Positions 1 through 64,000 of a stretch of 64,000 nucleotides of DNA are shown here, in pieces; position 1 is the first letter of the stretch; the number at the start of each line of letters is the position of its first letter. The DNA is from Haliotis rubra. Lineage: Eukaryota. The DNA is taken from NCBI RefSeq assembly GCF_003918875.1, contig NW_025765316.1:124001-188000 (forward strand), read 5' to 3'. A program made the translations under genes and the position numbers. Under the pieces are notes generated by a model. It was not told the origin of the DNA and ran no database searches. It saw only the letters and a program-made list of their open reading frames with translations.

Positions 1-42
1 GCTCGAATACTGAACAAATTGAAAACAGCGTCATCACAAATT

Positions 43-198
43 CTAAAGAAAATCACCATTAATTCCAATTACAAATCAGATGTACTCATTTTTATCTAAA
101 GACAATCACCATTAATTCCAATGACAAATCAGATGTACTCATTTTCATCTAAAGACAATCACCATTAATTCCAATGACAAATCAGATGTACTCATTTT
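43..198. repeat. 53-bp tandem repeat, about 3 copies
   Basis: Unit ctaaagacaatcaccattaattccaatgacaaatcagatgtactcattttcat starts at 43, 96 and 149. Confidence 0.9.
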
Positions 199-1929
199 CT
201 AATGGTTCTGACATAAAGGTTACCTACCTACATTGAACGAGATAGGGTGCCGATCAAGGAATGCGCCTATATCCGGGAGTCGATATATACACCTTTGGCT
301 ATTCTCCGGACGCGGATAAGTGAAACTAGCCTGGGTTTGTTTTCGAAAATGACCTCGCCTCGGATCACGAAGAGTCTGTCTGACGTTGTTCTATTTATAG
401 CCTGGAAAAACCCACCCTGTCTGTTTACTGGCATTCGGCGCCCACATGTTGTGCTTGCGATGCAAACATACTGTCAAACATTATATTTTATTTTTCATAT
501 GATTGAATGTTTCTCTTTCCGCGCACAAATCGGGTTCAGCGGTCAACTTATGTCTTTGTGTTTTGTCAGGTACGAGAGATCTGTATATAATGTACCAACT
601 GTCAACACCATGACTCAGAGATTGATTGTGTAACCACGTCATGAATCACTAACTGTCAGATATGTTAATATGCGTGTAAACATAGGGTTTGACGGGCGTT
701 GTTGCGATAAGATATGATGGAATATTTGAGCCACTTAGGGTTACTGTATATGACCGTAGATAAAGCAATCTCATTTCATAAGCCGAGGTCCTAAACTGAC
801 CCTTAAAATCAGCATCCAAATGGTTTGTTCGGTACATAAGCCGAACTACCAACCTAGATTCATCTTCGCGTCGAGATAAGGTTCACGGTATACAATCAAT
901 ATCGCCAGAACGGGAGACATAGTGGGACACGTTCGAATACATTTTACCCCTCACCCCATGCCACCCGAATATATTTGATTTCATTCAGCTAATCAAGAGG
1001 GAACAGTCTACAACTGAGGTGAAACTAGCACAGCAGAGAGGAAACAGAAGTGAACCATCAAGACGCCGGCAGTATGTGGCAGTTGACCAAGGTCTTCGTC
1101 GTGCAAAACACGAACATTTGAGCAATGAAGTCTCTGTAATTGACTATACAGATAGACTCTCACACCTTCTATGAGAGTATGCCTGATATGATGTGGTGAT
1201 ATGATATTTACATGTGAAAATCGGTGATAAGATGAATAAGGTGCAATAACTATAATACAAGTCAGTATATGATAAAATATATTTATGTATATTTTTGAAT
1301 AATGAAATAGATATGCTTTATATATATGTGTGTGTGTGTGTGGTGATAAGTTGCAGAGGCTTGTGCAACTAACTATAATATCAGTCAAAATATATGATAA
1401 AATATATTTCTATATATTTGTGAATGTTATATATGTGTGAGGTATATATGCAAATAAGTACAGTAAAATAATAAATAATAAACATATATACGATGAAATA
1501 TATTTGTGTTGTTTTTGGTTTTATTTTGTGGTAACACCCCTGTTAAGTTTGAAATGGATTGGTCCACATGCCTACTTCGTCTAACAAGCAAAGTCACTCA
1601 ATCCTGACTATGCCTGGGTCGTCTAATTGGTACTGTTTACCTGTTTTAAACATTAGACGAAACAGGTTGATACAAATTGCCTAGGGTTTCACTCGTGTAC
1701 TCGCGAATGGGCGAGTGAATGTTGTATGGTGCCACGTAGTCTTGGGCAAAGCGCACGTCACAAATCAATGCCAGTATTGTGTTTCACAATCTCCAAAAAT
1801 GTAAGAATGTAATATGTGTATACTGTTCCCTTGTGCCACTAGCACGATTTATAGCGTTGATACTACACAATGTAAACAGAAATCTACCACAATAAAATGA
1901 AAGAAGAAAGATATATTGACGTAACTTAC

Positions 1930-2210
1930 CTGTCCTGGCTTAAAACGACTTTATAGTTACCACGAACATGTTCCTTTCTTTGTGTGCCAGTTACAAGACG
2001 CCAGTGTAGCGACGACGTGAGTAGCTACAAAGGACACCTAGACACACTAGCTCTGATTTAGTTATTGTCATAACTAAAAATACACATATTCCTCAGGAAC
2101 TGGCCCAATTCTCGACAAATGTCAGGTTTGATTCTGACGACATATAGACCCTTTTGTTCGAGGCGGAACACAAAGCGAAAGGGCGATTAGAAATTAATAG
2201 AAAGTGAATG
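1930..2210 (-). promoter_or_regulatory. Candidate promoter and non-coding first exon of a minus-strand gene continuing to the left
   Basis: Perfect donor CAG|GTAAGT at 1929. TTCCTCAGGAA at 2089-2099 and GAAA-repeat (IRF-like) motifs at about 2172-2210. Paralogous blocks at about 44266-44460 and 49695-49960. Confidence 0.35.
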
Positions 2211-3813
2211 AACTGGGCTAAACAGACTTAAGGCCATACTGGTCATGTGTAAGGGGAGTGGGGCGTGGGGCGTTTAGCAGACAGTCGTTAGACAGAGAGA
2301 ACTAGAGTAGGCAGACAGAGACATGGAGAGACAAAACCATCTCCCCATCCCCCCAACCCCGCGACATACGCACATACATACATACAAATCAACTGAAATC
2401 AATTACCTCGCGCCTCACTATCAGCCGTCTGTTGCTATCCCTACAGCACAACGCAGCACGGCTAGCTTGGTGTGAAGCTCTACGCCAGTGGTATTAGATG
2501 TATTTGGGGCGGGTCTACTGGTCGCACGAATGTGGATTTCCTTCATTCATGACAGATCACTTAGTTCGTGTTTGGCGCTGCATATCCACAGTGGATTATC
2601 TTGGAACAGGTACCGTGTGGCGGGGGTCATTGATGCTGTGGAGTGCCTCTCATATGACCGTAAACTTGATCTTGTGACGATCAGAAAAAATCCATCGCTA
2701 ATACATCGTATGTCCATGACCATCCTCTGAATGTAAGCCCGGTCTTCAAAGACTCATTGTAAACAAGAGAAGAGGACAGAAATGCCGATAGATACCATTG
2801 TCGCTGAGCGTGATATTGAGTCAGTCATGGCGTCACGCAGCACGGAAGCGTTCACAATTTCGTTTGCATTTACGAAATAATTGCCACAGTTTTATGCATG
2901 AATATTCTAAAAGTATTTAACCAAACACGTGCAGTTTTATAATGTATTTCGCTTGATTTCATAATGGGGAATTCGGTGATGTATTTGTTGCAGCTGAATG
3001 TGAAGTGTACGTGACATTATAGGCATCTCATGATCGTTGAAAAATAATTTTATAAATCCTATCCAATATTGCGGAATTCGTACTTGTTCGTGTTTGCATG
3101 TTTAGTATGACTGTGATACTGCTGAAACAAATATGTTTATATCATGATTATACATCCTTTCCTTATTCCTTAGTTGTCTCCCTTAATCGCACCAGGATCC
3201 GCTTACCGTCCGTTCAGTACCAGATTCGGTGTAACCGTGTTCAGCATGGTATCTGTTCTCCATGGGTTTTATTAAAAACGGTGCGCAATGTTGGCTCTTC
3301 TCCCTTCAACAATTAGAGACGCTGTGGGTCATCACACTAACAACATGTATCGAAAGGATGGGAAAAGTTTCCTTAGGATACAGAATTTTGCCTCACTGGT
3401 GATTAAAGTTTTGTTATTAATGATACTGTGAACTAGGTAAAAATGAAAATGGACTGACAATGGGGTTTGAAAGAGTAATATGTAAGTGACGAATTATAGT
3501 AAGTAAATGAAAGTTTATTAACACATTGACACTGAGCTTCTATCATAAAGTGAAGATTACTTCGGGTAACAAACTACTAAAAGAAGAAGTTATGTCTGCG
3601 TCAAAGCGTCTTACAAAAGCAGGTAAATAGTTTACTTAAGCATAACTTTATATGTAAACATTTCGAAGGGATAGAGCGTTACATTTATGATTGGAATTAC
3701 ATGAATACTGGAATGATATTTTCAAGCACAATTTTGTGAATGACATAACTTGCTATAAGAGCCCTCAACTGAGCAGTCTGGCATCTCTTCACATTTACTC
3801 CGCAACAGTTCGT

Positions 3814-4964
3814 TCACTTGAAGAGTTTCTTGAAAACCTTCCCAGCGGCTGGAATGATACGTGGGAGAAGATCTCCAATGAATCCTGGCAGTGCAGATCC
3901 AAGAAGGCCCATTATTCCAGGTTTCTCCTCATTGACTTCTTTTCTCACCACCTCTCGAAAATCTGGCTTCTCTGCCTCAAGTTTCTTAATGACTTCCCCC
4001 TCTCTCTTCTTACTCTCAAACTCCATCTGTCTCTCTGATGCCTCCTTTCCTATCTTCATTTCTTTTATGGCTAATTTCAGATCTTCCATTTCCTTTGAAA
4101 GTGCAGCCATCTCACTCTCCTCTTTCTTCTCTGCTTCTTCAACTTTCTCTCTCTCTAGTGTTTTTATTCTCTCCTCCAGTTGCTTCCTCATATCCGCGTC
4201 TTCATCGTGTTTCATCTGAAGCTTCAGCTCGAACTCTCGCCTGATTTCATTTCTCTCTTCCTGGATCTTCTGTTCATGTTCCTGTGTCAACTGTTCCTCC
4301 CTCATCTTCATGTTCTTCTCTGCCTCAACATACATTTCACTTGTGTAACATTTGCCTCCGTTGTCAAGGAACACCTGGTCAACCAGTGTGATGAAGTCTT
4401 TGACATCCTGTTCCTTCTCCGCATCACAGCCTCTGTTGTTGAAGGCGATGCATCTTTTGCGGCACGACTTGACTAGGGCTTGCAGTTTTTCGGGTACTTT
4501 CTTTAAGTAATCATGTAGGGATTTATTGTCATGATTTAGATCATCTTTCCTGGTGAAGAGAACAATGAGATAGTTCAACATGTCATCTCCGAAGACCTGT
4601 CTGAAATGAGCAACCGTGTCCTGTTCCTCTTGGGTAAAGCGGTCAATCCTGACAACGAGGACAAAGGCATGAGGACCAGGAGCTGTCATGCCGACACATT
4701 TCACCACCTCCTTAGTGATTTCAGCATTTGTCATACCTGTATCGAACAACCCAGGACTGTCGATAATGTGAATATCCCGATTAAATCTGGAAGCTCTCCC
4801 TCTCTGGCACCTTTTGGTAACAGATGATCCACTGGCACTTGATTCAAAGGCTGCATTACCCAGGATGCTGCTTCCGGTTGTACTTTTTCCTGACCCAGTT
4901 CTTCCAATGAAAACTAGCCTTCTTTCAATGATGGGACAGTCAGCTGACCACTCACACCCACCTC
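3814..4964 (-). CDS. GIMAP-A: terminal exon, AIG1/GIMAP GTPase + coiled coil + C-terminal amphipathic helix
   Basis: G1 GRTGSGKS, G2 SVT, G3 DSPGLFDT, conserved box PGPHAFVLV..RFTQEE, G4 TRKDD, AFNN. Phase-1 acceptor ttgcag| at 4966-4965. Spliced model 9462-9459 + 6750-6595 + 4964-3814 = 1311 nt, 436 aa. Confidence 0.95.
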
Positions 4965-5059
4965 CTGCAATGTACATCATAATGCTATGTAATGTCTTGG
5001 ACAAGTATAAAATAATAATATATGAAACTGTATATTAACGCATCTCTTTGTGCTTCCGG

Positions 5060-5298
5060 TTGTTTGTTGTCATTTGATGTTTAACGCCGCACTCAGCAAT
5101 ATTCCAGCTATATTGCGGCTATGAGTAAATAATCCAGCTGGAGCCAGATATTCCCGTGAACAACAGCATGAACATCGATCTTCGCAAATGGGATACGATG
5201 CCATGTTTTTAACAAGTCAGTGAGCCTGACCATCCGATCCCATTAGTCGCCTCTTAGGTCAAGCATGTTGAAGACCCATTTTTACCCGGATCTTCATT
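5060..5298 (-). mobile_element. Dispersed SINE-like repeat, family B
   Basis: Reverse complement of the about 235-bp element at 27649-27885, 37540-37770 and 52030-52262, including the gctggaatattgctgagtgcggcgttaaa tail. Confidence 0.75.
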
Positions 5299-5838
5299 TC
5301 TGTAGATAATATCCTTTAATTAGGTTATGACTGGACTATAATTGATAGGGTAGGCAGGTTCAGTTATATGTTTTCCTGCTTGTCTTCGTACCCAACAGCG
5401 TGGAACGTTGGTGATGATATCGGTTGGCCTTGTTCTGGTTCTGTTACTTACAAGCCACTAGAGGGCGCGACGTAAAACCCAATACATGTAGTAAGTGGTT
5501 ACTGTCAGTAATAAGTCTATATTCACATAAACAAAGAACACAACAATTTCTGAAAATACAGACTATCACGTATTCCATGTACGTACGCCATGTGTTATGG
5601 TCACTTGAAACGAAGGAATTAACTCAGGAAGGAACATTCTTGAATTCTACTGTCTAGAATCATTATATTGTCAGAGGAATATAATTGGCACTTTGTGAAA
5701 TAGTTATGTATTGTGGTCGGCACAGGCAGTGGGCAACAGTATCGGGTATAGTGGAATATTACACGGAACAATTACACGAAGAGTTTGGCAGTTTGATTCA
5801 TGCAACACAATTACGGGCCCTAATATAATATGTAGAGA

Positions 5839-5950
5839 ATACTACACGAGGTCTCATTACATACGAATTATACGAAACAAGTGTCCTCCAGAAACCATAG
5901 CAAGGTCACGAGTTTCGTTTAATTCGTATGTAATGAGACCGAGTGTGGTA
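5839..5950. repeat. About 40-bp inverted repeat (hairpin), probably part of a non-autonomous DNA element
   Basis: atactacacgaggtctcattacatacgaattatacgaaac pairs with gtttcgtttaattcgtatgtaatgagaccgagtgtggtat across a spacer of about 33 nt. Confidence 0.7.
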
Positions 5951-6594
5951 TTTTATTTATTACCCACGTCTTACATGCAATCAATTTTCAAAATAGTGTA
6001 TTTTTGTTATTGTTATGGTTTCACACCGAAACCGGTTTCATAAAGAGGTTGCGGAAGAATTTTGTTCTGTAGTCACTTTTGCATGACGTGGCACTGTATT
6101 TTTGTCACTAAGCCATTCTCGTCTGTCCCCTTGGTAACCGACGTCACGATGCATGTCAGTTGTCATCGCCTAAACTACTCCGTAGCACCATTTACTTGGT
6201 TTGCGGTTGCTTCACTCGGCTAACATCACAGGTGGAACCATTGCGTTTATGTGTTTCGACGGATATATTGTCTCAGTTCGACTCACAATTAAACAGTGAT
6301 ACGGCAACTTTCGCAATGTTTACATACCCACAATGCATATAATTTGTAGAATGAATCCATTCACGTGTTTGTTATGAATGGACAAGTAGTTCCGTCACAA
6401 CGTGACCTAACTGAGAGGTCATCGGTTATCCAATCAAATCGTTAGAATCTCAGGTCAAGTCGTTACGACACAGGTCAACGCGATACGACACTCTTGTGAC
6501 GTACGCGGTTAGTATGCAACTACCCATACGTTGACCACGTGGGTAATACATAACCTTACGTTTTGTAGCAGCTTTGATCCGAAATGATCGTTAC

Positions 6595-6750
6595 CTCTTT
6601 GCTGGTCTGTTTGGCGGGGACCTATCGGTTCTGGATTGTCCACATTAGGTAGTCCAGGTAGTTGTCGTGGTTTAGACGTGTCACATGCATTGCAGTAGTC
6701 CAGGACGCCACTGTTGACGAATGTGCAGGTTCCACACGTCCATTCCTCAT
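6595..6750 (-). CDS. GIMAP-A exon 2: RanBP2/NZF-type zinc finger + Pro-rich linker
   Basis: 156-nt exon, aag|...G|gtaac, phase 1-1. Translates DEEWTCGTCTFVNSGVLDYCNACDTSKPRQLPG..., matching W-x-C-x2-C-x3-N-x6-C-x2-C. Not in the ORF track. Confidence 0.85.
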
Positions 6751-6825
6751 CTTCAAATAGACACGAGGGGTTTCGTCAGTTCGCAAACTAACACATTAAG
6801 TGTTAAATATAGGATATATATTATA

Positions 6826-8313
6826 CACATGAGCATAAACTGAGCACCACTATAACCGAAAGGCATTTTTTGTCGAACCAGTATCATACCATGCATACTG
6901 GAATGTATATTAAAACACGTGTTCAATACAATCTCTCTGAAGCTATGAATTGCATGTTCACGTGCTGCGATGGTGCCAAGAAGACTGGGGCATAAATGTC
7001 ATAACGTCAGTATGTGCTTAAGAATTTCTTAACAATGAACTTTTCTTGACATGGCAATCCACACACGTTCAGAAGACAGACGATGACAATTTGTTTGCAT
7101 GTATGACACAGAGATGTCCTGTCGAAGCCTCGGTGCTACCATAAACCACACAGTTATTAGTGGACCTGTAAAGGAACACGTGATCACTGGTGAAGTAAAG
7201 GATCGACTAAGACCTGGACGACCGAGGGGGGCGGTGACCGTGATGACTGAATCCTAGTTAAAATGTCAAGATGCAGTCCCTTGACCCATACCGCCAAAGG
7301 AGAGTGTGAATCCCAATCGTTAACGGTATCATCAAGACGGACGGACGCTAGTGATAGTCTCTTCCTCACTAACAGACAAAGATAGGAATATCTGGTGTCG
7401 TGCAGACTCCGAGAAACTGCAGCATGAGGACAAGGCGTAGTGTTCATTAGTCTGATGAACCTCGCTATTGACTACACGTTACCGACGGCCGTTGTTGCAT
7501 ATGGAGACGTCGTTACGAGGCATATCACCAGGAGATTATCCATGCATCTGAACCTTTTGGTAGGGGCTCAGTCATGGTGCGGGGTTGCGATTCGTATGAC
7601 TGCATGTTGGATAACGTTACAGTATCTGGGACACTCAATGATCAACGTCATAAACAGGAAGTACTGGATACCGCCGTCGTGCCACATTTTGATAACAGTC
7701 CCCTTGCCAGTCGTCCGGTATTCATGGATGACATCACAAGACCCTACAGTTCACAGTTCATCGCCCCTTTGGAGAATTACGCCATGGAAACATTACCATG
7801 GCCAGCAAGGAACCCAAAGATGAACGCGAACGTGACCGTACCAAAAACTTTCGATCATAGAGATCCTACTGTTTACAGTTTCCTGGAACTGAAACAGACA
7901 CTTCAGGGGGAATACCAGAGGATTCCGATGCTGAGAATTCGACGTTTGATAGCCATTATGAGGAGGAGACTGTGCGAGGTGTTGATACACCAGGTACACT
8001 CTGCGACTGTTGTGGTTCATACAGTCACAGCATTATCACTTCTTGAGCACAACATTATCATTTCTTGAGAACTGTTTGGCAATCTGTCATGGTAACCATT
8101 GTTCCCTACATTGTTGACACATTGTTTTTGTGTATTCCTCTCAGATTCCTTGTAGATTTATACCAAATTTAATTTTCATTTTTGTTTTTGGTTCAATAAG
8201 AGAGGAACAGGTACGATTTTAATTGTGCTGAAAATTTCAAACCATATCCAGCATGCAGTGTTTCTGTAACTGTCAAATAAAATAGTGGGTGATGCTTGAT
8301 AAATGATCATGTG
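6826..8313 (+). mobile_element. Decayed Tc1/mariner DNA transposon in GIMAP-A intron
   Basis: Degenerate TIRs (cacatgagcat... / ...atgatcatgtg) with TA on both sides. Interrupted DDE transposase: SDE, VWRR, GSVMV.G, FMDD..RP, LPWPARNP.MN (ORF 7574-8068). Confidence 0.85.
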
Positions 8314-8729
8314 TATATAATAAAGTACTCTGTGCATCGTTATATAATTTCATGTTTATACAAAAAACGAAACAAAACAAATTAAAGCAAATTTGAAAAT
8401 CACAAAACTATTAAGCAAGTGGCCCATTTTAAAAGAGTTAAGGTTGTTATATACGCAAAATAAAGACCTTCTGAAATTTCGCTATGGACACGAAGTCGAT
8501 CCGCGGTAAACTTTGATGTTGAAGGCGTTGCTAGAGTCACGCTAATCCGCTAGTAGGTGTTGTTTCAAGATTTTCCATTACCGGAGCATTGTGTAAGGCG
8601 TGAACATAGTTCACTCAACATGTCATCAATGTTATCATACATATGAGAGTGAATTCACAATGATGAACATATTTAAGGAAGGAACACGCGGTAGTTTGCT
8701 TTCAATTTCGATATGGCAAATACACAATT

Positions 8730-8901
8730 ACATCCAGTGGTGGAAGATACCTGTGTGTTGGTGGATTTATAAGTGAAGCGAAATTGGATATCCTGGAAGT
8801 GCACAGAAAAGAAGTGTAATTTCACTGCGTCAACTGTCAATGACATTGTGACGATGGTGACAGGTGACCATGCTCATTCCCGTGTCCAAGTAGACATAAA
8901 G
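8730..8901 (+). mobile_element. FLYWCH zinc-finger remnant (Mutator-like transposon fragment)
   Basis: Frameshifted translation TSSGGRYLCVGGF../..WISWKCTEKKCNFTASTVNDIVTMVTGDHAH fits the FLYWCH pattern. Confidence 0.55.
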
Positions 8902-9458
8902 GTAAGCATCTTGTCAATGCCTGATATCAATCTGTTACTAAGGAAAATATAGAAGTAAAATAGATATATCAAATCTGAATAATGTACGTGACCATGTTTT
9001 TCATATCGTTTAATAGATTTTGTTAACAATTCTAACAATTTATATATAGCAGTAGAGTGGTGTAACGTGGTCTGTGTAAAAGAATGTGTAAAAAGAAATA
9101 ATAAATCTACTTTTACTATCTTTCAGATAAACCAGTTTGCAAATGGTGCATCTCACCTACTTCCTGTTGGATGATTTTGTATACGAAATAAAATGGACGA
9201 ATTATAGTACTTTTCTCCTGTTGTCTGTGTTCTCAACCGCATAATCTGGATTATCGCCTTGTGAAAACACTGGATTATTTCTTTGTCTTTTCTAATCCCC
9301 TGTTAATTGGTATAAGGTCAAATGGACAGGACGTCGACCTTAACTGAACCGTGACATTTCACCCAAGGGTCGACGTCCTGTGCAGACACCCCACTCACAC
9401 ATGCCGGTTGCGGTCTTATATTCCGGTTTACCATCTGAACTAAATAAGTAGCACTTAC

Positions 9459-9462
9459 CCAT
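9459..9462 (-). CDS. GIMAP-A start-codon micro-exon (coding ATGG; whole exon 9459-9505)
   Basis: ttatcag|...ccaccATGG|gtaagt: strong Kozak context and perfect phase-1 donor. Gives MDEEWTC. Same layout as the GIMAP-B start exon. Confidence 0.7.
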
Positions 9463-9517
9463 GGTGGAAGTATCACAGGATGTCTTGGGCCGGCAGTTCA
9501 CCAATCTGATAACAGAA

Positions 9518-9680
9518 GAGTGAGTGAGTGGGTTTAGATTTAGGCCGCCTTTAGCAATATTCCAGCAATATAAGCGCGGGGGTCACCAGAAATGGGATTC
9601 ACACATTGTACCCATGTGGGGAATCGAACCCGTTGTTTTCGGCGTGACGAACCAACGATTTAACCACTTGGCTACCCCGC
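9518..9680 (-). mobile_element. tRNA-derived SINE, family A
   Basis: Reverse complement of the 50535-50732 element, with A/B boxes and (actc)n tail. Confidence 0.8.
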
Positions 9681-10481
9681 TGTCAGAAGAACATTTTACA
9701 CATGCTGTTGAGTGCTGCACGTAGCTATAGTCTAGTTATGTATATGAAGACTGTAAATTATGAAATCTAAACTCATATTATTTATACATAATACTAACGA
9801 GGCCAAACGCCAATGGTACATCTGTGTGTGTACCATCCATTACATTGTTACATTTCTTACATTCAGTACATGGAATATGTAGTATCTATAGTATTGCTAC
9901 AATCCCATCACACCAGTGTACGATATTTATTACATCTATATGCTGTGTGACCCCTTCGTGTATTTTTTCTAATGTCTTTATGTATTGGAAAAACGAGTAG
10001 AATATATAAAGTCATTAGGCTGCTACATATCTGCTCGTTTCAATGGCAAGCTCATGTTACAACGAATTCGTTAGAGGACTGTTTGAAACCTTTGGAAATG
10101 TACATCTAAGAGAAAGTGTTCTACGGAACAAAACCAATTTAACCGATAAATCTGGACCAGAAAACCCAGTGATCGATATTATGAGCACCACCGGGTACAA
10201 ACCACCGGGTCTTACCACACGACATGGGGCAGGTGCTTTATCCACTAGGCCACGAATATAGTAGACTGATAACAGGTGACTACTGGAACAGTTGGGCGAG
10301 ATCGGTGAATTCGTCCATAGCGTCTTTAACACGTCATCGTATCATTGCTTTTCATGATGTCAATCACTGGATCGTCCAGACGACATATAGCTGGAATATT
10401 GCTAAGTGACAGACAAGATCTTAATGTGTTGAGGAAGACCATAGGAACGTGGGTCGATGCTCATAAATACACAAAAAGATA

Positions 10482-10619
10482 NNNNNNNNNNNNNNNNNNN
10501 NNNNNNNNNNNNNNNNNNNNNNNNNNNNNNNNNNNNNNNNNNNNNNNNNNNNNNNNNNNNNNNNNNNNNNNNNNNNNNNNNNNNNNNNNNNNNNNNNNNN
10601 NNNNNNNNNNNNNNNNNNN
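10482..10619. other. Assembly gap
   Basis: Run of N. Confidence 1.
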
Positions 10620-10914
10620 CTACTACTACTACTACGACAGCTGCTACGTCTACTCATGTGCTAATGCAAATCAACCCAGGCAACGAAATGGAGGAAGTCA
10701 AATATTTACATACCTTTGTGGACCAAACTGATTATAACGAGATTACACAGCTCGGTCGGGTACAGAATAAATGAGTACATCTCCGCCTTTCGTGCAATAA
10801 AATATGGTTCAAAGTGGAAATTACGTCTGTAATCAATATCAATTTCCTTGTTCAATGACCTGAAATGACAGACAAAAACCATCACCATCCCTGGGGTCAC
10901 GGGATCACGGAATC

Positions 10915-11797
10915 ACGTGGTTACTGGGGTTACGGGGGCACAGGGGTTACGGGGCACTGTGGTTATGGGGTACCGTGGTTAAGGGGCACTGTGGTTACGG
11001 GGTACTGTGGTTACGGGGTACTGTGGTATTGGGGTACTGTGGTTACGTGGCACTGTGGTTACTGGGCACAGTGGTTACGGGGTACAGTGGTTATGGGGCA
11101 CTGTGGTTATGGGGTACTGTGGTTACGTGGCACAGGGATTACGAGGTACTGTGGTTAAGGGGTACTGTGGTTACTGGGCACTGTGGTTACGAGGTACTGT
11201 GGTTATGGGGTACTGTGGTTACGGGGCACTGTGGTTACTGGGTACTGTGGTTACGAGGCACTGTGGATACGTGGCACAGGGGTTACGGGGTACTGTGGTT
11301 ACGGGGCACAGGGGTTAGGGGCACTGTGGTTATTGGTTACTGTGGACACGGGGTACAGTGGTTATGGGGTACTGTGGTTATGGGGTACTGTGGTTATGTG
11401 GCACTGTGGTTACGGGGCACAGTGGTTACGGGGCACAGTGGTTATGGGGCACTGTGGTTACGGGGCACTGCGGTTATGGGGCACTGTGGTTATGGGGTAC
11501 TGTGGTTAAGTGGTACATGTACTGTGGTTATGTGGCACTGTGGTTACGGGGTACAGTGGTTACGGGGCACTGTGGTTACTGGGTACTGTGGTTACGAGGC
11601 ACTGTGGATACGCACTGTGGATACGTGGCACAGGGGTTACGGGGTACTGTGGTTACGGGGCACAGGGGTTACGGGGCACTGTGGTTATTGGTTACTGTGG
11701 ACACGGGGTACAGTGGTTATGGGGTACTGTGGTTACGGGGTACTGTGGTTACGGGGTACTGTGGTTACGGGGCACTGTGGTTATGGGGCACTGTGAT
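10915..11797. repeat. 16-bp minisatellite (ggggtactgtggttac)n
   Basis: Directly visible tandem array; produces spurious GYGVLWLRG ORFs in all three frames. Confidence 0.95.
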
Positions 11798-12279
11798 TAC
11801 AAGGGCCCCACTTGTAGAAGGTACCGAACATCGCCTAGTCTGTCTCGCAGTCCCCGAACCACATTATTTGCTTCCCACAAAGCCCTTGCTGTAATGCTGT
11901 AGCACTAAATAAAGCAAAAGTCGATTTCATGTAAGTTCTAAATCTCTCATCTTACATGGGTTCAGTATGAATGTTTTTCCATAAAAAACATATGTAATTA
12001 TTTGCTTTAGTCTACGGTTTGCTGAGTTTTCTGCATCACAGCGCTAAGATGGGATTCGCTTTGAGGATATTTCCTTATGTAGTAAACCCGGAGTGGAGAA
12101 CATCAGACGTTGATTATAGAATATTCGCTGAACCACGTTCTAGAAACGGTTTAGCGGCTGTCACAGCTGTTAAGACCGCCAGGCAATACTTGTAACTGAG
12201 CTTGGATGCTTGTTACTATTTTCACCAAATACAGATGCATCTGTATCGTGGATGTGAGCATCTGCTACAACCATCAATG

Positions 12280-13000
12280 TCATTTGAAATTTACCGAAAA
12301 ACAATATGTGAAATACTGTACTTTCTCATTGATAACGTCTTGTGAAATTTGGGGGGTAAACATTTCGCCAAGAAGTAGGCATCCCCATGGGCACCAATTG
12401 TCCTCCCCTCCTTGCGGATCTGTTTCTTTATGCATATGAATCAAAATTTCTGCTTGGGTTGGCAAACTCAAAACAAGCTAATTTGGCCAAGAAGTTTAAC
12501 TTACGCTTCCGGTACATCGATGATCTAATATCGTCCAATAACCATCAAATAACCAATTCTCTTCATCTGATTTACCCCAAGTGTATGACAAGGGGGGTGA
12601 TTTAAACTTTCCAATAGCCAACTTCCCTTTCATGTCAAGCAATATTCCACTAGCTTCAGTCTTTGGTGTTTAGACTTCATAACTTGTGAGGTACAACGAG
12701 CATGCTCTTTTTACGAAGATTTCAGAAGAGCGTCATGCTACTCTTGCTCAGAAGGTTTTTAATGAAGGTTACAACATCCGAACCCTTCAGTAAAGCTTTC
12801 GAAACGTTTAATTGTAGACATGTGGAGGAACTTCCAAATTTGATGCATCAGTGACACAAATGATGTCCGATGCAATTATCTATTTTGACTGTAACATACG
12901 TTCCCGAATTTCTTTCAATTAACTATACTTTGTCTATGTTTATGACGGGTGTCACCGGTGAGGCGGGATACGCTCACCTATTCGCGAACACCTGGTATCA
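12280..13000 (+). mobile_element. Penelope-like retroelement reverse-transcriptase fragment (pseudogenised)
   Basis: GIPMGTNCPPLLADLFLY, FRYIDDL and YDK..D.NFPIANFPFMSSNIP motifs, with stops, frameshifts and an internal deletion. Confidence 0.8.
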
Positions 13001-14287
13001 TCACTATTTCATAGTGATTCATAAACACATGCTCTGTCATCGTATCACTGGATTGTCTGGTCCAGACTTGATTGTTTACAGACATTATCCTACAGCTGTA
13101 ATACTGTTAAAACAAATAAATTACATACTCAAAATATAGTCACAATTGTACAATCGACTCTGCTTTCAGCATATACTTCTTATGAATATGGAAAGGGTTT
13201 TAATCGCCTCTATTTCCACTCTACTAACACCAAGTTTTAGTTTACATTTCCTTATTCAAGATTTATTACTGCATACAATGTTCTTCCGCTTTCGCGTTGG
13301 TTATTTGTCCCATCTCCTTCCTCCACTGACAACGAAATTAATATGTTTTTAATTAGCTAATGTCCGTGACAATATAAACACGTTACAAATACAATCGTGT
13401 GTAATTGTTGCTTGCGGAAGTTGTATGCGATGGGGCTTTCCACCTTTACATGTGAGGATGGATGGACAATGAGAACAACGTGTATTCGGGTCATCTTCAC
13501 ATTCTTTTGAACTTATCACGGTTTTTGAAAGAGGATTATTTTTTAATTTTTTATGGATATAGTCGGGGATTAATTTTCTTGGGAACATGTACACAAGCTA
13601 AAAGTGCATTGTTCTGGGTAGATACATTTGCAATGTATAGATTATTTTACATCTGTAGCAATAATATTTTCTCTAATTTGTTTCGTTAACGTCCGAAAAA
13701 TATATTCATTAGGACATTAGATACAATATGTAAACACACTGATGCACAGAGCATCGTCTCAGATATCTGAGTTTTGGGTGAGTGAGTAAGTTAAAATTTA
13801 TAGATTCTTTGGCAATGTTTCAGCCTTATCGTGACTAAATCAAGTTATAGTTTGATACAAATTAAAGGTACATTATAAAAACCTGTCAACGATGGACAGT
13901 AAAACAAATAGATTATCACAGACAAAATTTAAAACAAGTAATTAAATCAAAGACATTGTAACTATACATGACAACATGACACTACAATATACAAACAGGC
14001 TATAGATTGCCAACAACTTAAGGTAGATCACCATACCAGGGACTAACTGAGTATTGCTTTGTACCACAGTTCAGTCACATTCTAGCAACATCAGGGTTAG
14101 TTCAACCACTCTACACATGTAGGGAATAGAACCCAAACAATTTATATACTGGGCCGCCCTACCACCATACTAACGACACAGAAAACTTTTCGCAAAAAAT
14201 AAATAACAAAGCACAAAAATGAATAACGAAACACAAATAAAACAATATAAAGAGTTGGTAAGTCATGTAAGTAATGAATAAATCTTG

Positions 14288-14448
14288 AGTGAGTGAGTGA
14301 GCTTTTAGCGCTTTTAGCACTATTGCAGCAATATCACGGCGGGGGACACCAGAAATGGGTTTCACATACATATTGTACCCATATGGGGACTCAAGCCGGG
14401 TCTTCAGCGTGACGGGCGGACGCTTTAACCACTAGGCTACCCCACCGC
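14288..14448 (-). mobile_element. tRNA-derived SINE, family A
   Basis: Same consensus as 50535-50732, reverse strand. Confidence 0.8.
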
Positions 14449-15059
14449 GACAAAGAATAAAAAGAAATCCATCTTAAAGTTATTCTGATAAAAAGGCACC
14501 TGTGATAAAATGAAGATTTATTTGAGTGAATTGCTCTCACAGGTTGTTTTTTAGCCACTGGAAGAAATAAATCAAGTGAAACAACAAAGAGCATCTTTTA
14601 AAACCTCACGCAATAATATATACTTCCCATCAAACGTTTAGACTCACTATTGTAAATATAGCCACTACTTCAGGCAACTGTTCTAAACTAAATTTTGCAA
14701 AATATTCCACACTGTTTAAAGGTACTGTTTATACATGAACTGATGCATTGTAAAACAAATTCGTAACGTTGAAAAGATCATTGTCATGAGTTCAATAAAT
14801 GATAAAAATCAGTGAATATTGGCGAATTCTTAACAAAACTTTACACCAAAACGCAGCTGTTCACATGCACGATATTTGCACTTGCTTTTCAGGAATTTGT
14901 TGCATGATCCTCGTACAATTCATCTGCATAAGGTTTGCAGTTGGTTCCCATAAGTTAGTGGAGAAATTCATCTTCGATGTAACCATATATATATATAACA
15001 TATAGTGAGTGTATGAAGTCAGTCTATACTTTTGAAGGGAAGAATATATACCAACTTAC

Positions 15060-15125
15060 CCAGGGCCAGTGGTTTGAGGAAATGAAGCTTTTACTAAACT
15101 TCCTGTAGCATGACGTGGCAAGTGC
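15060..15125 (-). promoter_or_regulatory. Candidate first (5' UTR) exon and promoter of GIMAP-A
   Basis: Donor tgg|GTAAGT at 15059. ETS-like ACAGGAAGT (15106-15098) and bZIP site TGACGTGGCA (15111-15120). Confidence 0.3.
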
Positions 15126-15269
15126 TCAGCTTGGAATAGAGAAATCGTGAGTACATAACAAGCAGGGCGATATACCCTGGCACCCACGGTTGTTACATCG
15201 ATATTGGTGAAGTTGATAATTGAAGTTAAATTATCGCACGTGACACAGCGACTGTTTGTGTAGGTGGTT

Positions 15270-18265
15270 GGGTTAATGCTGCATTATCCACATGTGACTT
15301 AATGTTATGTTATCCATCTGAGACTTAATATTGTGTTATCCTTTGTGACATAATGCTGCGTTAACCACATGCGATTTAATGCTGCGTTATCAATGTGAGA
15401 CTTCATGTTGTGTTATCCATGTGCGACGTAATGCTATGTTATCCATGTGCGACGCAATGCTATGTTATCCATGTGAGACTTAATGCTGTGTTATCCATGT
15501 GCGACGTAATGCTATGTTATCCATGTGCGACGTAATGCTATGTTATCCATGTGCGACGTAATGCTATGTTATCCATGTGCGACGTAATGCTATGTTATCC
15601 ATGTGCGACGTAATGCTGTGTTATCCATGTGCGACGTAATGCTGTTATCCACGTGAGACTTCATGTTCTGTTATCCATGCGCGACGTTATGCTATGTTAT
15701 CCATCTGTGACTTATTGGTGTGTTATCCATATGAGACTTAATGCTGTGTTATCCATGTGAGACATAATGATGTGTTATCCTTGTATGGCTTAATGATGTG
15801 TTATATATGTGAGACTTTATGCTGTGTTATCTATTTGAGACTTAATGCTGTGTTATCGATGTGAGACTTAATGCTGTGCTATCCATGTGAGACTTAATGC
15901 TGTGTTATCCTTGTATGGCTTACTGACGTGTTAGCCATGTGAAACTAAATGCTGTGTTATCCATGTGCGACTTAATCATGTGTTATTCATGTTAGACTTA
16001 TTGGTGTGTTATCCATTTGAGACTTAATGCTGTGTTATCCATGTGTGACTTAATGCTGTTATCCATGTGTGACTTACTGCTGTGTTATCCATCTGTGACT
16101 TATTGGTGTGTTATCCATGTGAGACTTAATGCTGTGTTATCCATGTGTGACGTATTGCTGTGTTATCCTTGTATGACTTAATGATGTGTTATATATGTGA
16201 GACTTTATCCTGTGTTATCTATTTGAGACTTAATGCTGTGTTATCGATGTGAGACTTAATGCTGTTATCCATGTGAGACTTAATGCTGTGTTATCCTTGT
16301 ATGGCTTAATGATGTGTTAGCCATCTGAAACTTAATGCTGTGTTATCCATGTGCGACTTCATCATGTGTTATCCATGTTAGACTTATTGGTGTGTTATCC
16401 ATTTGAGACTTAATGCTGTGTTATCCATGTGTGACTTAATGCTGTTATCCATGTGTGACTTAATGCTGTGTTATCCATCTGTGACTTATTGGTGTGTTAT
16501 CCATGTGAGACTTAATGCTGTGTTATCCATGTGTGACGTATTGCTGTGTTATCCTTGTATGACTTAATGATGTGTTATATATGTGAGACTTTATCCTGTG
16601 TTATCTATTTGAGACTTAATGCTGTGTTATCGATGTGAGACTTAATGCTGTTATCCATGTGAGACTTAATGCTGTGTTATCCTTGTATGGCTTAATGATG
16701 TGTTAGCCATCTGAAACTTAATGCTGTGTTATCCATGTGCGACTTAATCATGTGTTATCCATGTTAGACTTATTGGTGTGTTATCCATCTGAGACTTCAT
16801 GCTATGTTATCCATGTGTGACGTAATGCTACGTTATCCATGTGTGACTTAATGTTGTTATCCATGTGTGACTTAATGCTGTGTTATCTATAGGTGACTTA
16901 TTGGTGTGTTATCCATCTGAGACTTAATGCTGTGTTATCCATGTGTGACGTATTGCTGTGTTATCCTTGTATGACTTAATGATGTGTTATATATGTGAGA
17001 CTTTATCCTGTGTTATCTATTTGAGACTTAATACTATGTTATCAATGTGAGACTTAATGCTGTTATCCATGTGAGACTTAATGCTATGTTATCAATGTGT
17101 GACTTAATGCTGTTATCCATGTGTGACATAATGATGTGTTGTCTTTCTGTGACTTATTGGTGTGTTATACATATGAGACTTAATGCTGCCTCATCCATGT
17201 GAGACTTAATGCTGTGCTATCCATGTGAGACTTAATGATGTGTTATCCTTGTATGGCTTAATGATGTGTTAGCCATGTGAAACTTAATGCTGTGTTATCC
17301 ATGTGCGACTTAATCATGTGTTATCCATGTTTGACTTAATACTGTTATCCATGTGCGACGTAATGCTATGTTATCCATGTGTGACTTAATACTCTTATCC
17401 ATGTGTGACTTAATGCTATGTTATCCATGTGTGACTTAATGCTGTTATCCATGTGTGACTTAATGATGTGTTATCTATTTGAGACTTAATGCTGTGTTAT
17501 CCATGTGGGACTTCATGCTGTGCTATCAATTTGAGGCTTAATGCTGTGTTATCCATGTGCGGCGTAATGCTATGTTATCCATGTGTGACTTAATACTGTT
17601 ATCCATGTGCGACGTAATGCTATGTTTTCCATGTGTGACTTAATACTGTTATCCATGTGAGACTTAATGCTGTGTTATCCATCTGAGACTTAATGCTGTG
17701 TTATCCATGTGGGACTTAATGCTGTGTTGTCTATGTGTGACATAATCCTGTGTTGTCCTTAATTCTGTGTAATATATAAGTGCCTTAATGCTGTTTCATC
17801 CATTTGAGATTGATTGCTGTGTTATCCATGTGCGACGTAATGCTATATTATCCATGTGTGACTTAATGCCGTGGTATCCATGTGTGACTTAATGCTGTGT
17901 TATCCATCTGAGATTTAATGCTGGGTAATCCATCTGAGACTAAATGCTGTTATCCATCTGAGACTTAATGCTGTGTTATCCTGTGTCACGTAATGCTGTG
18001 CTTACCATGTGAGACCTAATGCTGTGTTATCTGTGTGTTACATGATGCTTGTTATCCACCTGAGAGTTAATGCTGTGTTAACCATTTGCGACGTAATGCT
18101 ATGTTATCCATGTGTGATTTAATGCTATGTTATCCGTGTGCGACGTAATGATATGTTATCCATGTGTGACCTAATGCTGTGTTTTAATCATGTGTGACTT
18201 AATGCTGTGATATCAAACAGTTAATAAATGCTGTTTTTCCGTTTGAGACTTAATACTCTTTTATC
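15270..18265. repeat. 26-bp satellite (gacttaatgctgtgttatccatgtga)n with higher-order structure
   Basis: About 3-kb tandem array; diagnostic variant monomers recur at 15817, 16205, 16591 and 17003. Confidence 0.95.
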
Positions 18266-18899
18266 CTTGCTGCCTATGAACTGGAGTGAAGATTCCAACA
18301 GCCTGACTCAGCAATTTGTAGCCAGATTATTTGTCATGCATGTGCTTGAAATACAATGTGAGTAAATAAACTATCGATTAGTTTTAGATAATCTACTGTT
18401 GAACGAATAAGCGACGTCATAGCTGTAGTGTAATTGTAGAAACACACGGACAACAGGGGTTGGTTATAAGTTTATGTAAATACCCATACAAAATATTAGA
18501 CATATCATTATCATGTGATATAAAAATCTCCAATATATCAGTCAAAAAAGCGTTTCAAGAGTAGTCATATCTTAACTGAACCTCGTAAAGAGTGAATCAC
18601 AAAATGCGTCACAGAAACATGATATTTCTGGCGTGTTAACTGGCTTAATTGTTGGGCAGCTTGAATTTCCAAATTAATATATACATGTAAATCAGTCGTA
18701 TATGAATTACCGATAGATGTACAAACGTAGCATGCATGTTTGGCAAGAGTACAGTAGCAAATGTTGAACACTTGAAACAGCAACCAGTAACACCAAGTAT
18801 TGTACGACGTAACAATCCAGCTAATGGGAACTGATTGTAAGGCTGGTGGTAACTGAATCATCCTGGAGGAATTGAAAGAAAGAAGCTCTCGGGAGTCTG

Positions 18900-19270
18900 C
18901 TATATATATATGTCCCAGTGAATATGAGAGTACTAAGTTTGTACTGGACAGTAGTCAGGTTTTGAATGATTTGGATGTGGTTGTGGTATTATTCCAGGGC
19001 AAAATAGCGAGCACAAAATGTGTGGTCCTAGACATTGGAAGACACATTACTCCCAAACTCTTGTGTCCTTGTTGTTCTTGAAGACGACTTGTCTTATTTT
19101 GTGGCAGGAGCCTCAATATCGGACTTTGATGGCAAGTTGTGGTATTTGCGACGAGTCTTCAATAATCCAGTGAGGCTAGACAAGACTAAGGTCCAGTCAT
19201 ATCACACCTCTACATGGTCCCGATGCATTAGGTGTCTTCCGGTATATTTTGTTGATGTGGGACTAAGTAA
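18900..19270 (-). mobile_element. Possible highly decayed CR1/L2-like LINE 3' end
   Basis: Minus-strand translation with stops: LASLDY*RLVA...FVLAILPWNN...SKSFKT*L, resembling the C-terminus of LINE ORF2. Confidence 0.3.
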
Positions 19271-19543
19271 AGGGAATCAGTGAAATACGAAGTCAGTTCT
19301 TGGGTCGATAATAAAAACCCGATATTAAACACCGAAAGTGTCAGCGTCCTTCGTCATAACAGATTATTCGCTTCTATCTTCATATTGCTGTTCAATTTAG
19401 TATTGAGGTAAAAGTCAGTTGATTGTCCAATTACAGAGTCCAGGAAAAAGTGAGGAAACTAAAACCTGACTTATGACCAGAGCAATGTCTTCTTGCAGGA
19501 GAGTGTTGGCGTGAAAGGCAGATTGACGAGCCAAAAAAGACAT

Positions 19544-20679
19544 TTACTTAGAGAACAACCCTCTAAAAAACTTTCCAATTTTGGGCAGAACACTCCCAAC
19601 GAGGGTTGGCAGGATGTTTCCAAGTATGCCCATTATACCTGGTTTCTCGTCATTGACTTCCTTTCGAGCGGTTTCTCTGAAGTTTGGCTTTTCTATTCCC
19701 AGTCTTTTCCTCACCTCCTTGTCTTTCTTCTTTCGTTCCATGTCCAGCTTGTTCTCTGATTCCTCCTTCTGTTTCTTAATGTCTCTCAAGGTCAGCTTCA
19801 GATTCATAACTTCTTTTTGGAGAGCAGCCATGTCTTTGTCGGTTTCGGCGTTATTTTCCTTTTCAATTTCAAGTTGTCGTATTCGGTCCTCCAGCTGTTT
19901 TCTGACTTCTGATGTTTCATCATGCTTCATCTGCAGTTTCAACTCAAATTCTCTCCAGATTGCGTCCCTCTCTTCTTGCCCCTTCCGTTCATGTTCCAGC
20001 CTCAGCTGCTCCTCTCTCATCGTCATGTTGCTCTCAGCCTCCTCAAACATTGCACTCGTATAGCACATACCTCCGTTGTCATCAACCATTTCGTCCACCA
20101 ATGTGAGGAAGGCCTCGACATCTTGTTCCTTCTCCTCATCACTTCCTCTGTTGTTGAAGGCAACGCATCTGTCATTGCACGACTTCACAAAGTCTCGCAG
20201 TGGCTGGGGGACTTTCTTTAAATACCCCTTGATGCTTTGCTTTTCATGCAAAAGATCGTCCTTTCTAGTGAACAGAATGATGATATAGTCCAACATATCT
20301 TCTCCAAACACAAGCCTAAAATGGTTCAGCGTGTCTTGTTCCTCTTGGGTAAAGCGGTCAATCCTCACAACGAAGACAAAGGCATGAGGACCTGGAGCTG
20401 TCATCCCGACACATTTCACCACCTCCTTGGTGATTTCAGCATTCGTCATACCTGTGTCGAACAATCCAGGACTGTCGATTATTTGGATATCCCGGCCAAA
20501 TCGATTGCTGGTTCCTCTCTGGCACCTTTTGGTAATAGATGATCCACATGCGCTTGATTCAAACACTTCTTTGCCAAGGATGTTATTGCCTGTAGCACTC
20601 TTCCCTGACCCTGTTCTACCAAGGAAAACTATTCTCCTTTCGGTTGGACCGAGGTCATTTAACGACCCAGTATCTGTCC
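19544..20679 (-). CDS. GIMAP-B: terminal exon, AIG1/GIMAP GTPase + coiled coil + C-terminal amphipathic helix
   Basis: Frame stays open upstream of the listed ORF through RRIVFLGRTGSGKSATGNNILG to a phase-1 acceptor tttcag| at 20681-20680. Close paralog of GIMAP-A. Model 21729-21726 + 21040-20936 + 20679-19544 = 1245 nt, 414 aa. Confidence 0.95.
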
Positions 20680-20935
20680 CTGAAACACAAATGATGCCTG
20701 ATTACAGACAGAAAATGCTGCGATAATTTATGAATTATCAACAATATTTACTTTTGTTATCTCCTGGGTTAAACTGTACAGTAACCCATGATGCATTACA
20801 TACTTCTTTTACATCAGATTAGTTTGGCGTTAATTTCAGGCATATTATTCTTGAATATCTAGTACCTAGATGACGTAATATATATTTCAGTGTGCATTAA
20901 GTATGTATTTTAATGAACAGGATAAAGTTTGTTAC

Positions 20936-21040
20936 CTGTCTTGCACCGACTTGGTCCCGGCATCGGCGCTGAACAGGCTTTGCATTTTTCCTTGCTGCCA
21001 TCGTTTTCAAGAGTACACTTGCCGCATATCCATTCCCCAT
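20936..21040 (-). CDS. GIMAP-B exon 2: RanBP2/NZF-type zinc finger
   Basis: 105-nt phase 1-1 exon, ttgtcag|...G|gtaac: DGEWICGKCTLENDGSKEKCKACSAPMPGPSRCKT. Confidence 0.85.
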
Positions 21041-21725
21041 CTGACAACACAGATACCACCACATATATTGGGACTTTCACAAACACCACAATCGTCACTA
21101 AGGACTTCTTATATTTAGAATGTACAATAAATGCTCAACAACTTAGGCAAATTACTGGGTAAATGTGCATACCGCGATATACCTCCTACATGTCCTTTAA
21201 ATGCACATACAAAATATAGTTAGGCAAATAACTGGGTAAGTGTGCACAGCACTTAAGGCCTCATAAATGGCCTTTAAATGTACATACACAATAAAGTAAT
21301 TTTCTAGTTGCGATTCTCTGTTACGAAGCCTTCTCAACACCATGTGATGTATTTTCTGTTTGATCTTGTTTAATTGATATTTGATTATTGATACAAATGG
21401 AGCTAAAATATAACCTCTGGACCAAATTCCCTTGTTTGATTTCCAAAAGGAGAATCTGCCCCACACGCACAGAGCAGCAGATCGACAAGGATGGGTGCAT
21501 AATTTGTGCCCCTGAGATCCATGCTTCTAGCCTGAATGTCCTGTCCCCAAATTTCACTCACTCACTCACTCACAATAACATTTACAATCACAATCACATT
21601 CACACACACTTAAACAGAATTGGGCAATTTGATTACATATTGTAACATATCGAAAAATAACTCTGGTTGAACTTTTGAAAAAGAAAGCATAAATGAAAGA
21701 AAAACAATGCACTGAAAACACCTAC

Positions 21726-21729
21726 CCAT
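21726..21729 (-). CDS. GIMAP-B start-codon micro-exon (coding ATGG; whole exon 21726-21763)
   Basis: tttcag|...caacATGG|gtaggt; gives MDGEWIC. Confidence 0.7.
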
Positions 21730-21894
21730 GTTGACTGCTGACACTTTTCTGCAGATTTTTCACCTGAAACAGAAACAGAAACTGAACAAATACAAAAGAC
21801 AAAGAGTACAATGTGGGTGGAGCTCACTGTTACCTTGGACGACTTACATTCTGCTGTGACTGAGGGGGGCGGTTTACAGGAGGGAACAAAATGG

Positions 21895-22035
21895 ATGGAT
21901 TTTAGGAATATTCCAGCAATATCACGACGGAGAACACAAGAAATGGTCTCCACATACTGTACCCATATGGGGAATCGAACCCGGGTCTTCGACGTGACGA
22001 CCAAAAGTTTTAACCACTAAGCTCCCCCATCGTCC
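21895..22035 (-). mobile_element. tRNA-derived SINE, family A
   Basis: Matches the family A consensus. Confidence 0.75.
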
Positions 22036-22139
22036 GGTCAACGAATGAAGCTAAAGAAACTGAAATGATCTGCCCTTGATCAACTTCATGACTAACTTTT
22101 GTATGTCCCCCTGACTCGCGTAATTTCTAACAAACACTG

Positions 22140-23360
22140 TCACTGACGTACTTTCTCAGTGACCAACACGGTCGCCGATTCCCGTACTCACTGACCAACA
22201 TACTCTCTTTCTCAAGTACGCACGGACCTACGTACTGATGTACTCGTGTATTTACAGATACAAGTACTCGCTGAACAACGTACTGACGTAATCGTCTATT
22301 TACAGATACAAGTTTTCACTGACCCACGAACTGACGTATTCATGGAATTTCACATAAAGGTACAAACTGACCCACGTACTGACGTTATCATGATCTTACA
22401 GATACAAGTACTCACTGACCCACGTACTGACGTACTCATGTCATTAGAGATACAAGTACTCTTTGACCAACGTACTGACGTACTCATGTATTTACAGATA
22501 CAAGTACTCACTGACCAACGTACTGACGTATTGATATACTTAAAGATACAAGTACTCACTGACCAACGTACTGAGGTACCCATGTATTTACAGATACAAG
22601 CACTCACTGACCAACGTACTGACGTACACATGTATTTACAGATGCAAGTACTCACTGACCAACGTACTGACGTACTCATGTATTTACAGATACAAGTTCT
22701 CACTGACCAACGTACAGAGGTACTCGTGTATTTACAGATACAAGTACTCACTGACCAACGTACTGAGGTACTCATGTATTTACAGATGCAAGTACTCACT
22801 GACCAACGTACTGACGTAATCGTATACTTACACATACAAGTTTTCACTGACCCACGAACTGACGTATTCATGTAATTTTAAATAGAAGTATTCACTGACC
22901 AACATACTGCCGTACTCATGCATTTACGGATACAAGTACTCACTGACCAACGTACTGACGTATTGGTATACTTACACATACAAGTACTCACTGACCAACG
23001 TACTGACTTATCTTGAACTTACAGATACATGTAATCACTGATCCACGTACTGACGTACTCTTGTATTTACAGATACTAGTACCCACTGACCAACGTACAG
23101 CCGTACTCATGTACTTACAGACACAAGTAATCACTGACCCAAGTACTAACGTACTCATTTATTTACAGATACAAGTACTCACTAACCAACGTACTGACGT
23201 ATTCTTGTACTTTCAGATACAAGTACTCACTGATCCAAGTACTGCCGTACTCATGTATTTACAGATACAAATACTCACTGACCAACGTACTGACGTACTC
23301 ATTAATTTACAGATACAAGTACTCACTGTCCTATGTACTGAGGTACTCGTGTACTTGCAT
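22140..23360. repeat. 48-bp minisatellite
   Basis: Unit tactcactgaccaacgtactgacgtactcatgtatttacagatacaag; gives 16-aa periodic ORFs on both strands. Confidence 0.95.
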
Positions 23361-23958
23361 AATTACTTCTATTTATTTCTGTTAAAACAACGCTTAATGT
23401 TTTGTTTCGTTGTGAACTTATTACATTTCCGTTTTAAAAGGAAGAGAATGATTGTATTTCTCAACACGTGACCAATCATTGGCATACCTAGTCCTGATGC
23501 TGTTTAGAAGTAAAGTAATAATTTCCGTCTGTTCTCTCACCCACGTGTATGAATATAAATTCATTTATACTCAAAATATAACATAGAGAACAATAAATAT
23601 ACTACTTGGTTAAAAAATTGCACATGGTGCCAGTCAGTCCCTAGTTTAGCTGGTTCAGACTCGAATATTTACAAAACGCTGCATTTTACTGTTAATTTAA
23701 ACGATCAAAATGTCAGTTAAAGTGGTATCACCAACACACCCAACTCACATGCCATTACATGTTTGCTTTAACGAAGCAGTACATGGCACAACTACAACGA
23801 ATTAAATACCATTATTGTTTTATTTTAACGAAAATGGATATAGCACAAACCCACCAAAACCAAGCAGGATATGGCACCAATACCAGGAGCTCAAGCAACA
23901 TCGCATTTTGACTCAAACAAGGCAGGAAAGTGAGAAACTCACTCAGACAGTATTGGGC

Positions 23959-24186
23959 GAGTGAGTGAGTTTAGTTTTACGCCGCACTCAGCAATGAGGC
24001 GACTAATGGGATGGGGTGGTCAGGCTCGCTGGCTTGGTTGACACATGTCATCGTATCCCAATTGCGTAGATCGATGCTCATGCTGTTGATCACTGGATTG
24101 TCTGGTCCAGACTCGTTTATTTACAGACTTGGCCATATAGCTGGAATATTGCTGAGTGCGGCGTAAAACTAAGCTCACTCACTCAC
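23959..24186 (+). mobile_element. Family B SINE-like copy with an inverted copy of its 3' tail at the 5' end
   Basis: 23959-23995 is the reverse complement of about 24148-24184, with 1 mismatch. Confidence 0.75.
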
Positions 24187-24884
24187 TACAGTGAATGCAC
24201 TACTATCACCGAGAAGAGAGAGATGGATCAGTCAGTCAGATCATATCTCGTGTCCAGTCCAGTTGCCTCTTGTTCACAACAAAGACTGTCGGCAAGTTAT
24301 ATATTATACAAATAGCTGACTCTATACTATCTAAAAACATTGTCTACACAAGATGACATGGTCATCGATATCCCTCACAATGGTAAATATTTGTCGCGAA
24401 TAACTGCTTATTGACTTTCTTTGTGTGCCCCTCTGATAAGTGTAAATTGGCACGCCTCCCACGACCTAAAACTATGAATACACGATGCCATTAGAAAGTG
24501 GTCACATATAACACATGTTACATTTGGGATAACACTTTCTCATAAAACTCTGAAAGTGACGGTTCGAATCCCGGATGGGACCCAACCAATTCTAACTAGA
24601 ATCTGTACTATACTGACAAGGTGCAATCCAAAATATATATGTGTAACTCGAAAAATCACTCTTTAAATACATGTAGACACATCAGTGGTCCCAAGTTACT
24701 ACAAAACAGACCGCCTCGGAACGAACACTATGTATCGCCGTCTATAAATACTTAAGCCAAAGTCATGGAAACTCGATTTTTTTTGTTTTTTATAAAACCC
24801 CAACGTATCAAAAGGCACAGTTCACTACTAGAACTTCCCATTTGTCACGTTTTGTAAAGGAATATTGTACCTTTTTTCACGATC

Positions 24885-26040
24885 TTCCATGTGGGGAGTC
24901 GAGTTCGGGTCTTCGGCGTGACGAGCCAACGCTTTAACCACTAGGCTACCCCACCGCCCCTAAAAGCCGTAATAGCGGTGACCAACATAACAGTATTGCA
25001 GGGTTTGCAAGACAGCGCGTGTGTGAATCTGAGTTGTTCAAGTGTTCGCTGGTCACGCCGATGGCGTGGAGGTTCGATTCCCCACATGAGTACAATGTGT
25101 GAAGACTGGTGTCCCCATTTCTGGTGTCCCCGTCGTGATATTGCTGGAATATTGCCAAACGCGCCGTCAGTATCTGTTGTCTAGTCTAATGTGTGCAGGA
25201 AGTCAACACTCGTTCCGATACACGATCTGTGACAGGATCATGTGCATGTTCTGTGAACCGGAAGTAAACCGCAGAGAACAATGCGACGCCGTGTGGTATA
25301 CAGTAGATTTTTGTGAGAGGATATGTATTTCCCCAGTAGAAATATGACTAATGGCATCTGTGCAGACCCGTCTGTCATAAATGTATGTCTTGGAAAGTAG
25401 TGTCATAGCTTAATACTTACATATGAACGTGGGTGAGTGAGTTTAGTTTCACGCCGCACTCAGCAATATTCCAGCTGCATGGCGGCGGTCTGTAAATAGT
25501 CACGCCTGGACCAAACAATAAAGTGATCAACAGCATGAACATCTATCTACAGAATTGGGATACGATTTCATGTGTCAACCACGTCAGCAAGCCTGACCGC
25601 CAGATCCCGTTAGTCGCCTCTTATGATAAGCTTCGGTTACTGACGATCAATTCTAACACGTGACTGCATAGGAACGTATTAAACGCTTCGAGAATACCTT
25701 GACTCATCACTGAATTTCAATATAATGTCTATTACGCCCAAAGTATAATGGATAATGTTTCTGCCTCAGAAATTGACGTTGTATATCAAATAGCTTTAGA
25801 AACTTGCTTCATTCCCCTGTTCACTGTCATACGCTGAGCCGTATATTATTATTCTTTTGTCTAAATAGACGTGGGGGAGTCGATAGAGCTGAAGATTGAA
25901 TATGTGAGTGAGTCGGGTGTTACGCTGCCCTAAATATCACGGCGCGGGGACACCACAAATGGCTTCACAAATTGTACCCATGTGGAGAATCGAACACGTG
26001 ACGTGTGAACGCTTTAACCACTTGGCGACCCCACCGCCCC
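24885..26040. mobile_element. Cluster of SINE copies: family A at about 24890-24960 (-), 25040-25160 (+) and 25905-26040 (-); family B at about 25430-25660 (-)
   Basis: Matches to the two dispersed consensus sequences in this window. Confidence 0.7.
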
Positions 26041-27340
26041 TCTTGTCGATGTAGTGGCAGGAATAATCGATTATGTTTTGTATGTATTGGACGATATATA
26101 GCTGGTAACCTCACCGCCCTAGAGCTGACAAAATGCTGGTTAAAGTTTGCCCTACTTACCACTGGTTCATATTTTGAGCAGGTCCGTGTATTGAATGTTC
26201 AATAGACGTACTTCAACCTTTTCATGTGATCACTTTCTACCATTGACTTTAGAAACATTTGCGGTTTAATATTTTGCTGCACGTTCGATCTCAAATTCAT
26301 TTTGTAGCTCTCAAAGCTCAGGTAACAATATCGTTAAACACAGGAACGTTATCTAAAAAACAGGGAATCATTGCATAGATAGTAGTACTAGTTGTCAATT
26401 ATAGAATGTGAGCGTCACTCCAGGTTGCAAGTTTCACGGTCATTGTAAGTAAGGGAGCTTGAACCTTGTTTTTTTTTAATTAATCCGGTACGTTCCGTAT
26501 TATTAGAGGCTGTATGAGAAATTGGCGTATGACTAAAGGGCTACAGCCAGTAAAACAATCGTTAACAGTTTTGGCTTTGTCAATGTCGCGATCGGTAAAT
26601 AGTGGAATCTGGATCCTTACTATCCAGTGATTGACACTATGAGCATCGATCTAAGCCACTGGACAATCACATGTAATCAACCATGGCAACGAGCATGTAC
26701 GTTAGAAGATAAGACAAGAATATCCCCAATAATCTCAACCTGAACAGAATATTTCTTCATATTTTATTTTCCCCCTATTTCTTTTTGAGTAAATGAGGGC
26801 CCCCTCAAAACCAAAAACCAAAAAAACAAAACAAAATATATATATAAAAATAAAAAATAATTGAATGAATAAAAAATAAAGATATATAAATGAATAAAAA
26901 TAAATAGAATAACGAAGAAATTAGGTAAAACTAAATCTACGTACACCCTTATCATATTTTTGGAAAACCACTGCACGTGACGGTCCCGTCCACGATTCCC
27001 CATTTCAGAATTCAAAAGGAAATTGACAGTACGGACCACCTCCTACACGCTCACTTCTCGATCTAAACTAGACATTCTCGGGAAAATTTCTCATGCACGG
27101 ATTACAAGTAAAAGAGGTATATTGCCGAACACAACTTCAACTACAATAGAAGACATGTAGTACCAAAATATAGAGGTGAACATAAGCTGCCCAAAGGTAC
27201 GAGATAAATACATGTATGTACAAATCCTAAGATGCAAAACTGACCATAAATACATAAATAAACTGTCCCACCCATACGAGATAACCTAAATCAATGCAGT
27301 ACATGAGGAAAGTATGCATTACACTGTCACAGACAACAAA

Positions 27341-27487
27341 NNNNNNNNNNNNNNNNNNNNNNNNNNNNNNNNNNNNNNNNNNNNNNNNNNNNNNNNNNNN
27401 NNNNNNNNNNNNNNNNNNNNNNNNNNNNNNNNNNNNNNNNNNNNNNNNNNNNNNNNNNNNNNNNNNNNNNNNNNNNNNNNNNNNNNN
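27341..27487. other. Assembly gap
   Basis: Run of N. Confidence 1.
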
Positions 27488-27648
27488 AGATCTTTGCGGG
27501 TTAAACGTGTATGATATTTTTACTTTGTCGGTATGAGTAATTGCTTGCTTGGCAAAATAATTATCTATCAAATTATAGGAAGTGAAAGCGTTATATAAGT
27601 TGTATTCTAAGTTAAACAACATATAACGAGTTGTAACAATTCTCTTAA

Positions 27649-27885
27649 CCCGTGAAGATCCGGGTTAGAATTGGTCTTCAGCAACCCATGCTTGTCGAAA
27701 GTAACGACCAAAAGGGTGGAGTTGTCAGGCTCGCTGACTTGGTTGACATCGTATCCTAATTGCGTAGATCGATGCTCATGATGTTAATCACTGATTTGCC
27801 TTGTCGAGACTAGATTATTTACAGACCGCTGTCGCATAGCTGGAATATTGCTGAGTGCGGCGTTAAACAATAAACACACAAACAT
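27649..27885 (+). mobile_element. Dispersed SINE-like repeat, family B (near full length)
   Basis: cccgtgaagatccgggttagaattggtcttcagc...gctggaatattgctgagtgcggcgttaaacaa; multiple copies in the window. Confidence 0.8.
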
Positions 27886-28003
27886 AACATTCTTGAAACC
27901 ATTTTTCAAATTGAAGCAAATATTTTCATCATAAAAAGTGAAACAACATAACAACTGGTACTATGAGACTATGAAGTATGATGCTGGTATCAGCGTGCCT
28001 TAC

Positions 28004-28095
28004 CTTATGCTTCAAACGCGTTCAGCCGTTTAGAACAAAGATCAACCACTGTCTCTTTTATGACGGGTGTATTTATAGACAATAAGCTTCCCCTT
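28004..28095 (-). promoter_or_regulatory. Candidate TATA promoter and short 5' UTR exon for GIMAP-B
   Basis: TATAAATA at 28077-28070, Inr-like CAGT about 27 nt downstream (about 28050), donor AAG|GTAAGG at 28003. Confidence 0.4.
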
Positions 28096-30094
28096 TAAAA
28101 CAGCAGGAAACACGACAGCGTTATCTGCACAGGACATAAAACGACCTCACTACTGTTATCCATTGTTCTATCACAATACTGGTGTCGTAACATGATGACT
28201 TATTCTTGAGACAAATTATGGGAAGTTTGTTAGCCTATGCTAATGATTGATGCAAAAGTTTATGAAACTTAAACTTGAAACCTGAAATTAATTGAAACAT
28301 AGTCTCATATTCTTGTTTAAGTTGTTTCATTTTGTGTATTTAAGTAATAATAAAATACAAGTATGTCACGATATAGGTTCTCGAAGGGACGAATCGTATG
28401 TGTTGGGGTGTTTTAAGATATTTTAGATTTTCATACTAGTTAGGGCTTCCTTGCCTCTAGGCAGGAGACCTATTGTAATCGTTCGGATTATTATCTATTA
28501 TTTCGCCGATTTTTGTACCAAACATACCTCCTAAACCAATGCTCCGATTCGCTTGCAAAAAAACACACAGATGCCCACCGAGGTGAAGATATTCCGCTTA
28601 AAAATGTCTAGGCTCTAGGCCCAATAGCAAAGGGGAGATAGTTCAAAGTTAATTCCAAAGTTTCAAAGTTTAACAGCACATATCTCAGGAACTATTTAGT
28701 CCAACACCTCCAAATCTCTTGTACAGATGCACAATTGAATTCCCAAAATTTTGCCTGGACGGGTCAAGTCGTTAAAATGTACCGTTTGGCAGTTATTTAT
28801 GTTTTCAGTTTTTGGCCATGTTTTTCAGCAGTTTTCGGAGTAGTTTGCTCCCAAAATGTGCTGAGCTCGAACCATCAGCTCTAGACATTCCAAACTTTCC
28901 ATAACTGATGTCCAGTAACCATTGTGCAAATTCTGCACAAAAAGTGCCAGTATGGTAGATGAAGTCTTGGTGATTCCAGAACACTAATTGTTATGACCGT
29001 AAGCCCAAGAACAATTGAGATGCAGCCTTTTAAAGAGGGAACTATTTCTTCTGCAGAACTTCTTAAAAGGGTACATGACCCCCGCGACCCCGGCTGTATT
29101 TGGAAGATCCGCTCGCCTGTTACAAACGGGTTCTGGCTCCGTTTTGGACAATGATTTCTAGCCCTCATCGTTGCTTGAAACAATATTTTTACAATTATAT
29201 CTGTGATATTCTAGTTTTTTTTACTGTCCTTCGCCGACAGGTTTACATAATTTACCATGATTTATTATGTAATTATAACTTGTGTTTAGTCACGATATGG
29301 CTGAAATATTGTCGATGTGACTAAAAATCCTAACTCATTCACTCGAAGGGGCGAATCGTATGTGTTGGGGTGTCTTCCCCTGGGAGTATAATAAATGTGT
29401 TATGAGTTCGAATACTGGTACACCATGAAAAGGTTTGCAAGGTCCATACCCGTGTGTATTTTTAACCAGGAGTAATGTGATAAACGTATACAGTTTATAT
29501 TAAGCTGACACGCTGTAAACCTCGAAGCCATGTTAAACACAAGTGACATACTCACTGTGTAACTATACAAAATGAAGAAAGAATGTTCAGTTCAAGAGAA
29601 TTGTATTTACAAAATCTACAAGACATCAGTTAAAATATGTGGTTCTATGGAAGCAAAACTGAGCAATTATCCAATATTGATGCAAATATTTTGATCTATT
29701 AGTGATTATACACATAAATTTGCTGTAACTAAGACATTATCTGTAGTGAGTTGGTAGGCAAGGCATATGATACTCTCTACAGGTGCACTCAAACAACCCC
29801 CCACAAATGGTTAAATTGAGTTTTACACCGTTTTAGCCATATTCCAAAAGTATTACAGTGGACCAGAAATGTGTTCCACACACAGTACCCACAGAGGGAG
29901 TCGAACCTAACCCTCAAGTGTGACGACAGTCTCATTGCCCCTCATTGAATGTGATTGATCGCTATATATACCAATCCCATCAGAGTATTAAGGACATGAA
30001 TAGCACGTGTCAGCTGGTATGCTTCTGATATGTAAATCCTAAAACCCTTACATTCAGTATCGGTAGAAATAATATATAAATATAGAATAACGCC

Positions 30095-31179
30095 TCAGAA
30101 GAATGGCAAAAAGCGACGAATAGCAAGATTTACAGCAACCTTTACAACTAGCTTCAATCCGTTTTTCAGCAGGTTATATGTGAAAGAGTCTCCCTTGTCT
30201 ACCTCATCGACAGTCCTGTCCCTGAAGTCAATCATGGCCATCTCTTCATCAATAGCTCGTTCGCGCTCCAACATTTCTTCGTCAATCTCCCATGTATTCC
30301 TGTCTCTCATTTGCTTGAGATCTTCAATCTCCTGTTTCAACGATGCAATTCCCGATACATCGACATTGTCATTAGCTGTACCCTGTTCTAGAACCTGTAG
30401 TTTCTGCTGAAGTCCGCTGATGGTTTTGCTCGTCCTTGCTTCAGCTTGTTGGTGCCTCCACTCACATTCTTCTCTGATCGCATCCTTCTGTAACTGCACT
30501 TCCTTTGCATGCTGTAGTTGCAACTGTTTCTCTCGTGTCTTCATTATCTTCTCAGCCTCCTGGTACATCTCGTTGGTGTAACAACCCCCTCCGTTAGCAC
30601 ACAGCATTGTGTCGACTATGCGAAGAAATGTTTTTACATCTTGTTCCCGCTCATCCTCAGAACTTGTCCGGTTGTCGAAAGCCACGTATCTGTTTTCACA
30701 GTTTGCAAGGAGGGTCTTAAGGTTGTCGGGGACACCTTCTAGAAACAGTTCGATTGTGCTTTTGTCATTAATCAAGTCATCTTTCCTTGTAAACAAGACC
30801 ACCAGGTAGTGAATCATATTCTCCCCAAATATTTCCAAAAAAGAGCGAACAGTTTTTTGCTCTTCTTCTGTGAACCTGTCAATCCGTACGACAAGAACGA
30901 GTGCATGAGGACCTGGAGCAGTCATTCCAACACACCTGACAACTTCTCTGGTGATGTCTTCATCAGTCATTTCAGTGTCAAACATACCAGGTGTGTCTAT
31001 TATAGTAATGCGACGCCCAAATCTGCTGGCCTGACCTCTCTGGCACCGACGAGTTACCGACTTGCCGCTTGCAGTTGAATGGAAGAAATTGCCGTTGAGG
31101 ATGTTGTTGCCTGTGGCACTTTTACCCGATCCAGTTCTCCCCAGAAAAACGAGTCTGAGATCATCTGTACATCTGTAGC
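30095..31179 (-). CDS. GIMAP-C: terminal exon, AIG1/GIMAP GTPase + coiled coil + C-terminal amphipathic helix
   Basis: GRTGSGKS, DTPGMFDT, PGPHAL, RFTEEE, TRKDD. Phase-1 acceptor ttatag| at 31181-31180; the hydrophobic start of the listed ORF is intronic. Five-exon model = 1635 nt, 544 aa. Confidence 0.95.
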
Positions 31180-31570
31180 CTATAACACAAAAAACTGCAT
31201 ATAGATAATGCCACACACACACACACAGATATATATATATTATATATAGTAACATTAAAAGCAATATACATATATATAAGAATAACTGCCGCCAAAGTTA
31301 CTTGGGACAGATGCAAATATAAGGTTATCACTATAAAGGGTATCACTGTCAACATTTGTGTGTAGAAATAGCTTAGAGACAGGTTTAAAAGGCGATCATA
31401 GTTTGGAGACAGACAAAATTGAAGTATTGAAATTGCAAAATTTGTGTGGAGAACTTCTTGTTGGTAGTGGTTATTCCTTTACCCGCTGAAATAGTCCACA
31501 GTGTAGCTTGTTGCAAGACATTGCTACGGGAAGTTCAACTTCTATCGCTAGATACGAATACCATGCTCAC

Positions 31571-31762
31571 CTTTGTCATTTGCCTTGCTCCGGGAGACAT
31601 CACGTTTATCGTACATATCGGAAAATGGCCTGCGTGGACGTGTTTCTAAGGAGTCGTTGCCAGTGGATACAACCAAATGGTTCACTTCCCTTGTTAAATC
31701 ACACAGTCCACAGTTGACAGATCCCGCTCTGTTTCTGTAAGTGCAGTGTGAACATGTCCAAT
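31571..31762 (-). CDS. GIMAP-C NZF exon 3 (RanBP2-type zinc finger + linker)
   Basis: 192-nt phase 1-1 exon, ctctgcag|...AAG|gtgag: DWTCSHCTYRNRAGSVNCGLCDLTR... Not in the ORF track. Confidence 0.85.
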
Positions 31763-31939
31763 CTGCAGAGAAACCAGGAACATGTATGGTTGAGGAAAAG
31801 ATACGGATTTTGACTTTGACTATTCAAGAATGCCTGAAAGTACCCTTGTACTTCGGTGATATAAGATTATAAGATTTTTTATTTTGCACTATTAATTTTC
31901 AGCTTGAAAAAGATATGACGAAAATGTAAAATAAGAAAA

Positions 31940-34900
31940 CTACCTCCCATACCATAATCCTCATCATGTATTATATATACATACCAGAACCCTCATCATG
32001 TATTATACATACCATAACCCCCATAATGTATTATACATACCATAACCCTCATCATGGTATTATACAGACCATAACCTCATCATGTATTAAACATACCATA
32101 ACCCTCATCATGGTATTATACATACCATAACATTCATCATGTATTATACATACCATAACCCTCATAATGAATCATACATACCATAACCCTTATTATGGTA
32201 TTATACGTACCATAACCCTCACCATGTATTATACATACCATAACCCTCATCATGTATTATACATACCATAGCCCTTCATCATGGTATTATACATACCATA
32301 GGTCTCATTATGGTATTATATATACCATAACCCTCATCATGTATTATACATACCATAACCCTCATCCTGGCATAATACATACCATAACCCTCATCATGGT
32401 ATCATACATACCATAACCCATTTCAAGTATTATACATACCATAACCCTCATCATGTATTATACATACCATAACCCTTCATCATGGTATTATACATACCAT
32501 AACCCTCATCATGTATTATACATACCAGAACCCTCATCATGTATTATACATACTATAACCCTCATCATGGTATTATACATACCATAGCCCTTCATCATGG
32601 TATTATACATACCATAACCCTTATCATGTATTATACATATCAGAACCCTCATCATGTATTATACATACCATAGCTCTTCATCATCGTATTATACATACCA
32701 TAACCCTCATCATGTATTATACATACCATAACCCTCATTATGGTATTATACACACCATAACCTTCATCATGGTATTATACACACCATAACCCTCATTATG
32801 GTATTATACACACCATAACCATAATCATGTATTATACACACCATAACCATAATTATGTATTATACATACCATAACCCTCATCATGTATTATACATACCAT
32901 AACCCGCATTATGGTATTATACATACCATAACCCTCATTATGGTATTATACATACCATAACCCTCATTATGGTATTATACTCACCATAACCATAATCATG
33001 TATTATACACACCATAACCATAATCATGTATTATACATACCATAACCCTCATTATGGTATTATACCTACCATAACCCTCATCATGTATTATACATACCAT
33101 AACCCTCATCATGTATTATACATACCATAACCCTAATCATGTATTATACATACCAGAACCCTCATCATGTATTATACATACCATAACCCTCATCATGTAT
33201 TATACATACCATAACCCTCATCATGTATTATACATACCATAACCCTCATCATGTATTATACATACCATAACCCTCATCATGTATTATACATACCATAACC
33301 TTCATCATGTATTATACATACCATAACCCTCATCATGTATTATACATACCATAACCCTCATTATGGTATTATACACACCATAACCTTCATCATGGTATTA
33401 TATACCATAACCCTCATTATGGTATTATACACACCATAACCATAATCATGTATTATACACACCATAACCATAATCATGTATTATACATACCATAACCCTC
33501 ATCATGTATTATACATACCATAACCCGCATTATGGTATTATACATACCATAACCCTCATTATGGTATTATACATACCATAACCCTCATTATGGTATTATA
33601 CACACCATAACCATAATCATGTATTATACACACCATAACCATAATCATGTATTATACATACCATAACCCTCATTATGGTATTATACCTACCATAACCCTC
33701 ATCATGTATTATACATACCATAACCCTCATCATGGTATTATACATACCATAACCCTAATCATGTATTATACATACCAGAACCCTCATCATGTATTATACA
33801 TACTATAACCCTCATCATGGTATTATACAAACCCTAGCCCTTCATCATGGTATTATACATACCATAACCCTTATCATGTATTATACATATCAGAACCCTC
33901 ATCATGTATTATACATACCATAGCTCTTCATCATCGTATTATACATACCATAACCCTCATCATGTATTATACATACCATAACCCGCATTATGGTATTATA
34001 CATACCATAACCCTCATTATGGTATTATACATACCATAACCCTCATTATGGTATTATACACACCATAACCATAATCATGTATTATACACACCATAACCAT
34101 AATCATGTATTATACATACCATAACCCTCATTATGGTATTATACCTACCATAACCCTCATCATGTATTATACATACCATAACCCTCATCATGGTATTATA
34201 CACACCAGAACCTTCATGATGGTATTATACAAACCATAACCCTCATTATGGTATTATACATACCATAACCTTCATCATGGTATTATACACACCATAACCC
34301 TCATCATGTATTATACACACCATAACCCAATTCATGTATTATACATACCATAACCCTTCATCGTGGTATTATAAACACCATAACCATAATCATGTGTTAT
34401 ACACACCATAACCATAATCATGTATTATACATACCATAACCCTTATCATGTTTTATACATACAATATCCCTCATCATGGTAATATACATACCATGACCCT
34501 CATTATGGTATTATACATACCATATTATACATACCATAGCCCTTATCATGTATTATACATAGTTACCATAATCCTCATCATGTACTATACATACCATAAT
34601 CCTCATCATGTATTATACATACCATAATCCTCATCATGTAGTATACATAGTTACCATATCCCTTATCATGTATTATACTTACCATAATCCTCATCATGTA
34701 TTATACTTACCATAATCCTCATCATGTATTATACATACCATAATCCTCATCATGTATTATACATAGTTACCATAATCCTCATCATGTATTATACATACCA
34801 TAATCCCCATCATGTATTATACATATCCTTCCCATATCCCTTATCATGTATTATACTTACCATAATCCTCATCATGTATTATACTTACCATAATCCTCAT

Positions 34901-35770
34901 CATGTATTATACATACCATAATCCTCATCATGTATTATACATAGTTACCATAACCCTCATCATGTATTATACATACCATAATCCCCATCATGTATTATAC
35001 ATAGTTACCATAACCCTCATTATGGTATTATACATACTATAACCCTCATCATGTATTATACATACCATAATCCTCATCATGGTATTATACATACAATAAA
35101 CCTCATCGTGGTATTATACATACCATAACCTTCATCATGCATTATACATACCATTACCCTCATCATGGTATTATACATACCATAACTCTCATCATGGTAT
35201 CATGTTAAAACGATCCCAGGTACTGTGTATTGCTGAATTAAAAACATAATCCTCATCATGTATTATACTTACCATAATCCTCATCATGTATTATACATAG
35301 TTGCCATAATCCTCATCATGTATTATACATACCATAATCCCCATCATGTATTATACATAGTTACCATATCCCTTATCATGTATTATACTTACCATAATCC
35401 TCATCATGTATTATACTTACCATAATCCTCATCATGTATTATACATACCATAATCCTCATCATGTATTATACATAGTTACCATAACCCTCATCATGTATT
35501 ATACATACCATAATCCCCATCATGTATTATACATACAATAAACCTCATCGTGGTATTATACATACCATAACCCTCATCATGTATTATACATACCATAATC
35601 CTCATCATGGTATTATACATACAATAAACCTCATCGTGGTATTATACATACCATAACCTTCATCATGCATTATACATACCATTACCCTCATCATGGTATT
35701 ATACATACCATAACTCTCATCATGGTATCATGTTAAAACGATCCCAGGTACTGTGTATTGCTGAATTAAA
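31940..35770. repeat. 28/29-bp satellite (cataccataaccctcatcat[g]gtattata)n, intronic
   Basis: About 3.8-kb tandem array; its unique right-hand junction sequence occurs twice (about 35194-35243 and 35722-35770). Confidence 0.95.
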
Positions 35771-35990
35771 CACCAACAAACAAGCCATAGGTATCAACGG
35801 GCGTAATCGTAGTGTAGTATATACATTAATTCCGTAAATAATGACACATACCGAATTTTCCTACAAAATCTTTCGGCTTTATCTCGAGGGTTTTGAAAAT
35901 AGAGATGAAAAACGCGTAGGAGGAACATTTGTGTTCATTATCTTTTGATTACATATAGAATGTTTCAAACTTCGCCAAATGCGACATTAC

Positions 35991-36065
35991 CTGTTATGTG
36001 CTGGCCGTATGCATCGCACACATCACTGTGAACATTGATACAGGTACAGCTCGTGCACTGCCACT
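35991..36065 (-). CDS. GIMAP-C NZF exon 2 (degenerate RanBP2-type finger)
   Basis: 75-nt phase 1-1 exon, tttttcag|...CAG|gtaat: EWQCTSCTCINVHSDVCDAYGQHIT. The fourth Cys is Tyr (TAC) and the loop is one residue short. Confidence 0.7.
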
Positions 36066-36249
36066 CTGAAAAATGGACTTATATTTTTGGGGAAAGATAC
36101 GAAAACAGCACATACAGATACAAAATTACAAAAATTCTAAAAGCCCAACCAGAAATTGTGAGTTTGTTTGCTCTGTGGCTGGTGACGACGTAATTGTACA
36201 AACAGAGAAATCAAGTATATCATGATTACGGCTGAAACAATTCTACTCT

Positions 36250-36400
36250 NNNNNNNNNNNNNNNNNNNNNNNNNNNNNNNNNNNNNNNNNNNNNNNNNNN
36301 NNNNNNNNNNNNNNNNNNNNNNNNNNNNNNNNNNNNNNNNNNNNNNNNNNNNNNNNNNNNNNNNNNNNNNNNNNNNNNNNNNNNNNNNNNNNNNNNNNNN
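36250..36400. other. Assembly gap
   Basis: Run of N. Confidence 1.
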
Positions 36401-36553
36401 GAGTGAGCTTAGTTTTAAGCCGCTTTTACCACTAATCTAGCAATGTCACGGCGGCGGGCACCAGAAATGGGCTTCACACATTGTACCCATATGAGTAACG
36501 GGGGTGTGACGAGCGGACGCTGTATGTAGTTGCTTGGCTACCCTACCGCCCCA
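36401..36553 (-). mobile_element. tRNA-derived SINE, family A (degenerate)
   Basis: Matches the family A consensus. Confidence 0.65.
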
Positions 36554-37100
36554 ATACTAAGTGAGTGAATGTGGTGAATGTGGTGTACATGTGTGTGTAT
36601 ATGTGTGTATGGTTTATGCATGCTTGCGTGTGTTGTGTTTGTATGTAAATAATGTGCGTTGTGTGCATGTGTGTATGGTGTGTATGTATGTTAAGGTTTC
36701 TGTGTGTGCAAGAGGCCATTGTGTAAGTGTACGTAAGTGGTGTCCTTGTATCTGGTGTGCGTGTGCATGTGTGTGGTATTTGTGTGTATTTGTTTATTGT
36801 AGCGTGTGTGGTGCGTAGCCTTTTGGTTAGTGTGTGTAAACGTGATACCTACATTGTTTAGAATGGACACTGGATAAGCTGATGTGATATTTTTCACGAA
36901 TGGCAACACCCCCTCTATACAAGGACACTGTATTAAAATCTACAAAATGTACATATTAACATTTTCCAAATTCAAGCATTATACTATTAAGATTTATGAC
37001 CATTTTTTACTTTTCACCACATCTTGATGAGAACTGCCTCTTTTCATGATTTGGGAATATGATAAAAAACAAAACAACTGATTATGAAACTAAAAATATA

Positions 37101-37210
37101 CAGTGAAGCCCCGTTAGTCCGGACCCCGATAATCCGGATGTCTCGCCTCCCGGACGATTTCAGCTTGTTACCAATCTATGCCTATTTAATTTGTCTCGAT
37201 AATCCGCAAC
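37101..37210 (+). mobile_element. Left half of the MITE family seen at 46266-46466
   Basis: TA|cagtgaagccccgttagtccggacccc..., nearly identical to the start of the 46266 element. Confidence 0.75.
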
Positions 37211-37539
37211 ACTATCCTGACCAAGGCCAGGTCAACACCTTTCAAACGCATTAGTACCACCACATGGCGCCCGTAGGTGACTTCCATGAGGAAAAGTTGT
37301 GCTTGAGATTTGATTAGGCAACACATCAGGCGAATTTGATATTCACCATATTATCATGGACATGTACAGGTAGATGCGAGACAACACAGTGCCACGCCTG
37401 TCTTAAACTGGCAAACAACAGTTTCCTATGTAGCAGTCATCGATAAATGCATGTTTAAAACAGTATTAACAGTATTGGTTTCAGAGCATTCTCTGGCTCA
37501 CACCTAACTGGTATGCGAATACATGTCTCTCATACATGG

Positions 37540-37770
37540 ACGCGTGAAGATACGGATTAGAATGGGTCTTCAGTAACCCATGCTTATTGTAAGAGGCGAC
37601 TAACGGGATCGGGTGGTCAGGCTCACTTTGTTGACACATGTCATCGTATCCTATTTGCGTAGATCGATGCTTATGATGTTAATCACTGGATTGCCTGGTC
37701 CAGACACGATTATTTACAAACCAGGGCAATATAGCTGGAATATTGCTGAGTTTGGCATTAAACAACAAAC
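37540..37770 (+). mobile_element. Dispersed SINE-like repeat, family B
   Basis: Matches 27649-27885. Confidence 0.8.
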
Positions 37771-37955
37771 CCACTACACAACACTACACTATTCGTTGGT
37801 CTTTCAACAGTAGATCAGCATTTCAATGTTAAAATAAATGTTAGGGCTAGGATTGAGCAACTAACAACTTATTGGTAATTTTGAGATAAAAGAGACAATC
37901 ATGTCTTGTTGAAATCAATAGTTTAAAACATAGAAACGCAATAGCGTCTATTCAA

Positions 37956-38078
37956 TTATCCACAAGCTCCAAAGATGGGTGGATGCACATTAAAGTACCT
38001 GGCAATCATCACATCTGAAGCACCTTGGTTGACCATACCGATAACCTGATTCCTTTCGTCTTGTGTCAAGTGTGGCAT
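37956..38078 (-). mobile_element. Tc1-like transposase N-terminal HTH fragment
   Basis: MPHLTQDERNQVIGMVNQGASDVMIARYFNVHP resembles the paired-like HTH start of Tc1 transposases; truncated. Confidence 0.6.
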
Positions 38079-38689
38079 TTTCTCAAAGTGATTGAGTTCC
38101 ACAATTCCTTCCGCTTAACAGGGCCTGGGTGCAGATAATGCATGTGCACAGCGTGTTTCATGAATGTGGTTGTGTTTACGAGAAATGTCAAAGGTTCAGT
38201 TTTAAGTATCAAAGTTCATGTGAGAGGAATGCTCCGGGACTCGAACTCGAAATGGGCCAGAATAACAGCCTTTTATCCCTACATCCTCTGTATCGCAGGA
38301 AAAAAAATCTTCAATAGAACTTTTGTAAGTTTCAGGACAACAAAGACCAATTGCGTTTTTAATGGCTTACAGTACATAAAAAAGACTATGGCGTCCAAGG
38401 AAGAAAAACATACCACCACCACCCACTCCCACCTCTACATCCTATGTTGCGTCATCTCCTACATCAGGAAATACATATCAAGAAGGAAGATACTTTCTTT
38501 GCAAAGAGGATGTTTGAACCAGTTGATATCACGCATGGTGCACGCACTGGGACATGGCATCCAGAAAAGGACATATGGTTTGCCGTGACTCACTGGCTTT
38601 GGCATAATGAAAGTTGATTTTCCTATTAAGGTATACATGTATGGTGACTAAAGTGGGACGTCAGTAGCGTCCTTGACAGGTTGCGACAA

Positions 38690-41600
38690 CACAACACATA
38701 GTACGTTACTCTCTAACTTTACACATAGTAACATTAACATAGTACGCTACTCTCTAACGGTACACATAGTAACATTAACATAGTACGCTACTCTCTAACG
38801 GTACACATAGTAACATTAACATAGTACGTTACTCTCTAACGGTACACATAGTAACATTCACATAGTACGTTACTCTCTAACGGTACACATAGTAACATTA
38901 ACATAGTACGCTACTCTCTAACGGTACACATAGTAACATTAACATAGTACGCTAGTCTCTAACGTTACACACAGTAACATTAACATAGTACGTTACTCTC
39001 TAACGGTACGCATAGTAACATTAACATAGTACGCTACTCTCTAACGTTACACACAGTAACATTCTCATAGTACGTTACTCTCTAACGTTACACACAGTAA
39101 CATTAACATAGTACGTTACACTCAAACATTGCACATAGTAACATTAACATAGTACGTTACTCTCTAACGGTACACATAGTAATATTAACATAGTACGTTA
39201 CTCTCTAACAGTACACATAGTAACATTCACATAGTACGTTACTCTCTAACGGTACACATAGTAACATTAACATAGTACGTTACTCTCTAACGTTACACAT
39301 AGTAACATTAACATAGTACGCTACTCTCTAACGTTACACACAGTAACATTAACATAGTACGTTACTCTCTAACGGTACACATAGTAACATTAACATAGTA
39401 CGTTACTCTCTAACGGTACACATAGTAACATTCACATAGTACGCTACTCTCTAATGGTACACATAGTAACATTCACATAGTACGTTACTCTCTAACGGTA
39501 CACATAGTAACATTAACATAGTACGTTACACTCAAACATTGCAGATAGTAACATTAACATAGTACGCTACTCTCTAACGGTACACATAGTAACATTAACA
39601 TAGTACGTTACTCTCTAACGGTACACATAGTAACATTAACATAGTACGTTACACTCAAACATTGCACATAGTAACATTAACATAGTACGCTACTCTCTAA
39701 CGGTACACATAGTAACATTAACATAGTACGTTACTCTTTAACGGTACACATAGTAACATTAACATAGTACGTTACTCTCTAACGGTACACATAGTAACAT
39801 TCACATAGTACGTTACTCTCTAACGGTACACATAGTAACATTAACATAGTACGCTACTCTCTAACGGTACACATAGTAACATTAACATAGTACGCTAGTC
39901 TCTAACGTTACACACAGTAACATTCACATAGTACGTTACTCTCTAACGGTACGCATAGTAACATTAACATAGTACGCTACTCTCTAACGTTACACACAGT
40001 AACATTCTCATAGTACGTTATTCTCTAACGTTACACACAGTAACATTAACATAGTACGTTACACTCAAACGTTCCACATAGTAACATTAACATAGTACGT
40101 TACTGTCTAACGGTACACATAGTAACATTAACATAGTACGTTACTCTCTAACGTTACACACAGTAACATTAACATAGTACGTTACTCTCTAACGGTACAC
40201 ATAGTAACATTAACATAGTACGTTACTCTCTAACTTTACACACAGTAACATTCACATAGTACGCTACTCTCTAACGGTACACATAGTAACATTAACATAG
40301 TACGTTACTCTCTAACGGTACACATAGAAACATTCACATAGTACGCTACTCTCTAACGGTACACACAGTAACATTAACATAGTACGCTACTCTCTAACGG
40401 TACACATAGTAACATTAACATAGTACGTTACTCTCTAACGGTACACATAGTAACATTAACATAGTACGTTACTCTAACGTTACACACAGTAACATTAACA
40501 TAGTACGCTACTCTCTAACGGTACACACAGTAACATTAACATAGTACGCTACTCTCTAACGTTACACACAGTAACATTAACATAGTACGCTACTCTCTAA
40601 CGGTACACATAGTAACATTCACATAGTACGCTACTCGCAAACATTGCACATAGTAACATTCACATAGTACGCTACTCTCTAACGTTACATATAGTAACAT
40701 TCACATAGTACGCTACTCGCAAACATTGCACATAGTAACATTAACATAGTACGTTACTCTCTAACGTTACACACAGTAACATTAACATAGTACGCTACTC
40801 TCTAACGGTACACATAGTAACATTAACATAGTACGCTACTCTCTAACGTTACACACAGTAACATTAACATAGTACGCTACTCTCTAACGGTACACATAGT
40901 AACATTCGCATAGTACGCTACTCGCAAACATTGCACATAGTAACATTCACATAGTACGCTACTCTCTAACGGTACACATAGTAACATTCACATAGTACGC
41001 TACTCGCAAACATTGCACATAGTAACATTCACATAGTACGCTACTCTCTAACGTTACACATAGTAACATTCACATAGTACGTTACTCTCTAACGTTACAC
41101 ATAGTAACATTCACATAGAAGGTTACTCTCTAACGTTGCACATAGTGACATTCACATAGTACGCTACTCGCAAACATTGCACATAGTAACATCCACATAG
41201 TACGTTACTCTCTAACGTTACACATAGAAGCATTCACATAGTACGTTACTCTCTAACGTTACACATAGTAACATTCACATAGTACGTTACTCTCTAACGT
41301 TGCACATAGTGACATTAACATAGTACGCTACTCGCAAACATTGCACATAGTAACATCCACATAGTACGTTACTCTCTAACGTTACACATAGTAACATTCA
41401 CATAGTACGCTACTCTCTAACGTTGCACATAGTGACATTAACATTGTACGCTACTCGCAAACATTGCACATAGTAACATCCACATAGTACGTTACTCTCT
41501 AACGTTACACATAGGAACATTCACATAGTACGCTACTCTCTAACGTAACACATAGTAACATTCAAACAGTACGTTACTCTCTAACGTTACACAAAGTAAC

Positions 41601-41690
41601 ATTCACATAGCACGCTACTCTCTAACGTTACACATAGTAACATTAACATAGTACGCTACTCTCTAACGTAACACAAAGTAACATTCACAA
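38690..41690. repeat. 41-bp satellite (acatagtaacattaacatagtacgttactctctaacggtac)n
   Basis: About 3-kb homogeneous tandem array. Confidence 0.95.
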
Positions 41691-42510
41691 CTATCACTAC
41701 ACAGTAACACTTTCACTGGACCTGTTGTAACTCTTACTACACAGTAACACTTTCACTGAACCTGTAGTAACTCTTACTACACAGTAACACTTTCATTGGA
41801 CCTGTAGTAACTCTTACTGCACAGTAACATTTTCACTGGACCTGTAGTAACTCTTACTACACAGTAACACTTTCACTGAACCTGTAGTAACTCTTACTAC
41901 ACAGTAACACTTTCACTGAACCTGTAGCCACACTCATTACATAGTAACACTTTCACAGAAACTGTAGTAACTCTTACTACACAGTAACACTTTCACCGAA
42001 CCTTTAGTGACTCTCACTACATAGTCAGTAATACTCTCACGGAACCTGTAGTAACTCTCACTACATAGTAACACTTTCACTGAATCTGTAGTAACTCTCA
42101 CTACACAGTAACACTTTCACTGAACCTGTAGTAACTCTTACTGCACAGTAACACTTTCACTGAACCTGTAGTAACACTGACTACACAGTAACACTTTCAC
42201 AGAACCTTTAGTAACACTGACTACACAGTAACAGTTTCACAGAACCTTTAGTAACACTGACTACACAGTAACACTTTCACCGAACCTTTAGTAACACTGA
42301 CTACACAGTAACACTTTCACCGAACCTTTTCGTAACACTCACTACACAGTAACACTTTCACCGAACCTTTAGTAACACTCACTACACAGTAACACTTTCA
42401 CAGAACCTTTAGTAACACTGACTACGCAGTAACACTTCCCCTGAACCTGTAGTAACACTGGCTTCACAGTAACACTTTCACCGAACCTTTAGTGACACTC
42501 ACTACACAAG
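41691..42510. repeat. 40-bp satellite (tacacagtaacactttcactgaacctgtagtaactcttac)n
   Basis: About 20 copies directly abutting the 41-bp array. Confidence 0.95.
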
Positions 42511-44646
42511 TGGCATTGCTCACTAAACAAGTAGTAACATTCGCACCCTATCAGAGTAGCCTCGTAACGAAACTGCTTTTGTTTATGATTTCGTTTACAT
42601 CGAACAAAACTGACACGACACCGATGTCGAATCAGACCCAAATATACCGAGTTGGGGCCGTCCAGACTGGGACAGAAATAGCTTCGCTGTCATGCTGTGC
42701 TCGCTGAGCGCAGCCCTAACGTGTGTCACTGGTGAATACAGTGTGCCTGGTCTCTCGACTGTATCATCAACCAGTGTATTGCACTGTTTTAATTTAAAAT
42801 TACTCTAAATGACTTGTCTGTAGTGTTCAGTTGACTGTTTAACAAGCAGTTATCTTATCAACACTTGCTAAGATGGTGTTAAACACTACTCAACGCAATA
42901 TCTCTTAACGTAAATATCTGCTAATTTATACCCATCTCAAGATTGCATTTTGTCAATATTTCCTTGTACACTTTCGGATCACAACTTTCCCCAAAAAGAT
43001 AAGAAAACCGTCAGTGGTCAAAACGCTATAAATATAGCATGTTTCAAAATAGTTGCGCCCAAGTAACAGTCACCACTGGTGTTACAACGCACCTAGAGAG
43101 CACATATGAGAAAGCAACGTATACTGGTGGAGGACAAACATTATGTGGATATTAGTGAAAAATACCCTGTAATTCTTTCTGTTAGAGAATCCAGAACAAG
43201 CATCGACCTTTCGAACTATTAAGTTTCACTCTATATTTAACACCTAGTCTTCAGATTTGGCACTGGCGATAACTGGACTGAAAGTGATACGTGCAAAGTG
43301 GCTTTGGAATGTTCTTTTGGTGACAATTATGAGAAATAACTTTTGATGAATGCGCCTGAACATCTTTTCTTTAGTTAGCTTGTTGAATTTTCATTTCACG
43401 TGAACATGTGCTGCTTAATGGTGAGTTTTGTAATACATGGAGCGTCATGAAGTTATCGGTTTAGTGAGTTCTGGAAAATATACCAGCGCCTTGAGCAATT
43501 GCGAAAGGCTAGTTGCCTGGTAAAGTTATGTGCGCTATATAAATATCATATATCAAAATATCATATATCATATTGAACTCCCTGTTGAACAACGTAAGTG
43601 GCTACATTTACACTAGTGAGTCCTAGCTTTGCTGTTGAGGTGCTGTTGAACTCCTTGTTGAACAACGGGCACGTCCTAGCTTTGCGAGGTGCTAAAGATG
43701 TGGTCATGTTTTTAATTGTCACAACCAGTGGCCACTGAGCACTAGTAACGAAAAGTGATACTACTTCAACGTAGGTATTATGATTTACAACAGTAACACC
43801 GGGTGTTCGCAGTGAGGCCAGCGTCGTATACCTAGACAAGGTGTCTGTGTGATGTGGGTAGTGGATCCTTAGATGTGGTAAAACCGGTGTGTTGAAGAAG
43901 GGCCACATGAACATGATCATAAACACAATAAAAGGGAGGTAATCCCTACACTTTCAAGTATAGTCACGTTACAACTGCGACATGTTATTTTATAAGTTCC
44001 CCCATATAGCTGGAATATTGCTGAGTGCGGCGTAAAACTAAACCCACCCACTCACTATTTTAGAATAAGCTAGTGCAATGGAACTGACATTAGTAGGGAT
44101 AAGTACAATCATACGAGCACGTACTCACGCATGCCTACAAACAATACGCACGCACACACTAGTCATGTCGCTGTAGCGTAGCAATCTTAACAGCGACATT
44201 AAACCCACTTTTCCCCCACATCCCTAATAATTTAACCGACCACCTCCGTGGTGTAGTGGTTAGAGCGTCGTAAATAAACGTTTCATTTCTCGAGAATGTT
44301 CTTAGTTCCTGAGGAAATTGTGTATTTTTAGTTATGACATGTCAAAGTGTCTTGACATAGTTTCAGGTCGTCGCTGCACAGATCTGTTGTTACTAACACT
44401 ACACAAAGAAAAAATGTACATGGTAGTTATAAAGTCGCTTTGATCCACTAAAGTTAAGATACATCAATTCAATTAACTTTCACATGGGTTGCCACATCGG
44501 CATGTTGGATCCTCGTTTAAACATTCTCTAAATACATCTTGTTTAATTCACTTTCACAATGCCTTCTTACACTATGTTTTCAGAGAAATACGATTTATCA
44601 ATTCTTAGACTGATTTATTTCTTAACAAACATGCAATATAACCCAT

Positions 44647-44860
44647 TATGAATTAGCAATGTATACAGCCTAAGAGATTATGGTAAAAACGAGGATTCAG
44701 GAATCTTTATAATATTAATATGAATTAGCAATGTATACAGCCTAAGAGATTATGGTAAAAACGAGGATTCAGAAATCTTTATAATATTAATATGAATTAG
44801 CAATGTATACAGCCTAAGAGATTATGGTATAAACGAGGATTCAGATATCTCTATAATATA
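44647..44860. repeat. 72-bp tandem repeat, 3 copies
   Basis: tatgaattagcaatgtatacagcctaagag... starts at 44647, 44719 and 44791. Confidence 0.9.
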
Positions 44861-45128
44861 TGCTATGAGCAATTCTGAGGTTGTATGATCTTTGACCCAA
44901 CAGAACAATGTGTGTGTGTGCGTGTGTGCGTGTGCGCGCGTAAGTATGTACAGATTGTGTCCACGGTTCGGCCTGCCATGATCCTTTGATCAGGGGTTCG
45001 ACTCCTTGAATTATCCTGATTATTGTCTTGGTTTATCTACACCACACTAACGCTACTTCTTCACCAAAGTGGGAAACACATCGATTCATACCCCACGTAA
45101 CATAATGAATGTCAGTAAATGTACTTAC

Positions 45129-45338
45129 CACCATGTTCTACGTGCCTCGGTGTAGGGATATCCGTTTTTGAATCCACTTGCCGATCACGCATTTGTAGCT
45201 GTGTACTGTCACAGTCTTGTTGCGTTTGGTCATCTTGAACAGCTTGAAGTGAATCGTCCAGTATCCTCTGGTATTCACACATCTGACAAACTTGGATGGA
45301 CTCGGCGTTAATAAACGTGCACCTTGAGCATGACCATC
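45129..45338 (-). CDS. GIMAP-C NZF exon 1 (canonical TF/M NZF + Gln/Asp-rich linker)
   Basis: 210-nt phase 1-1 exon, tttctag|...G|gtaagt: GWSCSRCTFINAESIQVCQMCEYQR... Assignment to GIMAP-C rests on strand, phase and position. Confidence 0.8.
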
Positions 45339-45774
45339 CTAGAAATACATGTGTCACGTACCATTATATTGATATATTTGAAGCATTTATACCTCGGCAT
45401 ATATCGAACACTCACTGTATCAACGCTAATCAAAGTTCCTAAAACTACACTGAATAAACTTCGACTTCGAGAACTAGACAAGAGTTTGGTATGAAATATG
45501 TTCCATTTAATCATAGAAGACGCGGTGTGAATGTTCACTAATAAGTTTTTTGAAGCAGGTAAATCTATGCTTTCTTGAACCAACGCATATGGTGTACATT
45601 AACACAACAAAAAGCTCATCAACGGGGATATGTTTACGCCGCTGCAAAGGGTAAACGGACATTTATTTAAACTGAATTCAAGTATTTTACATGTAAGGTA
45701 AAATATTATCATGTCATGTGACTCAACTATAGAAATGTATAAAATCGAAACAATACGAGAAATAGAAAACGTAC

Positions 45775-45847
45775 CTATTTGAGCGTTTTCCAGAGATGTT
45801 CCTGATATTGCTGTATCTTGTGGTAACTGTCTCGAGTTCGAGCCCAT
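45775..45847 (-). CDS. GIMAP-C probable first coding exon (exon 45775-45878)
   Basis: ttgttcag|...actATGG... encodes MGSNSRQLPQDTAISGTSLENAQI, then G|gtacg phase-1 donor. Confidence 0.55.
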
Positions 45848-46265
45848 AGTGCATATCAATGACTTCGACGGGTTCACTCTGAACAAACAGCACACCTGTG
45901 TGAGCTACAGGTTGGGGGATATTCAAATAGGTGAAGTTGGCGACAGGGTATATATGTATAGGACTGTATACATACACATGTACACGATGTACATCCACGT
46001 ACATGCATCAGCAGTGTGGATTAAAGTATATTGTGAAAAATGTGTATCAGTTGCGTGTTCATGTAGTATCAAACTTTGGATTTGTTTAGATATACAAAGT
46101 AAACACAACTAGGACAGAAAGTTTGATAACGGCATAAGGATCTGTACACGTTGCTTTGATAGTATATAACGATCTGCACATTGAGTGTACTTTATCAAGC
46201 GTCAACACACACACAGCACATACAAAGCTCACACACAAAGCACACACTCAAACGCACTACATATA

Positions 46266-46466
46266 CAGTGAAGCCCCGTTAGTACGGACTCCGATAATCC
46301 GGATATTTCGCTTCCCGGACGATTTTAACTTGTTACCAATCTATGCCTATTTAATTTGCCTCGATAATCCGGAAATTCGGTTTCCTTGGGTCTTGAATCA
46401 GTAGTCCGGACTATCCGCAATCCTTTGCTGAGAAACGCAACCGTTCGGATTAACGAGGCTTCACTG
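46266..46466. mobile_element. Tc1/pogo-type MITE
   Basis: TIRs cagtgaagccccgtta / taacgaggcttcactg with TA on both sides. Confidence 0.9.
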
Positions 46467-46659
46467 TACATATATTTATAATGATAGTGAAAGGAAAAGT
46501 TAAAAATTTACTGATAAAACAGCCGTAAATTCGGTGATAAACTTGTGATCTGTGATAATGAGAAATGTTGAGGTTAATGGTATTATACATCATATTTCAA
46601 TGACATTGAAATGCTTGTCACCACAGGCCCATACAACTTATGCCCAGATAACCAGGAGT

Positions 46660-47030
46660 ACTTACCGATACACTCTACAACTGATTCCTTGGGAATATAT
46701 TTCTCTCCCCGGGAATACAAAATTCCACAAAAGCAATCAGCGGTGGCAGGGTGTATTGCGATGACTCACTAACCTCTATCAAACGACACGGTACACCCAT
46801 TAAGAAAGGAAACCACCCATTACCTGAACTTGGGGACGTGCAGTCTCTTTGTCGTTTCTGTCTGCATCGCCACGATATAATCACTGTGATCTCCATAACA
46901 ACTCTCCCACAACAGCTGTGCTGGGTATTCCCAGTCTCAAAATAGAGTGTCGTCATATTTTATGACGTCACGTTCAAACAGCGTTATAATATTATTCCAC
47001 ACAAAGGACGAGTGCTGCTCGACGAAGGTA
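46660..47030. promoter_or_regulatory. Candidate bidirectional promoter between GIMAP-C and GIMAP-D
   Basis: Outward-facing donors (minus GTAAGT at 46665, plus AAG|GTACGT at 47028). AP-1 TGACTCA 46762-46768, kB-like GGGTATTCCC 46923-46932, CRE TGACGTCA 46963-46970, TATA-like 46984-46991. Confidence 0.4.
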
Positions 47031-47872
47031 CGTACATACCTGTCGTTATTAATCATTGTTTAGGATCGGTGTTTTGCATAATTTCCGATTCGATCTTACT
47101 TCCAATCGATAGCATATGGTTATGGTTATTATGGTGTTTGAAAGGCTGGTTTTGTGGCACGAGCCAGGGACGGCCACTGTGTGTTGATAGCTGGCAGGAT
47201 GGATAGTTTGTATTTTCACTGTGGTAGACTGGTTATGGTTCGGTGAACTGTACTGTGAGAACAGATCACTAACACTACGGATATAGACAGAATGATGTTC
47301 CACAGAGGCAATGCAGTTACCTGATTGTCTTGTTTGTTTAAGGAGTACTGCTGTGTAGCAGTAAATGCTGATATGTTGTAGGCACATTGTGTGACTGGCG
47401 GGTCCCATCGGTAGGACAGGACATTACTGCGAACACCTGGTGTCATTACTAATTTTTAGTAGTCCATTCTCTTTATAGTCACATCCACTTTGACCTTTGC
47501 ACAAATGGAACCATTTCTTAGGGTAATCAAAACTGAGTATATTTTTGCACTGACGTTATACGTTTAACAGTGTGTATAACCCGTTCGCGCTAGAGTAGAG
47601 GTTGTCTTGATTATCAAACGAAAAAACCCGTGAAAGGGCTATGTGGGGGTAAAATTAATAACACTGGCTCACTAAAGGAATGTAATTCAAATTAAGAATT
47701 ATCATCACAATGATAAAGCCAATTAGACCCATGGCTTTATAAACTACAATGTTGATATTTTCTAAAAACCAACAAATATTATTCTTTATTTCCAGGGTTA
47801 AGCACACCTTGATTACTGACAAGTTGGGAGTTCCGTTCTTTGGGTGATCAAGAAATCCCCGATTCTGCCAGT

Positions 47873-49099
47873 ATGGACAGGCGAATTGTATTCCTCGGCC
47901 GAACTGGTTCTGGTAAGAGTATGACGGGAAATAACATCCTCCAAAAACAAGTCTTTGCTTCAAGCTCTTGTGGGTTATCGGTGACAAAGCAATGTCAAAG
48001 AGGAACTGCCAGGAGGAATGGAGTAAACATCGAATTAGTTGACAGTCCGGGGTTATTTGATACAGGAATGAGTAATGAAATTGTTACTAAAGAAATCGTC
48101 AAATGCATTGCCATGACAGCCCCTGGCCCCCATGCTTTTGTGATGGTTCTGCGCATCGATCGTTTCACCAAAGAAGAACAAAACACCGTGGAACATTTTA
48201 AGGATGTCTTTGGTGGGGAAATGCTGAAACACCTCCTGGTCCTTTTCACTAGAAAGGATGATCTCATTGCTGATGGTAAGTCGATCGAAGATTTCATTCA
48301 CGCATCACCAGAACCGCTGACAGAGCTTCTAAACTCTTGCAATAATCGTTATATTGCTTTCAACAACAGGGGTTCGGAGGCGGAAAAAGATCGGGACGTT
48401 CAAAACTTCCTGAGTCTGGTGGACAGGACTGTTAGAGAAAATGGCAACACATATTACACCAATGAAATGTACGAGGAAGCTGAACGGGCTATGAAGAGGA
48501 GAGAGGAGCAACTTAAGAAGGAGCACCAGGAAGATATGGACAGGGAAAGAAGACAGATAGAAGATGAATGTCGAGAGAAGCTACGAGAAACGAACAAGAA
48601 CGCAGACGAGGTGGTGCAAACTCTACAAGCACAAATCGCAGAACTGGAAAAGGCAAAGCAAAACGAAAGCGAATCACAGAGTGTTATAAAGGAACTGCAA
48701 GGTGAATTAAAGGAGGTGACACAATTGCTGGCTGATGTGAAGAAGGATGCCGAGGAACAGAAAGCTAAAGCAGAGAAAGACGCTGCTGAAAGAACACTCA
48801 AATGTCAGTCCGTGACGCCAGATTTCAGAGAACAGGCAAAGCAGGAAGTTAACAAAAACCAAGAGAGGGCCATGGCTGTTTTGAAGTTCTTAGGAGAGAC
48901 TGTGTTCCAAACAGTTTGCAGAGCAATAGGTGATGCTGTTGCTAAGGGTTTGGGAGATGTAATAGGGGCTAGATTTCAAAAGGCAACTGACAAAATCAAG
49001 ATAAAAGAAGAAAACCCCAACACAGCTGGTGTCAAAAAAGGCGAAAAGGCAAATTCCAAAACGGAAAAGAAGGCGAGTGATAAGGAGAAAAAGAAATAG
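47873..49099 (+). CDS. GIMAP-D: AIG1/GIMAP GTPase, coiled coil and Lys-rich tail; single coding exon, no N-terminal module (408 aa)
   Basis: GRTGSGKS, DSPGLFDT, PGPHAF, RFTKEE, TRKDD. An in-frame TGA at 47810-47812 follows the acceptor at 47795, so the start is agtATGg at 47873. Confidence 0.92.
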   Translation: MDRRIVFLGRTGSGKSMTGNNILQKQVFASSSCGLSVTKQCQRGTARRNGVNIELVDSPGLFDTGMSNEIVTKEIVKCIAMTAPGPHAFVMVLRIDRFTKEEQNTVEHFKDVFGGEMLKHLLVLFTRKDDLIADGKSIEDFIHASPEPLTELLNSCNNRYIAFNNRGSEAEKDRDVQNFLSLVDRTVRENGNTYYTNEMYEEAERAMKRREEQLKKEHQEDMDRERRQIEDECREKLRETNKNADEVVQTLQAQIAELEKAKQNESESQSVIKELQGELKEVTQLLADVKKDAEEQKAKAEKDAAERTLKCQSVTPDFREQAKQEVNKNQERAMAVLKFLGETVFQTVCRAIGDAVAKGLGDVIGARFQKATDKIKIKEENPNTAGVKKGEKANSKTEKKASDKEKKK

Positions 49100-49343
49100 A
49101 TGCGATGGATTACATGGCAAGTTGTGTGAAAGAAGAAGTGATGTTTTACCGGACTGAAGAAACTAAACGTATCTCGTGTCCAGTAAGGAGTTTGAATCTT
49201 TACCAGTAAGAGCAAATTATTCCATCAACCCTGCTTTTTTTACTTGACATAATATTTACTGACGCAGTAAGGAAGATGGGATGTGTTCTTCGCCGAATAC
49301 AAAATTATTTCTGAATTGCCATGCCATATTATTTACAGTCTAT

Positions 49344-49450
49344 GGACCGCCTCCGTGGTGTAGTGGTTAGAGCGTCCGCCCGAAGAGCGGAAGGTCGCGG
49401 GTTCTATCCCCGACTGCGTCATACCAAAAGACGTTAAAATAGGGTACTTG
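49344..49450 (+). mobile_element. tRNA-derived SINE head, family C (5' fragment also at about 44238-44270)
   Basis: A box tggtgtagtgg and B box ggttctatcc, followed by non-tRNA body cgtcataccaaaagacgttaaaa. Confidence 0.7.
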
Positions 49451-50377
49451 TGATCCGTATCGTGTTTCATCCTGCAATAAATTATTAGTTAACACTTACT
49501 GATTTAAAAATTATACTTAATTGTGAATAAACACATGTTCTCTTTTTATTCACTCTTTGTTCTTTTGCACTCCGATTGTGCACAAGCAATGTATCCGAAA
49601 CTGTATTCACACACACACACATACATACACACACACACATACACACACATATATATGTACATACACACACATACATACATACATAAACATAGTGTACTGA
49701 CATGTGATAACTAAAAATACACATTTTCCTCGGGATCTAAGAAACGTTCTCGAGAAATGAAACGTTTATTTACGACGGGTTATAGGCCCCATAAGAAGGA
49801 TTAGATGATGTCATTGGGGTGAGCAAACTAGTTGAAACGCAATGTATCTCACGATGGTCACGTGGGGTGTTTAGACGGCAGACAATGGACTGTCAGACAG
49901 AAAAAGCGAGAAACAGATATGGTGTTTACCGAGGTGTTTAGCAGACAGATGGGCACATACATATACAAACACTCACACCCATGTCTTCGTCTGTATGTCT
50001 GTATACACGCATACATACAACATCAATATCTGCATATACTACTCATATTATCTATATACTTTCTCTATATACGGTATTACCTATATAGTCTCTCTATATA
50101 TGTTCTGAGCACTGAACATGACCGAAGTACAACTGTCTGAATTACACACGTCACGTCATGAACATCGTCTGTGTCATGTTGTATTCAGCACGAGGACGTC
50201 CGCTTGCCTCTGGAGATCAATTGACATGCTCATGGCATACAGACATGCAGGCAAATCACTTCCACATATATGTTCCGCGAAGCGTAATTCTACGCGTTGA
50301 CAATTCACTGGTCGAGATAAAATAAATAATATACAGTTACTGAACAGTAACTGAACAGTAACTGATTACGTATACTA

Positions 50378-50732
50378 GTGGGGTGGTGGGGTAACCTAGT
50401 GGATTAAACGTTCGCTCGTCATGCCCAGCGCCAGGGTTTGATTCCCCACATGGGTACAATGTGTGGTGACCATTTCTCGTGTCCCCTGGCCGTGATATTG
50501 CTGGAATATTGCTAAAAGCGGCGTAAAACCCAACTGGGCGGTGGGGTAGCCTAGTGGTTAAGCGTTTGCTCGTCACGCCGAAGACCCGGGTTCGAATCCC
50601 CACATGGGTACAATGTGTGAAGCCCATTTCTGGTGTCCCCCGCCGTGATTTTGGTGGAATATTGATAAAAGCGGCGTAAAACCAAACTCAGTCAGTCAGT
50701 CAGTCAGTAAAACCCAACTCATTCACTCACTC
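50378..50732 (+). mobile_element. Two head-to-tail tRNA-derived SINEs, family A
   Basis: gggcggtggggtagcctagtggttaa (A box), gggttcgaatccc (B box), tail gctggaatattgctaaaagcggcgtaaaacc and (actc/agtc)n. Confidence 0.85.
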
Positions 50733-52029
50733 GCGAGTCCCAAAACTTTCAAAGTAAATTTAAACTTACCATTTTTTTAAACAGACAATCCATGAACATG
50801 TAAAATAAACGTTTCAAAAAGATTGCAACCATACTTAATCACTTTTGACACGTTATTATAAAATGAAGCATCATATTAGCCATTTCAGCCAGAACATATT
50901 TTAAACATATCAGTCTATCAATTCATATATTTTTAAAACTGTGGAAAAGTGTCCATCACCCAGTTAGATTTGTTTCTGTGTTTAGAGTTATATTAAGACT
51001 GCATATCCCAACACGAGCTGAATTCGACGTTCTGGTGATTTCGACGATTGCATTGCAGGCGCTATATCGGAGGAGTACGTGTGCGATCGGAGTGCACAAA
51101 CAGTTTCAGTAGTAGGGCGGGTGCCCAGTCGCTGTCCTGAGAAGTTTTATTGACAAATTGGAAATTGGGAAGTAAAGTTATATAAAAAGCAAACAAACAT
51201 CAATATTATTTACCCGAGATCGTTAATACCACTTACGATGCAAAATCAGTTCCCTTTATAACAAAAAATAGAAAGCGAAAATTCAGTTAGATCAGTCGTC
51301 TGCTGGTGACAGGCAATATATAAATAGGAAGCCACGTGATCACAACACTCCCTCGCAGTGCGGTGCAAAAAGTATGGCTCATCGTCGAAAACCCATACAA
51401 AATACCCGGATGTTACGAGCGGCAACAGTTTCGCCGATACGATTTCATCAACGCTATTTTTGTAGGGAACACTTGATATTTTTGTGTGAAATAGATGAAT
51501 ATATCCTTTATCACTCAAGGTTAGTAAAATACAAACTTTAAATGATATTACAGATAAAAAATACGTTTTTGTCTTACATCGTCGAAAACCCCTGACACCG
51601 GGATACCATTGTAGAAATACTTAAACATTCAAACAGGGAATAATGCTTGATATTTTGCAGAAAAGGGGTTTGTTTTTACCTCAAGTCAACATAGAGCTGC
51701 GTTTCGTAAACACATGGGATATTCTAACCGTTCGTGTGTTTGTATTGAATGTCAAATATAGATTAATGATATGGTTGTAATACATCCTTTAGTATACACA
51801 ATCGCCATTCATGAATATAGGTGTGTATATCTTGACACAATTTCACGAGTGGACGAATTAATGATGCTATGAGGAGATACAGTGGGTACCAAGTACAGTG
51901 GCAGATAATCACCTTATGTGGTTTTGGTTTGGGCAACGAAGAGTTATGGTATATTTTGATATTTTCCGTAGAAATTCGGGATCAAACTCGTAACTGTCGG
52001 TTCATGAGAGACGCATATGTAGAAGGGAA

Positions 52030-52262
52030 ACCCGTGAAAATCCGCGTTAAAATTGATCTTCAGCAAATGCTTGTCCTAAGAGGTGACTATCGGGATCGGG
52101 TGGTCAGGCTAACTGACTTGGTTGACACACGTCATGGTATCCCAGCTGCATTGATGGAAGCTGTTGATCACTGGATCGCCTGGTCCAGACTAGATTATTT
52201 ACAGACCGCCATTATGAAGCTGGAATATTGCTGAGTACGGCGTGAAGCAACAAACAAACAGA
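52030..52262 (+). mobile_element. Dispersed SINE-like repeat, family B
   Basis: Matches 27649-27885. Confidence 0.75.
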
Positions 52263-52904
52263 CAAGAAGGGAGAATGATAGAGACGAAGCCAAGTTGGAG
52301 CCAAGGAGATTTACTTTTAACGAATGGAGTTATTCTGACATTCCCCAACTTATACTTTTTGCGACTTGGTAAAACGTGTACTGAGACATTACCTAAATAT
52401 CCTAATGCATAAAGCTAAAAATTTCACGAAACGTATATATTTAACAATCATACTGGGTTAGAACGGCCCCTCATTAGGCGACTCGCAACAACACCAGTCA
52501 TGCTGTTGTCCGTACCCGCTTGACCTATACACAGCATGTAACCTGCTGAGCTTACCCCCTTGTAATACAAACCAATAATAGCGATTTGAATCTTTGAAAA
52601 TTGTCTTACTACCATTGTTGATTTTGCTAATGACCATTGTCGTTAGTACTATTGCTGTGATTGTTAATGACCATTTTCGTTAATACCATTCTTTAGTTGT
52701 TCACGACTCCTGTTACATTGGTTGATATTTAACATATCCCGTCATAAACAAAACTCCTAGTGTCATGAATCTCAGGATACATCATCAATACGGAACAACT
52801 TTGTCGTTGTCGTTGATTGTGGTTGTTAATGCATTATAATGTCCATGTGGAATCTATTTGAATGGAGGGTCACCCAAGAATAGACGATATCGTCTAATGG
52901 AGGG

Positions 52905-53989
52905 TCACCCAAGAATAGACGATACCGTCTTCTTTACCTCCAATATCAACATTTTCAGTCCAGTTTCACGAACGCTGATATTACGGTTTGTCCCCATGTC
53001 CATTACATCTCGAAATGAATCTCTGAAATGTAAATTCATGTCATTTGCCATCACTCGTTCTTCTTTCCTACATTCCACCTCGTACTGCCTTTGATGTTTT
53101 TCTATCATCATTTCGTAACCCCGGATCTCCTGTTGCACTGCGTATATTTCGGAGGACTCCGTGGAATCATCTGACCTCTCCTGTTTGAGGTCCTGCAGCC
53201 TCTGTTGAAGTTGGGCTAGAATTTCATGTTTAGATGTTTCAGCTTTAGCCTTTTCATGCTTCATCTTCCGCTTTCGCTTGACGTAATCTTTCTTGTTCTG
53301 GACATCTATCCTGTGCTCAAGTCTTAGCTGTTCCTTTCTGTCCTCTATAATCCTACTAGCGGAAACATAGATCCAGTTGCTGTAGCACCTTCCTCGATTT
53401 GCAACTACCATTTTATCAACTGCATTGAGTAATGATTGGACATCTTGATCTCGATCTTCCTCTGGTGCCCTATTGTTGAATGCCACAAATCTATGTTGAC
53501 ATGCTAGGAGTAAAGTCTTCAGCCTATCTGGTGCTTCTGCAATAAATTCGTCAACAGTGACGTTGTTATGAATCAAGTCATCCTTCCTTGTAAACAGGAT
53601 TATCAGATACTTCATCATGTCGTCTCAAAATATTTGTGAAAAGAGGTCCACCGTGGATTGCTCTTTGTCGGTAAAGCGGTCGATCTTGATGACAAGGACA
53701 AAAGCATGAATACCTGGAACAGTCATCCAAACACAGCGGGCAACTTCTCTAGCAATTTCTTCAATTTTCATATTTGTATCAAACATACCAGGTGTGTCAA
53801 TAACTTGAATCTGCCGCCCATTTCTATTGGTTTCACCTCTCTGACATTGATCAGTTTGTGATCGACCTGAAACACCTGTGTGGAAAATCTGTCTATTGAG
53901 GATGTTGTTTCCAGTCACACTTTTACCGGATCCTGTTGATCCCAGGAGTACCATCTTGATAGTCTCAGCGGAACTTCCCTGCCCTTCAT
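52905..53989 (-). pseudogene. GIMAP-E GTPase exon with one in-frame premature stop
   Basis: ORFs 53625-54059 and 52905-53618 are in the same frame and joined by TTT TGA GAC GAC ATG, where paralogs read FG[DEG][DNE]M, implying GGA>TGA. Phase-1 acceptor atttcag| at 53991-53990. Exon is 1085 nt, the same as GIMAP-C. Confidence 0.85.

Positions 53990-64000: not shown

What the first reader, a model, noticed from the sequence alone, without database searches (positions are those of the whole stretch)
3814..45847. GIMAPs carrying N-terminal NZF (RanBP2-type) zinc fingers: candidate ubiquitin-sensing immune GTPases
Seen: five small exons encode W-x-C-x2-C-T-[FLYC]-x-N...C-x2-C fingers (6595-6750, 20936-21040, 31571-31762, 35991-36065, 45129-45338). 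All are on the GIMAP strand, all have lengths divisible by 3, and all splice in frame to GIMAP-A, -B or -C. Known: NZF fingers with the T-F/Y...hydrophobic signature (Npl4, SHARPIN, HOIL-1L, TAB2, TRABID) bind ubiquitin, and vertebrate GIMAPs have no such domain. Inference: these GTPases may be recruited to ubiquitin-coated pathogens or damaged vacuoles, combining sensor (NZF), oligomerising GTPase and membrane-binding tail in one chain. This would be analogous to GBP/IRG cell-autonomous defence.
Basis: partly seen in the sequence, partly recalled or inferred. Interest (0 to 1): 0.85.

Follow-up and report, generated by a model that had tools for sequence, protein, structure and literature searches.

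The report
Abalone GIMAP GTPases with NZF fingers
Three neighbouring immune-type GTPase (GIMAP) genes of the blacklip abalone really do carry small N-terminal zinc fingers of the ubiquitin-binding (NZF) class, a mollusc-wide gene design that sits unremarked in public protein sets and suggests, but does not prove, that these GTPases are steered by ubiquitin tags.

Summary
The window is a Haliotis rubra scaffold with five tandem GIMAP (AIG1) genes. Three of them (A, B, C, minus strand) are preceded by 1, 1 and 3 small exons that each encode a RanBP2/NZF zinc finger. All five exons have AG/GT borders, lengths divisible by 3, and phase 1 at both ends, matching a phase-1 acceptor on each GTPase exon. 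RefSeq models XP_046559390 (A), XP_046559374-76 (B) and XP_046559371-73 (C) use exactly these exons. RNA-like contigs from two samples of one study remove the 391-base intron between finger 3 and the GIMAP-C exon, and a contig end also links finger 2 to finger 3. Two assembly gaps are intergenic and the third lies in an intron of C. A profile of 31 mollusc GIMAP fingers matches ubiquitin-binding NZFs best (Npl4, HOIP, HOIL-1L, TRABID, TAB2/3). It scores lower on Ran-binding and RNA-binding fingers. The T-hydrophobic...hydrophobic signature is kept. I found the same design in 34 proteins of abalones, mussels, scallops, oysters and a pearl oyster, in no chordate hit, and in no paper searched. 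Ubiquitin binding, membrane binding and an immune role remain inferences. The window's copy of finger 2 of C has lost a zinc ligand. Verdict: a real, already auto-annotated but undescribed variant of GIMAP. The scan noted GIMAP-C separately as well.

The parts
3814..4964 (-). GIMAP-A large exon: AIG1 GTPase, long helical region, basic amphipathic tail, stop codon
   Evidence: AIG1 at 228.6 bits. Phase-1 acceptor TTGCAG at 4964. P0001 residues 54-436 map at 100%. The fold matches human GIMAP7 and GIMAP2.
6595..6750 (-). GIMAP-A finger exon (WTCGTCTFVN...CNAC) plus a Pro-rich linker
   Evidence: Zn_ribbon_RanBP at 30.0 bits, above the cut-off of 27. AG/GT borders. P0001 residues 2-54 map at 100%. 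Model pLDDT is 80-90 for the finger and below 50 for linker residues 32-64.
9459..9462 (-). GIMAP-A first coding exon end: ACCATGG followed by donor GTAAGT; it supplies Met and one base
   Evidence: Start of the called gene in L001 mapped back to window 9462.
19544..20679 (-). GIMAP-B large exon (AIG1, helices, tail, stop)
   Evidence: AIG1 at 178.4 bits on the part listed as an ORF. The open frame extends to 20701, with a phase-1 acceptor TTTCAG at 20679 and an intact P-loop. P0009 maps at 99.5%.
20936..21040 (-). GIMAP-B finger exon (WICGKCTLEN...CKAC)
   Evidence: Zn_ribbon_RanBP at 28.4 bits. AG/GT borders. P0009 residues 2-37 map at 100%.
21726..21729 (-). GIMAP-B first coding exon end: AACATGG followed by donor GTAGGT
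   Evidence: The called gene range of 2186 bases puts the ATG at 21729. The sequence was read.
30095..31179 (-). GIMAP-C large exon (AIG1, helices, tail, stop)
   Evidence: AIG1 at 232.6 bits. Acceptor at 31179. Contigs of X1 and X2 join 31178/31179 to 31570/31571.
31571..31762 (-). GIMAP-C finger 3 exon (WTCSHCTYRN...CGLC) plus linker
   Evidence: Zn_ribbon_RanBP at 20.8 bits. It is joined to the GTPase exon in RNA-like contigs of two samples, while the DNA runs keep the intron.
35991..36065 (-). GIMAP-C finger 2 exon. In this assembly it is degenerate (WQCTSCTCIN...CDAY), with the fourth zinc ligand read as Tyr
   Evidence: 10.1 bits. The loose end of an X1 contig at 31765 matches 35994 onward and reads CDAC. 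The H. asinina orthologue has TF...CDAC.
36250..36400 (.). Assembly gap inside the intron between fingers 2 and 1 of GIMAP-C
   Evidence: It does not touch coding sequence. Continuity was not tested directly.
45129..45338 (-). GIMAP-C finger 1 exon (WSCSRCTFIN...CQMC, the full TF...M signature) plus linker
   Evidence: Zn_ribbon_RanBP at 14.6 bits. All PDB matches up to E = 0.02 are ubiquitin-binding NZFs, led by TAB3 and TAB2. P0034 residues 101-171 map at 98.6%.
45775..45847 (-). GIMAP-C exon with the probable initiator ATG (MGSNSRQ...), ending in phase 1 at donor GTACGT
   Evidence: The H. asinina orthologue starts at the equivalent Met. RefSeq isoform X2 adds upstream exons at 46823-46936 and 47322-47408.
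31948..35724 (.). 28-base satellite (about 131 copies) filling the intron between fingers 3 and 2
38696..42508 (.). 41-base and 40-base satellites in the intron between fingers 2 and 1

Best explanation
Shown: GIMAP-A, -B and -C of Haliotis rubra are multi-exon genes. A tiny first coding exon (ATG plus one base in A and B) is followed by one to three symmetric phase-1 exons, each encoding one RanBP2-fold zinc finger plus a linker. These are spliced to a single large exon that encodes an AIG1/GIMAP GTPase, about 120 residues of long helices and a short basic amphipathic tail. By sequence the fingers belong to the NZF subclass. Inferred: the fingers bind ubiquitin (mono-ubiquitin or chains) through the T-F/Y...hydrophobic surface. 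Because they hang on a disordered linker of about 35 residues, they would concentrate the GTPase on ubiquitinated surfaces or complexes. There, nucleotide-dependent GIMAP self-association and the amphipathic tail would act. Gene C, with up to three fingers (two of them only about six residues apart), would gain avidity or chain-type preference. My odds: architecture and splicing about 0.95; at least some fingers bind ubiquitin about 0.55; the target being ubiquitin-coated pathogens or damaged vacuoles about 0.25.
For: RefSeq models are identical to the exon sets. RNA-like contigs of X1 and X2 skip exactly 31179-31570 with GT..AG ends on the minus strand and have zero depth in that intron, while runs X5 and X6 cover it. 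A contig end links finger 2 to finger 3. Across 31 mollusc GIMAP fingers W, the four Cys and Asn are invariant, Thr or Ser sits before a hydrophobic residue (F/Y/L/V/I) in all, and the residue before the last Cys is M/A/V/I/L in 30 of 31. The best single-domain PDB scores of that profile are Npl4 44.0, HOIP 37.2, HOIL-1L 36.6, YAF2 35.6, TRABID 32.7 and TAB2 28.8 bits. Single RanBP2 fingers score at most 18.3, Nup153 at most 28.9, ZRANB2 24.7 and RBM5 17.4. C finger 1 matches only ubiquitin-binding NZFs up to E = 0.02. The finger exons have evolved under constraint: dN/dS is 0.31-0.39 against 0.21-0.22 for the GTPase exons in three comparisons. In the AlphaFold2 model the finger is confident (pLDDT 80-90), the linker is disordered, and the G domain superposes on human GIMAP7, 2, 5, 1 and 4 with target TM 0.8-0.9. 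The design is kept in 34 proteins across abalones and four orders of bivalves.
Against: No binding, localisation or expression-upon-challenge data exist for these genes. A (TF...A) and B (TL...A) lack the large hydrophobic residue at the third signature position. Paralogues and orthologues of A vary F/L/V at the second position, and by my recollection of the Npl4 literature a change toward L-V abolishes binding. Nup153 fingers score close to TAB2 against the profile. The finger 2 copy of C in the window lacks a zinc ligand. Three of the five fingers are below Pfam's cut-off. The tails are not transmembrane (maximum 19-residue hydropathy about 1.5) and are modelled with pLDDT below 50. The RNA nature of X1 and X2 is the tool's guess, both come from one study, and junctions of A and B rest on gene models only.
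Confidence: 0.55

Rival explanations
1. The fingers do bind ubiquitin chains, but the proteins act in signalling or cell-death control, not as sensors of ubiquitin-coated pathogens. They would read K63 or M1 chains made by the expanded mollusc IAP/TRAF ligases, as TAB2/3 do.
For: The closest single matches of A and of C finger 1 are TAB3 and TAB2 NZFs. Oyster fingers carry the TAB2-like C-T-[FY]-L-N core. In oysters a GIMAP4-like transcript rises together with BIRC and TRAF transcripts after herpesvirus challenge (PMC8917759). By established knowledge, vertebrate GIMAPs are tied to lymphocyte survival and autophagy rather than to vacuole attack.
Against: No evidence on chain type or partners. 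The second ubiquitin-contact face of TAB2 was not examined. The amphipathic tail suggests a membrane or organelle site.
Confidence: 0.25
2. The fingers are RanBP2-fold modules with a ligand other than ubiquitin (Ran-GDP, RNA, another protein or a ubiquitin-like modifier), or they act within the molecule to regulate the GTPase.
For: The Pfam family covers all these uses. A and B lack the full TF...M signature. Nup153 fingers reach 25.8-28.9 bits against the profile, and ZRANB2 appears among the hits of finger A.
Against: RanBP2 and Nup153 fingers show L-V, L-L or C-V where these have T-F/Y/L (alignments). None of the five window fingers has the N-[FW]-x-x-R core that I recall for ZRANB2-type RNA binders (sequences). 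The near-invariant Thr is not needed for the fold. Ubiquitin-binding NZFs take the top single-domain scores.
Confidence: 0.17
3. Gene-model artefact: the finger exons belong to other transcripts, or are decaying relics not translated with the GTPase.
For: RefSeq models are predictions. Finger 2 of C is broken in this assembly. Several close paralogues or isoforms lack a finger.
Against: RNA-like contigs join finger 3 to the GTPase exon and finger 2 to finger 3. Phase matching is perfect in all five exons. dN/dS is below 0.4. The same exon design occurs in H. asinina and H. cracherodii loci and across bivalves.
Confidence: 0.03

Closest known systems
Vertebrate GIMAP/IAN GTPases (human GIMAP7, GIMAP2, GIMAP5, GIMAP1, GIMAP4)
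   Same: AIG1 G domain with an intact P-loop, DxPG and TRKD motifs; 31-38% identity and target TM 0.8-0.9 to the solved structures. Helical C-terminal extension and tandem gene clusters.
   Different: No vertebrate hit carries a RanBP2/NZF finger. The tail here is a basic amphipathic helix, not the transmembrane anchor that I recall for GIMAP1, 2 and 5. The helical region is much longer (residues 263-384 in the model).
Ubiquitin-binding NZF fingers of Npl4, HOIP, HOIL-1L, SHARPIN, TAB2/3 and TRABID
   Same: Same spacing of W, four Cys and Asn. T-F/Y after the first knuckle and a hydrophobic residue before the last Cys. These (SHARPIN was not among the listed hits) are the best single-domain PDB matches.
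   Different: Here the finger is fused to a GTPase, not to a ligase, deubiquitinase, kinase adaptor or segregase cofactor. Several copies have Ala or Leu at signature positions. Binding is untested.
Biomphalaria glabrata AIG/GIMAP family with accessory domains (PMC7053062)
   Same: A mollusc AIG1 expansion in tandem arrays, with coiled coils and varied N-terminal add-on domains (death domain, CARD, ARM, kinase, hint).
   Different: That survey lists no zinc finger among its 19 architectures. The NZF fusion seen in abalones and bivalves is not described there.
GBP/IRG cell-autonomous immunity working with ubiquitin coats
   Same: Functional analogy only: immune GTPases acting at ubiquitin-marked membranes (established knowledge).
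   Different: A different GTPase superfamily. GBPs and IRGs have no built-in ubiquitin reader. No evidence here for vacuole targeting.

Membership tests
GIMAP / AIG1 GTPase (PF04548) | Match to the AIG1 profile above the curated cut-off | tested here: met
   228.6, 178.4 and 232.6 bits against a cut-off of 27 for A, B and C.
GIMAP / AIG1 GTPase (PF04548) | Intact nucleotide-binding motifs (G1 GxxxxGKS, G3 DxPG, G4 [TN][KR]xD) | tested here: met
   GRTGSGKS, D[ST]PG and TRKD read in all three genes. They are invariant columns in the 44-protein alignment.
GIMAP / AIG1 GTPase (PF04548) | GIMAP fold with a helical C-terminal extension | tested here: met
   The AlphaFold2 model (pLDDT 83) matches GIMAP7, 2, 5, 1 and 4 at E 1e-13 to 1e-22 with target TM 0.8-0.9. 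Long helices span residues 263-384.
GIMAP / AIG1 GTPase (PF04548) | GTP binding or hydrolysis, and nucleotide-dependent oligomerisation | not testable with these tools
   Needs biochemistry.
RanBP2-type zinc finger (PF00641) | W-x-C-x2-C-x3-N-x(5-6)-C-x2-C with four zinc ligands | tested here: met
   Met in 4 of the 5 window fingers. Finger 2 of C has Tyr for the fourth Cys in this assembly but Cys in an RNA-like contig and in H. asinina.
RanBP2-type zinc finger (PF00641) | Score above Pfam's gathering cut-off (27 bits) | tested here: inconclusive
   A scores 30.0 and B 28.4, both above. C fingers score 20.8, 14.6 and 10.1, all below. The C fingers are nevertheless recognised by the family-specific profile and by PDB NZF matches.
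Ubiquitin-binding NZF subclass | T-F (or T-Y) after the first knuckle plus a hydrophobic residue before the last Cys (the T13-F14/M25 signature of Npl4; feature definition from established knowledge) | tested here: inconclusive
   C finger 1 (TF...M) and C finger 3 (TY...L) meet it. A (TF...A) is partial, B (TL...A) is weak, and C finger 2 (TC, ligand lost) does not meet it in the window.
Ubiquitin-binding NZF subclass | Closer in sequence to proven ubiquitin-binding NZFs than to Ran-binding or RNA-binding fingers | tested here: met
   Single-domain scores against the profile: Npl4 44.0, HOIP 37.2, HOIL-1L 36.6 and TRABID 32.7 bits. RanBP2 fingers score at most 18.3, ZRANB2 24.7 and RBM5 17.4. 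Nup153 (up to 28.9) overlaps TAB2 (28.8).
Ubiquitin-binding NZF subclass | Direct binding to ubiquitin | not testable with these tools
   The structure tool folds single chains only, so no complex prediction or assay was possible.
Ran-binding fingers of Nup153/RanBP2 | L-V (or similar) in place of T-F after the first knuckle | tested here: not met
   Alignments show CLVQN, CLVRN and CLLQN in RanBP2 and Nup153. The window fingers have CTFVN, CTLEN, CTYRN, CTCIN and CTFIN.
RNA-binding fingers of the ZRANB2/RBM5/FUS type | N-[FW]-x-x-R core that stacks on GGU RNA (from established knowledge) | tested here: not met
   After the invariant Asn the five fingers read SGVLD, DGSKE, RAGSV, VHSDV and AESIQ, with no aromatic-x-x-Arg. 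Profile scores are 24.7 for ZRANB2 and 17.4 for RBM5.

The most novel reading that the evidence does not exclude
NZF-GIMAPs would be an old family, predating the gastropod-bivalve split, of single-chain, ubiquitin-directed cell-autonomous defence GTPases. The finger reads ubiquitin coats on pathogens or damaged vacuoles, and the GTPase, coiled coil and amphipathic tail assemble on that membrane. This would be a one-protein counterpart of the vertebrate GBP/IRG-plus-ubiquitin system, diversified by shuffling of phase-1 finger exons. The Schlafen-GIMAP fusion in the same cluster would be another product of that shuffling.
Probability: 0.2. Interest if true: 0.8.

Novelty: new variant of a known kind. 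Interest (0 to 1): 0.55.

Why it matters
How GIMAP GTPases choose their sites of action is still unclear, even in mammals. A GIMAP with a built-in reader domain gives a concrete hypothesis that can be tested directly: ubiquitin-directed recruitment. It can be tested with small recombinant fingers and T-F mutants, in animals (abalone, oysters, mussels, scallops) where GIMAP expansions are repeatedly linked to disease resistance. The locus also shows how symmetric phase-1 exons let one GTPase chassis acquire one, two or three sensor modules, and a Schlafen module in the neighbouring gene. That bears on how invertebrate immune repertoires diversify. If the fingers do not bind ubiquitin, this remains an ordinary lineage-specific domain fusion.

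Tried and rejected
The shorter stretch 29800-33100 was laid instead.

2. A region-limited protein search (P0001 residues 1-110), meant to rank GIMAPs by finger plus P-loop, scored only 224 candidates and found 6 Haliotis proteins. It says nothing about taxonomic breadth.

3. Searching the 31-column finger profile against 1.84 billion representatives returned 8256 hits. The best 150 are multi-finger proteins. Apart from P0027, which is itself a GIMAP, none of the other 149 matches an AIG1 profile, so this gave no fusion outside molluscs and no source for the finger.

4. Exact look-ups of P0034 and P0027 found no record. dN/dS for the three C fingers between species therefore could not be computed.

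5. Eight literature searches or reads found no description of a zinc finger on a GIMAP. This is not proof of absence, since subscription papers are not covered.

6. I rejected a transmembrane anchor: no segment outside the G-domain core exceeds about 1.5 mean hydropathy over 19 residues.

7. I rejected chance ORFs: the long plus-strand ORFs at 10865-11900 and 22246-23471 are translations of minisatellites.
Full report
**What the window is.** A search with the GIMAP-A exon returned a 100% identical 436-residue RefSeq protein of Haliotis rubra on a 201,173-base scaffold. Exact look-ups give XP_046559390.1 for A, XP_046559374-76 for B and XP_046559371-73 (LOC124268454, isoforms X1-X3) for C. Mapping of these and related proteins shows five AIG1 genes in the window:
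- A: 3817-4964, minus strand.
- B: 19547-20679, minus strand.
- C: 30098-31179, minus strand.
- D: 47873-49096, plus strand, with no finger.
- E: about 52900-54026, minus strand.

**The observation.**
They have AG before and GT after, and lengths of 156, 105, 192, 75 and 210.
- The full two-knuckle motif occurs four times in all six frames of the window, against 0.01 expected from shuffles.
- The fifth exon (35991-36065) has only the first knuckle in this assembly.
- Pfam places A and B above the RanBP-finger cut-off (30.0 and 28.4 bits against 27). The three C fingers fall below it (20.8, 10.1 and 14.6 bits).
- The three large exons are strong AIG1 matches.
- Each large exon has a good acceptor that leaves two bases before the first full codon (4964, 20679, 31179). 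That is what exons starting and ending in phase 1 need.
- The RefSeq proteins read straight through these joints.
- In A and B the first coding exon supplies only ATG plus one base: ACCATGG|GTAAGT at 9462-9459 and AACATGG|GTAGGT at 21729-21726.
- The likely start of C is the ATG at 45847, in an exon that ends in phase 1 at 45775.

**Gaps.**
- The CDS of A ends at 9462 and that of B at 21729, and C ends at 30095. Gaps 10482-10619 and 27341-27487 therefore lie between coding regions.
- Gap 36250-36400 lies in the 9-kb intron between fingers 2 and 1 of C. It cannot affect a frame.
- Whether the scaffold is correctly joined there was not tested directly. The H. asinina orthologue, from a 66-Mb chromosome-scale sequence, has the same three fingers in the same order (P0027).

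**Transcript evidence.** On 29800-33100 the results were as follows:
- Two runs that the tool guesses to be RNA (X1 and X2: two samples, one study) have zero depth across 31243-31464.
- Each of these runs contains a contig that joins 31178 to 31570, skipping 391 bases with CT..AC ends on the plus strand. That is GT..AG on the gene's strand.
- Two other runs (X5 and X6) cover the intron continuously, as DNA would.
- A further X1 contig runs off the upper end of the finger-3 exon into letters that match 35994 onward, the 3' end of the finger-2 exon. The three shared letters explain the reported position.
- Two of C's finger junctions are thus seen in assembled transcripts.
- The contigs differ from the window by about 2%, so they come from another individual or a very close relative.
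- They read Cys (CDAC) where the window reads Tyr (CDAY). The defect in finger 2 is therefore an allele, a species difference or an assembly error, not a fixed loss.
- Junctions of A and B rest on the RefSeq models, on identical exon designs in H. asinina and H. cracherodii loci, and on constraint: dN/dS is 0.31, 0.39 and 0.33 for finger exons against 0.21, 0.22 and 0.21 for the GTPase exons. Counts are small and no significance test was run.

**What kind of finger.**
- I aligned 31 fingers from mollusc GIMAPs. W, both Cys pairs and Asn are invariant.
- The residue after the first knuckle is Thr in 28 and Ser in 3. The next residue is always hydrophobic (F, Y, L, V or I).
- The residue before the last Cys is M, A, V, I or L in 30 of 31.
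- These are the positions of the Npl4 T13-F14/M25 ubiquitin contact (established knowledge).
- Used as a profile against all PDB sequences, the best single-domain scores are Npl4 (44.0), HOIP (37.2), HOIL-1L (36.6), YAF2 (35.6), TRABID (32.7), RYBP (29.7) and TAB2 (28.8).
- Single RanBP2 fingers reach at most 18.3 bits, Nup153 25.8-28.9, ZRANB2 24.7, and RBM5 and RBM10 about 17.
- The printed alignments show L-V or L-L in the nucleoporin fingers where these have T-F.
- Finger 1 of C matches only ubiquitin-binding NZFs down to E = 0.02.
- Finger A is closest to TAB3 and TAB2 as a single domain, but with less separation.
- By signature: C finger 1 (TF...M) and C finger 3 (TY...L) are canonical, A (TF...A) is partial, B (TL...A) is weak, and C finger 2 is defective here.

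**The rest of the protein.**
- An AlphaFold2 model of A built on 44 homologues has mean pLDDT 83.
- The finger is confident (pLDDT 80-90) and residues 32-64 are disordered (pLDDT 30-41).
- The G domain is followed by two very long helices (263-329 and 336-384) and a low-confidence helical tail.
- Foldseek puts the G domain on human GIMAP7, 2, 5, 1 and 4.
- The tails of A, B and C are basic (net +3 to +5 over the last 15 residues) and amphipathic. They are not hydrophobic enough for a membrane span. 'Membrane-binding tail' is therefore a reasonable guess, not a finding.

**Distribution.** A motif scan of the listed homologues found fingers ahead of the P-loop in 34 proteins:
- Abalones: five Haliotis species.
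- Mussels: Mytilus edulis and M. galloprovincialis.
- Scallops: Mizuhopecten, Ylistrum and Argopecten, each with a two-finger protein. Pecten maximus and a second Mizuhopecten protein carry a degenerate variant.
- Oysters: Ostrea edulis, Saccostrea cucullata, S. echinata and Crassostrea virginica.
- Pearl oyster: Pinctada imbricata.
- Three unnamed transcriptome-derived proteins.

Other distribution results:
- None of the fish, amphibian, reptile, bird, mammal or hemichordate hits has a finger.
- The only ESM Atlas cluster combining both Pfam families is molluscan.
- On a tree of the G domain alone, finger-bearing genes occur in both the bivalve and the abalone branches and are clustered: 8 changes against 13.2 in shuffles, with at least 4 forced by well-supported branches.
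- This fits an old fusion with losses, incomplete models, or repeated exon shuffling. The tree cannot tell which.
- The Biomphalaria AIG survey lists death, CARD, ARM, kinase and hint domains but no zinc finger.
- No paper in the searchable library links GIMAP or AIG1 with NZF or RanBP2 fingers.

**Mechanism and rivals.**
- The best-supported reading is a ubiquitin reader tethered by a floppy linker to a GIMAP GTPase.
- What it reads (pathogen coats, damaged membranes or signalling chains) is open.
- A non-ubiquitin ligand cannot be excluded for A and B.
- A gene-model artefact is very unlikely.

**Novelty.** The architecture is already in RefSeq and UniRef with both Pfam hits, so it is not new to databases. 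As a described biological entity I found nothing. It is a new variant of a known kind (GIMAP), not a new kind of system.

**Context from the scan.** My mapping confirms an AIG1 exon there, but I did not examine the Schlafen part. Together with the one-to-three finger exons, it suggests that this cluster swaps N-terminal modules onto a common GTPase exon. Note s1-322362 covers GIMAP-C itself. Its three fingers and satellite-filled introns are confirmed.

Noticed in passing
window 35991-36065: Finger 2 of GIMAP-C reads TC...CDAY in the assembly, so the fourth zinc ligand is lost. An RNA-like contig of run X1 reads CDAC and the H. asinina orthologue reads TF...CDAC. This is an allele, a species difference or an assembly error.
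   Followed up: partly
window 47873-49096 (+): GIMAP-D (P0024, 408 aa) is a single-exon, finger-less GIMAP with a Lys-rich tail in place of the amphipathic one. It lies head-to-head with the upstream exons of GIMAP-C isoform X2 (46823-46936, 47322-47408), about 460 bases away, which suggests a possible shared promoter region.
   Followed up: no
window 52900-54026 (-): A fifth AIG1 exon (37-46% identical to the other GIMAPs mapped). No finger motif lies upstream of it in the window.
   Followed up: partly
L001 21480-23887 (about 2 kb beyond the low end of the window): The tandem array continues. The next gene on the scaffold encodes another one-finger NZF-GIMAP (P0003, 442 aa), and P0004 lies on the same scaffold.
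   Followed up: partly
window 31948-35724, 38696-42508, 15273-18214, 22213-23353, 10923-11800: Large minisatellite arrays with periods of 28, 41/40, 26, 48 and 16 bases fill the introns of C and the spacers between genes. Two of them (10923-11800 and 22213-23353) produce the long spurious ORFs seen in the ORF list, and the 22213-23353 array does so on both strands.
   Followed up: partly
P0351 and P0369 (scallop GIMAPs): Some scallop paralogues keep the four Cys and the Trp but have lost Thr and Asn (CEYLC, CGFRS). These may be decaying or repurposed fingers.
   Followed up: no
L003 1-5526 (H. asinina): One called gene model there spans 944 residues with two finger-AIG1 units in a row. It is probably a read-through merge of two tandem NZF-GIMAP genes.
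   Followed up: no
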